This document shows, piece after piece, positions 1-64,000 of a DNA stretch of 64,000 nucleotides. Source of the stretch: an uncultured Spirochaetota bacterium (GTDB taxonomy: Bacteria; Spirochaetota; Spirochaetia; SZUA-6; Fen-1364); contig CAWAHW010000002.1 of NCBI GenBank assembly GCA_963781885.1, positions 480,001-544,000 on the forward strand, in the 5' to 3' direction. Position numbers and translations under genes: made by a program. The stretch's first letter is position 1. Every line of letters begins with the position of its first letter. The notes below the pieces were generated by a model. The model did no database searches, was not told where the DNA came from, and was given only the letters and a program-made list of their open reading frames with translations.

Positions 1-67
1 CACGGGAAGGAGGCGCCTTCCGAAACTCGCAAAGCATTCGATATGCTTCGAACACGGAGGTCCTCCG

Positions 68-1915
68 GTGCCGACGTTCGAGTCTTTCCCCCTGGCTGAT
101 ATCGAGCTGCGCGATGCCGAGCTGTTGCAGAAGCGTGAGTCCGATCGCATCTATCTGCTCAAGCTCTCGAGCGACAACCTTCTCAGGCCCTATAGGTTCG
201 AGGCTGGACTCTGGTCAGAGGCGGGGAAGCCCGAGGGAATCCACTGGGGCTGGGAATCGCCTACAAGCCAGTTGCGCGGCCACTTTTTGGGTCACTGGCT
301 TTCTGCGGCTTCAATATACGCTGCCGCGACGGGCAATCGCGAGATGCGGGGAAAAGCGGAAGCCATTGTCGACGGCCTCGCGCTCTGCCAGGAGGCGAAT
401 GGCGGCGAGTGGCTCGGCTCCATTCCCGAGAAGTATCTCAAGCTCATCGCCGCCGGTCGCCTGGTTTGGGCGCCGCACTACACTGTCCATAAGACCTTCA
501 TGGGCCTCATGGATGCCTACCGCTACCTGGGATATTCCAAGGCTCTCGATCTCGCGGAGAATTGGGCGAGATGGTTCCATCGGTGGACTTCGTCCTTCTC
601 GAAAGAGACGATGGATTCGATCATGGACATCGAGACCGGAGGCATGCTCGAGATCTGGGCGGAGCTTTTCGGCGTTGCGGGCAAGGCCGAATACCGCGAG
701 CTCATGGACCGTTACACGCGCCGCAGCCTCTTCCATGCCCTCCTCGGGGGATCTGACCCGCTTTCCAACATGCACGCAAACACGACCATTCCTGAAATCC
801 TCGGCGCGGCACGCGCCTACGAGGTCACGGGTGAGGAGTCCTGGCTCGACATCGTAAAGGCATACTGGGAGCTGGCGGCAGAGAGACTGCCGCGCCACAT
901 CACGGGCGGAAGCACTGCTGGCGAGATATGGGTGCCCAAGGGACGGCTTCCCCATCGCCTCGGCGACAAGAATCAGGAGCTTTGCACCGTCTACAACATG
1001 ATGCGCCTCGCGGAGTTTCTTCTCAGGCACACGGGCGAGGCGCGTTATGCCGACTACTGGGAGCGAAACCTGCGCAATGGGGTCCTCGCGCAGGGTTTCT
1101 GGCAGGGCAGGCTCACGCACGGAGCGGCGGTCGATCATCCCCTTTCCGGGCTCGTGTCATACTTCCTTCCCTTGCGCCCCGGCTCGGTGAAGCTCTGGGC
1201 TTCCGAAACCGATCACTTCTTCTGCTGCCACGGATCCAACGTGCAGGCGAACGCGGCGCATACGGGGGGCATCTACTACAAGACAGGCCCGGGGCTCGCC
1301 ATCTGTCAGCTGATCGAGTCACGCCTTTCGTGGGATCGCGAAGGCGAAAGAGCCACTGTCGAGATCCGGCGCGTCGACCTCACGGGCGGCATGACACGGA
1401 TAGACGGCGTCGCTGTCGGCAATCCCGCCCCTCCCGACCGCCATGCCTTCGATGTCTTGGTATCCTGCCCACGCGCGACCGTGTTCGAGCTGTCGATCAG
1501 GCTGCCGTGGTGGCTCGCGGGCAAGGCGAAGCTGATGGTGAACGGCGAGGAGCTCCGGATCGAGACGAATCCCGCGTCCTTCCTCAAGATGCAGCGTACG
1601 TGGAAGGATGATCGAATCAGGATTGAGCTTCCCAAGCGCCTCGCTTCCGAGCGCCTGGCCGGCTCAGGCGATCTGTACGCATTCATGGACGGCCCTGATG
1701 TCCTCGCCGGCCTCTGCTCCGCGGAACGCACGCTCTACTGCGACGACCCCACGGCGCCGGAGAGGAACCTGGTCTCCGACGATGAGAGGGAATGGAGCAG
1801 ATGGACGCAGGGCTTCAAGACTCGCGGCCAGGATCCAGGCATCCGCTTCATCCCCCTTCGCGAGATCGGATACGAGAGCTATTCGGTTTATTTCCCCGTT
1901 GCGCCGCGTCGGTGA
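68..1915 (+). CDS. Glycoside hydrolase family 127/146 (beta-L-arabinofuranosidase-like)
   Basis: 615 aa; motifs GWESP..QLRGHFLGHWLSA, APHYT.HK, HANTTIP, ELCTVYNM, FFCCHGS typical of GH127; GGAGG RBS before GTG. Confidence 0.88.
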   Translation: MPTFESFPLADIELRDAELLQKRESDRIYLLKLSSDNLLRPYRFEAGLWSEAGKPEGIHWGWESPTSQLRGHFLGHWLSAASIYAAATGNREMRGKAEAIVDGLALCQEANGGEWLGSIPEKYLKLIAAGRLVWAPHYTVHKTFMGLMDAYRYLGYSKALDLAENWARWFHRWTSSFSKETMDSIMDIETGGMLEIWAELFGVAGKAEYRELMDRYTRRSLFHALLGGSDPLSNMHANTTIPEILGAARAYEVTGEESWLDIVKAYWELAAERLPRHITGGSTAGEIWVPKGRLPHRLGDKNQELCTVYNMMRLAEFLLRHTGEARYADYWERNLRNGVLAQGFWQGRLTHGAAVDHPLSGLVSYFLPLRPGSVKLWASETDHFFCCHGSNVQANAAHTGGIYYKTGPGLAICQLIESRLSWDREGERATVEIRRVDLTGGMTRIDGVAVGNPAPPDRHAFDVLVSCPRATVFELSIRLPWWLAGKAKLMVNGEELRIETNPASFLKMQRTWKDDRIRIELPKRLASERLAGSGDLYAFMDGPDVLAGLCSAERTLYCDDPTAPERNLVSDDEREWSRWTQGFKTRGQDPGIRFIPLREIGYESYSVYFPVAPRR

Positions 1916-1933
1916 AGCAGCGGGATGGCGCCC

Positions 1934-3355
1934 TCACTGTCCCGCGACGGGGGTGGCTGGCTGGGAAGCGGGGCCTCCTTGATACCTCCTGCGATACACG
2001 CCGACCATGATGGCGTTGAGCAGCAAGCTGCATGCCAGCATGAATACAAAAATCGCGCCCAGGACGACTTGTCCAGCGGCGGGATTCACGTTTGCCATGC
2101 TGAGGATATTACGCAGGGCTTCGACGAAGAATGCCCCCACGATAATGCCAAATACATTTCCGTACCTCATCCCAGGATACATCCCGGCAAACACCACTGC
2201 CAGAAGCACGTCGTAGAGGTAATTCGTTCCAATGGTTGGCACTCCAGCGCGGATATAAAAAACCAGCCAGATGCCGACAAATCCCGCTGCCAGGCTTGAG
2301 ATCAGAAAAGGGACGCCGATTTCGCACGCTCGTCCAAAGGCCGACTGTTTCTGAGCACTCTTGCCCTTCGCTCGGGGGCCAAATGCAGGGTACTGGATCC
2401 ACAGGATGAGGAGTACTGCGAAAATCACCAGCAGCACCCATCCAAAATATCTTGTGCCTGCTCCGCTCCAATCGCTATTAAAGACTTGGGTGGTGCCATT
2501 GGAGATCGCAATGGATGCCCCAAGTGCCATGAAGCCTGTTGCAAGTGAAATCAAAAAACCGGGCAGCCCCGCACCGCCTACCATAAGGCCGTTGACCAGG
2601 CCTATGACGAGCGCGACGCCCAAAGCGAGAACGATGGGTGCCGCGGGGCTGCCAGCATTTTGCATTGTAGCAGCCATGAGTACTCCGGAAAGACTGATCA
2701 CGCCTCCGATGGAAAGGTCAACTCCTCCGTTGCTGAATATCAGCGCCATGGGAAATGCCATGAGGCAAATGGGCAGGAATTGCGTCAAGACGTTGTGCAT
2801 GTTTCGTGCGCTGAAAAACAGTGGGCTGACAGCGAGGCCACAAATCAGCAGGACCACGAGGACAAACGCTGCGAACATCAGGCTTATCCAGGAGCTCATG
2901 GCCCGCCATTTGGGGTTTTCCAGGAATCCAGGAACTCGTGAGTTCTCGATCGATAACGACAGCCGCGCGTGCCGGAAAAGCGCGTTGGGACTGATCCATG
3001 TCGACGTGGCGACAGAATGAAAGGAGGTTTCCGCTGGCTCTGCATCCGAAGCGTGAACCGTTTGTGCAGCCGCGTCTGGCACAGAGGGAGAATGCTTCTC
3101 CGCCTTCACTTGGTCGAGCACCCTTTTTGCTCCAAAGATCGCGAGCAACCCAAGGGGGACAAAGAAAACTGCCCCGATGATGACAAGAATGGCACCCGCC
3201 CTTTTTGGACCGGTGGCGATCATAATCATCCCTGCCAGGGAGATGCCGACAGCGATCAGCGCGATGACGAGAATCCCGATGTAATCCTTTGCCAGGCTGT
3301 ACGCGATTCCCACCAACGCGTTGAGAATGACTCCAACGATCATGAGAGCATTCAT
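1934..3355 (-). CDS. Membrane protein: N-terminal 3-TM domain fused to RbsC-type (BPD_transp_2) sugar ABC permease
   Basis: C-terminal ~310 aa carry SPLFFSARNMHNVL, GGVDLSIGG, GLVNGLMV..GLPGFLISLA; AAGGAG RBS; lower GC than flanks. Confidence 0.7.
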   Translation of the reverse strand: MNALMIVGVILNALVGIAYSLAKDYIGILVIALIAVGISLAGMIMIATGPKRAGAILVIIGAVFFVPLGLLAIFGAKRVLDQVKAEKHSPSVPDAAAQTVHASDAEPAETSFHSVATSTWISPNALFRHARLSLSIENSRVPGFLENPKWRAMSSWISLMFAAFVLVVLLICGLAVSPLFFSARNMHNVLTQFLPICLMAFPMALIFSNGGVDLSIGGVISLSGVLMAATMQNAGSPAAPIVLALGVALVIGLVNGLMVGGAGLPGFLISLATGFMALGASIAISNGTTQVFNSDWSGAGTRYFGWVLLVIFAVLLILWIQYPAFGPRAKGKSAQKQSAFGRACEIGVPFLISSLAAGFVGIWLVFYIRAGVPTIGTNYLYDVLLAVVFAGMYPGMRYGNVFGIIVGAFFVEALRNILSMANVNPAAGQVVLGAIFVFMLACSLLLNAIMVGVYRRRYQGGPASQPATPVAGQ

Positions 3356-3968
3356 GTTTCAATCTCCTTTTCAGTTTGCAGGCAACAATGCAGGCCGGTA
3401 CCTTTTTCTCTCCCTCATGATGCGATTTGCGATCTTGCGCTTGACGTTGAATTTCAGTGGCATCGCCCGCGCACTGTTTGTCTGTCCTGCATCTTAGTCA
3501 CTTCAATCCGGGAGTCAAGAGATATTTCAACGGAGTATCGTGCCCATATTAGGCGCTCCGGGGCATGGACACTGTCGACTCAACAAGTGATGGCGCACCT
3601 CGCCCGTGACCGCATGACATTTTTTGCTTCGTCAGCCCCGCGACGATCTCGATCGGCGCATCGAGGTGATCGGAAGCTGCTGGTGGCGGTCGGCAACTGA
3701 TGATAGTCAATGCGCCCCGTCATCGCTCACGCCCCCGCTTTCCGATTTCTTATTCTTGACCGCGGGTGTATGCTCTCCTGTCCGCCTTCGTCGACGCGGG
3801 CTGTTTGTTCCCGGAGAGCTTCTCCTTGCCATTGTTCCGTTGCGCTTCTTACTAGGGAGCGGGGACTAAACGCGCTTATCACTTACCACCAAGTGGGGCG
3901 GAGTCGAGGATCCGGAGGAATTGGTGAAAAAGAGTGCCGCGCGCATCAACATCTTTTGGGGGTAGAAT

Positions 3969-4817
3969 ATGGTTTGCGCTCGTCGATCGATCGTCTCCAT
4001 TGGATTCTTGTTTCTGGCCGCGGCGAGCATTGTCGCCCAAGACAAGCCTGCCGCGCCTCCCTATCCCTCCGCCGATACCTATGAAGCCTACGTTCAGTAC
4101 GTGCACGGCGTGTTGGGAACCCGGTCGACAACGGCGTTGTTTGACTGGGAACCTTTCGAGTGCCTCATGCAGGCAAAACGCTACGAGGGTGTATATCAGC
4201 TCGCGAAGGCGCTCCACGATACGGCGCCGGAAACCAAGTACTGCCTGGGTGGCTGGCGGTTTATCAACCCGATAAACCTTGCCTATGAAGCCGGTCAATT
4301 CGACCTGGTCAAGAGACTGCTCGCCCTGGATCGGGAGTTGGTCCGCATGTCTGACTGCGATGCCGAGACTTTCTATCTGGAGCCCGTTGCGACCGCCGTT
4401 GTCCACAACGACACTCTCTGGGTTCAGGCCTTTTTGGACGCGGGAGCAGACATCAATACGGATCGCGTGAAGAGCTCACGCAATGGGACGTACCCCGCCA
4501 ACCTCTTCACGGTATCGCCCAGCAAAGGAATGGACGCCTTCTTGCTTTCCAAGCACGTTGCAACCGTGTACACCCTGGAGAACCCCCAGGACGGTAGCTG
4601 CAATGACGACAACGTCAGGTTGAGATCGGATCCCGGCCTCCAAGGGACGGTTCTTGGCAAATTGATGAAAGGCGACAGTTTCAAAGTCCTCGCCACGACC
4701 TACAAGCGTGACAGTATCGACGGTGTTGAGGCCTGCTGGGTGAAGATATCCTTCAAGAGCCAAGTAGGCTGGATCTTCCAATCATTCGTGGCGTGCGACT
4801 ATTTCGACCTCCCGTAA
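3969..4817 (+). CDS. Secreted protein with ankyrin-like segment and C-terminal SH3b domain
   Basis: Signal peptide; FLDAGADIN; CNDDNVRLRSDPGLQGTVLGKL..WVKI...GWIF SH3_3 pattern. Confidence 0.7.
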   Translation: MVCARRSIVSIGFLFLAAASIVAQDKPAAPPYPSADTYEAYVQYVHGVLGTRSTTALFDWEPFECLMQAKRYEGVYQLAKALHDTAPETKYCLGGWRFINPINLAYEAGQFDLVKRLLALDRELVRMSDCDAETFYLEPVATAVVHNDTLWVQAFLDAGADINTDRVKSSRNGTYPANLFTVSPSKGMDAFLLSKHVATVYTLENPQDGSCNDDNVRLRSDPGLQGTVLGKLMKGDSFKVLATTYKRDSIDGVEACWVKISFKSQVGWIFQSFVACDYFDLP

Positions 4818-4896
4818 AGAAATACGACCAGCTGCGGAAATAACCCGGCCCGATCGCGGTGGTCTGCGCGCACCGGGTCACCGTGCCAGATTTTTC

Positions 4897-4951
4897 TTGA
4901 CAACTGCCAATGTTGAGCCTAAAATCGTTCAATCGATTCAATGAATCGATT
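4897..4951 (+). promoter_or_regulatory. Consensus sigma70 promoter with tandem LacI-type operators
   Basis: TTGACA (4897-4902), 17 nt, TAAAAT (4920-4925), followed by AATCGATTCA-A-TGAATCGATT inverted repeat (4931-4951) directly before the LacI gene. Confidence 0.8.
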
Positions 4952-4957
4952 AAATAG

Positions 4958-6046
4958 GTGAGCAAAGTGGGAAAGTCGGAGCGCAAGGCCGTCACGGTCA
5001 AGGACGTTGCTGAGCAGGCGGGAGTATCAACGACTCTTGTCTCCTACATCATCAATGCACGGCCGATCTCCATCCCACAGGAGACAAGAGAAAGAGTCCT
5101 CAACGCAATCAGCGAGCTGGACTACGTTCCGAGCGCAACCGCTCGCGGGCTTCGAAACAAGAAAACGCACGTCATTGCCCAGCTCCTCCTGCACTACGAG
5201 CCCCAGGACATGTTCGCCGATCCCTGCCTGGCAGGGAAGACCTCCGGGCTCATCGATTACCTCGCGCTTCGGGGCTACTACCACCTCACGTATCCCGTGC
5301 CAGACGGCGAGCGGCACGCGGAGGATCTCGTCGCATTTGTGAAAAGTCACCGCGTGGACGGCATCGTCGTTGAAAATCCGTTGATCGACGATCCCATCAT
5401 CGAGCGAATCGCCGAGGTGCGCGTGCCTCTCGTCGTCTACAACCACGCGGCCTTGCCGTTCGCGCGGTGCGCGGTCGTAAACGTGGACGACGAGGCGGGC
5501 ATCCGGCTCTCGACGACGCACGTCATCGACCTGGGGCATACGCGGATCGGGCATCTCAAGGGAAACCCGAAGTCGCTGGCCGATCGGGATCGCATCGAAA
5601 CCTTCACGACGGTGCTTCAGGAGCGCGGGCTCACGGTGCATCCGGAATGGATCCGCGGTGACGGCTCCTGCTCCACCGAGGACGGCTTTCGCTCAATGGG
5701 AGAAATCCTCGATCTTCCCGAGCGGCCCACGGCAATGACTGCGACGAGCGATCTTCTGGCAATGGGCGCCCTGCGGCAGATACGCTCACGGGGGCTGCGG
5801 GTTCCCGAAGACGTTGCTCTCATCGGGTTCGACGACATCCCCGCCTCATCGATGCTCACCCCGCCTCTCTCCACAATCGCGCTCTCCTACCGGCGGTTGG
5901 GTGAGCTTGCCGGCGAGCAGATGATCAGGCTGATCGAGGATCCCTCCCGGCTGCTCCCCGCTGTGAGCGTTCCCGTCCGTCTCGTGCCGAGGGCCTCCAC
6001 GGTGCGCGGGGGCGTGGAATCGGCCGGACCAGAAAGGAAAGAATGA
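4958..6046 (+). CDS. LacI family transcriptional regulator
   Basis: VTVKDVAEQAGVSTTLVSYIIN HTH, YVPSATARGL hinge, RVPEDVALIGFDD. Confidence 0.95.
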   Translation: MSKVGKSERKAVTVKDVAEQAGVSTTLVSYIINARPISIPQETRERVLNAISELDYVPSATARGLRNKKTHVIAQLLLHYEPQDMFADPCLAGKTSGLIDYLALRGYYHLTYPVPDGERHAEDLVAFVKSHRVDGIVVENPLIDDPIIERIAEVRVPLVVYNHAALPFARCAVVNVDDEAGIRLSTTHVIDLGHTRIGHLKGNPKSLADRDRIETFTTVLQERGLTVHPEWIRGDGSCSTEDGFRSMGEILDLPERPTAMTATSDLLAMGALRQIRSRGLRVPEDVALIGFDDIPASSMLTPPLSTIALSYRRLGELAGEQMIRLIEDPSRLLPAVSVPVRLVPRASTVRGGVESAGPERKE

Positions 6047-7464
6047 AACGAACCAGGATCGTCGTCATCGGAGCGGGGAGCGCTTCCTTCGGGCTGGCCA
6101 ATCTGGGAGCCATCCTTCGCACACCGGAGCTCTCCGGAAGCGAGCTGTGCCTTGTCGACGTGAACGAGGCAGGTCTCGCCTTGATCACGCTCCTTGCGCA
6201 GCGCATCAACCGCGAGTGGGGTGTCGGGTTCTCCCTGCGGAGCTCCACCGACAGGACCGCGGTGCTGAAGGACGCCGACTTCGTCGTGCTGTCCGTCGCG
6301 ATCGATCGCGAGACGTGCTGGGAGATGGACTACGAGATCGCGCGGAAGCACGCCATCATGCACTATGCGGAGAACGGGGGTCCCGGCGGGCTCATGCACG
6401 CGGCGCGCAACATCGCGCTGATCATGCCCATCCTGCGGGACATCGAGAGACTCTGCCCGGATGCTTTGGTCTTGAACTTCACCAACCCCGTGCCGCGCAT
6501 CTGCTCTGCAGCCGCTCGATTCACGCGGGTCAGGATGGTGGGGATCTGCCACCAGATCTTCTTCGGCTACTTCATCGTGGCCAGGGTTCTTGCGCGGGAG
6601 CTGGGCATCGACGTTCCTGACGACGTGAAATTCCGCTGGTGGGACGAGCGCAACGATCCTTACTACCAGCTTCTCCAAAAGGAAGGAGAGGAGAAGCTCG
6701 ACCTGCTGGCGGCGGGAATCAACCATTTCACGTGGATGCTCGCCATCCGTGAGAAGGGCACGGGCCGCGACCTGTATCCACTGTTCCACGAACGCTACCT
6801 GTCGGGGAACGCGGACTTCGAGCCCCTGACGCGCGAGATGTTCCGCGTCTTCGGCACCTGCCCGGTGCCCGGGGACTGTCACATGGTGGAGTACCTGCCG
6901 TACACCCATACGGCGAGCCGGGGCACGTGGGAGGCGTACGACATCCAGATGTATCCCCTGCGCACCGCGGAAAAGGCGCGCGAATCGATGTGGCGCGACA
7001 TCGAGGCGATGGCGAAAGGGGAGAGCCCGATCGATCACCTCAGGAGCGCGCAGACGGAGCGCGCCGAGATCCTCATCGCATCGACGCTCAAGAACGCGCA
7101 CTCCTACGAGCTGGCAGTGAACGTTCCGAACAAGGGATACATCCAGAACCTCCCGCAGGGCGCCATTGTCGAGGTGCCGGCGGAAGTCGACGCCAGCGGC
7201 GTCCACGGCATCGGCGTCGGTGACCTGCCCGCGCCCGCCGCGGAGATGTGCCGGCGTCAAATCGCGGTTGCCGAGATGGCGGTGGAAGCCGCGGTTCGCG
7301 GAGACCGCGAGCTTGCCCTCCGGGCCCTCGCCCTGGACCCCATGATCGATGACCTGCGCGTGGCCAGAAAGCTGCTGGACGACTACCTTGCCGCGGAGAA
7401 AGCGTATCTTCCACAGTTCTTCGGCGGCGCCTCCTGGATGTCGCAGAGCGCAGCCGCGCCATAA
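6043..7464 (+). CDS. Glycoside hydrolase family 4 (alpha-galactosidase/glucosidase, MelA-like)
   Basis: IVVIGAGS Rossmann motif, ENGGPGG, NFTNP, GICH, GINHFTW. Confidence 0.92.
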   Translation: MKRTRIVVIGAGSASFGLANLGAILRTPELSGSELCLVDVNEAGLALITLLAQRINREWGVGFSLRSSTDRTAVLKDADFVVLSVAIDRETCWEMDYEIARKHAIMHYAENGGPGGLMHAARNIALIMPILRDIERLCPDALVLNFTNPVPRICSAAARFTRVRMVGICHQIFFGYFIVARVLARELGIDVPDDVKFRWWDERNDPYYQLLQKEGEEKLDLLAAGINHFTWMLAIREKGTGRDLYPLFHERYLSGNADFEPLTREMFRVFGTCPVPGDCHMVEYLPYTHTASRGTWEAYDIQMYPLRTAEKARESMWRDIEAMAKGESPIDHLRSAQTERAEILIASTLKNAHSYELAVNVPNKGYIQNLPQGAIVEVPAEVDASGVHGIGVGDLPAPAAEMCRRQIAVAEMAVEAAVRGDRELALRALALDPMIDDLRVARKLLDDYLAAEKAYLPQFFGGASWMSQSAAAP

Positions 7465-7479
7465 AGACACCCGGGGACC

Positions 7480-7501
7480 GCTCCCGCATACGGGAGCTTT
7501 T
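7480..7501 (+). terminator. Putative weak intrinsic terminator/hairpin after GH4
   Basis: GCTCCCG-cata-CGGGAGC followed by TTTT. Confidence 0.45.
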
Positions 7502-7593
7502 CGTCGAACACGAGCAAGCGGCTTGAAGCCCCCGCAGCCGTCCCGTATGGGCTCGGAGGGGGATCAGGCATCAAGATTCGAAGGAGGGCAAGT

Positions 7594-8571
7594 ATGAAAC
7601 GTCTCTTGTGCTCGATGGCGGCGGTGGCGCTCGTCGTGATCCTCGCGCCCACCCTGTTCGCGGCCGGGCAGGCTCGTGCTGTACACGGGAAACGGCACCG
7701 AGATCACGGACCCGCTCCTTGCGGGCTTCAAGAGCCACTATCCCGACATCCAGGTCGAGATCGTCAAGGCAGGCTCGGGCGAGCTCCTTGCCCGCATCAA
7801 GGCGGAGAAGGGCAATCCCGGCGGCGACATCCTGTGGGGCGGGGAACCCCTGATCTTCGACACGAACGCGGATCTCTTCCAGGGCTACCGCTCGTCCGCG
7901 GACGCTGCAATGATCCGGCAGGACCCGAACAATCGCTGGCACCTGTGGTCATTCATGCCCCAGGCAATCCTCATCAACACGAACCTGATGAAGAACCCCG
8001 CCGAGTGGCCGAAATCCATCAAGGAGCTTGCGGACCCCAAGTGGAAGAAGTACGGCAAGATCGCCCTTGCCGACCCCAACAAGTCGGGAACCGGCGCGAC
8101 GCTCGTGAACGGTTTCGCGTCGCTGTACGATTGGGACTTCGTCCAGAACCTCCTTGCCAATTGTGAGATCTCCCCGGGTCCGACGCGATGTTCGCCGCGG
8201 TCAAGGACGGGGCGAACCCCATCGGCTTCATGAACGAGGACCTCGGCGCCAAGTGGGAAAGCATGGGTCTCCCGGTGAAGATGATCTTCCCCGCCGATGG
8301 CATCACCAACACCCTTGATGCCCTTGCCATCATCGCGGGGGCCAAAAACCTGGACAACGCAAAGCTCTTTATCGATTACATCGGGTCCAAGGAGGCGCAC
8401 CAGATCCTGCGGGATCCCATCCTGCGCCGTTCCTGCCGCACCGACATGACCCCGCCGCCCGGCCTGATCGATCTCGGCAAGTACAAGCTCGTGCAGATGC
8501 AGCCTCGCACGCGCGACGATATCTCGGCCAATTTCAACGCCCGGCTCGAAAAGGCCCGAGGCGGGACATAA
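7594..8571 (+). CDS. ABC substrate-binding protein (AfuA/FbpA/PotD class), split by two single-base frameshifts (~7667, ~8177)
   Basis: Signal peptide at 7594 with GGAGG RBS; continues in 7676..8233 (GSGELLARIKAEK.NP, ALADPNKSGTG) and 8188..8571 (NLDNAKLFIDY); probably sequencing error. Confidence 0.8.
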
Positions 8572-8668
8572 TCGGATTCGCACCTCTCCATCGGATGTGA
8601 TGCACCTCGTGCCGGCCGCCCGCCGGCACGGAGGTGCTCCGCCGCGCGGGGAGCTGCCGGAGGATGGA

Positions 8669-10345
8669 ATGTCAGGACAGAGGTTGTTGTCGCGGCTGCG
8701 CGATCCTTGGATATTCTTCTCGCTCCTCTGCATCGTCATCGCGATCGTCCTGATCGTGCTCCCGCTCCTGCGGATCGCCTTCTCCTCCTTCAGCGGCGCG
8801 AGCGGCGCCGGCATCAACAACTACGTTCTTTTCTTCACCAAGAAGCGGTATCTCGTCGCTCTGTTCAACAGTCTGAAGGTCGTGTTCTTCTCCACGGTCT
8901 TCGCCACTCTCTTCGCCCTGCCCCTTGCGTTTTTCCTCTCCCGCTACGACGTGCGCGGCAAGAACGTCATCCTCACGCTCATCACCATGGCCACCGCCGC
9001 GCCTCCCTTCCTCGGCGCCTATGCCTGGGTGCTCCTGCTCGGACGGTACGGGGCCTTGAACAGGCTCATTTTTCTCGTCCTCGGGAAGGACATCGTGCTC
9101 ACGCTGCGGGGACAGAACGGCGTGATCTGGGTGATCACCTGGCTCGTCCTCCCCCTCATCTTCCTGCTCACCTACGATTCGTTCACCGGTCAGGACCCCT
9201 CGCATCGCGAGGCGTCGATGAGCCTCGGCGGGAATCGGCTGGCTACCTTCTTCCGCATCGAGCTTCCCCTTGCCGCGCCGGGGCTCATTACCGGGCTCCT
9301 GATGGCCGCGCTTGCCGGTTTCTCCGACTTCGGAACCCCGTCCATCATCGGTGGGGAGTTCCCCGTGCTTCCGACCCTTGTCTACGGGGAGTTCGTGAGC
9401 GAAATGGGCGGCAACCTGTCGATGGCGTCCACGAGCGGCGTCGTGATGATCGTGCTCTCGACCGTCGCCCTCGTCGGCCAACGGATCACGCTGGCCAGCA
9501 GGTCCTACGCGTCGGTGCAGACCCGTTTCATCCGCCTGCCGCGCCCGCGCGGCGGCGCGCGCATCATCACGACGCTCCTTGCGACCATCGTGCTCGTCCT
9601 GTCCTTCCTGCCTCACGTGACGCTTCTCATCATCTCCTTCATGAAATGGAAGTGGGGCGTCCTGCTGCCCGCCTTCACGTGGGCCAACTACTCGAGCCTT
9701 GTCCGAAACAGCCTCTCTCCCATCTGGATGAGCTTCTTCCTCGGCGGGACCGCGACCGCCCTTGACGTCGTTTTCGGAATCGGCATTGCCTATCTCATCG
9801 CGAAGAAGCACTTCCGGTTCTCCTCGGCCTTCCTGAACTTCATCATCATGATCCCCTATGTCATCCCCGGAATCGTGCTCGGGGTGGGCTTCATCATCCA
9901 GTTCAACCGGCCGCCGATCCTCATCACCGGCACGTGGCTCATCCTCGTCCTTGCCTATTTCATCCGCAAGCTTCCCTTCTCGGTGAAGAGCGCCGAGGCA
10001 TCCCTCTACCAGATCCATCCCGCTCTGGAGGAGGCCGCCATGATGTGCGGGGCGCGGCCGCTGCGCGCTTTCGCCGACATCACCTTCCGTCTCATGATCG
10101 GTGGGGTGATCTCGGGAGCCACCCTCTCCTTTCTCCAGATCATGACGGAGCTCAGCTCGACGATCATCCTCTATCGCGTGCCGTGGATCACGATGCCCAT
10201 CGTCATCTTCCAGAACGCCCTGACCGCGGGCGGCGATTTCGGGATCTCCGCCGCGATGGGCGTGGTTCTCATGATCTGCATCTACGTCCCGTTGACCCTG
10301 GTGAACAGGAAGACCCGCGGGTTCGCCTACGGAGGGGGGTTCTAG
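8669..10345 (+). CDS. ABC transporter permease (FbpB/AfuB double-domain type)
   Basis: Two EAA loops (REASMSLGG, LEEAAMMCGA), DFGTP motif, ~12 TM. Confidence 0.92.
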   Translation: MSGQRLLSRLRDPWIFFSLLCIVIAIVLIVLPLLRIAFSSFSGASGAGINNYVLFFTKKRYLVALFNSLKVVFFSTVFATLFALPLAFFLSRYDVRGKNVILTLITMATAAPPFLGAYAWVLLLGRYGALNRLIFLVLGKDIVLTLRGQNGVIWVITWLVLPLIFLLTYDSFTGQDPSHREASMSLGGNRLATFFRIELPLAAPGLITGLLMAALAGFSDFGTPSIIGGEFPVLPTLVYGEFVSEMGGNLSMASTSGVVMIVLSTVALVGQRITLASRSYASVQTRFIRLPRPRGGARIITTLLATIVLVLSFLPHVTLLIISFMKWKWGVLLPAFTWANYSSLVRNSLSPIWMSFFLGGTATALDVVFGIGIAYLIAKKHFRFSSAFLNFIIMIPYVIPGIVLGVGFIIQFNRPPILITGTWLILVLAYFIRKLPFSVKSAEASLYQIHPALEEAAMMCGARPLRAFADITFRLMIGGVISGATLSFLQIMTELSSTIILYRVPWITMPIVIFQNALTAGGDFGISAAMGVVLMICIYVPLTLVNRKTRGFAYGGGF

Positions 10346-10346
10346 A

Positions 10347-11417
10347 ATGGATATCGTCGAGGAGTGGATCGGCACACAGCGGCAGTCGTCCACGCGGATC
10401 CGCATCCAGCAGCTTCGAAAGAGCTTCGGCAGCGTCGAGGTCCTGAAGGCGATCGACATCGAGATCGACCGGGGGGAGTTCTTCACTCTGTTGGGCGCAT
10501 CGGGCTGCGGCAAGACGACGCTCCTGCGGTGCATGGCGGGTTTCGAGGAGCCGAACGCGGGAAGGATCTTCTTCGGCGAATCGGATATCACCACGCTCAA
10601 GCCATGGCAGCGTCACGTCGGGTTCGTCTTCCAGAACTACGCGCTGTGGCCGCATTTGAGCGTCTTCGACAATATCGCCTACGGCCTGAAAATGCGGAAA
10701 GTGCCGCACGGGGAGACGACCCAACGGGTCGCCGCGGTGCTGGAGACGGTGAATCTCCCCGGCATCGAAAAGCGCTTCCCGGGGCAGCTCTCGGGCGGCC
10801 AGCAGCAGCGGGTGGCCATTGCGCGGGCTCTGGTCTTCAATCCGCGCGTCCTCCTCCTCGACGAGCCGCTTTCGAACCTCGACGCGAAGCTTCGCGAAAG
10901 GATGCGCCATGAAATCCGCGACCTGCAGAAAAGGCTCGGAATCACGAGCGTTTACGTGACCCACGATCAGGAGGAGGCCCTGGAGATATCGGATCGGATC
11001 GCGGTGATGGAGGAGGGCAGGATCCGGCAGACGGGCAGCCCCGTGGAGGTGTACGACCAACCGGCGGATCGTTTCACCGCCGGCTTCGTCGGGAAGAGCA
11101 ACTTCGTGGAGGGAACCGTCACGCGCGGTCGGTTCGTCACCGCGTCGGGGATCGCCCTCCCCGTGCCTTCCGCCGAAAAGGAGGGCGATGTCATTCTTTG
11201 CTTCCGTCCCGAGAACGTCATCATCGTCGCCGAAGGCGACACGGGATTTCCGCTCGAGGTGGCCGGCTCGACGTATCTCGGCAACGCCGTTCAGCTCTCC
11301 GCCAGCCTCGCCGACGGCACCCTCTTCACAATCGACGCAAAGGAGCGCATTCCCCGAGGGACGCGGATTTCAGTGCGGATCGAGAAATGCCGGTTCTTTC
11401 CGAGGAGACCGCAGTGA
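10347..11417 (+). CDS. ABC transporter ATP-binding protein (PotA/FbpC type)
   Basis: GASGCGKT, LSGGQQQR, LLLDEP, TOBE-like C-terminus. Confidence 0.95.
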   Translation: MDIVEEWIGTQRQSSTRIRIQQLRKSFGSVEVLKAIDIEIDRGEFFTLLGASGCGKTTLLRCMAGFEEPNAGRIFFGESDITTLKPWQRHVGFVFQNYALWPHLSVFDNIAYGLKMRKVPHGETTQRVAAVLETVNLPGIEKRFPGQLSGGQQQRVAIARALVFNPRVLLLDEPLSNLDAKLRERMRHEIRDLQKRLGITSVYVTHDQEEALEISDRIAVMEEGRIRQTGSPVEVYDQPADRFTAGFVGKSNFVEGTVTRGRFVTASGIALPVPSAEKEGDVILCFRPENVIIVAEGDTGFPLEVAGSTYLGNAVQLSASLADGTLFTIDAKERIPRGTRISVRIEKCRFFPRRPQ

Positions 11418-12370
11418 TCGAGGATCGGATCGGCATCAGCATGAACGCCGACATGATCGATGGCTCCCTGGAGCGCTTCGATGAGCACCTGGGACATATC
11501 GCGGGCTCCGGCGCACGCTGCGCAGAGCTCATCCTGCACGGGCTGGATGTCGTCGTCAACGGCAGCCTGGACCTCGTCCAGCTCGGGAAGATCCGGCGGA
11601 TCGCCGCGCGATATCCCCTGCGCTTCTCGTTGCATCTGCCGTACCTGCTGAACCTTCTCGACCACGAAAGGAAAGGGGAGTTCGCGGAGGTATTTCGCGC
11701 CGGCCTCAGGTTCGCCTCGGAGCTGGAGATTCCGATTGTCGTCTACCATGCAAGCTCGGCCGATCTTTCCCGCGCGGGGCCGGAGGGTTCCTCCTCCGGC
11801 CGGCGGAGGAGGAAGGATCGCAAGGAGATCTGGCGTGCGCTTCTCCTTGAGGACGCGGAGACTCTGTCTCGAATGGCCGATGAAGCCGCAACGCTCGGGG
11901 TGTCGATCGGCGTGGAGAATCCCGTTCGCTATGACATCGCTCGCGTGTACAGCTATGGCGTTTTTCCCGACGAGCTTGCCGCGCACGTTGCCCGGATCGG
12001 CCGGAAGAATCTCGGCATCACCCTCGACTTCGGCCATCTCTACCTTTCGTCGGTGCGATTCAATTTCGACTACCTCGATGCCGTTCGAGTATTGGCCTCG
12101 CATGCAATTCACACGCACATTCACGACAACTTCGGGAAACCTGACGCGGGGGAGCCCTATATCCAGCGCCTCCCGTACGGGAGGGGGGATCTTCACCTGC
12201 CTCCGGGAGCCGGAATCGCCCCGCTGGAGCCGGCGTTGACCGCTCTTGCCAGGACGGGGTATGACGGCCTTCTCATGCTCGAAATCGAATTCCGCCTGTT
12301 TCCTTGCTTCGCCGATCACGTAGCCGCCGCAAGGAAGTTGTTTGACGCAGCGGGGCTGAGCGCACGATAG
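11414..12370 (+). CDS. Sugar phosphate isomerase/epimerase (AP endonuclease 2 TIM barrel)
   Basis: GVEN, LDFGH, HTHIHDN, DLHLPPG, LEIE metal motifs; GTGA overlap with ATPase stop. Confidence 0.85.
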   Translation: MIEDRIGISMNADMIDGSLERFDEHLGHIAGSGARCAELILHGLDVVVNGSLDLVQLGKIRRIAARYPLRFSLHLPYLLNLLDHERKGEFAEVFRAGLRFASELEIPIVVYHASSADLSRAGPEGSSSGRRRRKDRKEIWRALLLEDAETLSRMADEAATLGVSIGVENPVRYDIARVYSYGVFPDELAAHVARIGRKNLGITLDFGHLYLSSVRFNFDYLDAVRVLASHAIHTHIHDNFGKPDAGEPYIQRLPYGRGDLHLPPGAGIAPLEPALTALARTGYDGLLMLEIEFRLFPCFADHVAAARKLFDAAGLSAR

Positions 12371-12617
12371 GCTTCGATGAAGCCAAAGGCGGAAATCTCG
12401 CGCCACCGGAGAAGCACACGCACATCGTCCCGTCTCAGCGATCTGGCGTTTGCCCAGAGAAAGGTCCCCTGGAACGCCTGTGCTTGCCGTAGCCCGGAGC
12501 GTTTACCGCGCATGGGGATCGTTGTCGATGTAGATGACTCCTGCCATGGTCCTTTACGATGGCGGGCAGTTTCAGGTACTTTCAACGCTGCGCAACAAAT
12601 GACGAGTTGACGGAGGT

Positions 12618-13841
12618 GTGGCTGTGGCCGATTCCCACGTGAAACTGTATCCCTACCGTTGGATCGTACTCGCAACGTTCATGCTGATCAACGTGATGGT
12701 GCAGGTCCTGTGGATCTGCTATGCGCCGGTCGCATCCCTTGCTGCAATCTCCTATGGCGTGCAGAGAGCCGATGTCGACCTGCTCGCCAACCTGTTCCTG
12801 CTCATCTATCTGCCGGTTGCCTTTCCCGCGGCATGGGCCATTGATACGTTCGGGTTCAAAAAGGCTGTCGGCTTCGGCGCAATCCTCATGGCTGTGTTCG
12901 GACTGCTTCGGGCGGTTTTTCCTTTCAGCTACGCCGCTGCCCTCACCGGGACGATCGGGATCTCCATCGGGCAGCCGTTCCTCCTCACCGCTTTTACGAA
13001 GCTTGCCGCCGAATGGTTCCCGCAGAAACAGCGCGCCACCATCACCGGCGTGATATTTCTCTCGCTGTTTCTCGGCATCGGGTTGGGTGAATCAATCAGC
13101 CCCTCTTTGGTGGCCGCCCGAGGATTCAACGGAATGCAGCTTGTCTACGGAATCGCCGCTGCCGCGGCGACTGTCCTGTTTCTCATCTTCGCGCGGGCCA
13201 AGCCTCCCACGCCGGCGAGCCCACCCGGAGAAGACGTACGGGCTCTCATGTTCGATGGCTTGAAACAGATCCTGAGGAATCGCGACGTCTATGTGCTCTC
13301 CCTCGCGCTCGTTTTCGGCAGCGGGATCGTGAATGCGATATTCACGCTGATCGACGGATTTGGAAAGGAAAAATCCCTGACGGTCGACCAGGGCGTCGTC
13401 CTCACCTCGCTCCTGCTGCTCGGGGGGATCCTCGGGAGTATCGTGATACCCGCGGTCTCTGACGGAATCAGGCGCCGCAAGCCCGTGCTGCTCGCGGGCC
13501 TTTTTCTCGGTGTGGTCGCCACCCTGGTGCTCGCGCTCGTCAGGAGCTTCGTCCTTGAGACGATCGTCTTTTTTGTCCTGGGATTCTGCGTGACCGGCAT
13601 CACGCCTGTCGCCTATCAGTACGGCGCGGAGATCACCCACCCGGCACCCGAGGGAACGAGCAATGGAGTCTTTGCGCTGATGGTCCAGGCATCGGGCCTG
13701 CTCATCGTGCTCATGGACGCGCTGCGCGGCACATTCAACAACTCGTACATCCCGTCATTTATCGGTCTCGCGATCCTGCTGGCGGCGAGCGGTATCCTGA
13801 TGTTCACGTTGAAGGAATCGCCGATCGTACGCAGGCAGTAA
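12618..13841 (+). CDS. MFS transporter (FLVCR-like)
   Basis: 12 TM, YPYRW, AAEWFPQKQRAT, EITHPAPEG. Confidence 0.9.
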   Translation: MAVADSHVKLYPYRWIVLATFMLINVMVQVLWICYAPVASLAAISYGVQRADVDLLANLFLLIYLPVAFPAAWAIDTFGFKKAVGFGAILMAVFGLLRAVFPFSYAAALTGTIGISIGQPFLLTAFTKLAAEWFPQKQRATITGVIFLSLFLGIGLGESISPSLVAARGFNGMQLVYGIAAAAATVLFLIFARAKPPTPASPPGEDVRALMFDGLKQILRNRDVYVLSLALVFGSGIVNAIFTLIDGFGKEKSLTVDQGVVLTSLLLLGGILGSIVIPAVSDGIRRRKPVLLAGLFLGVVATLVLALVRSFVLETIVFFVLGFCVTGITPVAYQYGAEITHPAPEGTSNGVFALMVQASGLLIVLMDALRGTFNNSYIPSFIGLAILLAASGILMFTLKESPIVRRQ

Positions 13842-13898
13842 AGCGAATGTCACGGAGGAGGGCGTCCGTCCTAAACGGCACCGGCACACCCGCAGCAG

Positions 13899-14441
13899 TC
13901 AAAACCTCCAACCGGCGGTCATGCCAAGCGTCACTCCCGTGTTCGTGCGGGAAGAGACAAGAGCCATGAATCCGAGGGAGGGCTCGAAAAAGAATCCCGT
14001 GTCACCGAAAACGACCCGGTAGCCTGCCCGGACGGCAGGTCCGAGCGCAAGGACGGACATCGCCGAGTCTCCCTGCGCGTATTCCCACGCGGCAACGGCT
14101 CCCGCCGCGACGAAGGGACCCCACTGCACGGGCCGCGCCGCGTCAACCACGAACAGCGACGTGAGATAGAAACGTGCGAGCGCCTCGGCATTGATCTGCA
14201 GGATCGACGTGTCCGTGCCCGTTGCCGCATAGAACGAAGGCTCCAGGTTGATGGCCCACCCGCGAGACAGCGGCAGCTCCACGGAGAGAGATACGGCGAG
14301 AGCGCCCACGAATGCACCGGCCGCTGTTGCGCCGATATCGGCGCCGACAGCCGTCCGCTCTGATGAAACGGGCGCAGCGCCTGCCGACAGTCCCGCCACC
14401 AGCACCATGGCGAGCCCGAGAAGAATTGCCTTCCGCGTCAT
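13899..14441 (-). CDS. Secreted putative outer-membrane beta-barrel protein
   Basis: Signal peptide, alternating amphipathic strands, C-terminal GWRF. Confidence 0.6.
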   Translation of the reverse strand: MTRKAILLGLAMVLVAGLSAGAAPVSSERTAVGADIGATAAGAFVGALAVSLSVELPLSRGWAINLEPSFYAATGTDTSILQINAEALARFYLTSLFVVDAARPVQWGPFVAAGAVAAWEYAQGDSAMSVLALGPAVRAGYRVVFGDTGFFFEPSLGFMALVSSRTNTGVTLGMTAGWRF

Positions 14442-14896
14442 TGCGTCACCGCCTTTTCAACGGCCTTCTGGAACGCCCTGCTCGAGTAGGTCGCACCGCT
14501 CACATCGTCCACGGGAATTGCTTTTGCCGCCTCGATCCTGCCGATCATGGCGTCGAGATTTGCGTTCAGCTCGTCCGTCGCGGACGCACCGACGGCAGAG
14601 AGAGATGTCGGCTCGTTCTTTGTCACCGTGACGACCTGAGCACCAGTGATCGTGACCGTGACGTTGAAATGGCGGTTCTTCGCGTACATGCCCGGCGGCA
14701 GCGCGAGGGTATAGTCCCCCGTGTAGGTGCCAGGGGCCACTGCCGCAAGATTCACGCTTCTCACGCTCAGATTGTCCAGGTACGCTTGCGGGCTGACGGC
14801 GCTCAGGACGCTGCACGCCGTCATCGACAGACAGAGTGCGACCGGGGCCAGCACGGACGATGTCCGTTTTGCAAGGCTGCATTTCGTTGGATTCAT
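14438..14896 (-). CDS. FMN-binding (flavinylated) lipoprotein
   Basis: Lipobox-like MTAC; VDDVSGATYSS flavinylation motif of the FMN_bind family. Confidence 0.8.
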   Translation of the reverse strand: MNPTKCSLAKRTSSVLAPVALCLSMTACSVLSAVSPQAYLDNLSVRSVNLAAVAPGTYTGDYTLALPPGMYAKNRHFNVTVTITGAQVVTVTKNEPTSLSAVGASATDELNANLDAMIGRIEAAKAIPVDDVSGATYSSRAFQKAVEKAVTQ

Positions 14897-15045
14897 CTTC
14901 TGTTGTCCTCTCCAGAGGGCGCACGATCGAATAATCTAGCGAGCAGGAACCACAGGACCAGAACCAGCATCCCCCAACCGAGGGCTTGCAGAATCATGGC
15001 GGGCAAGAACACGGACGGCAGAAAGATCATGAGAGTCCACCTCAT
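14893..15045 (-). CDS. Small (50 aa) hydrophobic membrane protein, not in the ORF track
   Basis: MRWTLMIFLPSVFLPAMILQALGWGMLVLVLWFLLARLFDRAPSGEDNRR; AGGAG RBS; ATGA overlap with the FMN-binding gene start. Confidence 0.55.
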   Translation of the reverse strand: MRWTLMIFLPSVFLPAMILQALGWGMLVLVLWFLLARLFDRAPSGEDNRR

Positions 15046-15193
15046 CGCGCGGCTCCTGTCAGGTCTTCAGCCTATGACAGCGGGTTTGCCATGCTCTTAA
15101 GAGGAGATTGCAGAATCATTAATTCGACGCTTTGAGCGCATGGGCGCCGATTCGGACGTCGGCACATCGGCATGAATGGGCTCGTATGGATTT

Positions 15194-15278
15194 TGCTGCG
15201 GACTGGACTTGAACCAGCACACCCTTTCGGGCACTAGCCCCTCAAGCTAGCGTGTCTACCAAATTTCACCACCGCAGC
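15194..15278 (-). tRNA. tRNA-Leu(GAG)
   Basis: GCTGCGG acceptor stem, D-arm, CTAGC-TTGAGGG-GCTAG anticodon arm, long variable arm, GTTCAAGTC T-loop; CCA not encoded. Confidence 0.96.
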
Positions 15279-15633
15279 GGGTAGAATCGGACTATAGCAA
15301 TTCGGCTTCATTCATGTCAATGGCCGCGAGCTGCCGCCCTGCGGTCGCGCGAGTTTTCCGCACGTTTTCTTCCATAAAATCCGGGCAGACTTGTCAACCT
15401 GCGCCAGGCCCGATAGATTAGCGGGATGATCCGTGCCCAGTACGATCCCGCGCGCCCCGAGCTTCTGCCGCCCACGTTCGGCGGCCACGCCACGGTGAAG
15501 CGGGGCGGCCGCGGCGAAGTGTTTGTCCATGGCAGTTGCGGCGATGGCAGCGAAAGCGCGACGGAAGAGTCACCCGGAGCGCGCCGGGGCGACTGAGTCG
15601 ACGTTCGGCGCGCCAACAGAAAGAGGATCCACC

Positions 15634-16947
15634 ATGCAGAAACGGAGCGTCGTCATCATGGGCGCCGCGGGACGGGACTTCCACAATTTCAACTGCGTCT
15701 TCCGCGACGATGCAAACGTACGGGTCGCGGCATTCACGGCGACGCAGATCCCCGACATCGCCGGCCGCCGCTATCCCTCCGACCTCGCGGGAAAGCTCTA
15801 TCCCGGGGGGATCCCCATCATCCCGGAATCCGACCTGGAGGAGCTCTTTAAAAAGCAGAAGATCGATGAGGCCGTCTTCTCCTACTCGGACGTCTCCCAT
15901 CAGCATGTGATGGAGCAGGCGTCCCGCGTTGTCACACTCGGCGCCGACTTCCGCCTCCTCGGGGCGCGGCCCACCATGATCAAGGCGCGCGTGCCCGTGG
16001 TCGCCGTCTGCGCCGTGCGCACGGGAAGCGGCAAGAGCCAGACCACGCGACGGGTCGCGCGCATTTTGAAAGACATGGGCCGTACGCCGGTTGTCATCCG
16101 TCACCCTATGCCCTATGGCGACCTCTCTGCCCAGAAGGTGCAGCGTTTCGCGACCCTGGACGACATGAAGCGGCACAAGTGCACCATCGAGGAGATGGAG
16201 GAATACGAGCCGCACATCGACCAGGGCTTCGTCGTCTATGCGGGCGTTGACTATGCGGCCATCCTCGCCGAGGCGGAGAAGGAAGCGGACGTCGTTCTGT
16301 GGGACGGCGGCAACAACGACATTCCCTTTTATGTTCCGGACGTCCACATCACGGTCGTCGATCCCCACCGTCCTGGGCATGAGCTCACCTATTTCCCGGG
16401 CAGGGTGAACCTTGCCATGGCCGACGTGATCGTCATCAACAAGATCGACACGGCGACGCCGGAGGGCATCAACAAGGTGCGCGCAAGCATCCGCGCCGTG
16501 AATCCCCGCGCCGAGGTGGTCGACGCCGCCTCACCGATATTCGTGGACAATGCGGACGCCATCAGGGGGAAGCGCGTCCTCGTCGTGGAGGACGGCCCCA
16601 CCCTGACACACGGCGAGATGACCTATGGATCGGGCATGGTTGCGGCGGAGAAGTTCGGCGCCGCGGAGGTCGTGAATCCCCGGCCCTTCGTCACCGGCAA
16701 GATCAAGCGGACCTTCGAGCGCTACCCGAATATCGGGCCGCTCCTGCCGGCGCTCGGCTACGGGGACGAGCAGGTGCATGACCTGGAGGAGACGATCCGC
16801 CGGGTCCCGTGTGACCTGGTGATCGTGGCCACGCCGGTGGATCTCACGCGCATCATCGCGATCGACAAGCCCATGCTCCGGGTGCGCTACGAGCTGCAGG
16901 AGCTGGGCAACCCGAATCTCACGGATATCCTGAAAGCGAGGCTGTGA
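15634..16947 (+). CDS. COG2403 P-loop GTPase/cDPG-synthetase-like protein, probable arginine synthetase (ArcE-like)
   Basis: MGAAGRDFHNFN, AVRTGSGKSQT, RHPMPYG, EEYEPH, WDGGNND, EDGPTLTHG; coupled to argF. Confidence 0.8.
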   Translation: MQKRSVVIMGAAGRDFHNFNCVFRDDANVRVAAFTATQIPDIAGRRYPSDLAGKLYPGGIPIIPESDLEELFKKQKIDEAVFSYSDVSHQHVMEQASRVVTLGADFRLLGARPTMIKARVPVVAVCAVRTGSGKSQTTRRVARILKDMGRTPVVIRHPMPYGDLSAQKVQRFATLDDMKRHKCTIEEMEEYEPHIDQGFVVYAGVDYAAILAEAEKEADVVLWDGGNNDIPFYVPDVHITVVDPHRPGHELTYFPGRVNLAMADVIVINKIDTATPEGINKVRASIRAVNPRAEVVDAASPIFVDNADAIRGKRVLVVEDGPTLTHGEMTYGSGMVAAEKFGAAEVVNPRPFVTGKIKRTFERYPNIGPLLPALGYGDEQVHDLEETIRRVPCDLVIVATPVDLTRIIAIDKPMLRVRYELQELGNPNLTDILKARL

Positions 16948-17885
16948 TGGCGGTGGACATGAAAGGCAGGTCGTTTCTCACGTTGAAGGACTGGAGCCCC
17001 GACGAGGTGCGCGCGGTGCTGAATCTCTCTCACCGCGTGAAGAAGGAGGGCAGGGCCGGCCGCCGCAAGCAGCGCTTCCAGGGAAGGACGCTTGCCCTGC
17101 TCTTCGAAAAGCGCTCCACGCGCACGCGCTCCGCATTCGAGACGGCCTTCGGCGAAGAGGGCGGGCACCCGGTCTTCCTGTCCACGTTGGACATCCATCT
17201 CGGCGTGAAGGAGGCGTTGGAGGATACCGCGCGGGTGCTCGGGCGCATGTTCGATGCGATAGAGTTCCGCGGCTTCAAGCAGTCGACCGTGGAGACGCTC
17301 GCGAAGTATGCCGGCGTGCCGGTGTACAACGGGCTCACCGATGAGTGGCATCCCACGCAGGTGCTTGCGGACCTCATGACGCTGGAAGAGGCCTTTGGCA
17401 CGGCGGCAGGCCGCAAGCTCGTGTTCGTGGGAGACGGCCGCAACAATGTGGCGCACACGTTGCTCGTCGGCTGCGCCCAGATGGGCGTGAACGTGACGAT
17501 CGCGGCTCCGGCCTCGCTGCAACCGGCCGTCGACGTCATGGAATGGTCGCGGGCGATGGCCGCACGGACGGGGTGCACCGTGTCCGCGATGACCGATCCG
17601 CGGGAGGCCGTGAAAGGCGCCGATGCCGTCTATACGGATGTCTGGGTCTCCATGGGAGAAGAGGAGAAAAGCGGCGAACGCATCGCCCTTCTCACGCCGT
17701 ACCAGGTGAATGACGCGCTGATGGCAGCAACCGGTAACAAAGACGCGATTTTCCTCCATTGTCTCCCTGCCGTGAAGGGCAAGGAAGTCACCGAAGCCGT
17801 CATCGAGGGACCGGCGTCCAGGGTTTGGGACGAGGCGGAAAATCGCAAGCACACGATCAAGGCGCTCATGCTCGCGACCCTGTGA
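16947..17885 (+). CDS. argF: Ornithine carbamoyltransferase
   Basis: FEKRSTRTR, HPTQ, DVWVSMG, HCLP, EAENR. Confidence 0.95.
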   Translation: MAVDMKGRSFLTLKDWSPDEVRAVLNLSHRVKKEGRAGRRKQRFQGRTLALLFEKRSTRTRSAFETAFGEEGGHPVFLSTLDIHLGVKEALEDTARVLGRMFDAIEFRGFKQSTVETLAKYAGVPVYNGLTDEWHPTQVLADLMTLEEAFGTAAGRKLVFVGDGRNNVAHTLLVGCAQMGVNVTIAAPASLQPAVDVMEWSRAMAARTGCTVSAMTDPREAVKGADAVYTDVWVSMGEEEKSGERIALLTPYQVNDALMAATGNKDAIFLHCLPAVKGKEVTEAVIEGPASRVWDEAENRKHTIKALMLATL

Positions 17886-17913
17886 CTTGACGCGCGAGCG
17901 GAGCTCGCGGAAT

Positions 17914-17951
17914 GCCACAGAATCGCACGGAGTACCGTGCGATTCTGTGGC
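17914..17951. repeat. Perfect 17-bp inverted repeat, REP-like hairpin with AGTA loop
   Basis: GCCACAGAATCGCACGG-AGTA-CCGTGCGATTCTGTGGC; same CACGG-AGTA-CCGTG core as the 22.2-kb array. Confidence 0.85.
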
Positions 17952-18028
17952 CGGGCGAATCACCTTGAAATGAGCGCCGAAACCGCTATTATATTGGATG
18001 TGGCAAGGATGTGGTTGAGGAGGGCTCG

Positions 18029-18442
18029 ATGAAGAAGGCGGGCTTTGTTCTGGCTGCCGCGCTCCTGATGCTGGCAAGCGTGCCGGCGATTGCCCAGGCG
18101 CAGGCCTATCCCAAGGACGCGTACTACAAAGAGATGCCCATCATCAAGATCTGGAGCCATCAGCTCGGATACAAGATCCAGTTCTGGAGCAGCAAGTCCA
18201 CGGTAAACGAGATCTATGTCCCCCTCACCTGGTTCAACAAGGGATCCGATTCCAAGGCCGACATCTTCTATGGGAACGAGCCCCACTACCCGTACTTCGC
18301 CATTTACTGGGTGGACGGGAAATTCGACCATATCGACATCTACGCTTTGAACAACTACAACTCCCTCACGTGGGGCGTCCTGGAGTCGGCGACGGACCTC
18401 TCCAGCCAGTTCAACGTGCAGGACGTACCAAAGGATTTCTGA
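18029..18442 (+). CDS. Secreted hypothetical protein
   Basis: GAGGAGG RBS, signal peptide, typical codon usage. Confidence 0.75.
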   Translation: MKKAGFVLAAALLMLASVPAIAQAQAYPKDAYYKEMPIIKIWSHQLGYKIQFWSSKSTVNEIYVPLTWFNKGSDSKADIFYGNEPHYPYFAIYWVDGKFDHIDIYALNNYNSLTWGVLESATDLSSQFNVQDVPKDF

Positions 18443-18456
18443 GAGCCGCGCGACTC

Positions 18457-19626
18457 ATGCCGGACATCGAAGGGATACTGGAGGCCATCCGGGAGCAGCA
18501 GCTCTCCGGATGGCTTTTCTTCAACATCTGGCATCGTGACGAGATCGCCGACACGCTGCTGGAGGTGCCGCAGTCGCGCAGCAATTCCCGACCCTGGGTC
18601 TGCGTGCTCTGCCCCGGGCGCGCGGCGATCAAAATCGTCCATCGCATCGAAGCATCCATCCTCGATCACATTCCCGGCGAGAAGATCCTCTACTACACGA
18701 GGCAGGAATTCCTGGAGGCAATCGGCCGGGCGCTGCCCCGCGCGGCTGCTCTTGCCGTGAACTACAGCCCGGGCATCCCTGTCGGCTCGTTTCTCGACCA
18801 CGGCACGGCGCTGCTCCTCCAGTCCTTCGGCGCGGCTCTCGTCCCCTCGGAAAGCCTGGTCGCGCGCTGCCTGGGCGGTCTGAGCGCGGAGGGCCGTCGC
18901 ACGCACGAAGCAGCGGCCCAGGTGCTCTATGCTGCCGTGGCCGATGCCTGGTCGCGCATCCGGGCGGCCTTCGCGGAGGGCCGTCGCGTGACCGAAGGGC
19001 AGGCGCGGGACGGGATACTGGCGGCGCTGGAAGCTGCCGGCATGGAAAGCGATGCGCCCCCGATCGTCGGTGCGGGTGTGCATACTGCCGATCCGCATTT
19101 CGGCGTGCAGGCCGGGGGAGCGGCGCTGGAGCAGGGCGACGTCGTGCAATTCGACCTGTGGGCGAAGATGAAGACGCCGGGCGCGGTGTACGCGGACATC
19201 TCCTGGCTGGGCGTCTGCGCCTCCGCGCCCACCCCCGAGCAGAAGCGGCTCTTCGACGCGGTGGTGCAGGCGCGTGAAGCCGCCCTCGCCCTGCTCCAGC
19301 GCCGCCTTTCCGACGGGGCAGCCGTGACCGGCGCGGACGTGGACGGCGCCGCGCGCGCAGCGTTGGTAGAGGCGGGGTTCGCGGAGCTCATCAAACATCG
19401 CACGGGGCACAGCATCGGCGCGCGCGTGCATGGTTTCGGCGTCAATCTCGATTCGGTGGAGTTCCCCGACAAACGGACGCTCACCGATGGGGCTCTCTTC
19501 TCGATCGAGCCCGGCCTGTACGGCGAGGACTTCGGCATGCGCACCGAAATCGACTGCCTCATCCACGACGGCCGCGCCGTGGTGACTGGCCAACCGCGTC
19601 AGACGGCGCTCCTGACCCTCGGGTGA
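18457..19626 (+). CDS. M24 family (Xaa-Pro) metallopeptidase
   Basis: DPH, DLWAK..YADISW, HRTGHSIG, FSIEPGLY, GMRTE. Confidence 0.9.
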   Translation: MPDIEGILEAIREQQLSGWLFFNIWHRDEIADTLLEVPQSRSNSRPWVCVLCPGRAAIKIVHRIEASILDHIPGEKILYYTRQEFLEAIGRALPRAAALAVNYSPGIPVGSFLDHGTALLLQSFGAALVPSESLVARCLGGLSAEGRRTHEAAAQVLYAAVADAWSRIRAAFAEGRRVTEGQARDGILAALEAAGMESDAPPIVGAGVHTADPHFGVQAGGAALEQGDVVQFDLWAKMKTPGAVYADISWLGVCASAPTPEQKRLFDAVVQAREAALALLQRRLSDGAAVTGADVDGAARAALVEAGFAELIKHRTGHSIGARVHGFGVNLDSVEFPDKRTLTDGALFSIEPGLYGEDFGMRTEIDCLIHDGRAVVTGQPRQTALLTLG

Positions 19627-20600
19627 GCTCGTTGATCGATTCCTCTCCGGCGCTTGCCTTCATGCGCGCGCACCGCTCCTTCGTCGTCGTGGGGCACAAG
19701 GAGCCGGACGGGGACTGCGTCGCCTCCCAGCTTGCCGCGGCGGCGCTCCTGCGCGCGCTAGGCGCCGAGGTGACGCTCCATTCGGCGGGACCATTCGATC
19801 GGCCCGAGATCGCCGAATTTGAGGGCTCATTTTCGGCGACCATACCCGATTCCCGACGCAAGGGCAGCGCGGCGCTGATCGTGGACTGCTCGACGCCGGA
19901 TCGCACTGGAGCCCTCGGCAGCCGGCTGGAAGGGCTTCCCTGCCTCGTGATCGACCATCATTCCGCCGGCGAGCCTTTCGGCGATGCCCGATTCGTGGAC
20001 GCGGCGGCCCCCTCCACGACCGTGCTCATCCAGCGGCTTTTCGACGACGCCGGTATCGCCTACGATGCCGACACGGCCCGTCTCATGCTCTTCGGGCTGT
20101 GCACCGACACGGGTTTCTTCCGGCACCTGGGGAGGAACAGCGCGTCGACCTTCCGCACCGTCGCGCGCCTTGTCGAACAGGGCACCTCCACGTCGGAGAT
20201 CTTCATGATGGTGTACGGCCGGCGCGAGCTTTCGGCGCGCAAGCTGCTGGCGGAAATGCTTTTGCGGACGGAAAGCCATCGCGACGATCGGCTTCTCATC
20301 ACCTGGCAGACCCGGGAGGACCGGGATCGCCTTTCCGCGCACCAACGCGGGGAAGACGACGTGTATCGCCTCCTGCAGACCATCAAGGGCAACGTCGTGG
20401 TCGCCCTCATCAAGGAAGAAGGCGAGCTCCGCTTCTCCGTCGGCCTTCGCTCCACGAACGCCCTGGACGTGGGGGCGATCGCCGCGTCATTCGGCGGCGG
20501 CGGGCACAAGCAGGCAGCGGGATTCGACATTGCGGGAAGCCTTTCCCACGTGAAGGAGACACTCGTGCACGTGCTCTTCCCGCTGCTCGACCATTTGTAA
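19623..20600 (+). CDS. nrnA: DHH family bifunctional oligoribonuclease/PAP phosphatase
   Basis: HKEPDGDC, VDCS, IDHH, TDTG, GGGGHKQAAG. Confidence 0.9.
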   Translation: MSSLIDSSPALAFMRAHRSFVVVGHKEPDGDCVASQLAAAALLRALGAEVTLHSAGPFDRPEIAEFEGSFSATIPDSRRKGSAALIVDCSTPDRTGALGSRLEGLPCLVIDHHSAGEPFGDARFVDAAAPSTTVLIQRLFDDAGIAYDADTARLMLFGLCTDTGFFRHLGRNSASTFRTVARLVEQGTSTSEIFMMVYGRRELSARKLLAEMLLRTESHRDDRLLITWQTREDRDRLSAHQRGEDDVYRLLQTIKGNVVVALIKEEGELRFSVGLRSTNALDVGAIAASFGGGGHKQAAGFDIAGSLSHVKETLVHVLFPLLDHL

Positions 20601-20694
20601 GCGAATGTAAGGATTGGGCCCGTTCGGGACTCCTTTTTCCCCCTTTTCTGGCACGAGGCTTGCACTCCTCCCGATCGCAATCGAGGAGGAAAGA

Positions 20695-21552
20695 ATGGAA
20701 AGTCTCACGGAAAAAGTCCTTCAGTACCAGAAATCGCGCGAAGGCCTGCGCACGCTCATGGACGAGATCGCCCCGCGCGTCTACCAGTTCCCCCGGCGCA
20801 CGATGGGCTGGGATGAGGACGCATGCGGTGACTTCTACGTTTTCATCCACCCGCGCATCGTCCGTCTCCTGGACCGGTTCCGCGACCAGGGCAAGCCCTT
20901 CGAGTCCTACCTTTGGGCCGTCCTGGGCTGGCAGCTTCGCAACTTCGCCCGCGAGCGCAGGCGGTCCGAGCGTGCCTGGCAGGTGTCGCTCCGCATTGAC
21001 CCGGGGGACCTCGTCACGCGGGATCACGCGGATGAAGAGGACGATGCCGGCGCCTTGCGAACATATGCCCGTCTTGGGAAGGTCCTGCGGAGCGGCGCGG
21101 ACAGGCGCAATTTCCTGTTCCTGGTCCTGAAGTGCGCGCGGGTGCTCGACGAGGAAAGCGCCCGGCCGCTTGCGGCCATCGCCGGGGTCACCGTGGAGGC
21201 GTTGCTCTCTCTGGCAAGCGCGCTTCGGGAGATGCGACGGTCGCGGCTCGCGCGGCTCGAGACGTTGCGCTGCAGGCGAAACAAGGCTTTCTCACAGGCG
21301 CGGCTCATCGAGGCGGAGCTGAAGGCCGAGACCGCCCCCGAAAGGATAGAATCGCTGCAAATCGCCCTGCACCGCGCGCGCCGCAGAACGGCCGGCTCTG
21401 CCGCGCGGATGGCAAAAGTGGGCGTTTCACCGACGAATCTCGAGATCGCGCGCATTCTGGGCATTCCCAAGGGCACCGTCGACTCCGGACTTTTCTGGTT
21501 GAAGAAGAAACTGACGTCGGTATATGATCCTGAAGGCCTGAGGACTGCATGA
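20695..21552 (+). CDS. Atypical sigma70-like protein (region 2-like and region 4 HTH)
   Basis: GAGGAGG RBS; FESYLWAVLGWQLRNFARE; TNLEIARILGIPKGTVDSGLFWLKKKL. Confidence 0.6.
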   Translation: MESLTEKVLQYQKSREGLRTLMDEIAPRVYQFPRRTMGWDEDACGDFYVFIHPRIVRLLDRFRDQGKPFESYLWAVLGWQLRNFARERRRSERAWQVSLRIDPGDLVTRDHADEEDDAGALRTYARLGKVLRSGADRRNFLFLVLKCARVLDEESARPLAAIAGVTVEALLSLASALREMRRSRLARLETLRCRRNKAFSQARLIEAELKAETAPERIESLQIALHRARRRTAGSAARMAKVGVSPTNLEIARILGIPKGTVDSGLFWLKKKLTSVYDPEGLRTA

Positions 21553-22160
21553 TGGTGACCGAGCTGCTGCTTGCATCGAATAACGAACACAAAAGACTCG
21601 AGCTCGATCGCCTCTTTCCCGGCGTGACCGTCAAGATGCCCCGGGATATGGGCCTCTCCTTCGATTTCGAGGAAGATGGAGAGACGTTCCTCGCGAATGC
21701 GCATGGCAAGGCAATGGCGCTCTTCGAGGCGGCGCGCATGCCCGTCATCGCCGATGACTCCGGCCTCTGTGTCCCGGCCCTGGGCGGGGAGCCGGGCATC
21801 TATTCCAACCGCTACGGCGTCGCGCCCGGCGCGAAACCCCTGGAAACGCCCGCGCGCAACGAGTACCTGCTGGGACGCATGCGCGGGGAGCAGGCCAGGG
21901 ACGCCTATTTCGTATGCTGCCTCGTGGTCGTGCTTGGGGAGAGCAGGTTTCTCGTGGCGCAGGAGACCGCGGAAGGGGTGATTGCCGATGCGCCCCGGGG
22001 CAGGAATGGTTTCGGATACGACCCGCTCTTCCTTTTTCCCGGCCTGAAGCGAACGATGGCCGAGCTTTCGGATACCGAGAAGGACACGCTGTCCCACCGG
22101 GGGCGAGCTGCGCGACGGATGCTCGCGTTGCTTCGCGCTGACGTTCTAAGGTATTTGGCC
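21549..22160 (+). CDS. rdgB: Non-canonical purine NTP pyrophosphatase (RdgB/HAM1); ORF reads on through the repeat array to 22808
   Basis: ASNNEHK, ADDSGL, PGIYS.RY, GFGYDPLF, SHRG; homologous domain ends near 22140 with no in-frame stop. Confidence 0.9.
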
Positions 22161-22161
22161 G

Positions 22162-22370
22162 GCCACGGAGTACCGTGGCGGACCGAATGCCACGGAGTAC
22201 CGTGGCGGACCGAATGCCACGGAGTACCGTGGCGGACCGAATGCCACGGAGTACCGTGGCGGACCGAATGCCACGGAGTACCGTGGCGGACCGAATGCCA
22301 CGGAGTACCGTGGCGGACCGAATGCCACGGAGTACCGTGGCGGACCGAATGCCACGGAGTACCGTGGCGG
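22162..22370. repeat. Tandem array of 27-bp units (7 full + 1 partial), each containing a hairpin
   Basis: Unit GCCACGGAGTACCGTGGCGGACCGAAT at 22162, 22189, 22216, 22243, 22270, 22297, 22324, 22351; identical linkers. Confidence 0.97.
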
Positions 22371-22374
22371 AGGA

Positions 22375-23433
22375 ATGTTGATGGACCTGATCGCAGAGTA
22401 TGCAAACGGGGTGTCGGAGCTCACGAAGTTCTCGCTCAAGCAGGAACAGCTCCCGCTGATCGTGGACGTCATCGTCAACCCCCACGCAGGCTTCTTCAAG
22501 CGCCTGTCCACCGTGTCGAAGCTGATCGCCGAGCTCGATATGAAGCTTGCGGAGCTCCGGCATCGCGCCCCGCGCCGGAAGATCGAGGTGAACACGGTGC
22601 ATTTCACGGAGCACCCGGGTCACGCGCGGCTGATCACGGAAAAAATCCTGGACGACGAGGCGCGGACAACGTCGGGCATCGAACGCCTCCTGATCGCGTG
22701 CGGCGGGGACGGCACGAGCAACGAGATCTGCACGGCCCTTGTCGGCGCGGAGTCGCCGATCCTGGACCAGATGAAGCTCCTGCGCCTTCCTCTGGGCACG
22801 GGAAATGACGTCGCCGACGCGCCCACCTTCGCCGACGCATATGACCTGATACTCGGATCCAGGGAGGCCACGAAGACGGGAGCCCTCCGGGTCACCGCCG
22901 CGGCGGCGCCGCCGCGCTACTCGTTCAATATCGGGAGCATCGGTCTGGATGCTTTCATCGCCGGTCTCACGAACAACTTCAAGCGCGTGATCCCGGGGGA
23001 CGCCTACAAGCTCATGGTGGACATCGGCTCCCTGTTCTACGAGCGGAGGATCAAGCCGCTGCCGATGGACATCGCGGTGACGGGGAACGGGGTCACGAAG
23101 CAGCTTCCATCATTCGTCCCCTCCATGGTGGCCATGGGCATCAGCGGCGGACGGACCTACGGCGGGCACATGCCCGTGCTGCCGGGCGCGGATAATCTCT
23201 GCATCGTCGGGAGCATGACCGTATTGGAGAAGATCCGCAACAAGAAGCTCTTCTACGTCGGTCGGCACGGCGAGCTGCCGCAGGCGCGCTTCTTTACCGC
23301 GTCCCGCATCGACATCGGCTATCGCGGCCGGATTCCGATGCAGCTCGACGGGGAATTCGCGTGGCTCACGCCCGCCGATTTCCCCCTCTCCATGGAGGTC
23401 CTTCCCCCCCGCATCAGGGTCCTGCGGCACTAA
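22375..23433 (+). CDS. Diacylglycerol/lipid kinase family protein
   Basis: IVNPHAG, CGGDGT, LPLGTGND, GLDA, QLDGE. Confidence 0.88.
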   Translation: MLMDLIAEYANGVSELTKFSLKQEQLPLIVDVIVNPHAGFFKRLSTVSKLIAELDMKLAELRHRAPRRKIEVNTVHFTEHPGHARLITEKILDDEARTTSGIERLLIACGGDGTSNEICTALVGAESPILDQMKLLRLPLGTGNDVADAPTFADAYDLILGSREATKTGALRVTAAAAPPRYSFNIGSIGLDAFIAGLTNNFKRVIPGDAYKLMVDIGSLFYERRIKPLPMDIAVTGNGVTKQLPSFVPSMVAMGISGGRTYGGHMPVLPGADNLCIVGSMTVLEKIRNKKLFYVGRHGELPQARFFTASRIDIGYRGRIPMQLDGEFAWLTPADFPLSMEVLPPRIRVLRH

Positions 23434-26400
23434 ATATCCGGCTCATGGCCTGCCTCTGAAAGCGACTGGAGCAAGCGGTCCCAGCGATACCCATGCGCTT
23501 CGGCGGCCGCGCGCACCGTTGCCGGGTCCTGCACGCTCAGGCCGTCGGCACGCAGCGCGACGGCCGCGCAGTCGACGGCGACCAGCAGGGATTCCTTCCT
23601 GCACCAGCGCACTCCCTCGAACGAATTGACGCCGAAGGCGCTCTCTGCTGACGGCAGGGCAAGGATGGCCGCCCACGTGATCCTACGATCCCGGCTGCCG
23701 GGCGCCATCCGCGATTCGGCATCCAGCAGCAGCTCCACCAGGGAGATGGCTCCCCTGCTCGCTTCCGCGTCCCACCCGGCATGCTGCAGGAACTCGGCAA
23801 GGGGGGCGGCGAGCATCCATTCCTGCATGAAGGCCGGAAGCGGCGATTCTGAAGGCGACGGGCCGGCAAGGGGCCGCAGGATCCTCCATGCCTGAAGAAA
23901 GGCTTCCACGGGCGGGTTGGAAATGGCGGCAATCGCGGACTTGGCCGCGGCGTCGGAACGGGGAACGGTGCGCGCAGCTTTGACGCCGGTCCCTGCGGGT
24001 GCGGTCAGAAATGATTCGAACTCCTTCAGGGCAGCGGCGGCGTCGATGCGGCCGCGCGCGTGGGGCGCGATCGCGTCGAGCAAGCCGGCGTAGAGGCGAA
24101 GACTCTCCGCGCGCGGCGAATCCGCCGCACGCCACAGCGCGGTCTTGAAGGCGTTGATGAGCGGCCGAAGCTCCCGCTCTCGAAGGGCTGCATCGAGACT
24201 GGGTACACCCCGGCCTTCCAGCTCATGCGCCAGGCGCGACCAGCGGCCCTGCGGGTCGTCGTGGATCACGCCGAGGTCGAGGAACACCTGGCACTGGTAG
24301 GCACTCAGCTCGGCGTACAGCCCTTTCTCCCACAGCTCGCGGCAGCTGCGCATGAACTGCAGACCCGAGCGGTGCTCGCGGAAGACCAGGAACGCCGAGG
24401 GATCGTTGGGCAGCGCGAGCCCTTCGGCGAGCTGCTTCTGCACGATGGTCTTCCCATCGGGGGTCTTCACCGCATAGCCGACGGAGGTGCGCACCCAGCC
24501 CCGTGCGCGCGCGTAGCGGTTGTTGTAGAGCACCAGGCCCTGCTCGTCGCCCCTGCGGTTGGAGTATGCGAAGACGTCCTCGTTGACGGCGCCTTCCTGC
24601 CAGAAATCGTAGAGCAGGAAGGCTTCCACGCCGGAGAAGATATGGCGCCGGCGCAGCAGCGGGAAGATCTCTCGCTCGTGCCGTTCCACCAGTCCCGCGC
24701 TGACGGCTTCATTCCAGTAGGCGCGGCGGAACTCCATGCCGTACTTCTCCTTGAAGCCTTCCAGCTGGCCGTGCGCGAACATGGGCAGGCCCGGCAGCGT
24801 GGCAAGGAGCGTGCAGACGCCGATGTACTTGTCGCCGTCGCCGAACTGCTCGATGGCGGTCTGCTCGTCGGGATTGCTCATGAAGTTCACGAAGCGCTTC
24901 AGCACCTCGGGATCGAACTCCAGCGTGTTGCAGATGGTCTGCCGATAGCCGGCGTTGTCCTCATCCTTCAGCATGTGCATGAAGGCGCTGTTGTAGACCC
25001 GGTGCATGCCGAGGGTGCGGACGAAGAATCCTTCCAGGAGCCAGAACGCCTCTGCGAGAAGGAGCGTGTCCGGCGCCTCCCGCGCCACCCTGTCCACGAC
25101 CTCCCGCCAGAACTCCGCGGGCATGGCACGGTCGAAATCGTGCCTGCTCATGCCGTTGCCGGCCCGTGACGGGATATCTCCTCCCTTGCCGGGCTCGGGG
25201 AACCACAGCCTCTGGTAATGCTTCTTGGCGAGCGTCATGGCCGCGTCGAAGCGGATGATGGGGAAGGACCGCGCGACGTGAAGAATGGTCTGGATCACCG
25301 CCTCGCGCGTCTCGGGATTCAGGAAATCAAGCTGCGCCGTGTCGTTCCACGGCATGTGCGTGCCGTCGTTGCCGTGGTAGATCAGGCGCGTGTCGCCGGT
25401 GGCGAAATCGACGCGCTTGAACACGACGGCCGCGTCGCTCTTGTCCCAGTAGTGGTCCTCGAGGTACACCCCGACGCCTGGTGTCCGGGAGACGTTCGGC
25501 CCGTTGAACGTGTAGGAGGGGAAGGGCGGCCAGGGGTGCGGCCACGACAGGAAGCGGCCGGGGTGCCGCGCCATCCACCGGGAATCCACGCCCGTGTGGT
25601 TGGGCACCATGTCGCTTGCCAGGCGGATGCCGCGCTGCCAGGCGCGTGCTTTTAGGTCGTCCAGCGCCTGCTGGCCGCCCAGCTCCGCGGCAACGACATA
25701 GTCGAACAGCGAATAGGCGGATGCCTCCGCGTCGGCGTTTCCCATGCGCCGCTTGATCTCGCGCGATGCGCCGCTGCGCTCCCAGACGCCGATGAGCCAG
25801 AGCGCCGTGAAACCCGCGCGCGACAGCCGGTCCAGCTCTTCATCGGGCACCTGGTCGAGACGGCGAATATCGCGGCCGTGCGCGCGCGAAAGCTGGTCCA
25901 GCCACACCAACGCATTCTTGGCGATCATGACGGCGCGCGGCATCCAGTCCTTGTCCGCGCTGAATGCCTCCACCTCGCCGGCCTGGCCGGCGTATTCGTA
26001 GACCTCGGGCGGGCCCGGTGGGAGCCCCCGGAAGCGCATCTTCTCTTCTTCGCGGATGATGTCGAGGCCCGTGAGAAGGCGCAGGAGGAAGTCCCCCAGC
26101 AGCGATGCCCACCGCGCGCGGATGTACTCCAGCTGCCCCTTCAGCGAATGGGGCGCCGCGCGCATGGGGCTTTCCAGCATCGTGACGAGGTCCTGGTTGT
26201 CCGGCCCGAACGGAGGCTCGCCGGCGAAGAATCCTCCCAGGAGGCCGACGATCTGCCGGTAAGGCGTCCGCGCGAGCTCCGCGTCGTCAAAGAGCTCGCC
26301 GAAAGGGGAAAAGGCGGGGTTGGCGTTGGCATGCGACACCAGGAGCATATGCGGGAGGACGGCCGCCGCGTCGGGGAATACCTCGCCGAAGCGCGCCTCC

Positions 26401-26733
26401 CCGGTGCGCAGGGCCTCTTCACCGACATGCTCCCCGAGTGACTTCTCCGCCCGGGAGAAGACCGCGGGGTCGATGCGGCGGGCGTACAGCCCGATCACGT
26501 GGTGGAGGATCTCGTCGATCAGGCCCATGGCGTTCAGGTCGCCGGCGCGAAGAACGGCCTCCGCGGGAGACCCTTCCACGCGACGCGCGTCATTCGATCT
26601 TCTGCGTGAGCATTCTCGCGGCATGAAGGTCCAGGACGACGGCGTCCGTCGCGCCCGGCTCCGCGGCAACGCCGTAGCGTCGGCGCGCGGCCAGTCGGAC
26701 GGGAAAGGAATACACGCCCGCTGCGTCGCTCAT
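23430..26733 (-). CDS. Large GH13 alpha-amylase family protein (one frameshift near 26595)
   Basis: DMVPNHTG, PWNDTAQL, IRFDAAM, LAEAFW, NPDE; likely start ATG 26733 overlaps malQ stop; one extra base breaks ...QKI/NDARR. Confidence 0.88.
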
Positions 26734-28727
26734 GGTCGTTCCTTTCCCGCGGCGGTGCCGCGCCGCTTTTCAATGAGCGCACGGAGGTCGGATGAAAGTC
26801 CTTGCCGGCCGCACAAGGCTTCCGTGGAAAGCGGCATCCGCCACGTCCAGTTTTCATCATTCAACGTGCCGGGGACATTGATGCGGTCGGCGCGGGGGTC
26901 GTCCGACCAGAGGTCTTCGTCGAGGTCCAGGATGTCCTGGACTTGGAACATGACGAGGGCGCTTGCCGCGTCGAGGCAGTGCGAGAAAATCCGCCGCAGG
27001 AGCGCGGGGGTCATGCGGGCCGGGCATTCTTCGCCGGTGGCGAGCGATGCATGGTAGAGCGCGCGCTCCGCGGCGTCTTCCTCCCACCACCCACGGATGG
27101 TGGAGGTATCGTGGACCGACGGCGTGCAGACGCTGAGACGCGGGTAACGCGACGGGGGAATGAACGGCGCGGGAGATCCCGCCGGTGCCGTATCGTAGGC
27201 GCGGGACCAGCGTACGATGCGCAGGCCCAGGATGCCCCGCCGTGAGAGCACACGCGGCACGCAGCGCGGGACGTCGCCGAGGTCCTCCGCGCAGACCAGC
27301 ATGTCCGTGGCCGTCTGGAGGGTGCGCAGGAGGTCCTCCCCGCGTCGCTCCCAATCCAGCTCCGATTCCTCCCTTTTTCGGCCCACGAGCATTCGAAGGG
27401 CTTCCTGCTCGGCAGGGGAAAGGCTCTGGAAGCCCTTCTTTTGCTCCATGTACCACGCGGGATAGTGCAGGCCGGCGTCCGAAAGGAGCGTGCGGTTGGC
27501 ATGCCAGCTTCGCAGGAAGCTCTTTACTTCGGGGGCCTCATCGAGCGCCGCGATTGCCCGTTCGCCATCGATCTCCTCCCGGAGATTGTAGAGGTCTTCC
27601 GTGCCGACCCGTTTCAGGTGGAGCCCTGCGACGCGCGCCGCCTCGATCCCGAGCGCGGCGGCAAGCTCACCGCCGCTCACGTGGGGAAGCGAGAGCCAGC
27701 GCATCCTTGCCTTGTCGAAACCGATTGCGGCAAGATCGGCGTCCGTCATCCCTGCCGACGGGGAGAACCGGCCGAGCAGGCCGGTGAGCTCTCCGCGGGG
27801 GATGCGCCAGATGCGGAAGAAGCCCAGCACGTGGTCGATGCGGAAGGCGTGGAAAAACTTGCCTGCCTGCCGCAGACGCGCTTTCCACCAGGCATAGTCG
27901 TCCCGGGCAATGGCCTCCCAGTCGTACACGGGAAAGCCCCAGTTCTGGCCGTCGGGGGAGAACATGTCCGGCGGGGCGCCCGCGCGTGCGCCCAGGTCGA
28001 AATAACTCCGATGCGCCCAGACATCGGCGCTTTCGGGGCTCATGAGGATCGGGACGTCGCCTTTCAGGAAGACACCCATGGCCTCCATGGCGCGGGAGGC
28101 TTCCGCAAGCTGCTTTTCCAGGAGAAACTGGACCCATGCGGAAGGCATGCACAATGAAGGATTCGATTCCCACCACTCCTGGATTTCTTCATGGCGCGGC
28201 GCCGTCATCGCCGGCCAGGTGGACCACGCGGCGGCGTTGTTCTGCCTCCTGAGCGCCGTGAAAACCGCGTACGGCACGACCCAGGCATTCTCCGCGCGCC
28301 AGCGGGCGAACGCCGGGTCGGACCCGATGGCGGCGGCATTGTCCTGGTAGATGCGGTCCATGATGGAAAGCTTGAAATCGCGCACGGCGCGATAGGCAAA
28401 ACGTCCCCGTGCCGCCGATTCCCGCGTGGAGGTTTCCGCCATGAACTGCGCAATGGCGGCCGCATGTGCGGCCGCGCCGGGCACCGATTGCAGGTGCAGG
28501 TAGAGCGGGTGGAGCGCAAACGCGGAAAGCGCGCTGTAGGGGGAGCTGTCTGCGCCCGTGTCGTTCACGGGAAGGAGCTGGACAACGTCCAGCCCGACGC
28601 TCCGGCACCACGACGCGAGGATCGGCAGGTCAGCGAACTCCCCGACGCCGCAGCCTGCGGCGGTGCGCAGGGCCGCCACGGGAATCGAGATGCCCGTGAA
28701 GGACCGGTCCAACGGGGGAAATCGCAT
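26730..28727 (-). CDS. malQ: 4-alpha-glucanotransferase (amylomaltase, GH77)
   Basis: QLLPVND, SPYSALSAFA, GAPPDMFS.DGQNWG.P.Y, RIDHVLG, AEDLG, RINVPG..NW. Confidence 0.95.
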   Translation of the reverse strand: MRFPPLDRSFTGISIPVAALRTAAGCGVGEFADLPILASWCRSVGLDVVQLLPVNDTGADSSPYSALSAFALHPLYLHLQSVPGAAAHAAAIAQFMAETSTRESAARGRFAYRAVRDFKLSIMDRIYQDNAAAIGSDPAFARWRAENAWVVPYAVFTALRRQNNAAAWSTWPAMTAPRHEEIQEWWESNPSLCMPSAWVQFLLEKQLAEASRAMEAMGVFLKGDVPILMSPESADVWAHRSYFDLGARAGAPPDMFSPDGQNWGFPVYDWEAIARDDYAWWKARLRQAGKFFHAFRIDHVLGFFRIWRIPRGELTGLLGRFSPSAGMTDADLAAIGFDKARMRWLSLPHVSGGELAAALGIEAARVAGLHLKRVGTEDLYNLREEIDGERAIAALDEAPEVKSFLRSWHANRTLLSDAGLHYPAWYMEQKKGFQSLSPAEQEALRMLVGRKREESELDWERRGEDLLRTLQTATDMLVCAEDLGDVPRCVPRVLSRRGILGLRIVRWSRAYDTAPAGSPAPFIPPSRYPRLSVCTPSVHDTSTIRGWWEEDAAERALYHASLATGEECPARMTPALLRRIFSHCLDAASALVMFQVQDILDLDEDLWSDDPRADRINVPGTLNDENWTWRMPLSTEALCGRQGLSSDLRALIEKRRGTAAGKERP

Positions 28728-28810
28728 ATCGCCTCTCTGCAAGGGTAGAGGATGGACCCCACCCTGTCAATTTGCAGATCGAACGGGCGCGAGGCGGGGC
28801 GAGAGACCCT

Positions 28811-28987
28811 TCAGGAATCCACCGGCATCGGATTGCAGAGATTGGCCTCGCAGTCGGCCACCCGCCCGCAGTTGAAGCAGATGAACCGGGGAGCGCGCGC
28901 GAGCTGCATGACGGCCTGGAGCTGTCCCTGGCTCGCCAGGACGCAGAGGTGTCCCTGGTGGTCTCCCTTGCATACGTGCTGTTTCAT
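28811..28987 (-). CDS. Small (58 aa) Cys/His-rich putative metal-binding protein, not in the ORF track
   Basis: MKQHVCKGDHQGHLCVLASQGQLQAVMQLARAPRFICFNCGRVADCEANLCNPMPVDS. Confidence 0.75.
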   Translation of the reverse strand: MKQHVCKGDHQGHLCVLASQGQLQAVMQLARAPRFICFNCGRVADCEANLCNPMPVDS

Positions 28988-29079
28988 GTGCTTCCATTAG
29001 ATGCGTCACTCCCGCAAAAAGTCAAGCAAAGATCGTGGTGGGCAGGCTTGGACGACAGAATATGCAAAGGAGGCCGTCG

Positions 29080-29616
29080 TTGAACCGCAGCAACATCCCT
29101 GTCGAGTCATTCGTCGTTCCCGTCACAGAAACGTGGGAGCAGCAAGGGCTCCTCCTTGCGGCCGGTGACTTTGCGGGCAAGGACTACAACTGCATGACCG
29201 TCGGCTGGGGCAGCTTCGGCGTGATGTGGGGAATGCCCATGGCGATGGTCGTCGTGCGTCCGACCCGTCACACGTGGCAGTTCATGGAGCGCGCGGACAG
29301 CTTCTCCCTTTCCGCCTTCACGGAAGAGCACCGCGCGAAGCTTTCCTACTGCGGCAGCCATTCGGGACGCGACGGGGACAAGGCGGCCGCAGCCGGTCTC
29401 ACGGCGATACCCTGCGCTTCCATACGGTCGCCCGGGTTCGACGAGGCCGAGCTGATCGTCGAATGTAAAAAGATCTACTGGAGCGATTTCGATCCCGCGC
29501 GCTTTCTCGACCCGGCCATCGAAACCCATTATCCGAAGAAGGACTACCACCGCATGTATTTCGGCCAGATCGTCGCGCTCACGGGCACGCCGCGGTGGCG
29601 CGGATCCATCGCGTGA
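29080..29616 (+). CDS. Flavin reductase family protein
   Basis: NCMTVGWG, VRPTRHT, GSHSGRDGDK, YH.MY.G; AAGGAGG RBS before TTG. Confidence 0.88.
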   Translation: MNRSNIPVESFVVPVTETWEQQGLLLAAGDFAGKDYNCMTVGWGSFGVMWGMPMAMVVVRPTRHTWQFMERADSFSLSAFTEEHRAKLSYCGSHSGRDGDKAAAAGLTAIPCASIRSPGFDEAELIVECKKIYWSDFDPARFLDPAIETHYPKKDYHRMYFGQIVALTGTPRWRGSIA

Positions 29617-30746
29617 CGCCCGCGCTTCCCCTCCACAACCCCCGGCCCGATGCGCGCCATTTTCTCGACGTCGTGATGGGCCGCGCGGTCGACGTTCCCC
29701 CTCTCGTCGAATACCTGGTGGACGACGTCGTGATGAAGCCGATCGTGGAAAACCTGCTCGGCCGGCCGTGGCAGCCCGCGGGCTCCACGGGCACCAATCA
29801 CGAGATGCGTCGTTCCGCGCCCGCGCGCGAGGCGCAGAAGGCGTACCTCGACACCTTCGTCGAGTTCTGGCTGCGGATGGGGTACGACTTCGTCCGCTTC
29901 GAGCAGGACCTTGGGTTCCCCGAGTCCCGGCTGGAGCTCGCCGACACGGCGCCCGGGTCCTCGAAGCAGCGGGCATGGGCGGATCCGCACGGCGGCTCCA
30001 TCAGGACCTGGGACGACTTTGAGCGCTATGCGTGGCCGAAGGTCGAGGATTTCGATTTCTTCCCATTCGACTACCTGGGCTCCCACCTGCCGGACGGGAT
30101 GGGCATGATCACCTGTCACGGCGGCGGCGTCTACGAGCACCTGTCGTGGATCATGTCCTACGAAGGGTTGTGCCTCGCGCTTTTCGATGCGCCCGATCTC
30201 GTGAGGGCGGTGGCGGACAGGATCGGCGGGCTGCTCGTGCAGTTCTATCGCCACCTCCTCGACCTTCCCGGCGTCGTGGCCATCTTCCAGGGCGACGACA
30301 TGGGCTTCAAGACCGGCACGCTGCTCGCGCCCAAGATGCTGCGCACCTACTGCCTTCCATGGCAGAAGAGGCTCGCCGGCATGACGCACGACGCGGGGCG
30401 CCCCTATTTTCTCCACTCGTGCGGCAATCTCCTCCAGATCATGGACGACCTGATCGACGACGTGAAGATCGACGGCAAGCATTCCTTCGAGAACACCATC
30501 ATGCCGGTCCAGGATTTCCAGAAGAGATTCGCCGGACGCGTCGCGGCGCTCGGCGGTCTGGACATCAACATCCTCACGCGCGGCACGCCCGCGGATGTGA
30601 GGGCCGAGACGGGACGGCTCATGGATGCCTGCGGTCCCCGGGGCAGGTACGCCGTGGGATCGGGCAACTCCATTCCCAGCTACATTCCCGTTGCCAATTA
30701 CCTTGCGATGGTGGAAGAGGCGGTGACGCGGCGCGGGCTCTCGTGA
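29613..30746 (+). CDS. Uroporphyrinogen decarboxylase/MtaA-like TIM-barrel protein
   Basis: GDDMGFK, LHSCGN, GGLDI, GSGNSI. Confidence 0.85.
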   Translation: MTPALPLHNPRPDARHFLDVVMGRAVDVPPLVEYLVDDVVMKPIVENLLGRPWQPAGSTGTNHEMRRSAPAREAQKAYLDTFVEFWLRMGYDFVRFEQDLGFPESRLELADTAPGSSKQRAWADPHGGSIRTWDDFERYAWPKVEDFDFFPFDYLGSHLPDGMGMITCHGGGVYEHLSWIMSYEGLCLALFDAPDLVRAVADRIGGLLVQFYRHLLDLPGVVAIFQGDDMGFKTGTLLAPKMLRTYCLPWQKRLAGMTHDAGRPYFLHSCGNLLQIMDDLIDDVKIDGKHSFENTIMPVQDFQKRFAGRVAALGGLDINILTRGTPADVRAETGRLMDACGPRGRYAVGSGNSIPSYIPVANYLAMVEEAVTRRGLS

Positions 30747-30818
30747 GGTCACGGGTCGACGCGCGGGCCGCTCTGCCGCCCGCCGGTGGACCGCATGCGC
30801 GGCGCGGAGCGCGCCTGT

Positions 30819-31640
30819 CTAGTTCGCGCTGTCCAGGTAGTGCCGAAGGAAGTCGCGGTCCTTGACCAGCTCGGGGTAGGCGTAGAAGAACCGGATCTTT
30901 TTCGCCCGCTCGGTTGCGGCCGCTGGTTTTACCTGCAGCACGAATGAGGCGAATGACTCGGCAAAATCCTCCGAGGGATCGGTGGCGGCGTATTCCGTGA
31001 CAAAGGCCTGCGTGTGCGCGTCGTACAGCGCGGTTGCCTGCTCCTGGTCCCCGTTCTTGTCCGTCCAGCCGGGATACCTGTCCTTCCAGAAGTCTTCATA
31101 GAAGGCGTTGAGATAGGCGGCTTTCCTGAACGTGCCGTCCGAATCGCTGTAGGTGCCCCGGCTGTCATCATCCGTGAACTGGTCGCTCTTCAGCGACAGG
31201 ACATGCCCCAGCTCGTGGGCGATCACCTCGTCGAAGACCGTCTCACCGTCCGGGTCCTGCTCCACGACCGCGCTTTCCGCCTCGGTCCAGTCGAAGCTGA
31301 GCGTCCAGCGCGAGCCGTCGTCATTCGGTGTGGCGGTCCCGTCCGCCGCATCCTCCGCATTCGACGAGGTCGAAAAAAGCTCCAGGCGCGAGACGAGCGT
31401 CTTGCAGTCCGGGGGGATCGCCGCCCAGATGTACGATTCCGCCAGGTCGTACAGCTTCTTCCGGCTCGCCGCGACGCTCACGCCCGGATCCGGGCGGGCA
31501 GCTCCCTTCACGATCGTGTACGCGGCCACCACCTGCTGTCCCGCGTCCGCGCCGTCATCGGCCCAGGCGGCACGCGCACCCAGCGTCAGGGCGGCGACAA
31601 TGATCATGATCGCGATGAACCGGGCGCGTGTCCCCCTCAT
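30819..31640 (-). CDS. Secreted zincin-like metallopeptidase domain protein
   Basis: Signal peptide, AHELGHVL, FVTEYAATDPSEDFAESF. Confidence 0.75.
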   Translation of the reverse strand: MRGTRARFIAIMIIVAALTLGARAAWADDGADAGQQVVAAYTIVKGAARPDPGVSVAASRKKLYDLAESYIWAAIPPDCKTLVSRLELFSTSSNAEDAADGTATPNDDGSRWTLSFDWTEAESAVVEQDPDGETVFDEVIAHELGHVLSLKSDQFTDDDSRGTYSDSDGTFRKAAYLNAFYEDFWKDRYPGWTDKNGDQEQATALYDAHTQAFVTEYAATDPSEDFAESFASFVLQVKPAAATERAKKIRFFYAYPELVKDRDFLRHYLDSAN

Positions 31641-32548
31641 GTGCCCCTCCGGGCGGGCCACGGGATGAGGCCCGACCTTTCCAGGATGTGCGCGGCATAG
31701 CCCGGGTGCCGCGCAAGCATGCGCTTGTCCATCAGGGGCACGCTGATGCCCGCGAAGAGCGCCGTCACCGCGGCAGGCCCCGCGACGGTCCACCATGACG
31801 AGGGATGCGCGGCGATGCCGAAAAGCCAGATGCCCCACCAGAAGAGCACCTCGCCGAAATAATTGGGGTGACGGGACAGGGCCCAGAGCCCCGAGGAAAG
31901 GATGTCCTTCGGTGACCGCGGCGAGGTGAGGAAACGTCTGAGCTGCTGGTCCGCCGCCGATTCGATGAGGATGGCCGCGGCGGTGACCGTCACGGCGGCA
32001 CAGTCCATCAGCCCGATCGGTCGCCCGGTCGCGGCGAACGCAAATGACATCGGCACGCAGGCGACAAAGACGATGACGGTGGGCATCAGGTGGAATCCCA
32101 GGAAGCTCAGGGGCCAGTAGCCCGCACCCAGCCGCCGGTAATCGGCGTAGCGCCAGTCCTCGTCGGCAAGACCGCGCCAGCGCCGCAGCCAGTTTGCCGT
32201 CAGGCGCGTCGCCCAAAGCAGGACGAGCAGGAGCAGCGCGGCCTGGCGGAAGGAGAGACCTCCGCCGCCGAGGCGAAGCAGCCATACCGGGGCAAGGACG
32301 GCCGGCGCGACGCTCCAATACGGATCGTAGACGCTGGAGTTGTCCAGGGCGACGCTGAATGCAAAGACAAAGACCGTTGCCGCAAGATCCGCCACGCCCG
32401 CCGACCAGACGGGGTTGATGCCGCGCAGGAGACGTGCCACGGCGACGGCTGCCACGCCTGCCACGGCGTATGCGAGCAGGCAGAGGAGAAGGGACTGCGG
32501 CCGGCGGAGCCGGGCCCTGTTTATTCCCGCGTCTTTCCGTTTTCCCAT
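31637..32548 (-). CDS. DUF1295 family membrane protein (steroid 5-alpha-reductase-like)
   Basis: NSSVYDPYWS, EDWRY, ADQQL, SRHPNYFGE. Confidence 0.88.
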   Translation of the reverse strand: MGKRKDAGINRARLRRPQSLLLCLLAYAVAGVAAVAVARLLRGINPVWSAGVADLAATVFVFAFSVALDNSSVYDPYWSVAPAVLAPVWLLRLGGGGLSFRQAALLLLVLLWATRLTANWLRRWRGLADEDWRYADYRRLGAGYWPLSFLGFHLMPTVIVFVACVPMSFAFAATGRPIGLMDCAAVTVTAAAILIESAADQQLRRFLTSPRSPKDILSSGLWALSRHPNYFGEVLFWWGIWLFGIAAHPSSWWTVAGPAAVTALFAGISVPLMDKRMLARHPGYAAHILERSGLIPWPARRGT

Positions 32549-33426
32549 GGTATCTCCCGGTTGCGCCGCGCCGAGGCCCGCGGCGGTGTTGCCCCTGTCC
32601 CGGCCGCCCACGGCGCGGGCTGGCAGCGGGGGCAGAAGAAGGAATCGTATCCGCGCACGCCCGCCCGCCGTATCTTCGTGCCGCACACGGGACAGGGCTC
32701 GTCCTTTCTGTTGCGCACCTTCACGTGGTCGCGCACCTTCACCTCGATGGGCTGGCCCGCCGCCCGGACCATGTCGATGCCCCACGTCATGACGGATCGT
32801 ATGTTGTCGTAGAGCTTCCCGCGCTGCTCATCCGTGAGGCTGATGCACGAGGCCTTCGGGTGGATGCCCGCCGCAAAGAGTATCTCATCGGCGTATGCGT
32901 TTCCGATCGCGCTCAGCGCCGTCTGGTCCATGAGGAAAACGCGCACCTGGTGGCGCCGCCCTTTGATGATCGCGTCGAAGCGCGCGCGGGTGAAAGCGGG
33001 GGAAAGTATCTCGATGCCCTGGTCGAGATACCCGGGGATCGCCGCACAACCGTCGACCGCGGTGAGGTAGAGCTTGCCCATGCGCTTGTCGTCGCCGTAG
33101 CGAAGCCATTCCCCGTTGTCCAGGTGCAGGGCCATGCACAGGTGCGCGACAGCCTTGTCCCCGGCCGCGGCGATCTGCAGCCGCCCGGCGAGCATGCAGT
33201 GCACGATCAGCTCCGCGTCGGGCGCGAGTGAGAAATCCAGGAAAGGGCCGTGACGTCGGAGATCGGTGATGGTGCGTCCGGCGAGCGCGTGCGCGAATCC
33301 ACCGGCATCCGGCAGAAGCATGCGCGTGACGATGGGTTCCTTCAGCGTCACCTCGTCGATGCGCCGTCCCCGGATCCGGGGTCGGAGGACGGAGACGATG
33401 TATTCGAGGTCGGGCAGCTCCGGCAC
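32521..33426 (-). CDS. mutM: Fpg/Nei family DNA glycosylase/AP lyase
   Basis: N-terminal PELP, H2TH GNAYADEILF, zinc finger CPVC...CPRC. Confidence 0.88.
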   Translation of the reverse strand: MPELPDLEYIVSVLRPRIRGRRIDEVTLKEPIVTRMLLPDAGGFAHALAGRTITDLRRHGPFLDFSLAPDAELIVHCMLAGRLQIAAAGDKAVAHLCMALHLDNGEWLRYGDDKRMGKLYLTAVDGCAAIPGYLDQGIEILSPAFTRARFDAIIKGRRHQVRVFLMDQTALSAIGNAYADEILFAAGIHPKASCISLTDEQRGKLYDNIRSVMTWGIDMVRAAGQPIEVKVRDHVKVRNRKDEPCPVCGTKIRRAGVRGYDSFFCPRCQPAPWAAGTGATPPRASARRNREIPWENGKTRE

Positions 33427-33442
33427 GGCGACCAATGGAACC

Positions 33443-34744
33443 CTAGAGCTGTCTCTTGTCAACCACGCGCCGCGCCTTGCCTTCGGCCGGGGGGGCGATG
33501 TCCCGCGGCTCCACCAGGCTCACCTGCGCCGTGATGCCCATGGAGCCCTCCAGCTCGCGGAGGAGTCGGGCCCGCAGCTTCTCGGGGCTTTTTGATTCAT
33601 CCGCTGCCGCGCCGGCCGCGCGCTCCACCCGCAGCTCCATCGTGTCGATGCCCATGGCCCGGTCCAGCACGATCTCGTAGTGCGGCCCCAGGCCGTCGAT
33701 GTCGAGGATGATCTGCTCGATGCGGGAGGGGAAGACCTTCACGGCGCCGAGATTGATGAGGTCATCGATCCCGCCCTGCACGCGCGACATGCGCGCGAGC
33801 GTCCGCCCGCACGCGCAGGGCTCGTCCGTCACGGAGCCGATGTCGCCGGTGCGGTAGCGCAGGAGGGGAAAGCCCTCCTTGGTGATGGTCGTGAGGACGA
33901 GCTCCCCCTCGGCGCCCCGGGGAAGAGGCCGGAGCGTGGAGGGATCGATCACCTCCACGATGAAGCAATCCTCGTTCACGTGCAGACCCGCGCGGCATTC
34001 GCACTCGTACGACACGCCCGGTCCGAGCACCTCCGTGAGGCCGTAGTTGTCCAGCGCCGTGATGCCCAAAGACTCTTCCAGCCGCCGGCGCAGCTCCTCG
34101 GTCCACGGCTCGGCGCCGAAGTACCCCACCCGGAGGAAAAGCTCGTCGTGCCGCACGCCCATCTCCGCAACGGTCGCGGCGATGGCCGTCGCGTAGCTTG
34201 GAGTGCAGGCGAGCGCGGTCGTTTTGAAGTCGCGCATGATGCGGACCTGTTTTTCCAGGCCGCCGGTGGAGGCGGGTATCACGCACGCCCCGATGCGCTC
34301 CGCGCCGGCGTGCAGGCCGAAGCCCCCGCTGAAAAGCCCGTAGGTGAAGGCGACCTGCATGACGTCGTGCTCCGTCATGCCGCCCGCGGCCAGCAGGCGC
34401 GCGACGCACTCCGACCACGTCTTCAGGTCATTGCGCGTGTAGCCGACGACGACGGGTGTGCCCGTGGTGCCGGAGGTGGACTGGATGCGCACGACGTCGC
34501 GCAGGGGCACGGCGAACATGTCGTAGGGGTAGCTGCGGCGGAGATCGTCCTTCGTCGTGAAGGGCAGGCGCGTCAGGTCGTCGAGACCGCGCACGTCCTC
34601 GCCGCCCACGCCGGCCGCGGAAAGGGAGGCGCGGTAGAAGGCGACATTGCGCGTCACACGGTTCACCGTCGCCTGCAGCCGCTCCAGCTGCACCTGGGTG
34701 AGTGAGTCCCGTGCCATGGATTCGTATTTCGGGCTCCAGATCAC
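33443..34744 (-). CDS. paaK: Phenylacetate-CoA ligase family protein
   Basis: LPFTTKDDLR, STSGTTG, YGLTE..GPG, RYRTGD. Confidence 0.9.
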   Translation of the reverse strand: MIWSPKYESMARDSLTQVQLERLQATVNRVTRNVAFYRASLSAAGVGGEDVRGLDDLTRLPFTTKDDLRRSYPYDMFAVPLRDVVRIQSTSGTTGTPVVVGYTRNDLKTWSECVARLLAAGGMTEHDVMQVAFTYGLFSGGFGLHAGAERIGACVIPASTGGLEKQVRIMRDFKTTALACTPSYATAIAATVAEMGVRHDELFLRVGYFGAEPWTEELRRRLEESLGITALDNYGLTEVLGPGVSYECECRAGLHVNEDCFIVEVIDPSTLRPLPRGAEGELVLTTITKEGFPLLRYRTGDIGSVTDEPCACGRTLARMSRVQGGIDDLINLGAVKVFPSRIEQIILDIDGLGPHYEIVLDRAMGIDTMELRVERAAGAAADESKSPEKLRARLLRELEGSMGITAQVSLVEPRDIAPPAEGKARRVVDKRQL

Positions 34745-34756
34745 GCTTTCCCCCTC

Positions 34757-35491
34757 TCAGTCGTTGATGCGCCGGTATTCCTTGCCCAGGTAGGCGCGGC
34801 GCACGTCGCGATTGTCCGAGAGCTCCGCCGCGCTTCCCTCCGTCATGATGCGTCCCGTCTCCATGACGTAGCCCCTGTCGGCGATGGAGAGGGCCGCGCG
34901 CGCGTTCTGCTCAACGAGCAGGATCGTCGCGCCGCGGCCGCGCAAGGACGCGATCACGTCGAAGATCTCCCGCACGACGAGCGGCGCAAGCCCAATGGAC
35001 GGCTCGTCGAGCATCAGGATGCGCGGCTTCGCCATGAGCGCGCGGCCCAGAGCGAGCATCTGCTGCTCCCCGCCGGAAAGCGTGCCCGCCTCCTGCGTCC
35101 CTCTTTTTGCGAGTATGGGAAAAAGCGCGCAGATTTCCTCCGCGTCTTTTTCCACCGATGCCCTGCCATGACGCCGCCAGCGCAGGTAGCCGCCGAGCTG
35201 GAGATTCTCCCGCACGCTCATGTCGGGGAATATCTGGCGTCCCTCCGGCACGAGCACGCATCCGCGGGCCGCCACGGATTCGGCCGGTCGGCCCGTGATC
35301 TCCTCCGCGCGGAACTCCACCGTTCCCGCCGACGGCCGCACGACGCCCGCGATTGCATTCAGGAGCGTGCTCTTGCCCGCGCCGTTTGCCCCGACGATGG
35401 TCACGATCTCCCCCACGTCGACGTGCAGGGAAACGCCGTGGAGGACCTCCACGTTCCCGTAACCGGCGTGCAGGCTCCTCAGCCTAAGCAT
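34757..35491 (-). CDS. livF: Branched-chain amino acid-type ABC ATPase
   Basis: GANGAGKS, VPEGRQIF, LSGGEQQM. Confidence 0.92.
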   Translation of the reverse strand: MLRLRSLHAGYGNVEVLHGVSLHVDVGEIVTIVGANGAGKSTLLNAIAGVVRPSAGTVEFRAEEITGRPAESVAARGCVLVPEGRQIFPDMSVRENLQLGGYLRWRRHGRASVEKDAEEICALFPILAKRGTQEAGTLSGGEQQMLALGRALMAKPRILMLDEPSIGLAPLVVREIFDVIASLRGRGATILLVEQNARAALSIADRGYVMETGRIMTEGSAAELSDNRDVRRAYLGKEYRRIND

Positions 35492-36254
35492 CGTCGGCCC
35501 CGAGATAGACCTGGATCACGTCGGGATTCGCCTGTATCTCCCGGGGGCTTCCCTCCGCGATTGCCTGGCCGAAGCTCAGGACGAGCACCTCGTCGGAGAT
35601 GCCCATGACGAGCGACATGTCGTGCTCCACGACGAGCACCGTGATGCCCTGTCCGCGCAGCCCGCCGATCAGCGCGGCCATCTCCTCCGTCTCCCGGGGG
35701 TTCAGACCGCAGGCGGGCTCGTCCAGGAGCAGGAGCCGCGGACCGGCCGCGAGGGCGCGCGCAAGCTCGACGACCCTCTGTCGGCCGAAGGGCAGGTCCT
35801 GCGCGTCCCGATGGGCGAGCTCTGCGATCCCCAGACTGGAAAGCACGTCCATGCAGAGCGCGCGAACGCGCGCCTCTTCGCGCCGGGTGACGGCGGGGCC
35901 TGCCATGCCTGCTAGAAATCCGTGACGGCTGCGGCCGTGCATGCCGACCATGACGTTTTCGAGCACCGTCATGCGCGGGAAAAGACGCGTCGCCTGGAAT
36001 GTGCGCGAGATGCCGCGCGCCGCGACGCGGTGGGGCGGCAGGCCCGTTGTCGGGCTGCCATCGAAAATGATGCTGCCGCCCACGGGGGAAAGCGCGCCGG
36101 CCACGAGGTTGAAAAGCGTGGTCTTTCCCGCGCCATTGGGCCCGATGATCGCCTTCACCGTCAGCGGCGCGCATGAAAAGCTCACGCCGTCTATCACGTG
36201 CAGCCCGCCGAACCAGTGATGGAGCCCGCGGACCTCCAGGAGCGGTGCGCTCAA
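35484..36254 (-). CDS. livG: Branched-chain amino acid-type ABC ATPase
   Basis: GPNGAGKT, RTFQ, LLLLDEP, VEHDM. Confidence 0.92.
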   Translation of the reverse strand: MSAPLLEVRGLHHWFGGLHVIDGVSFSCAPLTVKAIIGPNGAGKTTLFNLVAGALSPVGGSIIFDGSPTTGLPPHRVAARGISRTFQATRLFPRMTVLENVMVGMHGRSRHGFLAGMAGPAVTRREEARVRALCMDVLSSLGIAELAHRDAQDLPFGRQRVVELARALAAGPRLLLLDEPACGLNPRETEEMAALIGGLRGQGITVLVVEHDMSLVMGISDEVLVLSFGQAIAEGSPREIQANPDVIQVYLGADDA

Positions 36255-37249
36255 CGCTGCCCTCCCGCGCGACCCGTGAGTCGTCCGGCACCCCGGCGCA
36301 GGCCCGGCAGGAGACCGAAGAGACCGTTCGGAGCAAAGAGCATGATCGCGACGAGCAGGGCGCCGAAGACGGCGTCATCGAAGAGCCCGAATGCCCCGCG
36401 CAGCGAGAGGAAGGTGAGGAGCGCGGCGACGGCCACGGTCCCCCATGGGCTTCCCATGCCGCCCGCGGCGACCAGCGCGACGTAGCGCACCGATTTCATG
36501 ACCCCTGCCTCGCCCGGGCCGATGCCGCCATTGTAGTGGGCGAGGAATGCGCCGCCCACCGACGCGTAGACGGCGCTCGTCACGAACACGGCGAGCTTGT
36601 AGCGGCTGACGTTCACGCCCATGGCTGCCGCGGCCTCCTCGTTGCCGTTGATGGCGCGCAGGGCGCGGCCGACGCGGGAGCCCACGAGGTTGACCGCGAC
36701 AAAAAGCCCGAGCGTGACGAGGGTCCATGCGATGTAGTAGTTCTGCACGCGCAGCGTGCGTCTGCCGGAAATCACGAGGCCCGCGAAGAGACGGATCGCC
36801 GGAATGTCAGAAATGCCGTCCGCCTGGCCGAAGAGGCTCGTGCCGAGGATGACGCGTGAGACGATGAAACCGAAGGCGAGTGTCGCCATGGCGAGGTAGT
36901 GGCCCCGGAGACGCAGCACGGGCATGCCGATCACGACCGCCACGAGTGCCGTCAGCACGACCGCGGCGGGAAGGGAAAGCCACGGAGCAAAGCGCAGGAG
37001 CCCCGCGCCGGCCGTCGACAGCACCGCCGTGGTATAGGCGCCGATGGCGAAGAATCCGGCGTGGCCCAGCGACACCTGGCCCGCGTATCCCATGAGCAGG
37101 CAGAGGCCCAGTGTCACCAGGGTGTAGTACGCAGACATCGTAAGCTGGGTGAGGAGATATTCCAGCTTCAAGACGGAAAGCAGGACCTGCACGAGCACGA
37201 CAATCGCGGCGAGAAGAAGAACGGGAAGGTAGCGGCGCAGAAGGCTCAT
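36251..37249 (-). CDS. livM: Branched-chain amino acid-type ABC permease
   Basis: GYAGQVSLGHAGF, RLRGHYLAMATL. Confidence 0.9.
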   Translation of the reverse strand: MSLLRRYLPVLLLAAIVVLVQVLLSVLKLEYLLTQLTMSAYYTLVTLGLCLLMGYAGQVSLGHAGFFAIGAYTTAVLSTAGAGLLRFAPWLSLPAAVVLTALVAVVIGMPVLRLRGHYLAMATLAFGFIVSRVILGTSLFGQADGISDIPAIRLFAGLVISGRRTLRVQNYYIAWTLVTLGLFVAVNLVGSRVGRALRAINGNEEAAAAMGVNVSRYKLAVFVTSAVYASVGGAFLAHYNGGIGPGEAGVMKSVRYVALVAAGGMGSPWGTVAVAALLTFLSLRGAFGLFDDAVFGALLVAIMLFAPNGLFGLLPGLRRGAGRLTGRAGGQR

Positions 37250-37255
37250 CGTCGC

Positions 37256-38149
37256 CTATGCCCGGCGCGTGCCCAGGAGCGACGCGGGCCTGCCGCCGAA
37301 CAGCCCCTCGGGCCTGAAGAAGAGGATGGCGAGCATGATGGCAAGGGACACGACGTCCTTGTACGCCAGCGGCAAAATGCTGATGCTCGCCGACTCCAGC
37401 ACTCCGATCAGGAGCCCCGCGGCCACGGCGGCGGTGACATTCCCCAGGCCGCCCAGGACCGCGCAGGTGAAACCCTTGATGGCGAGCGACGTTCCCATGT
37501 CGTACTGCGTCTGGGTGAGCGGCGAGATGACGCACCCCGCGAGAGCCCCCATCGCCGCGGCGATGAAAAAAGAAAGCGTGACGAGCACGGAGGTGCGGAT
37601 GCCGCACAACCGCGCGGCGTTAGCGTTGGAGGCGCAGGCGCGCATCGCCCGGCCGGTGAGGGTGGAACGGAAGAAGATGCTGAGCGCGGCGACCATGAGG
37701 CCGCAGACCCCGAGCACCCAGAGCACCTGGGGCGAGATGCGCGCCCCCAGCACGGCCAGAGAGGAGGTCTCGTCGCCGGTCCAGAAGGGGAGCGCCCGCA
37801 CCTTTTCATTCCAGACGTGGAGCGCGGCCTCCCGGATGAGGATGGAGAGGCCGATGGTGATGATGATCATGCGGAGGACCCCGGGAGACCGCAGCCAGGA
37901 GATGAACACGAGCTGGAGGAGGACACCGATGAGACCCGTGATCACCACCGCCGCGGCAACGGCGGCGGCAAGGGGAAGTGAGTGGCTGAGCGACACCGAG
38001 ATCATTCCCCCGAGCATGAGGAACTCCCCCTGGGCGAAATTGATGATGCCCGTGGAGTTGTAGATGATGGTGAAGCCGATGCCGACGATGGCATAGATGC
38101 TTCCCGTGGTCACGCCCGAGAGAAGGTACTGGAGGAGCTGCGCCCCCAT
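37256..38149 (-). CDS. livH: Branched-chain amino acid-type ABC permease
   Basis: INFAQGEF, GRAMRA, GGLG. Confidence 0.9.
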   Translation of the reverse strand: MGAQLLQYLLSGVTTGSIYAIVGIGFTIIYNSTGIINFAQGEFLMLGGMISVSLSHSLPLAAAVAAAVVITGLIGVLLQLVFISWLRSPGVLRMIIITIGLSILIREAALHVWNEKVRALPFWTGDETSSLAVLGARISPQVLWVLGVCGLMVAALSIFFRSTLTGRAMRACASNANAARLCGIRTSVLVTLSFFIAAAMGALAGCVISPLTQTQYDMGTSLAIKGFTCAVLGGLGNVTAAVAAGLLIGVLESASISILPLAYKDVVSLAIMLAILFFRPEGLFGGRPASLLGTRRA

Positions 38150-38158
38150 GCAGGGGCC

Positions 38159-39301
38159 TTATTTCCCGAGCGGCGCGAACCGGCCGTTCTTCACCGTGAG
38201 CATCTCCAACGCGTCCGGCGTGAGCCCGTTGTGGTCCGTTGGTGAGAAGGTGAAAACGCCCGAGATGCCGACAAAACCCTTCATGCCCTCGATGTAGTCG
38301 CGCACCTTCGCGCGATCGATTCCCACCTTAGCGACCGCCTCGGCAATGAGGGAAAAGCTGTCCGCGGCATGACCGCCGAACGTGCTTGGCTCCTCGCCGA
38401 ACTTCGCCATGTAGGCCGTGCGGTACCCGACGAGCGCCTTCTTCTGGGGGTTGTCCGCGGGCAGTGCATCCGCGATGAGGATGCGGCCGCAGGGGAATAT
38501 CGTGCCTTCCGCCGCCTTGCCCGCGGCCTCGACGTATGCGATGTTGCCGAACCCGTGGCTCTGGAAGATGGGCACGTCGAAACCGAGCTGCTTCATGTTC
38601 TTCAGCACGATCGATTGTGCGGGCTCGGTGGACCAGTTCACCATCGCCTGGACATTCTGGGCCTTGATCTTCGTGAGGACGCTCGTGAGATCGGTGGAGT
38701 CCTTGTCGTAGTCCTCCGCGATGACGATCTGGATGCCGGCGTCGGGGGCGTACTTCGCAAGCTGCGCCTTGCCGCCCTGGCCGAAGCCCGAGTTGCTGCA
38801 CATCACCCCGATGCGCGTGATTCCCCTCTGCTTCATGGTGGCGAAGATCATCTGGGCGACGAAGCTGTCCATCGGCGCGACCTTGAAGACCCATTTCGCG
38901 ACGGGATTGACGATTGTCTCGGCGGCCGCGCAGGAGAGGAGGATCGTCTCCGCGTCGTCGCAAAGGCCCTTCAACTTCATGCTTTCCCCGCTGGTGGACG
39001 GGCCGATGATCGCAAGCACCTGCTCTTCGTCGATCATCTGCTTCGCGAATGAGACGGCCTTTTCTGCGTCGCCCTGCGAGTCCTTCATGATGAGCTTCAC
39101 GGGTCTTCCGCCGATGCCTCCGGCCGCGTTCGCCGCGTCCACGAACATCTGCAGGGTCCGCGCTTCGGGAAGCCCCAGGTTCGCGTTGCCGCCGGTGATC
39201 GAGAATATCGCGCCAATCTTCACCGCCTCGGCGCCGAAGCCGGGGATGCCGGCCAGAATGAGAGCGGTTGCGCAAGCGAACAGGAACTTTCTCCCTGCCA
39301 T
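38159..39301 (-). CDS. ABC substrate-binding protein (LivK-like, aromatic acid clade), paralog 1
   Basis: Signal peptide, KIGAIFSITG..ANLG, FSPTDHNG. Confidence 0.9.
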   Translation of the reverse strand: MAGRKFLFACATALILAGIPGFGAEAVKIGAIFSITGGNANLGLPEARTLQMFVDAANAAGGIGGRPVKLIMKDSQGDAEKAVSFAKQMIDEEQVLAIIGPSTSGESMKLKGLCDDAETILLSCAAAETIVNPVAKWVFKVAPMDSFVAQMIFATMKQRGITRIGVMCSNSGFGQGGKAQLAKYAPDAGIQIVIAEDYDKDSTDLTSVLTKIKAQNVQAMVNWSTEPAQSIVLKNMKQLGFDVPIFQSHGFGNIAYVEAAGKAAEGTIFPCGRILIADALPADNPQKKALVGYRTAYMAKFGEEPSTFGGHAADSFSLIAEAVAKVGIDRAKVRDYIEGMKGFVGISGVFTFSPTDHNGLTPDALEMLTVKNGRFAPLGK

Positions 39302-39407
39302 GGTGTCCTCCCGGAGCTTTCGATTGGATATTTATACATGAGAAGCGCAAACGCCCCCGTCTGTCAAGCCGGCGCTTTTCAAGTCAGCGCGTCTGCGCTC
39401 CTTTTCC

Positions 39408-40553
39408 CTATTTGCCGTAGAGCGCGAATGCGCCGTCCTTGACCGTGAGCATCTCGAAGGCATCCATCGTGAGCCCATTGTGGTCCGTCGGGGAGAAGTT
39501 GAAGATGCCCCCAGTCCCCACCAGGCCCTTGAGCCCTTCGATCGCATCGCGCACCTTGTACTTGTCCGTGCTTCCTGCCTTCTTGATCGCCTGCGTGAGG
39601 ACCAGGAGGGCATCGTAGGCATGTCCACCGAAGGTGCTCACGTCTTCGTTGTATTTCGCCTCGTACTCCTTCGCGTACGCCGTGAGGAGTTGCTTCTGTG
39701 GATGGCTCGCCGGAAGCACGTCCGCCACGAGCAGTCGCCCGGCCGGGAAGATCACCCCCTCGGCGGCTTTGCCTGCGGCCGTGACAAAGGCGATGTTGCC
39801 GAAGCCGTGGCTCTGGAAGACAGGCACGTCGAACCCGAGCTGCTTCATGTTCTTCAGCACGATGGACTGGGCGGGCTCGATGGACCAGTTGACGATCGCC
39901 TGAACCCCCGCGGCTTTCACCTTCGACAGCACGGCCGTGAGGTCCGTTGCCGCCGTGTCGTAAACCTCCGATGACGCGATGGTGATGCCGTTCGCCGGCG
40001 CGAGCTTTTCCAGCTGCGCCTTTCCCCCAAGCCCGAAGCCCGAGTTGCTCACCACCACGCCGATGCGGGAGATCCCGAGCTTCTTCATGGTCGTGAAGAT
40101 CATCTGCGCAGCGAAGCTGTCCATCTGCGGGGTCTTGAAGACCCATTTCGCAACCGGGTTGACGATCGTCTCGGCGGCGGCGCAGGAGATGAGGATCTGT
40201 TCGTTCTGATCGGCATACGCCTTGACCGCCATGCTTTCACCGCTCGTGGTGGGACCGATGATCGCGAGGACCTGGTTCTCCTCGACGAGCTGCTTGGCAA
40301 AGGATACCGCGTTCTCCGTGCTGCCCTTCGTGTCCTTGACGATCAGCTGGATCTTCTCTCCGAGAACACCGCCGGATGCGTTGGTGTCGTCCACGAGCAT
40401 CTGCAGGGTCCGCGCTTCGGGAAGCCCGAGGTTGGATGCCGGCCCGGTCACCGCGAAGAGCGCACCGATCCGCATCGCATCCGCGCAGAATGCGGGAACG
40501 GCAGACAGCAGCGCGCAAAGAAGCGCCAAGGCAAAAACACTTTTCCTGGACAT
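39408..40553 (-). CDS. ABC substrate-binding protein (LivK-like), paralog 2
   Basis: Highly similar to 38159..39301 (shared EPAQSIVLKNMKQLGFDVP.FQSHGFGNIA). Confidence 0.9.
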   Translation of the reverse strand: MSRKSVFALALLCALLSAVPAFCADAMRIGALFAVTGPASNLGLPEARTLQMLVDDTNASGGVLGEKIQLIVKDTKGSTENAVSFAKQLVEENQVLAIIGPTTSGESMAVKAYADQNEQILISCAAAETIVNPVAKWVFKTPQMDSFAAQMIFTTMKKLGISRIGVVVSNSGFGLGGKAQLEKLAPANGITIASSEVYDTAATDLTAVLSKVKAAGVQAIVNWSIEPAQSIVLKNMKQLGFDVPVFQSHGFGNIAFVTAAGKAAEGVIFPAGRLLVADVLPASHPQKQLLTAYAKEYEAKYNEDVSTFGGHAYDALLVLTQAIKKAGSTDKYKVRDAIEGLKGLVGTGGIFNFSPTDHNGLTMDAFEMLTVKDGAFALYGK

Positions 40554-40697
40554 TGTAGACTCCTTTTTATCGATGATTGCTTTGAATAATTATCCAAGAA
40601 AAGTATAGATTACTAAAAATGTCAAGGATGTCGCCGGCCACCGAATCCGGCGGCATGGGGTCCGGTCAGCGTTCGACGAGCGGCGCGCAACGGGCAG

Positions 40698-40714
40698 GGA
40701 CATTTCTAAAGAGT
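40698..40714 (+). promoter_or_regulatory. Conserved 17-bp motif, copy 1 (upstream of the uxaE-like operon)
   Basis: GGACATTTCTAAAGAGT; 29 nt upstream of -10 TACACT (40744-40749, preceded by an extended TG). Confidence 0.8.
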
Positions 40715-40759
40715 ATCCCCTCCCCACGGCCCGGCCTCCCTGCTACACTTCCCGGGGCC

Positions 40760-42460
40760 ATGCTCTTCGGAAAGTTTGACATCAATCCATCCACATCTCC
40801 CGGTGTGCTCGATACCGCCACGTGGGACCGCGCGGCTGCCGCGGCGGAGATACACCGGCACCGGGAGCGCTGGGCGTCCCTGTCGGATGCCGTCGGGGAT
40901 GCCGCCACCTCGCGTCGACCGGGAACACCCGAGGCGACCGTCATCAAGGTGTCCGGGTCCTCGCGCGAGGTGATCGCGCTTGCCGCCCTTTCCGACGGGC
41001 AGCGGGTCTTCCTCCAGATCGGTGGACTTTCGAAGGGCAGCGATCTCGGGCGCCCCTTCTTCCAGCTCCAGCTCCGCGAAAAACTCCTCCTGGCCGCCTA
41101 CCCCGCGGACGCGGCGGTGATCGATCGTTTCTGCACGACGCTTGCGCTTTCCAACGGGCCGCGCGCACTCGGTGGAACGCCGAGGCTGGGAATCGGCACG
41201 CGCATGACGACGCGGCTCTGGCCGGGCATATTCGCCGCCATGCAGCGGCACGGCTTTGCAGCGAATGCCATCCAGAACTCCGTGCGGGAGCTGAACCTTC
41301 TTTCGGATTTGACGAGCGGAGCCGCCCCCGAGCGCAACTACGCGAGCGGTTTCGGCACGATCGAAAGCGGGTACACGGGAAGCACATTCGAGGGCCTCTG
41401 GGTGGCGGGAGTCCTGGCGGCCCTGGAGTACGCGCATCCCCTGACCTATGGGGCGGACGCGGATCACATCCAGGTCAAGCGCGCCGACACCGGTCTTGCC
41501 CGCGCGCGGCGCGTGGTCGATGCCGCCCGGTACTACACGTTCTTCACGCTCGACGTGGCCGACGTGCTGGCCTACGACGCCATCGGTCGAACCGGTGCGG
41601 GCGACGAGCTTCTGCGTCAGAGCATCCCGGCGGACAAAGAGCGGCGCGACGTGCTTTCTTTCCATCGCCAGGCCTCCGGAGACGATCCGGACCTCATCGG
41701 CAGATGCGTGGGGAAGTTCTGGAGGGCGCTCGATGCCGCCGCTCGGCTTGCGGACCACATCGCAGCGTTGCGGGGCGCGGCGGGCTTCGACCTGGAGTTC
41801 GCGTTCGACGAGCACCCGCCCGAAATCGCGGGTCCGGCGTGCATCAGCAGCGACCAGGAGGTGGCATTCGTCGCCCGCGAAATCCGCAGGCGCGGCCTGC
41901 CGGTGACGCATATCGCGCCGAATTTCGGGGTCGAAAAGGGCTTCGACTATCGCCTTGCCGACGGCTATGCGGGACTCTCGACGCGCGTGGCGTCGCATTT
42001 CCGCATCGCCGAGGAGACAGGCTTTCTCCTGGACGTGCATTCGGCCGACGACCTCTCGGGCGAGGCGCGGCGCGCGATCCGTGGCGCCACGGGGGGCAGG
42101 ATGCACTTCAAGATCTCCCCCATGCTCCATTTCATCTTTGCCGAGACCGTGCGCGACAGGCATCCCGATCTCTTCCGCCGCTGGTGGGAGGACTGCCGGG
42201 CCTATGCCATGGAGGAAGCCCAGCGCGGATCCGCATTCGCGGCGGAATGTCTTGCACAGCTCCCCGCGCAGGCGGCGCCGTCACCCACGCAGGACGTCTT
42301 CCGCCATTTCTTTTTTGCCTATCCCGGTCGGCGCGACAGCGCGGGGCGTTTCATCAACCGCGAGGCATTCTACACGCTGCCGGCCGACACCTATGCCGAT
42401 TACCAGGAGAGGATCGCGGCCCACCTGGGCATGCTCGCGGAGGACCTCTTCAATTCCTAG
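40760..42460 (+). CDS. Tagaturonate/fructuronate epimerase (UxaE) family protein
   Basis: LGIGTR, QNSVRE, YGADADH, YTFFTLD, FDLE.AFDE, THIAPNF..EKG.DY, H.K. Confidence 0.7.
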   Translation: MLFGKFDINPSTSPGVLDTATWDRAAAAAEIHRHRERWASLSDAVGDAATSRRPGTPEATVIKVSGSSREVIALAALSDGQRVFLQIGGLSKGSDLGRPFFQLQLREKLLLAAYPADAAVIDRFCTTLALSNGPRALGGTPRLGIGTRMTTRLWPGIFAAMQRHGFAANAIQNSVRELNLLSDLTSGAAPERNYASGFGTIESGYTGSTFEGLWVAGVLAALEYAHPLTYGADADHIQVKRADTGLARARRVVDAARYYTFFTLDVADVLAYDAIGRTGAGDELLRQSIPADKERRDVLSFHRQASGDDPDLIGRCVGKFWRALDAAARLADHIAALRGAAGFDLEFAFDEHPPEIAGPACISSDQEVAFVAREIRRRGLPVTHIAPNFGVEKGFDYRLADGYAGLSTRVASHFRIAEETGFLLDVHSADDLSGEARRAIRGATGGRMHFKISPMLHFIFAETVRDRHPDLFRRWWEDCRAYAMEEAQRGSAFAAECLAQLPAQAAPSPTQDVFRHFFFAYPGRRDSAGRFINREAFYTLPADTYADYQERIAAHLGMLAEDLFNS

Positions 42461-42470
42461 GAGGCAGGCC

Positions 42471-43148
42471 ATGCAGGTATTTCTGGACAGCGCAGACCCT
42501 CGGGAGATCGTGCAGGCGCGCACATGGGGCGCCATTGACGGAGTGACGACCAACCCGTCCCTGATTTCCCGCGCCGGCCCCGACATGCAGAAGACGCTGC
42601 GGGCCGTGCTGGATGCATCGCCGGGACCCGTGCTCTGCCAGGCCATCGGGTGGGACGATCCTGATTCACTTTCGGGTCAGGCGCGTTGGCTGCACGCCTT
42701 TTCCGACCGCATCATTGTGAAGCTCCCGATGAGCCCGGCCGGCATCATGGCGGTCCAGAAGCTGAAGCGGGAATCACCGGGCATGAAGATCGCCGTCACG
42801 CTCGTCTCATCCATCGCCCAGGCGTACCTCGTGGCAAAGGCGGGCGCGGATATCGTGGCGATATTCAATGGGCCGCTGGAGCAGGCGCTGGACCAGGACG
42901 TGGACCTTGTCGCGCCCGTGCGCACGATGTACGCGAACTACGGCTTCGCAACGAAGATACTTTCGTGCGGACGCTACCCCCGATCCTTCGGGGACTTCGC
43001 GGTGGCCGGGACGGACATCTGCACCATGCGCTTCGAGTTCCTCACGCTTCTCTACGAGCATCCTTTCACGGAGAAGCGCATGCGCGGCTTCATGGACGAC
43101 TGGCGGAAGGTTTTCGCCGATCGGACGTGGCCGGTCGCGGGCGCCTGA
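42471..43148 (+). CDS. Transaldolase/fructose-6-phosphate aldolase family protein (divergent)
   Basis: FLDSA, GVTTNPSLI, Schiff-base IIVKLP, HPFT. Confidence 0.85.
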   Translation: MQVFLDSADPREIVQARTWGAIDGVTTNPSLISRAGPDMQKTLRAVLDASPGPVLCQAIGWDDPDSLSGQARWLHAFSDRIIVKLPMSPAGIMAVQKLKRESPGMKIAVTLVSSIAQAYLVAKAGADIVAIFNGPLEQALDQDVDLVAPVRTMYANYGFATKILSCGRYPRSFGDFAVAGTDICTMRFEFLTLLYEHPFTEKRMRGFMDDWRKVFADRTWPVAGA

Positions 43149-43149
43149 G

Positions 43150-43932
43150 ATGGGCGTGCTCGAGCAGTTCCGGCTGGACGACCGGGTGGCCGTCGTGACG
43201 GGCGGGGCGCGCGGCCTGGGCAGACAGCACGCGCGCGCACTCGCGGAGGCCGGGGCGCGCGTCGCCATTTGCGACCTGCTGGATGAGGCAGGCGAGCGGA
43301 CCCGCGCGGAGCTTGCCGCGATGGGGCGGGACGCATTCTACGGGCGCGCGGACGTGACCGCGGGCGGGGAGCTGGATGCCTTCGTCGAGGAGGTGATGCG
43401 CAGGTTCGGGCGCATCGACATCCTCGTGAACAACGCCGCCATGCCGTCGGAGGGCGTCTCGTTGTCGGACGTCTCCGATGAGCTGTGGCGGAAGATCGTG
43501 GATACAAATCTCTCCAGCATGTTCTACGTCGGCAAGCGCGTCGCCGCGCGCATGCGCGCCGCCGGCCGCGGCAGCATCATCAATATCGGCTCCATCAATT
43601 CCTTCATCATCAGCAACATCGCGCCGCGCCACAACGTCACCTACTGCGTGGCAAAGGCCGGCGTCGCGCAGCTCACGCGCGGCATGGCCGCCGAATGGGC
43701 GACGCAGGGCATCCGCGTGAACGCGCTCGCCCCGGGGTACATCCTCACCGACCAGACGGCCGCGAGCGCGAAGATACCCGAGGTCTACGCGCGCAACGTG
43801 GCGAACACCCCCATGGGCCGGTACGGGCGGCTGGACGAGCTTTCCGGCGCGCTGGTCTTCCTTGCGTCGGATGCCTCGTCATTCATGACGGGGAGCATCC
43901 TCACCCTGGACGGCGGCTACACGATCTGGTAG
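43150..43932 (+). CDS. SDR oxidoreductase (KduD/gluconate 5-dehydrogenase-like)
   Basis: TGGARGLG, NNA, YCVAK, VNALAPG, DGG. Confidence 0.9.
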   Translation: MGVLEQFRLDDRVAVVTGGARGLGRQHARALAEAGARVAICDLLDEAGERTRAELAAMGRDAFYGRADVTAGGELDAFVEEVMRRFGRIDILVNNAAMPSEGVSLSDVSDELWRKIVDTNLSSMFYVGKRVAARMRAAGRGSIINIGSINSFIISNIAPRHNVTYCVAKAGVAQLTRGMAAEWATQGIRVNALAPGYILTDQTAASAKIPEVYARNVANTPMGRYGRLDELSGALVFLASDASSFMTGSILTLDGGYTIW

Positions 43933-43938
43933 GCGGCG

Positions 43939-44793
43939 TCATCCCTTGAGGCCGGTCGTCGCCATTCCCTGGATGATCCGTCTCTGGAATATGTAGTAGA
44001 AAATGACCTGGGGGATCAGGACGATGATGACCGCGCGCATGACGGCCGCCACGTCCATCCCGTACTGCTGCTTGAAGAAGGCCGCCGCGAGCGGGATCGT
44101 GAAATTCCTGATATTGCTCAGGATGACCGATGCCAGCGTCCACTCGTTCCAGGCCCAGATGAAATTGAAGATGATGAGCGTCGTTATCACCGGCGCGATC
44201 AGGGGGGCGACGATCCCGAAGATCAGCTTGGGGAGGCGGCATCCATCCATGATCGCGGCCTCTTCCAGCTCCAGGGGAACCGACTTGAGACCGCCGACGA
44301 AGACAAGCGTGTTGAAGGGCAGCGATCCCGCGATATAGGGAAGAGGGAGGCCGAAGATGCTGTCGATGCCAAGGCCGATTGGCTTCAGCTTGAGCGCGAG
44401 CAGGTAGATCGGGAAAAGGACAATGAAAAGGGGAACCGCATTGCCCATCAGGAAGAGGAAATAGAAGAAGTTGCCGAATGCGGCGTGCCGGTGGTGCAGA
44501 CGGGCGATGGCGAACGAGCTCAGGAAGTTGATCAGGATGCAGCCGATCGTCGTGAGGGAGGCCACGATCACGCTGTTCTTGAACAGCGTGGGCATATGGG
44601 ACTTCGAGAAGGTGTCGGCGTAGAGGGAGAGGTCCCATTTGTTCGGCAGGCTGAGCGGCGCGTTGTAGATTTCGGTGTTTCCCTTGAAGGAGAGGATGAA
44701 GCCCCAGACGAAGGGAAAGATCATGAAGGCGCAGATGATGAGGGAAACGAGGATCAGCAGCAGGCGCGTCGGGATTGTGGTGCCACTCGACAT
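43939..44793 (-). CDS. Carbohydrate ABC permease (MalG type)
   Basis: ELEEAAIMDG, FIWAWNE, QRRIIQG. Confidence 0.92.
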   Translation of the reverse strand: MSSGTTIPTRLLLILVSLIICAFMIFPFVWGFILSFKGNTEIYNAPLSLPNKWDLSLYADTFSKSHMPTLFKNSVIVASLTTIGCILINFLSSFAIARLHHRHAAFGNFFYFLFLMGNAVPLFIVLFPIYLLALKLKPIGLGIDSIFGLPLPYIAGSLPFNTLVFVGGLKSVPLELEEAAIMDGCRLPKLIFGIVAPLIAPVITTLIIFNFIWAWNEWTLASVILSNIRNFTIPLAAAFFKQQYGMDVAAVMRAVIIVLIPQVIFYYIFQRRIIQGMATTGLKG

Positions 44794-44802
44794 GTTCTGC
44801 TC

Positions 44803-45756
44803 CTACGCCTCGACCCGCTTCGCGGTGATCCGCAGGAATCCAATGGAAAACACCATCATGACCAGGAACATGAGCAGCGCGACGGCCGATGCGTAGCCCG
44901 CCCTGCGCTCGGCGAGAAATATGTCGTACAGGAGGGTGCCGATATTGTGCGACTTGAAGTTCGGCTGGCCGTTGGTCAGGATATAGACGGTCTGCATGCT
45001 CTGGATGGCGTTGATGAAGACGTACACCGCGACGATCTTCAATGTCTCCTTGAGCATCGGCAGCGTGATGTAGCGGGTCTTCTGGGCCGAAGAGGCGCCG
45101 TCCATCTTCGCCGCCTCATAGAGCTCGGTCGGTATCAGCTTGAGACCGGCAAGAAAGAGCACCGAATAGAAGCCCAACGCTTTCCAGCTCTCGATGACGG
45201 CCACCGTGTAGGGTGTCAATGTCGGCCCGCCGATCCACTTGAAGGCAAGAAAGCCCATGTGATTGGCCTTGAGGAAGATGTTGAGCAGGCCGATCCCCGG
45301 ATCGACGACGAAGAACCATACGAGCGTGGTGATGATGGGCGATAGGATATAAGGCGTGAAAACCAGGAGCTTCACGACGCCGTTTCCCCGGAAATCCCTG
45401 TTGATGAAGAGCCCCAGCAGGAATGAAACGGGGAGGATGAGGGCAAGCTCGAGCACGGTGATGATGAGCGTATTCTTCAGCGCGATGGAGAGGTGGCCGT
45501 CGCTTGCCATCGATACGAAGTTGGCCACCCCGACAAACTTGCCGGGATAGAAGCTCGACTTGTCCGTGAATGCGATGGCCAGCGAGTAGACGATGGGATA
45601 CAGCACGTAGACGCAGAAAAATGCCAGGGAGGGAAGGAGCAGGAGGAGCTTTATCCACCGCTTGCAGTACATGAACACCGATGTCCTCCTCTGTTCTCCC
45701 GCGGCGGCCATTCGCGAGAGAGCCGAATCCTTGCGGATTCGGCTCTCGTTCATCAA
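44803..45756 (-). CDS. Carbohydrate ABC permease (MalF type)
   Basis: ELYEAAKMDGA, ITLPML, GYASA. Confidence 0.92.
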   Translation of the reverse strand: MMNESRIRKDSALSRMAAAGEQRRTSVFMYCKRWIKLLLLLPSLAFFCVYVLYPIVYSLAIAFTDKSSFYPGKFVGVANFVSMASDGHLSIALKNTLIITVLELALILPVSFLLGLFINRDFRGNGVVKLLVFTPYILSPIITTLVWFFVVDPGIGLLNIFLKANHMGFLAFKWIGGPTLTPYTVAVIESWKALGFYSVLFLAGLKLIPTELYEAAKMDGASSAQKTRYITLPMLKETLKIVAVYVFINAIQSMQTVYILTNGQPNFKSHNIGTLLYDIFLAERRAGYASAVALLMFLVMMVFSIGFLRITAKRVEA

Positions 45757-45775
45757 ATCGAACCCCGATGCCGGA

Positions 45776-47119
45776 CTATTTCGGCAGCTTGGGGATTACC
45801 TCGTCGATGGCGGCATCCATCTTGGCGAGCTCGCCCGGGATGTCGGCCGCGGTCATGGAGCCGTTCATGAGGCTGTTCTCCAGGTTGCCGCGGATCGTTC
45901 CCCAGCCCTGGGTCCACAGGTCACCGTTGGAACTCCACTGCCAGTAGGGCGCGTAGTCGGAGTTCATAAGACCTGTATAGGACTTATCCTGGATCATCGC
46001 AACCTGCTGCTTCATGATCGGTCCGAGGCCCGACATGTCGATCTTCACGTTCACGGGCATGATCGTGCCGACCTTCAGTGCGAGCTGTGCTCCTTCCGAG
46101 CTGTAGCGCCACTTGTTGAAGGCGACGATGGCCTTGAGCTTGTCCGGATCACTGGCGGCAGTCGCGCCGATCCCGAATGCGTTCCCGACCGACCGGACGA
46201 TCCGCTTCTGGTTGTACTTCTTCGCCACCGGGTCGGTGAAGGCGAAGCCGAAGTTGAACACGTAGTTCTTCTCCAGCGGCTGGCCGATGATCTTGCCCAG
46301 CTGATCGGAGGGAAGGGTGATCATCGCCGCGTTGCCGGCGTTGAACATGGCGCACATCTGGTCGAAGCTCATGGTGGCGTTGTCCTCGGGGAAGGCCCCC
46401 AGGGCGCGCAGCTCCGCCTCGCGGTAGTATGCCTGGCCGAAATCGGCGTCGACGGCCTTCAATGTGTGGTCCTTGAACACCGCCTTGGCCTGTTCCCAGA
46501 TCCCGTACTGCATGAGCCACGCCTGGTAGCCCCAGACCGCCCATCCTTCCTTGGATCCGTACGCGATCGTCACGACGCCGTTCTTCTTGAACGTCGCGAC
46601 GCAGTTCTTGAGCTGATCGAATGTGGTCGGTATCTTCAGTCCGTACTTGTCAAAGAGGGCCTTGTTGTAGACCCATCCCTGGACCTGCATCTCGGTGGGG
46701 AATCCGGCGATCTTGCCGCCCGCGCTGGTGAGGTTGGTCAAGGCGCCTTCCACGAAGGTTGCCTTGAAGGCCGGGTCATAGAAGGGAGTGCAATCGACGA
46801 CCGACGTGGTCCTGTTGAGGAAGTCGACTAGGTGGGTTCCGTTGTCCCAGAACATGTCGGGCATGGAGTTGGACTGGGCCATGATCTCAAGCTTCTGCTG
46901 CAGGGTGTCGTGGTCCACGATCTGGTAATCGACGGAGATGTTGGGGTACTTCTTCATGTAGGTATCGAGTGTCACCCCGACCATGTCCGTTTCCCGGCCG
47001 ATGAAAGTCATGTAGCTGAAGTTTACCTTCTTTGTGGTTCCCTGTGCCTGCGCCCCGACTGTGGCGGAAAGCGTCACAAGGCACAGCAGGACCAAGAGAG
47101 CGGTGACGAGTTTTTTCAC
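45776..47119 (-). CDS. Carbohydrate ABC substrate-binding protein
   Basis: Signal peptide, YNKALFDKYGLKIPTTFDQL. Confidence 0.9.
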   Translation of the reverse strand: MKKLVTALLVLLCLVTLSATVGAQAQGTTKKVNFSYMTFIGRETDMVGVTLDTYMKKYPNISVDYQIVDHDTLQQKLEIMAQSNSMPDMFWDNGTHLVDFLNRTTSVVDCTPFYDPAFKATFVEGALTNLTSAGGKIAGFPTEMQVQGWVYNKALFDKYGLKIPTTFDQLKNCVATFKKNGVVTIAYGSKEGWAVWGYQAWLMQYGIWEQAKAVFKDHTLKAVDADFGQAYYREAELRALGAFPEDNATMSFDQMCAMFNAGNAAMITLPSDQLGKIIGQPLEKNYVFNFGFAFTDPVAKKYNQKRIVRSVGNAFGIGATAASDPDKLKAIVAFNKWRYSSEGAQLALKVGTIMPVNVKIDMSGLGPIMKQQVAMIQDKSYTGLMNSDYAPYWQWSSNGDLWTQGWGTIRGNLENSLMNGSMTAADIPGELAKMDAAIDEVIPKLPK

Positions 47120-47300
47120 GGCAGACTACCTCCTTCTGATATTACGGTCGTCCAGGACGACCATTCGTGCAAAACACGGTGCTTCATTGCGCACATCATT
47201 CTTCCGTGCCGGCTCCCTCCTTTCCCCGGCACCTCCCCGCGGCCGGCCTGATCGTCGAACAGGCCGCCACAAGCCTCGTCGAGACGAGATGCCAGTGCAA

Positions 47301-47452
47301 ATCCTAAATCATCGCCCCCCATTGTCAACTGAGATTTCGCCAGACACTCGATAGAAATGTCCCCTCGCGCTCCGCGCGCGCCGCGCGGGAAGGACATTTC
47401 AATCGAGTCCGCGCGCCGATTCTTGATGACGGCGAGCCTCCGGCATTAAGGT
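47301..47452. promoter_or_regulatory. Divergent promoter region with an inverted pair of 17-bp motifs (copies 2 and 3)
   Basis: ACTCGATAGAAATGTCC (47346-47362) and GGACATTTCAATCGAGT (47392-47408); minus-strand TTGACA-16-TAGGAT (47328..47301); plus-strand TTGATG-18-TAAGGT (47423..47452). Confidence 0.8.
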
Positions 47453-47493
47453 GAGCCGAGCTTCCGCGTCACGACGCGATCGGGGGGAACATC

Positions 47494-48147
47494 ATGGGAA
47501 TGAAAAGGGACGTCCTGGACGCCCTGCACGAAAGCGGCGTCGTCGCCGTCATCCGCACGGAGAATCCACGCGACCTCGCGGCGGTGGCGCGTGCGCTGCA
47601 CGCCGGCGGGGTGCGCTGCGTCGAAATCACGATGACCGTGCCCGGCGCGCTGGACATCATCCGCGACGCCTGCGCCACGCTCTCCGGCATCGACGTGTTC
47701 ATCGGGGCGGGCACGGTGCTCGACGCGGTGAGCGCGCGGGCGGCCATCATCGCGGGGGCCCGGTTCGTCGTGGGTCCCGGCTTCGACCCGGAGATCGTGA
47801 AGACGTGCGCCCTGTACGGCGTCATGAATATGCCGGGCGCCTTCACACCGCAGGAGATCCTCTCCGCCTGGAAGGGCGGTGCGGACGTCGTGAAGGTGTT
47901 TCCGGCCGATCTTGGCGGTCCGGATTACATCAAGACGGTGCGCGAGCCGCTTCCCCAGATATCGCTCCTGCCGACAAAGGGCATCGACTTTTCCACCGCG
48001 GGGGCCTATATCAAGGCAGGTGCCTTTGCCGTCGGGGCGGGCGGCGCGCTGGTGAGCAAGGCGCTTATTGCCGCGGGGGACTACGATCGGATCACCGCCA
48101 ATGCGCGCGAGCTCGCCCGGATCGTGCGCGAGGCGAGGAAAGGGTAG
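47494..48147 (+). CDS. eda: KDPG/KHG aldolase, copy 1
   Basis: EITM, GAGTV, PGAFTPQE, VKVFP. Confidence 0.92.
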   Translation: MGMKRDVLDALHESGVVAVIRTENPRDLAAVARALHAGGVRCVEITMTVPGALDIIRDACATLSGIDVFIGAGTVLDAVSARAAIIAGARFVVGPGFDPEIVKTCALYGVMNMPGAFTPQEILSAWKGGADVVKVFPADLGGPDYIKTVREPLPQISLLPTKGIDFSTAGAYIKAGAFAVGAGGALVSKALIAAGDYDRITANARELARIVREARKG

Positions 48148-48151
48148 GCCG

Positions 48152-49195
48152 ATGAAGCAGGTTGCAACGGACCGCACGGTCGTGCTTTTCGGCGAGCTCA
48201 TGATGCGCCTGTCCACGAAGGGGCACGAGCGGCTCGTGCAGGCGCGCGAGTTCGACGTGATCTACAGCGGCGCGGAGGCGAATCTCGGCGTTGCCCTCAC
48301 CGGCTTCGGCGTGGAAAGCTTCATGGTGTCGAGCGTTCCCGACAACCCCGTCGGGCAGGCCTGCCTGAACTACATGCGACAGTTCGGTCTCAACCTGGAG
48401 CACGTCCGCCGCAATGGCCACCGCCTCGGCATCTACTTCGTGGAGACGGGGGCTGCGCAGAGGCCTTCCACCTTCCTTTACAACAGGGCCGGCAGCTCCA
48501 TCACGGAGTTGCGAAAAGGCGATATCGACTGGGCCCGCATCTTCCAGGGCAAGAGCTGGTTCCATTTCACGGGCATCACTCCCGCGCTTGCAAACAGCGT
48601 CGCCGACATCACCCGCGAGGCCTGCGCGGCGGCGGCAGCGGCGGGCGTGACGGTGAGCTGCGACCTGAACTTCCGCCGCAAGCTCTGGTCCCCGGAGAAG
48701 GCGCGCGCCGTGATAGAAGGGCTCATGGAATACGTTGACGTGCTCTTCACGAACGAGGAGGAGGCGGAGACGGTATTCGGCATTGCGGCACGGGGCAGCA
48801 ACGTGAAAGCGGGCACCATCTCGGCGCATGGATACGAGGACGTCGCGGTACAGCTCAAGGAGCGTTTTCATCTGGGCTATGTCTCCATCACGCTGCGGGA
48901 AAGCATCTCTGCGACGGCGAACAACTGGTCGGGCATGCTCTACGACGGCGCGCGGTTCTACACCAGCCGCACGTACCACATGGACCACATCGTGGATCGC
49001 ATCGGCGGCGGAGACGCCTACTCATCGGGCATCATCTACGGGCTCCTGACGGGTCAGGACCTCCAGGAGAGCGTGGAGTTCGCCGCGGCTGCATCGTGCC
49101 TGAAGCATACAATTCCCGGCGATTTCAACCTCGTCACCTTTGACGAAGTGCTCGCGCTCATGAAGGGCGATGCATCGGGCCGAATACAGCGCTGA
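48152..49195 (+). CDS. kdgK: 2-dehydro-3-deoxygluconokinase (PfkB family), copy 1
   Basis: FGELMMRL, GAEAN, DLNFRRKLW, DRIGGGDA. Confidence 0.9.
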   Translation: MKQVATDRTVVLFGELMMRLSTKGHERLVQAREFDVIYSGAEANLGVALTGFGVESFMVSSVPDNPVGQACLNYMRQFGLNLEHVRRNGHRLGIYFVETGAAQRPSTFLYNRAGSSITELRKGDIDWARIFQGKSWFHFTGITPALANSVADITREACAAAAAAGVTVSCDLNFRRKLWSPEKARAVIEGLMEYVDVLFTNEEEAETVFGIAARGSNVKAGTISAHGYEDVAVQLKERFHLGYVSITLRESISATANNWSGMLYDGARFYTSRTYHMDHIVDRIGGGDAYSSGIIYGLLTGQDLQESVEFAAAASCLKHTIPGDFNLVTFDEVLALMKGDASGRIQR

Positions 49196-49294
49196 AATAA
49201 GTTTTCTGGCGCCAAAAGGCGACGTTTTGCCTATAATTAAAAGATATTTCGTGAAAAAACAGTGAGAATCTCTCGAAAATAATCTTGTTAACAA

Positions 49295-49347
49295 TTGACA
49301 GATGACAGTTAATGATTTATCCTGCTTCCTCGATTGAACAAGTTCCC
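49295..49347 (+). promoter_or_regulatory. Sigma70 promoter of the transposase-like gene with a degenerate motif copy at the predicted start site
   Basis: TTGACA (49295-49300), 17 nt, TATCCT (49318-49323) in AT-rich DNA; CTCGATTGAA (49329-49338) is the reverse complement of 10 nt of motif copy 3. Confidence 0.7.
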
Positions 49348-49381
49348 TTTTTACACGGATGTCCGTGGGGAGGCAGTTGCC

Positions 49382-50542
49382 GTGAGTGAGAACGAGAACA
49401 TGCGTGCAATGATTCTCAACGGTGTGGTGAGCGGCGCCATGTCGCTCGACCAGGCAACGCAGATCCTCAATCTCTCCTATAGGCAGATGAAGAGGGTCTG
49501 GAAGCGTTTCCGCGAAGAAGGCGAGACGGGTCTGGCTCATCGTAACAAAGGTAGGCCTTCAAACAGGGCATTCGTCGATCAGCTCAAGCGCGACATTCTG
49601 CAGAAGTACGCCCGCGTGGGACAAGGCCTGGGGCCGACGCAATTCTCGGATCGCCTTGCGGCTGAAGGCATCTTTGTCGACCATGAGACGCTTCGGCGCT
49701 GGCTGCTGCAGAACGGCGCCTGGAAGCTTTCGCGGAACAGGGCGGTGCGGCCGGTGGAAGTGCGCACGAGCGGCTTCGGAGAGCTCCTCAATCTCGTGTC
49801 CTTCCACGGGTGCTGGCTCGGGGAGACCGTCGCACCCTGCTTCCTGGTCTGTCTGCGCGATGAGGCGACCGGCTACACACTCTGCTCCGCGAGCAGGGAC
49901 GAAACGAGTGAGACCGCCATGCGCCTCCTTCGGGCATGGATCGAGCGCCACGGCATTCCCGCGGGAATCCGCTGCCAGAGGCGTTTCCTCTTCGCGGAGA
50001 ACCGCCACCCGACGCTCGAGCAGCAGCTCTGCGGCGGCGGCGCCCTCACGGCGCTGAGCCGGTCCTTCGATCGGCTGGGCATCGAATCGGGAACGCTGTC
50101 CCCGTCACAGACGAAAGCCATCCTGAACGACATGCTGCCCTTCCTCGACGCCATGAAGGCGATGGTGGCGCGCAGCGGCGCGATCGGCATCGAGCAGACC
50201 ACGGCGTTCCTGCTGGGAGCGGCAGCGGACGAATTGAATGGGAGGTTCGCGGCAGGCCATGCGGAGGCGGACGACTACCACGTGCCGATTGTCGATGGCA
50301 CCGACCTGCGCAGGTTCCTCTGCGTCGACCAGGAGTGCCGCGTCAGCGCGCAGGGCATCGTCGAGCTCGGGCACCGGCGATTCCGCATCATGAACGGGGG
50401 GGCCATGGGCGTAAGGCATCTTCAGCGGGTCGTCGTTTCGGAGTGGCTCGACGGATCGGTGCACATCCTCTGCCAGGGGCGGGAGATCACCTTCCTCGAG
50501 ACCAGGCCGGCGCAACCTTGCATCGATCGTCTGGCAATGTAG
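49382..50542 (+). CDS. ISNCY/IS1202-like transposase-derived protein lacking DDE catalytic residues (putative domesticated DNA-binding regulator)
   Basis: HTH LSYRQMKRVWKRFREEG..GLAHRNKGRPSNR, GPT....L, VDHETLRRWL, FGEL, DEATG, HGIP, C-terminal EWLDGS; expected QxDGS, YxD and GRVER appear as NLVSF, RCQ and AILND; GGAGG RBS. Confidence 0.8.
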   Translation: MSENENMRAMILNGVVSGAMSLDQATQILNLSYRQMKRVWKRFREEGETGLAHRNKGRPSNRAFVDQLKRDILQKYARVGQGLGPTQFSDRLAAEGIFVDHETLRRWLLQNGAWKLSRNRAVRPVEVRTSGFGELLNLVSFHGCWLGETVAPCFLVCLRDEATGYTLCSASRDETSETAMRLLRAWIERHGIPAGIRCQRRFLFAENRHPTLEQQLCGGGALTALSRSFDRLGIESGTLSPSQTKAILNDMLPFLDAMKAMVARSGAIGIEQTTAFLLGAAADELNGRFAAGHAEADDYHVPIVDGTDLRRFLCVDQECRVSAQGIVELGHRRFRIMNGGAMGVRHLQRVVVSEWLDGSVHILCQGREITFLETRPAQPCIDRLAM

Positions 50543-50566
50543 AAATACCAGTCCAAGGAGTCGAAA

Positions 50567-51223
50567 ATGGCGATTCGCTCACAGGAAGTCCTCGCGGCAC
50601 TCGAGGAAACAGGTGTCGTGGCGGTGATCCGGGTCGAAGACCCCGAGGGCCTCGCCGATGTCTCGCGCGCCCTGTGCGCGGGCGGCGTGCGCCTGGTGGA
50701 GATCACGATGACGGTCCCCGGTGCTCTCGCGCTGATCGCCTCGGTGAGCGCATCGCTCGGGAATGCCGTGTTTATCGGCGCCGGCACCGTCCTGGACGCG
50801 GCTGCCGCGCGCATGGCGATACTCGCCGGCGCGCGTTTCGTCGTCGGGCCCAGCTTTGACCCTGACGTCGTGGCCATGTGCAAGCTCTACGACACGCCCG
50901 TCATGCCGGGCTGCCTCACGCCGACGGAGATCGCCGCGGCGTGGAAGGCGGGCGCCGACGTCGTGAAGATCTTCCCCGGCCGGGTGGGCACCCCCGAGTA
51001 TTTCCAGGACCTCAAGGGCCCCTTCCCCCAGGTGAGGATGATGCCCACGGGCAATGTCGACGTCGTGACGACGCCCGCGTACATCAAGGCGGGCGCGGTT
51101 GCCGTCGGCGTCGGAAAAGCGCTCGTCGACCCGCGCGCCATGGCGGCGCGCCAGTACAAGGTCATCACCGACAATGCCATCGCGTTCCGACGGCTCGTGC
51201 AGGACGCGCGGAGCCGCACCTGA
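50567..51223 (+). CDS. eda: KDPG/KHG aldolase, copy 2
   Basis: EITM, GAGTV, PGCLTPTE, VKIFP, PTG. Confidence 0.92.
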   Translation: MAIRSQEVLAALEETGVVAVIRVEDPEGLADVSRALCAGGVRLVEITMTVPGALALIASVSASLGNAVFIGAGTVLDAAAARMAILAGARFVVGPSFDPDVVAMCKLYDTPVMPGCLTPTEIAAAWKAGADVVKIFPGRVGTPEYFQDLKGPFPQVRMMPTGNVDVVTTPAYIKAGAVAVGVGKALVDPRAMAARQYKVITDNAIAFRRLVQDARSRT

Positions 51224-52251
51224 TGGCAAAAAAGGTCGTCCTCTTCGGGGAGCTCCTCATGCGGCTGGCGCCGAAAGGCGTCGACAGGTTCGTGCAGGCG
51301 GAGGAGTTCGACGTCCGCTACACCGGCGCCGAGGCGAACGCCGGTGTGTCGCTCGTCAATTTCGGCATGGAAGCCTATGCCGTATCAAAGGTGCCGGACA
51401 CCGAGATCGGCCAGGCCTGCATCAACTACCTGAGCCGGTTCCGGGTCAACACGGACCACGTGGCGCGCGGCGGGGAGCGGCTGGGCATCTTCTTCCTGGA
51501 GACCGGCGCGGCCCAGCGCGCCTCGAAGATCATCTACGACCGCGGGCACAGCGCCATCCGCGATTCAACACCGTCCGACTACGATTGGGAGCGCATCTGC
51601 GAAGGCAAGGACTGGTTTCATTTCTCCGGCACCGCGCCGGCGCTCGGCGAGGGGGTGCAGAGGGTGCTGGAGGACGGCCTGGTCGTCGCCCGGCGGCGGG
51701 GGCTCACGGTCAGCTGCGATCTGAACTACCGGGCAAAGCTATGGTCGCCGGCCGAGGCCCAGCGCGTGATGACCGGGTTCATGCGCCACGTCGACGTGCT
51801 CATCGGCAACGAGGAGGACGCGGAGAAGGTATTCGGCATCGCGGCGCCCGGCAGCGACGTGGGCAAGGGAAAGATCGTCGGCGACTCCTATCGCCACGTC
51901 GCCGTGGAGCTCGTGCGGCGTTTCGGGTTCCAGAAGGTGGCCACGACCCTGCGGGAGAGCGTTTCCGCGTCCGTGAACGGGTGGGCGGCCATGCTGTCCG
52001 ACGGCACGACGCATGTCACGAGCCGCCGCTACGAGATCGCCCCAATCGTGGATCGGGTGGGCGCCGGCGACTCCTTCACCGGCGGTCTCATCTTTGCGCT
52101 CCTGTCGGGCTACGACCTGCAACGCAGCGTCGATTTCGCCGCGGCAGCATCCTGCCTGAAACATTCGATCGCCGGGGACTTCAATCTCGCTTCCGTCCGG
52201 GAGGTGGAGGCGCTGATCGCCGGTGAAGCGTCGGGAAGGGTGCAGAGATGA
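51223..52251 (+). CDS. kdgK: 2-dehydro-3-deoxygluconokinase (PfkB family), copy 2
   Basis: FGELLMRL, GAEAN, DLNYRAKLW, DRVGAGDSF. Confidence 0.9.
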   Translation: MAKKVVLFGELLMRLAPKGVDRFVQAEEFDVRYTGAEANAGVSLVNFGMEAYAVSKVPDTEIGQACINYLSRFRVNTDHVARGGERLGIFFLETGAAQRASKIIYDRGHSAIRDSTPSDYDWERICEGKDWFHFSGTAPALGEGVQRVLEDGLVVARRRGLTVSCDLNYRAKLWSPAEAQRVMTGFMRHVDVLIGNEEDAEKVFGIAAPGSDVGKGKIVGDSYRHVAVELVRRFGFQKVATTLRESVSASVNGWAAMLSDGTTHVTSRRYEIAPIVDRVGAGDSFTGGLIFALLSGYDLQRSVDFAAAASCLKHSIAGDFNLASVREVEALIAGEASGRVQR

Positions 52252-52327
52252 AAGGGGTCACCGCGCAGGCTCGAAGCCTGCCATGGGCTAAAGGCACCGG
52301 CCGCTGACGGCAGGGGAGGAGAAACCA

Positions 52328-53155
52328 ATGGGCTCGATGGAAGGCATGCGTGTCCTCGTGACAGGGGCGGGCACGGGGATCGGGAAGGGAATCGCGGAAG
52401 AGTTTGCGCACGAAGGGGCAACCGTGGTGCTCCATTATTCGCACAGCTCGGCCGGGGCAATCGCCGCGGCGCACGCCATCGTTGCCGCCGGCGGAAAGGC
52501 GGAGGCGATGCCCGCGGACTTTTCCCGACGCGACGAGGTGCGGGGGCTTGCCGCGCGCGCGCTTTCATTCCTGGGGGGAATCGACGTCCTGGTCAACAAC
52601 GCCGGGGTGTCCCTCACATTGCCCTTCGAGCAGGTCACCGGCGAGCAGTTCGACCTGCTCTATGCCGTGAATGTCAGCGCGCCCTTTTTCCTCACGCAGG
52701 CGCTCCTTCCGCGTCTCTGCGAGTCGAAGAACGCGTCGGTCATCAACCTGAGCTCCATCCACGCCTACGAGGGCGCCCCCGAGTACGCCGTCTACGCGGG
52801 CACGCGCGGTGCCATCCTGGCTTTCACGCGGGAGCTCGCCATCGAGCTCGCACCGCTCGGCATACGGGTGAACGGCATCGCCCCGGGATCGACCAACGTG
52901 GAAAGCCATCGGAAGGTCGCGTCGAGCGCCGAGCTCGAAGCGGAGGGCCGGGGGATACCCGTCGGCAGGCTTGGAACGCCGCAGGACATGGGCAAGGTCG
53001 CCGTATTCCTCGCGTCGGAGGGAGCGCGCTTCATCGTCGGACAGACCATCGTGGTCGACGGCGGCACCATCTCGTGGATGCCGTTCGGGGAGCAGTTCCG
53101 ACGCCGTGCGCCGAAAGAGTACCGCCTGGGCCAGGGCTACGTGCCGGGGATGTAG
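52328..53155 (+). CDS. SDR oxidoreductase
   Basis: TGAGTGIG, NNAG, YAGTR (Arg at the usual Lys), VNGIAPG. Confidence 0.88.
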   Translation: MGSMEGMRVLVTGAGTGIGKGIAEEFAHEGATVVLHYSHSSAGAIAAAHAIVAAGGKAEAMPADFSRRDEVRGLAARALSFLGGIDVLVNNAGVSLTLPFEQVTGEQFDLLYAVNVSAPFFLTQALLPRLCESKNASVINLSSIHAYEGAPEYAVYAGTRGAILAFTRELAIELAPLGIRVNGIAPGSTNVESHRKVASSAELEAEGRGIPVGRLGTPQDMGKVAVFLASEGARFIVGQTIVVDGGTISWMPFGEQFRRRAPKEYRLGQGYVPGM

Positions 53156-53161
53156 GGTGGC

Positions 53162-53186
53162 GGCGGCAGGCGTCAGGCCTGCCGCC
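53162..53186. terminator. Hairpin between convergent genes
   Basis: GGCGGCAGGC-gtcag-GCCTGCCGCC. Confidence 0.55.
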
Positions 53187-53198
53187 ACTGTCGGATCT

Positions 53199-54101
53199 CT
53201 ACAACAGCTCGTTCGCCGTGAGCGCCCGCTTGATCTCGGTCGCCTGCTCGGGGCCCATGGGCTCCAGCGGCGCGAGCGCCTTGCCCGCGCCGATGCCCAT
53301 GAGCGAGGCGGCGTGCTTGAAGCCCGTTACCCAGCTCGCCGGCCCGCCGACAAGCGGCGCGCGCACGGGCTGCAACTTGGCGAATAGCCGCGTCACGGCC
53401 TCCCAATCCGCCCGTGTGGCCGCATCGAAAAGCCGCACGAACAGCGCAGGGGCGATGTTGGCCGTCCCCGGCACGATGCCCGCGGCGCCTGCCTTCAGCT
53501 CTTCCACCAGCGTGACCTCGTCACCGGCAAGCACGGAAAGTCCCACATCCTTGCCGCGTTTCACGAGATCGCGGAAATAGGCGACGTCGCCCGAGCTTTC
53601 CTTGCAGTACCGTATCCATCCGCGCCGCGCCATGTCGCAGACCATTCCCACGTCCAGCGCGACACCCGTGCTCTGGGGGATGTTGTAGGCGATCATCTCC
53701 ATGTCGCCGGCCGCCTCGCGCGCCGCGGCGTAAAGACGAAGCTGCTCGGAGGCGCTCCTGGCTGCAATGTAGAAGCTTGGTGTCAGGACGAAGCCGCGGC
53801 ACCCGACCTGGCGCAGCACGCGCACCTTCTCGATGACGCGGGAGGCCGACGTCTCCATGACGCCCGTCACGAGGCTCGTTTTCGATCCGCACTCGTCGTA
53901 TGCGATCTCCGCCAAGCGCTGCCATTCCGCGAACGTGAGGAGGGGTCCTTCACCCGCGGTGCCCCCGGCGAAAATCCCGCGCACACCCGCGGCGATGAGC
54001 CGGCGTATCAGGGACCGCAGCCCCTGCTCGTCCACCCGCTCCTGCGCATTGGTGGGTGTGATGATGGGAACGACGACGCCATGCAGAGACTGTTTGTCCA
54101 C
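53199..54101 (-). CDS. DapA/NanA family class I aldolase/dehydratase
   Basis: GTAGEG, YNIPQSTG, KESSGD. Confidence 0.88.
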   Translation of the reverse strand: MDKQSLHGVVVPIITPTNAQERVDEQGLRSLIRRLIAAGVRGIFAGGTAGEGPLLTFAEWQRLAEIAYDECGSKTSLVTGVMETSASRVIEKVRVLRQVGCRGFVLTPSFYIAARSASEQLRLYAAAREAAGDMEMIAYNIPQSTGVALDVGMVCDMARRGWIRYCKESSGDVAYFRDLVKRGKDVGLSVLAGDEVTLVEELKAGAAGIVPGTANIAPALFVRLFDAATRADWEAVTRLFAKLQPVRAPLVGGPASWVTGFKHAASLMGIGAGKALAPLEPMGPEQATEIKRALTANELL

Positions 54102-54146
54102 GATAACCTCCCTGGAGCGCCGGGCTTCAGACCGGGCGCGCCGGCA

Positions 54147-55292
54147 TCATGACGAAAGCGGGTATCGCCCCGCGTTCCTCACCTCGTCGCACATGGCAAC
54201 GATATTCTGAGGCGGCACATCGGGCTGGATGCAGTGCACGGCCGCGGCGACATAGCCGCCCCCCGGGGCAAGATCGCCGATGCGGCGCCGGACCTCGGCG
54301 CGCACGTCAGCTTCGCTGCCGTGGGGAAGGACGGTCTGGGTATCGATGGCGCCGCAGAAGGAGAGCCGGCCGCCGAACTCCCGTTTCAGACGGGCGGTGT
54401 CGGCGAGGTCCTTTGCCGAGACCTGCACGGGGTTCAGCAGGTCGACACCGACATCGGCCAGGTCCCCGATGAGCGGATAGATGTTGCCGCAGGAATGGAA
54501 GAAGACCTTCGCGCGGGTACCCTCGTGAATCGCCGCGAGCGTCTCCGCCTGGTGGGGCTTGACGAGCCGTCGGTATAGCGCGGGCGCCATGAATGTCGAG
54601 TCCTGCGTGCCCAGGTCATCGCCCGTGAGTGCGATGTCGACAAAGTCTCCCACCTGACGGAAGAGCTCGCGGAGATACGGGATCATGCGGATCTTGAACT
54701 CGTGCATGAGCGCAAGGAAGAAGTCCTCGTCCGCCGCCAGATCCATCAGGCACTCGGAAAGGCCCCGCATGAGGTATGCCTGCTCGAAGAGAGTGACGCC
54801 CGTCATGAGGATGCAGGCTTTGCCGGACTGCTGGATCGCCCGGCAGCGCGCGGCCAGGCCTTCGAAACGGGACGGCGCCGACAGATCGGGCCAGGGGTAA
54901 CGGGGCAGATCCTCAATGCGCGCGTTGCGCAGCGGAGGCTCGATCACCTCGAAGTAGCCGGTGCCCGGGTTGCGCGTCCAGGTGCAGCCCCAGTCGTCGA
55001 CCAGCTCGTCCGGCGAGACGTCGCGGCGAAGCGTGGATGCCGCGGGACCGGGCACGCAGGGGCGGCCGTCCGAGCCCAGGCGCTCCATCACCGCCTCGTC
55101 CATCCACGTGTACTGGAATTGCCGCGATATCCAGCGCAGGGGACCCGGCTCGATGCCAAGGTGCCTCGCAAGACGCGGGTAGCCGGGCCCCAGGACCGTG
55201 GTGGCACCCGACGTTCCGATGAAGAGAGGGACCCGGTCCGGCTCCTCGTGATTCAGCGCCATCGCCACGCGTTCGCGCGACGTCATGCCCAT
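54147..55292 (-). CDS. Uroporphyrinogen decarboxylase/MtaA-like protein
   Basis: MTSRERV..ALNHEEPDRVP, GDDLGTQ, FHSCG, LNPVQ, HCIQPDVP. Confidence 0.88.
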   Translation of the reverse strand: MGMTSRERVAMALNHEEPDRVPLFIGTSGATTVLGPGYPRLARHLGIEPGPLRWISRQFQYTWMDEAVMERLGSDGRPCVPGPAASTLRRDVSPDELVDDWGCTWTRNPGTGYFEVIEPPLRNARIEDLPRYPWPDLSAPSRFEGLAARCRAIQQSGKACILMTGVTLFEQAYLMRGLSECLMDLAADEDFFLALMHEFKIRMIPYLRELFRQVGDFVDIALTGDDLGTQDSTFMAPALYRRLVKPHQAETLAAIHEGTRAKVFFHSCGNIYPLIGDLADVGVDLLNPVQVSAKDLADTARLKREFGGRLSFCGAIDTQTVLPHGSEADVRAEVRRRIGDLAPGGGYVAAAVHCIQPDVPPQNIVAMCDEVRNAGRYPLSS

Positions 55293-55317
55293 TTGTGTCT
55301 CCTCTCCCCGCGCCGGC

Positions 55318-56445
55318 CTAGTAGGTCCCCATGGCAAGGCCCTTGTCCACGAAGTGCCGGTAGGTGGGGTAATCGACAAGGCTCGACACGCTGTGGTCCA
55401 CCTGCAGGATGTACCCGCTGCCGGCCATTGCTCCGGGAAGCTTGCGTGAAAGCTCCGCATCGACCACGGAAAGGTCATTCGTCTCCAGGGTCCGCGCATC
55501 CATGCCGCCGATCAGCGCGATCCTGTCCCCCACGTCCTTCTTGATCTTCAGCAGATCCATGCCGGCCTTCGTCTCGATCGGCTGGAGGCAGTCGATGCCC
55601 GCCTCCAGGAGGGACGGCAGCAGCGCTTCAACGAAGCCGTCGCAGTGGAGGATCACGGGAAGCCCCCGGCTGTGCGCGAAGTCGAAGAGTCTCTTGTGCG
55701 CGGGAAAAACGATCTGGCGATACATCGCGGGAGACATGAAGGGCTTGTTCTTGAACCCCAGGTCATCCCACACCCAGAGGCCATCGGGCAGGCCTTCTTT
55801 CGCGAAGAGTTGCTCAAGCAACCGGATCGTGACCGTGGCAAAGAGGTCGGCCATCTCGGTTACCCATGGCTCGTCGAGCGCCATCCCCATGAGCAGGTAC
55901 TCGTGCCCGCACATGGGTGACATGAGGTCGAAGGCGCCGACGACCCCGCAGGAGAGAAAGAGCTCCTGCCGGGCGCATTTCTCCCTCATCTGCCGGTAGC
56001 GGTCGGAGCGGATGCGGCGGGAATCCAGGCTGAGATTCGTGAGGTGCGGCTTGATGTGCTCCTCCCACCCCGCCCGGTCGCGCACCGTGAAGTCAACGTG
56101 CTCGGGAGCGCCCGACCCGTTCTTCAGCCAGCGCAGGAAGGCGCCGTTTCCGTCGCGGATCAGCTTTGCCGTGTCCGTTTCCTCCACGACGGCTTGCCCG
56201 GCGTCAAGGTCGGCCACCAGCTCCAGCACATTGCCCGGCATGGGAGTGATTTCCCCGCTTGTGCGACGGACGTCCAGGCCGAAATGATCGCTCACGTCCT
56301 CAGGCGCCTTGTACCAGCCCTGAGCGCACCACGTGTCGGCCGTCTCCCGCCAGAAGACTTCGAAGAGACCCACCCTGTCCACGGGCTGATGCTTCAGGAT
56401 CCTCGAGATGCGCTCCCTGCTCGTGAGGGGGGAAGCCTTTTTCAT
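55318..56445 (-). CDS. Uroporphyrinogen decarboxylase/MtaA-like protein
   Basis: TSRERI, WDDLG, LHCDG, LQPIE.KAGMD, DHSV. Confidence 0.88.
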   Translation of the reverse strand: MKKASPLTSRERISRILKHQPVDRVGLFEVFWRETADTWCAQGWYKAPEDVSDHFGLDVRRTSGEITPMPGNVLELVADLDAGQAVVEETDTAKLIRDGNGAFLRWLKNGSGAPEHVDFTVRDRAGWEEHIKPHLTNLSLDSRRIRSDRYRQMREKCARQELFLSCGVVGAFDLMSPMCGHEYLLMGMALDEPWVTEMADLFATVTIRLLEQLFAKEGLPDGLWVWDDLGFKNKPFMSPAMYRQIVFPAHKRLFDFAHSRGLPVILHCDGFVEALLPSLLEAGIDCLQPIETKAGMDLLKIKKDVGDRIALIGGMDARTLETNDLSVVDAELSRKLPGAMAGSGYILQVDHSVSSLVDYPTYRHFVDKGLAMGTY

Positions 56446-57533
56446 GGTGTTCGATCTCCTCTTTTTCGTGTCAGGGACGGCGATGCCCCCATCATGCGCG
56501 CGGCGAGGTGCTCGATGGGTGTTCGCGGTCCCCGGAAAAATCGCACGGTGCTCACGTCGTCGTACCGGTTTCTGCCGGTGTCCCCGCCGATGGCGGGCGC
56601 GTGATACTCCAGCTCGCTGAAGCTGCCCAGGGCCGCATTGTTCACGGCGCATGCCTGCACGGCGCAGGCGGGCGGACCGGATCGCGGCGTGTCGATGTAG
56701 AGGAGACCCGGGTCCACCGCGAAATCCCGCACGATGAGATCGGCGCGCCCGCCGTTCCCGTGCAGGTAGCCCACGCGACCCGTGACCGATTCAGGGGGCA
56801 GCCCGATCTTCTTGTCTCCCTGTCCCCGCATCGCCCACTGGACGAGCGCCTGCTGCCGCCCCACGTCCTCCGCGGGGATGAGACCGAAAAAAAGGACCGG
56901 TTCGGGGCGATCTTTCACGCCGAAGAGCATCACCCCGCCGTGGGGAAGCTGCAGGAGGTTCCAGAGCCCCACGGGGGTGCGCGGCGCGAGCTGCGTGACC
57001 TCGAGGGTGCAGCGCAGGGTGTAGCCGCAGGACAGGATCCCCTGCACCGGCAGATCGTTGCGCACGGCATCCGGGTCCATCGCTTCGACGCTTTTTGAAA
57101 GCGACAGCCCGACATCCTCGGCTGTGCGAAACGAGTGGAGGGAGAAGGAGGTGGACATGACCAGGCGTGTCGCCTCCCGGCGGCAGGTGAAGCTGCCGGG
57201 ATCGAATACGCGGGGCTGGAAGTAGCCTTCCTCCCTTGGGTAGCGCGGGAGGAAGAAATCCGCTTCGGGTGCAATCCAAGTGCGGTCACCGCCGGTATTG
57301 CACCATGCGCCTGATTCGAAGAGACGGCGCGCGCTGTCCGTCCGGTCCAGCGCGGAATTGTTCCAGAGGAAGCCCTCCTCCTCGGTTCCGGGAAAGACGC
57401 CCAGCACGCGCGCCCCATGGGGGAGCACGACGACGCGTGCGCCGTCCGGTGCACGGAGGATCTCGGCGGGCTTGCCTGCCTCGGCCAGCCGCGCGGCCAG
57501 GGCGGCGGTAGCCCCGTCAGACTTTGACGCCAT
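56442..57533 (-). CDS. Conserved hypothetical protein (galactose mutarotase-like fold, DUF6786-like)
   Basis: GARVLG, GGDRTWIAPE, FSELEYHAP; overlaps both neighbours in the operon. Confidence 0.6.
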   Translation of the reverse strand: MASKSDGATAALAARLAEAGKPAEILRAPDGARVVVLPHGARVLGVFPGTEEEGFLWNNSALDRTDSARRLFESGAWCNTGGDRTWIAPEADFFLPRYPREEGYFQPRVFDPGSFTCRREATRLVMSTSFSLHSFRTAEDVGLSLSKSVEAMDPDAVRNDLPVQGILSCGYTLRCTLEVTQLAPRTPVGLWNLLQLPHGGVMLFGVKDRPEPVLFFGLIPAEDVGRQQALVQWAMRGQGDKKIGLPPESVTGRVGYLHGNGGRADLIVRDFAVDPGLLYIDTPRSGPPACAVQACAVNNAALGSFSELEYHAPAIGGDTGRNRYDDVSTVRFFRGPRTPIEHLAARMMGASPSLTRKRGDRTP

Positions 57534-58485
57534 TCACGACGTTCGGCGGCTTGCCCCCGCGCAGCATGACGGCCACGGTCTCCGCGACGTCCGTGCGGAG
57601 CTTCAGACCCGAGGTCGGGCTGCCGGAGGCGCAGTGCGGGTTGATGAGCACGTTGTCGAGCTTCGCGAGCGGATGACCCGTCGGGATGGGCTCGGGATCC
57701 GTGACGTCCAGGGCGGCCCCCGCAAGGTGACCGCTCTGCAGCGCGGCGACAAGGTCGTCCGTCTTCACGAGTGTCCCGCGGGAGACATTGACCAGGAGCG
57801 AGCCGCGCTTCATCTTCGCGATGGACTGCGCGTTTATCATCTGCCGCGTCTCCGGCGTGCTCGGGCAATGGAGCGACACGAGGTCGCTCTGCGCGAAGAG
57901 CTCCTCCCGCGTCACGGGGATGAAGCCGTCCTTCTTGATGCGCCGCGCCTCCACGTGGGGGTCGGCCACGATGACGCGGCACTTGAACGGCGCCAGGCGG
58001 AGAGCCACCTCGCGGCCGATGCGGCCGTAGGCAACGATGCCGACGGTCATGTCCTTCAACGCGCGCATGTCCTTGATGTCCACCGCGAGACTCCAGCTTC
58101 CCGCGCGGATGCGCATCGCGTTCTGGCTGATGCGCCGCGTCATCTCCAGGATCATCGCCAGGGCGTGATCGGCAACCTCGTTCGTGCAATAGTCCGGCAC
58201 GTTGCAGACGGGTATCTTCTTCGCCGCGGCCGCGGCGAGATCGACATTGTCCACCCCGATGCCGTAGCGCACGATGACGCGGCACTTCTGCATCGCAGCG
58301 ATCACCTCCGCGGTGACGGGAGCGAACTGCGTGATCACGTAGTCGGCGTCTTTCACCAGCGCAACGAGGCCCGGCTTTTCCTTGCCGGTCTTCAGCGAGG
58401 TGAACTGGCAGCCCAGCGGCTCCAGTATTCCCTTTTCGATGTCCAGGACGTCAAAACCATAATCCGTCACGGCGACGATCGGCAT
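57517..58485 (-). CDS. D-2-hydroxyacid dehydrogenase (SerA/CtBP-like)
   Basis: RYGIGVDNVD, YGRIG, NVSRG, LDV..EP, PH. Confidence 0.92.
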   Translation of the reverse strand: MPIVAVTDYGFDVLDIEKGILEPLGCQFTSLKTGKEKPGLVALVKDADYVITQFAPVTAEVIAAMQKCRVIVRYGIGVDNVDLAAAAAKKIPVCNVPDYCTNEVADHALAMILEMTRRISQNAMRIRAGSWSLAVDIKDMRALKDMTVGIVAYGRIGREVALRLAPFKCRVIVADPHVEARRIKKDGFIPVTREELFAQSDLVSLHCPSTPETRQMINAQSIAKMKRGSLLVNVSRGTLVKTDDLVAALQSGHLAGAALDVTDPEPIPTGHPLAKLDNVLINPHCASGSPTSGLKLRTDVAETVAVMLRGGKPPNVVNGVKV

Positions 58486-58495
58486 GTTTCTTCTC

Positions 58496-59281
58496 TCACT
58501 TTCCCACGACAGGGTTGCGCAGCACGCCGATGCCCTCGATCTCCACCTCGAAGACGTCCCCCGGCCGCAACCACGTGGGCGGCGTCTGGGCGAATGCGCA
58601 TCCGGCCGGGGTGCCCGTGGAAAGGACGGAGCCCGGCAGGAGCGTCATTCCCTGGGACAGGTAGCTCACCAGGAAGGCGACGTCGAAGATGAGGTCCGCG
58701 GTGGAGGCGTCCTGCATCGTCTTTCCGTTGAGTCTCCCCTGGATGTGGAGATGCGTTGGATCGAGCTCCGTCTCGATCCAGGGACCAAGGGGACAGAAGG
58801 TATCGAACGATTTTGCCCGCGACCATTGGCCGTCCTTGTTCTGCACGTCGCGGGCGCTCACGTCGTTCGCGCAGGTGTAGCCGAAGACGTACTTCAGCGC
58901 ATCCTTGCGGTCCACGTTCCGCGCCGGCTTTCCGATCACGACGGCGAGCTCGGACTCGTAGTCGATCTGGCCGGGTGCGACGTGGGGAAGGACGATGGGC
59001 GACCCGGGATCGGTGACGCAGGAGGAGGACTTCATGAAGAGCAGCGGTTCCGTCGGGGGCGCCTCTCCGCCTTCGGCCGCGTGCGCCTTGTAGTTCCTGC
59101 CGAAGCAAAGAAGATTGACGGGGATGAGGGGCGCCAGGAGCTTCACGTCCGCCATCGGCAAGGGGCGGCCGTCCTTTTTCCAGTTGCCGAAAATGTCCCC
59201 GGCGATGGGCTGGGCCTTGTCGCCCTCCAGGATCGCGTGGACTACCGCGCCCTTGGCCGTTCGAATGCGTGAGATTTTCAT
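58496..59281 (-). CDS. Fumarylacetoacetate hydrolase family protein
   Basis: GRNY..H, DYESEL, NDVSARD, KSFDTFCPLGP, TGTPAG. Confidence 0.93.
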   Translation of the reverse strand: MKISRIRTAKGAVVHAILEGDKAQPIAGDIFGNWKKDGRPLPMADVKLLAPLIPVNLLCFGRNYKAHAAEGGEAPPTEPLLFMKSSSCVTDPGSPIVLPHVAPGQIDYESELAVVIGKPARNVDRKDALKYVFGYTCANDVSARDVQNKDGQWSRAKSFDTFCPLGPWIETELDPTHLHIQGRLNGKTMQDASTADLIFDVAFLVSYLSQGMTLLPGSVLSTGTPAGCAFAQTPPTWLRPGDVFEVEIEGIGVLRNPVVGK

Positions 59282-59323
59282 GCTGCCTCCGTCGTCATGA
59301 CACCGGCTGAGATATTCCCCGGT

Positions 59324-59384
59324 ACACTATTCCAACAGCCCCGAATGTCAACGGACGGCCCGCCCGCACTCTATAGAAATGTCC
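59324..59384 (-). promoter_or_regulatory. Conserved 17-bp motif, copy 4, plus sigma70 promoter of the FAH operon
   Basis: Minus strand GGACATTTCTATAGAGT (59384..59368), 16 nt, TTGACA (59351..59346), 16 nt, TAGTGT (59329..59324). Confidence 0.8.
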
Positions 59385-59562
59385 CTCTGGTTCAGGCAGC
59401 TCACCGCATTCCACGGTGTTGACAGCTGCTCCGCATTCGTCGACATTCGAAAGGCTCCAAACGGCCCTCGCGCGGGCCCCATGGACAAGATACGTAATCC
59501 GGTCCCGGCCGCCACGCGGCGCGGCATGCCGGGATGCGTGAGGGCAGGGAAAGGAGACCGGC

Positions 59563-60012
59563 ATGATCGCCGACACGCTTGCGAACGCGGGATTGTACAA
59601 GGGCCTCGGCGGGCGCATCGCCCGCGCCCTGGATGTCCTGGGCAGCAAAGATTTCCGTTCCATGGAGCCGGGCAGGATCGAGGTGGATGGTTCGTCACTG
59701 TTCTACATGGTCCAGATGTACACGACGAAACCGCGGGAAAAAGGGGAGTGGGAATCGCATCCGAAATATGTCGACGTGCAGTACGTGGTGGACGGCGTCG
59801 AGCGCATCGGCTGGGCTCCCCCGTCGCGGCTGTCGGTCGTCACACCCTACGACGGGGAATCGGATGCAACACTTTATGCCGGTGACGGCGATTTCGTGCT
59901 TCTGCCGCCGGGGTCATTCATGATCCTGTGGCCGGGAGACGCGCACATGCCGGGAACGTCGGTGGACCGGCCCCTGCCGGTGCGCAAAGTCGTTGTGAAA
60001 GTGCTGCTGTAG
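59563..60012 (+). CDS. YhcH/YjgK/YiaL (DUF386) sugar-acid anomerase-like protein
   Basis: ESHPKYVDVQY, P.DAHMP, VRKVVVKV. Confidence 0.9.
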   Translation: MIADTLANAGLYKGLGGRIARALDVLGSKDFRSMEPGRIEVDGSSLFYMVQMYTTKPREKGEWESHPKYVDVQYVVDGVERIGWAPPSRLSVVTPYDGESDATLYAGDGDFVLLPPGSFMILWPGDAHMPGTSVDRPLPVRKVVVKVLL

Positions 60013-60025
60013 CGGCGGCTCCGGT

Positions 60026-61270
60026 TCAGGTGCCGGCCAGCCAGGAATACGGCTTCTCGATGGAGTCTTTCACACTCCGCAGGAAGCGCGCCGCCGGCGC
60101 CCCGTCGACAAGGCGGTGGTCGAATGTCAGGCTCAGCACGACCATGCGTCGTATGGCGACCGTTCCCGCATCCGCATCGGTGACGACCTGCCGGGCGACG
60201 ATGCGCCCCACGCCGAGCACGGCGCATTCCGGCAGGTTGATGATCGGTGTGAATGCATCGATGTCGTAGGCGCCGAGATTCGTGATTGTGAATGTCCCGC
60301 CGCGCAGGTCCTCTGCCGCCACGCGGCCCTCTCGGGTCGCCTCCACAAGGTGCGCGGAGACTTCAGCGATCTGTCGCAGACTCTTTCCCTGCACCGACCT
60401 GATCACGGGGACCAGGAGGCCTCGCTCCGTGTCGACCGCGAGCCCCACGTTCACCTCGGGCGGCCGCACGATCTCGTTACCCTCGAGGCGCGCATTGCAC
60501 GCGGGGTGCTCCCGCAGCGCGCGGGCCGCGATGAGGATGAGCATGTCATTGTAGGTCGGCACGACGGGCGCGCCTTCCTTCTTGAACATCGCGCGCAGCC
60601 GTACCATCTCCGTGGCATCCGCCTCCGTGGTGAGCGTCACCGCCGCGGTGGTCTGCGCGCTTGCGGCCATCCTCTGCGCGATCACCCGGCGCGGGCCGCT
60701 GATCGGCGCTGCGGCTGCGGGCACGGGGCCTGCGGCAGCCCCAACGTCCGCGCCGGCCCGCGCGGCCTGCCGCACGTCGCGTTCCACGATGCGGCCCGTC
60801 CGGCCCGAACCGCCGAGTGTCTCCCAGGCCACGCCCAACTCCCCGGCGACGCGCTTTGCGCGCGGGCTGATGGCGGGACGCCCGGTCTGTGTCGGGGCGG
60901 CGCGCGGTATTGCCGCCGCGGCGGTTGGGGCGGCCGCAGGCGCGGCAGCGGCGGGCGCGGGGACAGCGATTTCCGCCGGGGCTTCGGTGGCGGCAGGCGC
61001 GCCCGCCGGCTTCGGTTTGGCTTCACCCGGCGCGAGCAGATAGGCCAGAAGCGTGCCGACCGGCACCGCCTTTCCCTTGGGAGGGCATTCCGGGGGGATA
61101 TAGAGGATGCCGCTTTCCAGAGCCTCACACTCCTGGATCGCCTTGTCGCTCTCCACCTCGAAGAGGATCTCTCCCGCCGTGACGGTGTCGCCCTCGTTTT
61201 TGCGCCAGCCGGCGAGCGCCCCCTCCTCCATGTTCCACCCCAGGCGGGGCATCACGATTTCGAATGCCAT
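60026..61270 (-). CDS. 2-oxoacid/acetoin dehydrogenase E2 (dihydrolipoamide acyltransferase)
   Basis: Lipoyl EVESDKA, Ala/Pro linker, E3-binding SPRAKR..GSGRTGRI, DHRLVDG. Confidence 0.93.
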   Translation of the reverse strand: MAFEIVMPRLGWNMEEGALAGWRKNEGDTVTAGEILFEVESDKAIQECEALESGILYIPPECPPKGKAVPVGTLLAYLLAPGEAKPKPAGAPAATEAPAEIAVPAPAAAAPAAAPTAAAAIPRAAPTQTGRPAISPRAKRVAGELGVAWETLGGSGRTGRIVERDVRQAARAGADVGAAAGPVPAAAAPISGPRRVIAQRMAASAQTTAAVTLTTEADATEMVRLRAMFKKEGAPVVPTYNDMLILIAARALREHPACNARLEGNEIVRPPEVNVGLAVDTERGLLVPVIRSVQGKSLRQIAEVSAHLVEATREGRVAAEDLRGGTFTITNLGAYDIDAFTPIINLPECAVLGVGRIVARQVVTDADAGTVAIRRMVVLSLTFDHRLVDGAPAARFLRSVKDSIEKPYSWLAGT

Positions 61271-61283
61271 CCCATGCCCCCGA

Positions 61284-62266
61284 TCACTCGGCCAGCAGGT
61301 CGCGCACCGCCTTCACCACGGTGCGTGTCTCCGGAACCACGTCCTGGAAAAGGGAGGGGCTGTACGGAGCGGGGCAGGAGAGCCCCGTGAGCCTCGCCAC
61401 CGGCGCGTCAAGGTCGTCGAAACCCTTCTCCATCACCTGCGTGGCGATCTCCGCCGCCGCGCCGCACGGAGCGAAGTCCTCGTCCACCACGAGCAGCCGG
61501 CCCGTCTTTTCACGGACGTGAGGACGGTGTCGATGTCAAGCGGCGCGAGGCTGCGCGGATCGATCACTTCGATGCTGATTCCTTCCTTGGAAAGCTCCTC
61601 AGCCGCCTCGAGTGCCTTCTTCACCATGAAGGCGATCCCGACCACGGTTGCATGCGTGCCTTCCCGCGCAACCGCCGCCTTTCCGAACGGCACGAGGTGC
61701 TCGCCGTCCGGCACGGGCCCCTTCAGGTTGAGCAAATTCTTGTGCTCCAGGAAGAGGACCGGGTCGTCGCATCGGATGGACGTCTTGAGGAGCCCTTTTG
61801 CGTCGGCGGGCGTGGTCGGCATGACGACGCGAAAGCCGGGCACATGCATGAAGAAGGGGTAGTAGTTGCCCGAGTGATGCGCCGCGTTGAAGGGCGCGAC
61901 GCCGACGCATCCGCGCACGACAATCGGCATCTTCAGGCGCCCGCCGCTCATCCACTGGAGCTTCGCCATCTGGTTGAACATGTCGCCGAAGGCGTCGGTG
62001 AGAAAGTCGATGAACATGAAATCCACGATCGGCCGCGCGCCGCTTGCCGCCGCGCCGGTGCACAGGGCGGTGAAGCCGCGCTCCGAGATGGGGGTATCGC
62101 GCAGGCGCTCTTCTCCATAGAGGGCGTGGAGGCCGACGGTCGTATTGAAGTTGCCGCCCCGCGCCCCGATGCCTTCGCCCACCACGAAGATCCGGGAGTC
62201 CCGGGCCATTTCCTCTGCAAGACCCTCGCGGGCCGCGTCGACAAAGCTCATTTCGCGCATCTGCAT
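61284..62266 (-). CDS. 2-oxoacid/acetoin dehydrogenase E1 beta (frameshift at ~61508)
   Basis: DTPISE, HHS, DPVLFLEHK, EVIDPRSLAPLD; one A missing in a homopolymer (SVK/KTGRLLVVDED). Confidence 0.88.
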
Positions 62267-62267
62267 C

Positions 62268-63255
62268 TCATCCTTCGGCGTACACGTGACTCATGACCGA
62301 TCCGGGCTCGGGCAGGGGGCTCGCCAGCGCAAAGGCAGCCGCCTCCTCCGCCATTTGCTTCACCTCGGCATCGATGGCGTCCAGCTCTTTCTTCGTGGCC
62401 ACCGCGCCGGCGACGATCTTCGCCCCCAGCAGCCCGATCGGGTCACGGCTCTTCCATTCCGCGACCTCCTCCTGCGTGCGGTAGCCGGCGTCGCGCATGC
62501 CTTCAGAGTGCGCGCGCGTGCGGTAGGTCTTGCATTCGATGAGGGTCGGACCCTCTCCGGCGCGTGCGCGCCGGACCGCCTCCCCGGCCGCCTGCCAGAC
62601 CGCGAGCACGTCGTTGCCGTCCACCTCGACGCCGGGAAGCCCATAGGCCGCGGCGCGCGACGCGACGCTGGTGTTCTTCGTCGCCTTTTTGTACGGCACC
62701 TCGGTGGCGTACATGTTGTTCTCGCAGACGAAGATCGGCGGGGATGTCCCACGCCGCGGCGAGATTGATGCCCTCGTGGAAGGAGCCATTGTTTGTCGCC
62801 CCGTCGCCAAAGAAGGCCACTCCGACGCGGTCGATTTTCAGGATCTTCGCCGCATAGCCGGTGCCCGCGGCAAGGGTGATGCTGGGTCCGACGATGCCGC
62901 TGGAGCCCATGAACCCTATTTCCGGCTTGAAGATGTGCATGCTCCCGCCGCGGCCGCCCGAGCAGCCGGTCGCCCTGCCGAGCACCTCGGCAAAAAGCTC
63001 GCGCGGCGGCACGCCCTTGGCCAGCGCGTGCCCGTGGCCCCGGTGCGTGCTGAATACGCAGTCATCGCTTCGCAGGTGCGCGCAGACCCCGGTGGCGACC
63101 GCCTCCTCGCCGATGTAGGTGTGCACGCCGCCGTACAGCTTGCCCGCCGCATACATCTTCACGAGCTGCTCTTCACAGCGACGAAGGACGAGCATCGTGC
63201 GGTACAGGGCGAGCATCTGTTCCTTGGTGAGAGCGGGTATCTTTTTCTTGGCCAT
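62268..63255 (-). CDS. 2-oxoacid/acetoin dehydrogenase E1 alpha (frameshift at ~62737)
   Basis: STHRGHGH, GRGGSMH, GDGA..NG.FHE..N, ENNMYA, TYR...HS. Confidence 0.88.
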
Positions 63256-63290
63256 TCCGGCGTTCCTCCCGGGCTTCGTGCCCGCAGATT

Positions 63291-64000
63291 TCAGTTGATC
63301 TTCGTGACGCCGGCCTGGCCGCCGGCGTTCATGGCGGTGTTGCCGCCGTCGAAGGGGAAGAGGACGCCCGTGATCCAGGCGGATGCGTCCGACGCGAGCA
63401 GCAGCGCGATGCCCTTCACGTCCTCCGGCTGCCCGAATCTGCCTATGGGGATGCCCTCCTGCATACGCTTTTCGATCTCCGGATTCGCCGCCCATAAGCC
63501 CTGGAGGCCGGCGTTGGTGACCTGCGCGGGAAGGATCGCGTTCACGCGGACGCCGCGCCCGGCCCATTCGGTGCTCAGCTCCCGGGTCATCTCCGCGACG
63601 GCGCCCATGCCGACGCTGTAGGCGAAGTTGCCGCGGCCCAGCGCGGTGAGGCTCGCGATGGAGCCCATCATGATGATGCTGCCCTTGCCCTGTCTCAGCA
63701 TCCGGTGACCCGCCTCCTGCGCGCAGCAGAAGCGTGCAACGGTGAGACCCATGACGACCTGCTGGTAGTGCTCAAGGTCGATCTCCTCCGCCGAGCAGCG
63801 GTAGCCCGGGCCGACGAGCGCGGCGCAGATGTCGATGCGGCCGTATTCCTTGTCCAGTGCCGCGTAGACCGCCTTGATGTCCTCCACCTTTGTCATGTCG
63901 CCGGGCACGACGAGCACCTTGCGCCCGAGTTTTTTCGCATAGTCGGCAGTCGCCGCAATGCCCGCCACGTTGCTGTGCCGGGGAAGGAGCAGGTCCGCCC
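63291..64000 (-). CDS. SDR oxidoreductase (5' end outside the window)
   Basis: GSII..GS, AYSVG, RVNAILP, PIGRFG.PED, DGG. Confidence 0.85.
   Translation of the reverse strand, partial: ADLLLPRHSNVAGIAATADYAKKLGRKVLVVPGDMTKVEDIKAVYAALDKEYGRIDICAALVGPGYRCSAEEIDLEHYQQVVMGLTVARFCCAQEAGHRMLRQGKGSIIMMGSIASLTALGRGNFAYSVGMGAVAEMTRELSTEWAGRGVRVNAILPAQVTNAGLQGLWAANPEIEKRMQEGIPIGRFGQPEDVKGIALLLASDASAWITGVLFPFDGGNTAMNAGGQAGVTKIN

Follow-up and report, generated by a model that had tools for sequence, protein, structure and literature searches.

Domestication of a transposase as a transcription factor, with binding sites derived from transposon ends, is a textbook source of new regulation in eukaryotes. 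Examples with TIR-derived binding sites are FHY3/FAR1, which come from Mutator-like elements, and SETMAR with the Hsmar1 TIRs; in these the transposase DNA-binding domain was kept, catalysis or mobility was lost, and sites near host genes match the terminal repeats. Hexuronate and KDG catabolism is regulated by KdgR, UxuR and ExuR, which belong to the IclR, GntR and LacI families. The only described bacterial parallel to a domesticated transposase that we found in the literature is TldR, a TnpB-like nuclease-dead repressor, presented in the relevant passages of its report as a transposon-encoded nuclease domesticated as a transcription factor (10.1101/2023.11.30.569447). A further point of reference is the ISTde1 subgroup (formerly ISNCY) of the IS1202 family. 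The passages of 10.1101/2022.12.17.520857 on this family (Siguier et al.) give TGT ends and 15-17-bp duplications for the subgroup and an inverted-repeat region conserved "around position 20" for the family, with 0 mentions of "subterminal" repeats.

Here we analyse a 64,000-nt stretch of DNA from an uncultured Spirochaetota bacterium (the window), in which a sugar-acid catabolic island encodes TnpL, a DDE-less homologue of IS1202/ISNCY-type transposases. TnpL resembles FHY3/FAR1 and SETMAR, although those factors are eukaryotic and have dispersed target genes, whereas TnpL is bacterial and encoded within its predicted regulon, one compact catabolic island. With TldR, as characterised in those passages, it shares an origin in a transposon-encoded bacterial enzyme, the loss of catalysis and, as a candidate, the role of transcription factor. 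Unlike TldR, which is RNA-guided and derived from TnpB (RuvC), TnpL has a DDE-transposase ancestry, and its HTH domains would recognise DNA directly, at sites copying element ends. Its niche is that of KdgR, UxuR and ExuR, namely a dedicated regulator whose gene lies in a kdgK-eda sugar-acid cluster and whose sites precede each operon there, but there is no homology between them. A catalytically dead, single-copy transposase in the island and a word from its family's ends before each operon make it most likely that the transposase was tamed into a regulator. Judging from sequence comparisons, we put at about 0.7 the probability that TnpL acts as the island's transcription factor through operators matching IS ends, as the original prediction proposed; all of its computationally checkable expectations were confirmed. 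That prediction also held that no bacterial metabolic regulon built this way had been described, and we likewise found no DDE-transposase-derived bacterial regulator in the literature.

The island comprises the following features, with window coordinates and gene assignments from Pfam unless otherwise stated:

Site 1, 40698..40714, plus strand: GGACATTTCTAAAGAGT, ~97 nt upstream of the UxaE-like gene (start ~40811)
UxaE-like, transaldolase/FSA-like and SDR1 operon, 40811..43932, plus strand: PF16257, PF00923, PF13561
Sugar ABC transporter, SBP (45776-47119) and two permeases, 43939..47119, minus strand: SBP_bac_1, BPD_transp_1 twice
Sigma-70-like promoter of the SBP operon, TTGACA-16-TAGGAT, 47301..47328, minus strand: begins 17 nt after site 2
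Site 2, 47346..47362, minus strand: GGACATTTCTATCGAGT, directed at the SBP operon
Site 3, 47392..47408, plus strand: GGACATTTCAATCGAGT, directed at eda1-kdgK1
eda1 (KDPG/KHG aldolase) and kdgK1 (PfkB kinase), 47494..49195, plus strand: PF01081, PF00294
TGTTAACAATTGACA box, AT-rich spacer upstream of the TnpL gene, 49286..49300, plus strand: unique in the genome, conserved in 4 aligned genomes
TnpL, DDE-less IS1202/ISNCY-type transposase homologue, 386 aa, 49382..50542, plus strand: family and domain matches, alignment, AF2 model
eda2, kdgK2 and SDR2, 50567..53155, plus strand
FAH, 2-hydroxyacid DH, DUF6786-like, two URO-D-like and DapA-like operon, 53199..59281, minus strand
Site 4, 59368..59384, minus strand: GGACATTTCTATAGAGT, followed after 16 nt by TTGACA-16-TAGTGT and after 87 nt by the FAH start codon
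DUF386 (YhcH/YjgK/YiaL) gene, 59563..60012, plus strand: PF04074
E2, E1-beta, E1-alpha (aco/pdh-like) and SDR3 operon, 60026..64000, minus strand: runs past the window end
Fifth site, window-equivalent 64183-64199: GGACAATTCTAAAGAGT, inside 64110-64227, the region upstream of the SDR3-E1-E2 operon
Sixth site, window-equivalent 65332-65348: before an Ldh_2 gene

The TnpL gene sits between two eda-kdgK pairs (eda1 and eda2 are 58% identical, kdgK1 and kdgK2 55%). Because eda2 starts 24 nt past the TnpL stop codon, the two probably form one transcription unit, and the TGTTAACAATTGACA box may be the TnpL gene's own -35 region. The UxaE-like reading frame is intact, with no stops. Sites 2 and 3 form a divergent, outward-pointing pair 29 nt apart, and site 4 lies in the intergenic region common to the FAH operon and the divergent DUF386 gene.

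A 17-bp motif had been noted four times in the window, only in intergenic DNA. Searching with GGACATTTCWAWMGAGT returned exactly four matches (sites 1 to 4), even with 2 mismatches allowed, against 0.02 expected, and at least four matches occurred in 0 of 100 shuffles. The plus-strand positions first given were correct, while the minus-strand numbers, 47362 and 59384, are the high coordinates of those sites. All four copies are intergenic, and each is directed at the operon named in advance, with Pfam content UxaE-like/TAL/SDR, sugar SBP with 2 permeases, eda-kdgK, and FAH/2-hydroxyacid DH/DUF6786/URO-D x2/DapA-like. Across the 4.64-Mb genome, which is 92.55% complete, was scanned apart from 16,000 bases and could hide extra motif sites or an active transposase copy, there were 7 copies at ≤ 1 mismatch, 7/7 intergenic and 7/7 directed at a downstream gene. 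Six of these span window-equivalent 40.7-65.3 kb and one is on another contig; scanning at 2 mismatches added 2 matches, both within ORFs. Further sites were found only before related operons, including the one foreseen upstream of the SDR-acoABC operon just past base 64000, and not scattered regardless of promoters. Single copies precede every transcription unit of the sugar-acid island.

The motif is also the core of the terminal inverted repeat in DDE-intact relatives of TnpL from many phyla, where it is repeated subterminally at both ends. The original prediction had invoked such transposase-binding repeats at the ends of ISNCY/IS1202-like elements, and we found the motif at the element ends of 50/50 DDE-intact relatives, on both sides in 42/50. 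Taken over 70 ends (35 elements), the consensus, TGTcaagACTCntTnaaAATGTCC, is the motif read tip-inward and matches it over all 17 bp. These elements are 1.3-1.6 kb long, have TGT...ACA tips that end in an outward TTGACA, and carry 16-17-bp target duplications in 21 of the 27 with tips found (28 examined). They fit the ISTde1 subgroup as those passages describe it, and the window motif is their IR core. Active relatives also occur within the same order: in genome G028, 7 contigs are broken by an element that is present in several copies and has the same ends, and related elements are present in G084-G087. In the Atlas, an "ISTde1 transposase" cluster is among the nearest to TnpL, which we treat as a lead only.

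These observations bear on whether the motif is the site of a conventional transcription factor whose gene lies elsewhere, its likeness to IS ends being coincidental or convergent. The window was thought to hold no LacI/GntR/IclR-type regulator, which proved mistaken: a LacI-family gene adjoins a GH4 gene at 4958-6046, and small ORFs were classified in part. However, this gene is 35 kb from the sugar-acid cluster, no conventional regulator was found among ORFs scanned from ~12 kb to ~73 kb, and the motif equals the IR core over its full length. It is moreover asymmetric and directional rather than palindromic, unlike LacI, GntR and IclR operators as generally known. Among 41 related genomes, 5 have a TnpL orthologue, each with 2-9 motif matches in promoters, and the promoter-placed motif is confined to these genomes. 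Single matches in genomes lacking TnpL are IS-end remnants with a second motif and tip. Since protein, island and motif come as a set, this co-occurrence does not tell whether TnpL or a different gene of the island supplies the binder. Overall, we consider a conventional regulator quite improbable. Counting against TnpL as the island's regulator, only weakly motif-like words, TGACAGATCTAAAGAGT, with 2 mismatches to a relaxed pattern, lie near L069, a more distant DDE-less homologue (40% identical).

TnpL itself is an intact ORF with its HTH preserved, as originally described, matching Pfam HTH_28/29/32. The Pfam search found no rve domain in it and no IclR, GntR or LacI DNA-binding domain, and Pfam and NCBIfam gave HTH and ISNCY/IS481-type matches with no TnpB/RuvC match. 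NCBIfam NF033594 (ISNCY transposase) covers nearly its full length (positions 2-364 of 368), although the 156.9-bit score falls under the family cut-off of 250. The AF2 model (pLDDT 81.5) begins with a pair of HTH units, continues into an RNase H-like core and finishes with a beta-barrel at the C-terminus, an order also seen in the IS1202 family, with its N-terminal HTH, RNase H-like core and C-terminal part. Its best PDB matches in Foldseek are IstA (E 2e-13), TnsB, MuA and the RSV/HIV integrases. The suspected loss of the DDE triad was borne out by V139/Q199/N249 in TnpL and extends to the whole DDE-less clade. In alignment A3, D/D/E is present in 13/13 active relatives, while none of the 18 DDE-less sequences is acidic at either of the first two triad positions, and 1/18 has E at the third. 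A tree split 36 DDE-less from 63 active proteins on one branch (SH-aLRT 100), which suggests a single origin for the former. TnpL descends from an IS1202-family transposase, probably of the ISTde1 subgroup. Its HTH units are the best conserved part, 48% and 43% identical to active relatives, compared with 33% for the core and 24% for the C-terminus, and 20 of the 27 invariant A3 columns fall within residues 32-106. With only 43-48% identity across the HTH region, retained binding specificity is something we infer.

Several lines of evidence distinguish TnpL from a mobile element. Whereas IS1202-family members have a DDE triad, inverted repeats and target duplications, TnpL is a single-copy gene (tblastn and blastn) fixed in a catabolic operon, with no flanking inverted repeats beyond chance level. 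The motif was found within 400 nt of the gene in 0/4 DDE-less loci examined, versus 50/50 DDE-intact loci. The GC3 of the TnpL gene, 0.81, is like that of host genes. The synteny and dN/dS comparisons called for earlier favoured a host gene: the order kdgK1-TnpL-(eda2)-kdgK2 is conserved in G000, G005, G018, G019 and G017, five congeneric and closely related genomes (the G017 locus lies at a contig end), and TnpL has a dN/dS of 0.107 at dS 0.68, from one pair only because the others were saturated. This value indicates purifying rather than neutral evolution, and neighbouring genes range from 0.06 to 0.16. Neither a target-site duplication nor a variable position, the marks of an IS, was seen for this single-copy gene, which holds the same position in 5 genomes. 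The locus instead combines the marks of a domesticated transposase: loss of catalysis and element ends, synteny, purifying selection and host-promoter sites that, by their sequence, equal element terminal repeats.

It is accordingly highly improbable that the TnpL gene still belongs to a mobile element, its ends missed or its mobilisation occurring in trans, or that the dead triad is an assembly artefact. Split genes do exist in these long-read-type MAGs (E1-alpha and SBP here, E1-alpha and E2 in G018). Yet the same substitutions recur across 18 DDE-less sequences from independent assemblies, and the TnpL frame is intact.

Promoter geometry provides a further source of evidence. An exact TTGACA follows the motif by 14-20 nt in 14/25 regulon sites, against 0-1/25 in control windows, although these 25 sites represent ~8 orthologous promoters in 5 closely related genomes, so the counts overstate independence. 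The usual layout is the motif, 14-20 nt, TTGACA, 16-17 nt and a weak -10, placing the site centre near -60. A scan of the SBP promoter region found 1 promoter versus 0.1 expected; across 4 genomes its -35 and -10 are conserved whereas the spacers have diverged. The motif, -35 and -10 footprint at site 4 is likewise conserved in 4 genomes with diverged spacers; the consensus scan missed this promoter because its -10 matches at just 3/6 positions. Site 1 has no evident -35 nearby; in G005 and G019 an orthologous site precedes this operon. The fifth site is just 28 nt from a start codon.

The same geometry speaks to the alternative that the motifs are what erosion has left of solo IS or MITE ends, serving as portable outward promoters or persisting as neutral relics, while TnpL is an unrelated fossil that does not use them. 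Tips of related elements do end in an outward TTGACA, the divergent pairs (47346/47392 here, and those of G018 and G005) are arranged like the two ends of a shrunken element, and a MITE-like element of ~130 bp is known in G033. However, true remnants elsewhere retain a second motif and the tip immediately following, whereas the 25 regulon sites keep the 17-mer alone, with flanks that are not conserved. The regulon TTGACA is 14-20 nt away rather than 1 or 27 nt, the 17-mer is conserved across species with diverged spacers, and TnpL itself is under purifying selection. We regard such erosion as improbable.

Truncated or inactive transposase forms are known as inhibitors, such as the Tn5 inhibitor. 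TnpL might analogously be a trans-dominant inhibitor that silences incoming IS1202/ISTde1-type elements at their ends, with the promoter sites incidental or decoys. Retention of the end-binding domain and transposase fold without catalysis would suit this role, as would the related active elements in the same order. We nevertheless find it decidedly unlikely: no active copy was detected in G000 by tblastn or blastn, in 5 genomes the TnpL gene lies within a catabolic operon and probably shares its transcript, and the sites keep a fixed distance from the -35 boxes of one functional island.

Under domestication as a regulator, the ancestral transposase would have become catalytically inactive, shed the ends of its own element and persisted as a host gene in the sugar-acid island. 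Its conserved N-terminal double HTH would still recognise the 17-bp IR-core word, and TnpL bound at the predicted sites would alter transcription of the island operons, possibly modulated by a pathway metabolite. The motif before each transcription unit and the retained double HTH make TnpL most likely a dedicated island transcription factor. The site centre near -60 favours activation, although the motif to -35 gap lacks strict helical phasing, which is unusual for a class I activator. Repression is equally possible given the perfect -35 with a weak -10 and the tendency of transposases to repress at their own ends.

A broader and more tentative proposal, which we think possible but doubtful, is that the whole DDE-less clade (at least 36 proteins of one origin) consists of effector-responsive transcription factors whose regulons were wired by transposition itself. 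Ends of the ancestral element or MITE-like miniatures would have landed between operons, each leaving a 17-bp transposase site and perhaps an outward TTGACA tip that now acts as the -35. Either the dead catalytic core or the HVPIVDGTDLR segment specific to the clade might have been re-used as a sensor or RNA polymerase contact. If so, this would be a catabolic regulon derived entirely from an IS, operators and regulator alike.

For annotators, these results call for caution, as a sizeable clade annotated as "transposase" is probably not mobile. The conservation of the 17-bp site in at least 9 phyla marks a very well conserved candidate protein-DNA pair that could serve as an orthogonal regulatory part. 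Should TnpL bind its sites, the island would provide a natural and compact case, comprising one protein, ~7 operators and a known ancestral element that carries the same sites, in which the steps from selfish element to host regulator could be reconstructed and tested.

The original prediction counted four intergenic copies of a 17-bp motif in the window, and a pattern search with GGACATTTCWAWMGAGT returned exactly four, all intergenic. Allowing two mismatches added none, and 0.02 matches were expected by chance. In the whole assembly G000 (4.64 Mb in 7 contigs, 92.55% complete, with 16,000 bases excluded), the motif occurred six times exactly and seven times with at most one mismatch. Its GGACA and GAGT blocks are invariant. 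A copy that had been forecast upstream of the SDR-acoABC operon, past position 64000, was found 183 nt beyond the window end.

Motif sites in the assembly (window sites from the pattern search)
40698-40714, plus strand, intergenic motif site
47346-47362, minus strand, intergenic motif site
47392-47408, plus strand, intergenic motif site
59368-59384, minus strand, intergenic motif site
183 nt beyond the window end, between the SDR-E1-E2 operon and a URO-D-like gene
1.3 kb beyond the window end, ahead of an Ldh_2 gene
Contig C4, ahead of a KARI-like/xylose-isomerase-like pair

All transcription units between 40.7 and 66.5 kb have the motif, and every copy is directed at a gene. Two additional genome matches at two mismatches lie within ORFs, which together with the match counts marks the motif as rare and promoter-bound. 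The AT-rich spacer ahead of a LivK-like gene also holds GGACATTGTAGACTCC (40546-40561), whose first 7 bases are those of the motif, a likeness that is probably due to chance.

The units of the gene island were assigned with Pfam, and 'sugar-acid' is a reasonable label for its putative substrate.

Island units (Pfam)
UxaE-like / TAL-FSA / SDR
Sugar SBP and two permeases
eda1-kdgK1, then the TnpL ORF, then eda2-kdgK2-SDR
FAH / 2-hydroxyacid dehydrogenase / DUF6786-like / two URO-D-like / DapA-like
DUF386
E2 / E1-beta / E1-alpha / SDR

Identities of 58% between eda1 and eda2 and of 55% between kdgK1 and kdgK2 mark these as old paralogue pairs. At least four URO-D-like paralogues lie in or around the island (window 29595-30746 and 54147-56652; L001:1228-2301), with further ones in the congeneric genomes G018 and G019, a multiplicity that is unusual for hexuronate/KDG catabolism. 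The E1-alpha gene (62268-63567, minus strand) is split into two overlapping frames matching E1_dh profile positions 2-154 and 153-299, and the E1-beta ORF (61433-62266, minus strand) ends within Transketolase_C (positions 1-61 of 124). These breaks are frameshifts, either real or assembly errors; E1-alpha and E2 are likewise split in G018.

The window had also been said to contain no LacI-type regulator. This was wrong in detail, because a LacI-family gene adjoining a GH4 gene lies at 4958-6046, but the ORFs scanned between about 12 and 73 kb yielded no conventional regulator. The LacI-family gene heads a separate, conventional sugar locus (4958-7464, plus strand), with a GH4 glycosidase and an ABC transporter immediately downstream. 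We rejected its product as the binder of the motif, since the gene is distant and part of the GH4/ABC cluster. That some other factor binds the motif seems improbable to us. Two adjoining ORFs of 185 and 127 aa at 7676-8571 (plus strand) correspond to the opening and closing portions of solute-binding-protein models and are probably a single gene broken by a frameshift.

At the center of the island, the ORF at 49382-50542 encodes TnpL, a protein of 386 aa in which Pfam recognized only HTH_28/29/32. It aligned to positions 2-364 of 368 of the NCBIfam ISNCY transposase model with 156.9 bits (cut-off 250). A homologue search returned 167 proteins in two groups. The closer group is of ~386 aa, with at least 37% identity to TnpL, and lacks an rve domain; members of the distant group are 32-37% identical and about 425-447 aa long, many have PF00665, and their contigs are mostly 1.4-2 kb. 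In an alignment of TnpL and its relatives, all 13 DDE-intact ("active") sequences have D, D and E in VQMDGS, YTDRKN and GRVER. The suspected loss of the triad was evident at these positions, where TnpL has V139, Q199 and N249; in 18 sequences of the closer group, acidic residues are missing from both of the first two positions, and E occurs at the third in a single sequence. A tree of 99 proteins, rooted at midpoint only, parts 36 DDE-less from 63 active proteins by one branch (SH-aLRT 100), a topology compatible with a single loss of catalysis.

An AlphaFold model built from 35 sequences (pLDDT 81.5, pTM 0.60) has two helical HTH units, an RNase H-like core and a C-terminal beta-barrel, and its best PDB matches were IstA, TnsB, MuA and retroviral integrases. 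Hence, TnpL has kept the transposase fold and lost the catalytic chemistry. The HTH units are best conserved relative to active transposases (48% and 43% identity, against 33% for the core and 24% for the C-terminus), and 20 of the 27 columns invariant across DDE-less and active groups fall within residues 32-106. DDE-less proteins share a clade-specific invariant segment, HVPIVDGTDLR. A protein with preserved HTH units and no triad might act as a transposition inhibitor, which we consider unlikely for TnpL.

TnpL is a descendant of the IS1202/ISTde1 lineage. Since it lacks five of six defining features of the IS1202 family (model score, triad, inverted repeats, duplications and mobility), it should not be classed as a transposase. 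Its gene is single-copy in G000 (tblastn, blastn), inverted repeats around the ORF are limited to chance-level pairs, and its GC3 of 0.81 is like that of host genes. Full-length relatives among 41 related genomes were found in the congeneric G005 (86% identity), G018 (55%) and G019 (51%), and congeneric G017 has a contig-end fragment (59%). All four sit between kdgK1 and eda2/kdgK2. The proposed comparison of orthologues thus returned conserved flanks, along with a dN/dS of 0.107 at a dS of 0.68 between G000 and G005 (0.06 to 0.16 for neighbor genes). This whole-gene value is sound; domain-wise values are rough, with only 103, 143 and 74 codons aligned because the G005 ORF is longer and shifted the segments. 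Within the AT-rich spacer ahead of the gene, a TGTTAACAATTGACA box is conserved in four aligned genomes and unique in G000, and we interpret it as a promoter of the TnpL gene itself; the start of eda2 is 24 nt past the TnpL stop codon. A gene so placed could still be part of a mobile element, or an artefact, though we regard either as highly improbable.

An order-wide search of 92 genomes placed the DDE-less clade in genus g1 only, and a sample of 400 other Spirochaetota genomes had no TnpL match at E ≤ 1e-60. Among the matches listed in a metagenome scan, there were active-type copies alone, at 30-37% identity. Island, TnpL and motif travel together in five genomes, which are close relatives and mostly MAGs. 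In congeners without TnpL the island was not found, and UxaE-like genes occurred only in G006, G026, G027 and G033, as 45-49% paralogues in different gene contexts.

The original prediction likened the motif to repeats at the ends of related insertion sequences, and this likeness was borne out. Scanning species-representative genomes gave 80 loci, of which 56 were examined: 50 DDE-intact, 4 DDE-less and 2 truncated. The motif lay at element ends in all 50 DDE-intact copies and on both sides in 42, typically with one minus-strand motif ~65 nt ahead of the start codon and two tandem motifs at a 26-nt pitch past the stop. None of the four DDE-less genes had a motif within 400 nt; all had copies ~2 kb away, which for three close relatives are in promoters. 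Element boundaries were exact for multi-copy examples from Hydrogenedentota MAGs: these measure 1.33-1.60 kb and have TGT...ACA tips. Tips were found in 27 of 28 elements examined, with 16-17-bp duplications in 21 of the 27. The end consensus, read from the tip inward over 70 ends of 35 elements, is TGTcaagACTCntTnaaAATGTCCcC, which from 7 nt inside the tip is the reverse complement of the window motif and is repeated ~26 nt deeper. In a preprint by Siguier et al., TGT ends and 15-17-bp duplications are the defining marks of ISTde1, a subgroup of the IS1202 family (10.1101/2022.12.17.520857). The Atlas cluster 'ISTde1 transposase' was among those nearest to TnpL, which is a family-level lead only.

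Within the same order, four contig ends of genome G028 (L032, L038, L043, L025) have an exact 86 nt in common, which ends in GGACATTTCTAAAGAGT, 9 nt, GGACATTTTAAAGGAGT and CTTGACA, and past which the flanks differ. The mirror arrangement, terminating in TTCAACA, is shared by three more contig ends (L051-L053). Such a pattern is typical of an assembly broken by a multi-copy element: the starts or ends of the seven contigs fall within one or the other end of a single IS1202/ISTde1-type element, whose interior is absent from the G028 assembly. TTGAC and TAnAnT-like boxes follow the tip in three of four aligned flanks.

Single motif matches in four genomes without TnpL (G015, G001, G023, G033) keep the second motif and tip directly after, and by sequence these qualify as true end remnants. 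A MITE-like miniature of ~130 bp lies at about positions 40-180 of L015 (G033:C86:1-1566), composed of one right-type and one left-type element end with ~45 nt between. The 25 regulon sites of the five TnpL genomes are unlike end remnants, because one 17-mer alone is kept; their consensus is agGGACATTTCtAaaGAGT, with unconserved flanks. That relic element ends act at these promoters without TnpL is a slim possibility.

TnpL genomes have 2-9 motif matches, in promoters of the same operons despite shuffled operon order. In G019 the motif heads a long UxaE-like operon that extends to kdgK2-SDR and includes the TnpL orthologue gene. For a DDE-less homologue further removed (L069, 40% identity), the gene is transcribed divergently from an operon for a sugar SBP and permease, a kdgK2-like gene lies close by, and the locus has weak motif-like words only. 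The ABC transporter beside the divergent site pair is 52-63% identical between L061 of G005 (4839-8189) and the window (43939-47119), versus 91-94% for eda1 and kdgK1; these identities suggest that the transporter was replaced and the site pair retained.

An exact TTGACA follows the motif by 14-20 nt at 14 of 25 sites (equally wide control windows gave 0-1 of 25), and is followed by a 16-17-nt spacer and a weak -10 (TAGTGT, TAGGAT, TAGCGT, TATACT). When the FAH and SBP promoters of four genomes are aligned, motif, -35 and -10 stand out as conserved islands amid diverged spacers. A consensus promoter scan called the SBP promoter and missed the FAH promoter because its -10 matches 3 of 6. We discarded the motif as a sigma-54 or ECF promoter, since it is without GG-N10-GC and upstream of sigma-70-like boxes, and as a palindromic operator, since it is asymmetric. 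The distance from motif to -35, the spacer and the -10 together put the site center near -60, which is a classical upstream-activator position. Repression is equally plausible, given the variable spacing, the perfect -35 boxes, one site just 28 nt from a start codon and the tendency of transposases to repress at their own ends.

Eukaryotic domesticated transposase factors bind sites derived from terminal inverted repeats, and TnpL would be like them in its mode of working. In concept it resembles the bacterial TldR, described in parts of a preprint as RNA-guided and TnpB-derived (10.1101/2023.11.30.569447). Full-text searches of a library with few subscription journals returned no bacterial metabolic-regulon regulator derived from a DDE transposase.

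Taken together, we assign a probability of about 0.7 to TnpL being the transcription factor of the island, acting through putative operators; we infer its binding, the sign of regulation and the effector. The TnpL gene would be driven by its own promoter, with read-through from that of eda1 adding to expression, and the protein would bind single asymmetric 17-bp sites, its two HTH units probably reading the GGACATTTC and AAGAGT halves. Through this binding, TnpL would control ~7 promoters of one catabolic island, and its activity may respond to a pathway intermediate via the remodelled core or the HVPIVDGTDLR segment.

Follow-up and report, generated by a model that had tools for sequence, protein, structure and literature searches.

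Why should a transposase homologue that lacks its DDE triad stand, with an intact reading frame, at the head of what looks like an operon of sugar-acid catabolism? The question is raised by a gene that we call X (49382..50542, + strand), which encodes a 386-aa homologue of IS1202/ISNCY-family transposases without DDE residues and lies in a 64,000-nucleotide stretch of spirochaete DNA, the window, taken from a genome of 4.64 Mb (G000). The open frame extends from 49334 to 50542 when counted from its first TTG, and from 49382 when counted from the GTG that gives 386 aa; as the first-pass annotation of this DNA had claimed, it contains neither stops nor frameshifts, and orthologues of X use the same start codon, preceded by a GGAGG-like site.

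Homology of X to the IS1202/ISNCY transposases is full-length at ~35% identity. The NCBIfam profile for ISNCY family transposases (NF033594) matches residues 11-371 over profile positions 2-364 of 368, with a score of 156.9 bits (E 7.8e-46) that lies below the curated cut-off of 250. Pfam recognizes HTH_28 (30.8 bits, cut-off 25) and HTH_29 (29.5, cut-off 28.1) at residues 8-61, with HTH_32 at residues 38-108 slightly below its cut-off. These N-terminal HTH families were its sole matches, an rve domain not being found, and the domains of IclR-type KdgR, LacI and GntR were matched neither by Pfam, which returned only transposase-type HTHs, nor by NCBIfam, which returned only transposase families; a PDB sequence search gave no match up to E 10. 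The AF2 model of X (pLDDT 81.5) is helical at residues 3-110, and a Foldseek search with it ranks IstA, TnsB, MuA and retroviral integrases highest (E 2e-13 to 1e-5). The protein can be divided into two HTHs (~1-112), an RNase H-like core (~131-240), a helical part (241-295) and a C-terminal beta domain (296-375), so that both the N-terminal HTHs and the C-terminal domain are retained, as had been proposed; of its parts, the HTH region bears the greatest similarity to live transposases (45%, against 23-36% elsewhere).

The family had been assigned rightly at first pass: live relatives of X have the TGT tips and 16-17-bp target duplications of the ISTde1 subgroup of the IS1202 family, features that agree with the description of that subgroup in a preprint (10.1101/2022.12.17.520857). 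The nearest of the live branches contain, among others, spirochaete elements that have TGT tips, carry two subterminal repeats at each end and duplicate 16-17 bp of target, traits that fit the same description. With that subgroup X shares full-length homology and the domain order of HTH, RNase H-like core and C-terminal domain. It differs in having neither the DDE triad nor the Q that follows the E, in being a single copy with fixed synteny, and in lacking terminal repeats and a target duplication. X is a descendant of the IS1202 family and not a working member of it.

Aligned to DDE-intact homologues, X has V139 and Q199 in place of the two Asp residues and N249 in place of Glu, at positions that are D, D and E in 77/77 live homologues and that the AF2 model places on beta-1, after beta-4 and on the next helix, respectively. 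All three replacements that had been read by eye hold in this alignment: that of FGELVQMDGS by FGELLNLVSF, that of SPQAKGRVER by SPSQTKAILND and that at the second Asp, where the ALYTDKKN of live homologues is GIRCQRRF in X. Among the 120 homologues listed, 77 keep D, D and E and 43 do not; 42 of the latter lack all three residues, and the last is a fragment that extends over two of the sites and has the catalytic residue at neither. DDE-less forms group in one monophyletic clade (42 rows, SH-aLRT 100) with identities of 37-86%, in a tree that left out P0037 (which has a frameshift-like stretch), P0075 (a fragment) and the listed live proteins beyond 31 sampled by hand. A single origin of all dead forms appears in the best tree and is weakly supported (72.9). 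Among the best 150 homologues at 50% clustering, 23 representatives are DDE-less, and a scan of metagenome contigs gave, among the matches listed, only DDE-intact relatives at no more than 37% identity.

The dead clade has a conservation pattern of its own. D160 of X, the first D of the family's conserved DD pair, is kept in 40/40 clade members and the second is replaced by E161 in 34/40, while Q255, present in 77/77 live homologues, is variable among clade members, X having L at that position. Newly conserved across the clade are R197 (32/40), R201 (35/40), H209 (29/40), and D305 and T307 (both 40/40). One position past the lost Glu, 29/40 members carry an acidic residue, D250, which we judge unable to rebuild the triad because both Asp residues are missing. 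Lacking the triad, X is therefore predicted to be unable to cut or join DNA.

X is not flanked by IS ends. X has one match in the 4.64-Mb genome (all 8 first-look candidates were scored), whereas its live relatives occur in 2-10 copies with 16-17-bp repeats. Around X we found only short repeats at the level of chance, between 49000 and 50800 no match (≤1 mismatch) to the motifs that live relatives carry as tips and binding sites, and no direct repeat flanking X among the repeat families found there; the whole of G000 contains no full IS end. The absence of terminal repeats and of a target duplication, also claimed at first pass, thus stands, and so does the single-copy state of X. Two candidates for remnants of IS ends were considered. 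A 16-nt inverted repeat that spans X (49321-49336 / 50598-50613) was rejected, since its right arm falls within eda2 and it does not resemble the ends of live elements. To regard the upstream 15-mer TGTTAACAATTGACA, which is unique in the genome and only loosely like live tips, as an IS-tip relic would be speculation.

The surroundings of X are metabolic. Upstream lie eda1 (47494-48147, +) and kdgK1 (48152-49195, +), a pair paralogous to eda2 and kdgK2 at 56-60% identity, and downstream X leads into eda2 (50567..51223, +), a KDPG/KHG aldolase gene (TIGR01182, 172.9 bits against a cut-off of 156), kdgK2 (51223..52251, +), which encodes a PfkB-family 2-keto-3-deoxy-sugar-acid kinase and whose ATG overlaps the eda2 stop by one base, and an SDR oxidoreductase gene (52328..53155, +), with which the conserved module X-(eda2)-kdgK2-SDR ends. 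The stop of X (50540-50542) is separated from the eda2 ATG at 50567 by 24 nt (50543..50566, +), within which AAGGAG forms the eda2 ribosome-binding site, exactly the spacing first described; across the 5/5 loci read, the gene after X is 17-31 nt away or overlaps it. X also has a promoter-like region of its own (49285..49323, +), in which the palindrome TTGTTAACAA (49285-49294) adjoins a -35 TTGACA (49295-49300) that is followed, after a 17-nt spacer, by a -10 TATCCT (49318-49323). The arrangement TTGACA-17-TAnnnT is kept in 4/4 orthologues, and the 15-mer TGTTAACA(A/G)TTGACA is invariant in these 4 and unique in the genome. The conserved promoter and the close spacing uphold, at the level of prediction, the description of X as the first gene of an operon.

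The gene order kdgK1-X-(eda2)-kdgK2-SDR is whole in G000, G453, G462 and G468, and in G463 the same order is split over two contig ends, X being read there for residues 1-111 only. These are the 5/21 genomes of the genus in which X is present; the other 16 lack X and likewise the orthologues of kdgK1 and kdgK2, and for that reason the X-less genomes of the genus offer no empty site. Beyond the genus, a homologue of X 40% identical to it is found in G492, a genome of a different family in which X is present in 1/69 genomes. The ORFs tested at 36-63 kb of the window, taken from a heuristic gene call that could miss small regulators, yielded no HTH regulator besides X.

If X is no longer a working transposase, the DNA that its ancestors recognized becomes of interest. 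The live elements, with their TGT tips and 16-17-bp duplications, carry a ~17-nt subterminal repeat, ACTC(G/T)(A/T)T(A/T)GAAATGTCC: in 79/93 live loci a copy (≤2 mismatches) lies no more than 250 nt from the transposase ORF, and 196 sites lie near such an ORF as against 3 far from one. This same motif occurs at 4 sites in the window, compared with 0.00 in 100 shuffles, and at 7 in all of G000, 6 of which lie ≤16 kb from X; within 35 kb its core 9-mer is present in 7 copies, where 0.69 would be expected. What is new here, and had escaped the first-pass annotation, is an IS-end-type motif without a full IS, scattered through the gene island around X.

Two of the sites lie in a MITE-like relic (47323..47429) between the eda1 operon (+) and a leftward operon whose solute-binding protein gene (SBP; 45776..47119, -), of an ABC sugar transporter with permeases at 43939-45756, reads away from the relic. 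The relic begins with a tip-like TGTCAAC (47323-47329), whose reverse complement provides TTGACA, the predicted -35 of the SBP promoter; it continues with the site ACTCGATAGAAATGTCC (47346-47362, +) and an inverted site (47392-47408, -), and ends near TTGATG (47423-47428), a possible -35 for eda1. The site pair (47346-47408) is nearly invariant in G000 and at loci L002 and L003, and its flanks diverge. Spacing within the pair varies, from 29 nt in G000 to 5 nt in L003, and is therefore a poor fit to one rigid dimer operator. The flanks of this relic match each other weakly by eye, and we make no claim of a target duplication. Another IS-end-type site, ACTCTTTAGAAATGTCC (40698..40714, -), lies ~46 nt upstream of the candidate ATG (40760) of a UxaE-like epimerase gene, and a second MITE-like relic (59342..59449) occupies the gap between FAA-hydrolase/2-hydroxyacid-dehydrogenase genes (-) and a DUF386 gene (+), with inverted tips GAATGTCAAC and GTCGACATTC (59342-59353 and 59438-59449) and the site ACTCTATAGAAATGTCC (59368-59384, +).

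The sites thus fall in gaps before metabolic genes, upstream of sugar-acid operons, and ahead of + strand gene starts they keep one orientation. Two promoters have a site 15-16 nt outside a -35 hexamer, and at two predicted leftward promoters the centre of the site is near -61, a position like that of a class-I activator. Distances from site to gene are mixed, some sites being only 28-46 nt before an ATG. The promoter of X itself lacks the 17-nt motif and has the different conserved palindrome described above.

The motif also follows X across genomes. The genus genomes with X hold 7, 7, 2, 3 and 9 sites, while 14 of the 16 without X hold 0 and two hold 1; a reversed-motif control gave 0 in all 21. 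G492 holds 15 sites against 4 for the control, seven of them 2-28 kb from its X, and altogether the motif clusters near X in six genomes. Since the genomes of the genus are kin and not independent, G492 is the only clearly independent replicate, and co-occurrence within the genus could reflect co-inheritance of motif and X in one accessory island. Genomes of genus g174, which carry a second dead clade, have the motif no more often than its reversed control, and from this we draw no inference on what the g174 proteins bind.

Because IS-end-type motifs surround X, the most concrete mechanism so far is one in which X, a putatively domesticated ISTde1-type transposase that kept the whole fold and lost the triad, acts as a regulator. 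Its two N-terminal HTHs most likely still recognize the ~17-nt subterminal repeat once bound by its mobile ancestors, copies of which, some in ~105-nt MITE-like relics, lie upstream of sugar-acid (KDG/uronate-type) catabolic operons; by binding these copies X would control transcription of the catabolic island. X itself would be expressed from the conserved sigma-70-type promoter in front of it and head the unit X-eda2-kdgK2-SDR, and the dead core, with the gained basic residues R197, R200, R201 and H209, may serve oligomerization or the sensing of an anionic effector; ligand binding or dimerization by the dead domain had been a speculation of the first-pass annotation. Binding of the sites by X, an effect on transcription and the sign of control are what we infer here. 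We put the probability that X is a transposase-derived DNA-binding regulator, with operators that derive from IS ends, at about 0.7. At somewhat better than even odds, we would extend this to a whole bacterial regulatory circuit of transposon origin, in which a dead IS1202-family transposase serves as transcription factor, MITE-like copies of ancestral IS ends serve as operators and donate outward -35 hexamers, the ~25-kb sugar-acid island forms one regulon, and the basic patch at the former active site may sense a KDG/KDPG-like anionic effector.

The simplest competing explanation is that X is a decaying insertion sequence, whose frame has stayed open fortuitously or because translating it favours eda2 expression. 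Transposase homology, loss of the catalytic residues and a patchy distribution are all what decay would predict, and translational coupling could keep a frame open; it would not, however, keep an amino-acid sequence. X has a dN/dS of 0.107 overall at dS 0.68, within the range of the enzyme genes next to it (0.05-0.13), and every domain is constrained (0.05-0.23), the HTH domains at 0.05-0.06 and the dead RNase H-like core at 0.088; its GC3 (0.81) and codon usage are host-like. Further arguments against decay are that the 42-row clade has diverged to 37-86% identity with no stop or frameshift seen in the members read from DNA (P0037, which is not in the tree, may be frameshifted), that new conserved residues arose within it, and that the synteny of X is kept in five genomes. 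Genuinely decaying copies elsewhere have stops, and those that still cover the catalytic sites mostly retain D, D and E. As far as the sequence reaches, decay is refuted, and we consider it extremely improbable. The first-pass preference for selection on a non-catalytic role is thereby strengthened, and in the phylogeny that it had proposed as a check the DDE-less homologues form one clade, X being a single copy beside metabolic genes. The evidence supports X as a domesticated transposase, immobile and present as one copy per genome in a conserved position, that has remained under purifying selection after loss of mobility.

What such a protein does is a separate matter. Truncated or inactive transposase forms repress transposition in other elements, and given that X keeps its HTH region, and probably its end-binding specificity, it might be a dominant-negative binder of ISTde1-type ends that acts against incoming or resident relatives and regulates no gene. 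That G000 has neither a live relative nor a full IS end to repress, that the sites occur singly, as conserved copies in front of metabolic operons, and that X is syntenic with catabolic genes with which it is gained or lost, make this quite improbable. Transposases that share this fold form paired-end complexes, transpososomes are the structures that X matches most closely, and the sites are paired at variable spacing and spread over ~25 kb, so X might instead bridge or loop DNA at these sites, or recruit recombination or replication factors, with transcription not its primary concern. Such an architectural role we consider unlikely, given the fixed orientation of the sites upstream of + strand gene starts, their placement 15-16 nt outside the -35 hexamer at two promoters, and the position of the whole set before functionally related catabolic operons. 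Finally, X and the sites might be unconnected, the sites being inert MITE relics or the operators of another factor, and X acting through its dead core by binding a metabolite or an enzyme partner. Purifying selection on the core, the basic patch gained at the old active site, the different palindrome in the promoter of X and the possible co-inheritance in one island all lend themselves to this proposal. The motif, however, is the specific end repeat of the transposase lineage of X itself, it clusters beside a 40%-identical homologue in a different family, and conservation of the sites does not extend to the flanking DNA, which leaves this reading, too, with a low probability.

A transposase-derived regulator with operators from IS ends would have clear counterparts in eukaryotes, where textbooks describe how new regulatory networks arise when a transposase becomes a transcription factor and the transposon's ends seed its binding sites. 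FHY3 and FAR1, which come from Mutator-like elements, are described as transposase-derived regulators there, and SETMAR is a transposase descendant that binds ancestral transposon-end sequences, those of Hsmar1. X resembles these in being an immobile transposase descendant under purifying selection, with dispersed end-derived sites near genes; it differs in being bacterial, in belonging to another superfamily (IS1202/IS481-like), in its compact operon island and in being known from sequence alone. Among bacterial proteins, the TldRs have an inactivated active site. They are RNA-guided transcription factors derived from TnpB, a domesticated transposon-encoded nuclease (PMC10705468) of RuvC fold, whereas X stems from a DDE transposase and is proposed to bind DNA as a protein alone, with IS-end relics as candidate operators. 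Recruitment of a DNA-binding protein of mobile elements for host carbon metabolism is also described for the Mu Ner homologue SfsB, which acts on maltose genes (PMC8987985); regulators of that type are small dedicated HTH proteins, and X is a whole transposase. The term 'DDE' does not occur in the same source, a 2022 review of mobile-element recruitment in prokaryotes. In our literature search no paper described a DDE-less IS1202/ISNCY homologue with a regulatory role.

To our knowledge, such domestication is hardly documented for bacterial DDE transposases. Here both halves of the proposed circuit can be read in the DNA, a dead transposase and co-occurring IS-end-type sites upstream of operons, and the dead clade offers many diverged members for comparison. 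If the proposal is true, X would add a new family to the regulators of bacteria, one whose members are at present annotated as 'transposase' by the pipelines in use.

The first-pass annotation had described X (49382-50542, plus strand) as a full-length transposase fold of 386 aa without interruption in which all three DDE residues are replaced, and this description was borne out. The frame runs from a GTG at 49382 to a stop at 50540-50542, and the orthologues share the start codon, with a GGAGG-like site ahead of each. X aligned end to end with the NCBIfam profile for ISNCY transposases (NF033594; residues 11-371 against profile positions 2-364 of 368), at a score of 156.9 bits that falls below the curated cut-off of 250 bits. 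Pfam matched only N-terminal HTH families and found no rve domain, and a PDB sequence search returned no solved structure similar in sequence to X. An AlphaFold2 model (mean pLDDT 81.5) nevertheless retained the RNase H-like order of strands and helices, and its top PDB matches in Foldseek were IstA, TnsB, MuA and retroviral integrases. Alignment against 77 DDE-intact homologues placed V139, Q199 and N249 at the catalytic positions, within the motifs originally quoted; in the model the first is on beta-1, the second past beta-4 and the third on the helix that comes next.

X is present once in the 4.64-Mb genome (copy-number and motif counts here exclude 16,000 bases reading N), and its GC3 of 0.81 resembles that of host genes. 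As had been claimed, the gene is flanked by neither terminal repeats nor IS tips, and only 24 nt, including AAGGAG, separate its stop from the ATG of eda2, the second KDPG-aldolase gene. Neither a live (DDE-intact) copy nor a full IS end was found in the genome. The placement of X as first gene of an operon is likewise supported at the sequence level, by a predicted promoter of its own kept in four orthologues and, at each of five fully read loci, by a gene 3' of X that lies on the same strand, 17-31 nt away or overlapping. The predicted promoter (TTGACA, 17 nt, TAnnnT) is the top plus-strand promoter match within 6.4 kb; the upstream 15-mer TGTTAACA(A/G)TTGACA is invariant in the four orthologues while the remaining spacer diverges, and is unique in both window and genome. 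A palindrome abuts the -35 of this predicted promoter. Past the stop of kdgK1, the first sugar-acid kinase gene, a short GC stem and then ACGTTTTG (49196-49235) are conserved in part in the closest orthologue and might act as a weak terminator between eda1-kdgK1 and X, albeit one absent from the terminator-scan list.

The surrounding genes encode a UxaE-like epimerase, SDRs, an ABC sugar transporter, two eda-kdgK pairs, a DapA-family lyase, URO-D-like proteins, an FAA-hydrolase-family protein, a 2-hydroxyacid dehydrogenase and DUF386, and no second HTH regulator was found among the ORFs tested between 36 and 63 kb (heuristic gene calls). Three paralogous URO-D-family genes lie within this sugar-acid island (54147-56652, minus strand, and L223:228-1301, plus strand), orthologous loci carry further copies, and a role for these paralogues in haem synthesis is unlikely.

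Among 401 genomes sampled from the phylum, only the window's own genome reached ~597 bits; the next-best scores were at most 332 bits, all from multi-copy elements with DDE kept. An order-wide search of 92 genomes found one full-length, high-scoring copy each in this genome, G453, G462 and G468, and the first 111 residues in G463, where the contig ends, all five belonging to one genus of 21 genomes. The order kdgK1-X-(eda2)-kdgK2-SDR is whole in the first four, and the locus is divided between two contig ends in G463. G468 has no eda2, X being followed directly by kdgK2; its eda1 orthologue matches as two pieces in different frames (L003:4137-4788; residues 1-83 and 84-217), which points to a frameshift or an error in sequencing. 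The other 16 genomes of the genus have no orthologue of kdgK1, kdgK2 or X, so that the module is accessory. A distant member, 40% identical, occurs in a Treponemataceae MAG (G492), in a divergent arrangement with an ABC-transporter gene and overlapping an aldehyde:ferredoxin oxidoreductase gene; it is the sole dead (DDE-less) copy in that family's 69 genomes.

Of 120 listed homologues, 77 have D, D and E and 43 do not; 42 of the latter lack all three, and the other (P0075) is a fragment without the two sites covered. The best 150 representatives at 50% clustering comprise 112 with DDE, 23 without it and 15 that are partial. A tree of 94 rows places X inside a clade of 42 DDE-less rows (SH-aLRT 100) whose stem measures 0.68 changes per column, with spirochaete insertion sequences among the clade's nearest live neighbours. 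The proposed phylogenetic check thus puts X in a DDE-less clade, whose members in X's own genus are single-copy and beside metabolic genes. Eight further DDE-less rows, from another genus of the same order, form a second clade; a single origin for all the dead forms would follow from the best tree, with support of only 72.9.

The earlier proposal of selection for a non-catalytic role, over IS decay, finds support in this clade, in the synteny of X within its genus and in the rates of substitution. Comparison of X with the 86%-identical orthologue gave a dN/dS of 0.107 at dS 0.68, against 0.05-0.13 for the four adjoining enzyme genes; by domain it is 0.058 and 0.053 in the HTH domains, 0.088 in the dead catalytic core, 0.195 in the helical part and 0.137 in the C-terminal beta domain. 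Across three loci, identities of 86, 54 and 51% for X lie below those for kdgK1 (94, 84, 84%) and kdgK2 (94, 73, 78%), so that X evolves faster than its neighbours, yet is constrained. The clade has conserved residues of its own (R197 in 32/40, C198 34/40, R200 33/40, R201 35/40, H209 29/40, D305 and T307 40/40, R310 37/40), at several of which live proteins have different invariant residues. Truly decaying copies in related genomes contain stop codons, and those covering the sites mostly retain D, D and E. We consider domestication of X as such highly probable.

The second dead clade (L111-L114, L120-L123, L125, L126, L213-L216, L218; genomes G479-G482) carries F/E/K, G/G/R or Q, I/D/Q or V/D/R at the triad, in 2-4 diverged paralogues per genome, some in tandem and several at contig ends. 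A tandem pair lies downstream of a BcrAD/BadFG-type CoA-enzyme activase gene in G481 and G482, and another copy between two hybrid histidine kinases. A very divergent homologue in G305 (L092/L217; T/S/N at the triad) sits on a branch of 2.5 changes per column, its tree placement unsure, with GNAT-acetyltransferase and HD/PAS-domain genes on either side.

Multi-copy genomes were used to map the ends of the live relatives. These elements are 1.3-1.6 kb long, with TGT(C/T)(G/A)AAAC tips, two subterminal repeats per end finishing in AAATGTC(A/C)CC, and 16-17-bp target duplications, all of which agree with the description of the ISTde1 subgroup within the IS1202 family (10.1101/2022.12.17.520857). 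Loci L006-L010, L018 (a Hydrogenedentes MAG) and L037-L046 hold such live elements, each genome having 6-10 near-identical copies flanked by clean 16-bp target duplications. The 17-nt repeat motif, ACTC(G/T)(A/T)T(A/T)GAAATGTCC with at most two mismatches, lies no more than 250 nt from the transposase ORF in 79 of 93 live loci, at 196 sites near the ORF versus 3 in the far larger remainder.

With at most one mismatch, this motif has seven sites in the window's own genome (reversed control, 0), six of them within 16 kb of X. Four lie in the window, at 40698-40714 (-), 47346-47362 (+), 47392-47408 (-) and 59368-59384 (+), versus 0.00 in 100 shuffles; two lie just beyond its end (contig positions 544183 and 545332), and the seventh, on another contig, precedes KARI-like and xylose-isomerase-like genes. 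A 35-kb stretch contains the core 9-mer 7 times, versus 0.69 expected from genome density. Between the divergently transcribed transporter operon and eda1, the sites at 47346-47408 pair as an inverted repeat of 17 nt with 94% complementarity. The pair is almost invariant in this genome, L002 and L003 while the flanks diverge, with a spacing of 29 nt here and 5 nt in G468 (L003). An IS-tip-like TGTCAAC lies 16 nt outside the left site, and its reverse complement supplies TTGACA, the predicted -35 of the transporter promoter; TTGATG, 14 nt outside the right site, could serve as the -35 of eda1. Taken as a whole, 47323-47429 resembles a ~105-nt MITE, and a second MITE-like relic (59342-59449) has inverted tips GAATGTCAAC and GTCGACATTC flanking its one site. 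Counting along the sequence, we infer that the site centre would fall near -61 of a leftward promoter in both.

Across the genus, the five genomes with X have 7, 7, 2, 3 and 9 motif sites, versus none in 14 of the 16 without X and one each in the other two (G461:C145:1583-1599 and G465:C4:104630-104646, possibly left over from a lost island or an old element); the reversed control gave 0 in all 21. In G468, seven of nine sites are on X's contig within 40 kb, and in G462 both are within ~10 kb. The X-bearing genomes are kin, and the sites may simply travel with the island, which could explain this profile. G492, from another family, is therefore the better replicate, and there the motif again clusters near the X homologue: a looser pattern gave 15 sites versus 4 in the control, with all four exact matches, and seven sites overall, 2-28 kb from the gene. 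The four AT-rich genomes of the second dead clade showed no motif excess over control. Mean identity to live transposases is 45% in the HTH region of X and 23-36% in the other domains, which fits retention of the ancestral DNA specificity.

We favor, at a probability of roughly 0.7, the reading that X is a transposase-derived regulator acting on IS-end-type sites, as predicted from these sequence patterns. X would most likely still bind the ancestral subterminal repeat through its HTH domains while being unable to cut, and sites seeded upstream of operons as IS ends or MITEs would now be putative operators of a sugar-acid regulon, with X made from its own predicted promoter together with eda2-kdgK2-SDR. 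The dead core and C-terminal domain, both constrained, probably hold an oligomer together, and the basic residues replacing the acidic site could, speculatively, contact DNA or an anionic effector. Mixed site-to-start distances, a patchy phyletic distribution and variable pair spacing count against the regulator model.

X is a descendant of the IS1202/ISTde1 family and not a member, differing from it in triad, DD/Q signature, terminal repeats, target duplication and copy number. In its predicted binding it may be likened to eukaryotic transcription factors of transposase origin whose binding sites derive from transposon ends, and in concept it resembles the bacterial TldR, TnpB-derived regulators (PMC10705468). 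A review of how prokaryotes recruit mobile elements (PMC8987985) names HTH regulators of phage and antitoxin origin, and 'DDE' has 0 occurrences in it. The full-text literature searched, which takes in a minority of subscription journals, gave no description of X's DDE-less family, although one may exist elsewhere. The finding now carries a concrete candidate mechanism for X, beyond the initial observation of a transposase fold that has lost its triad.
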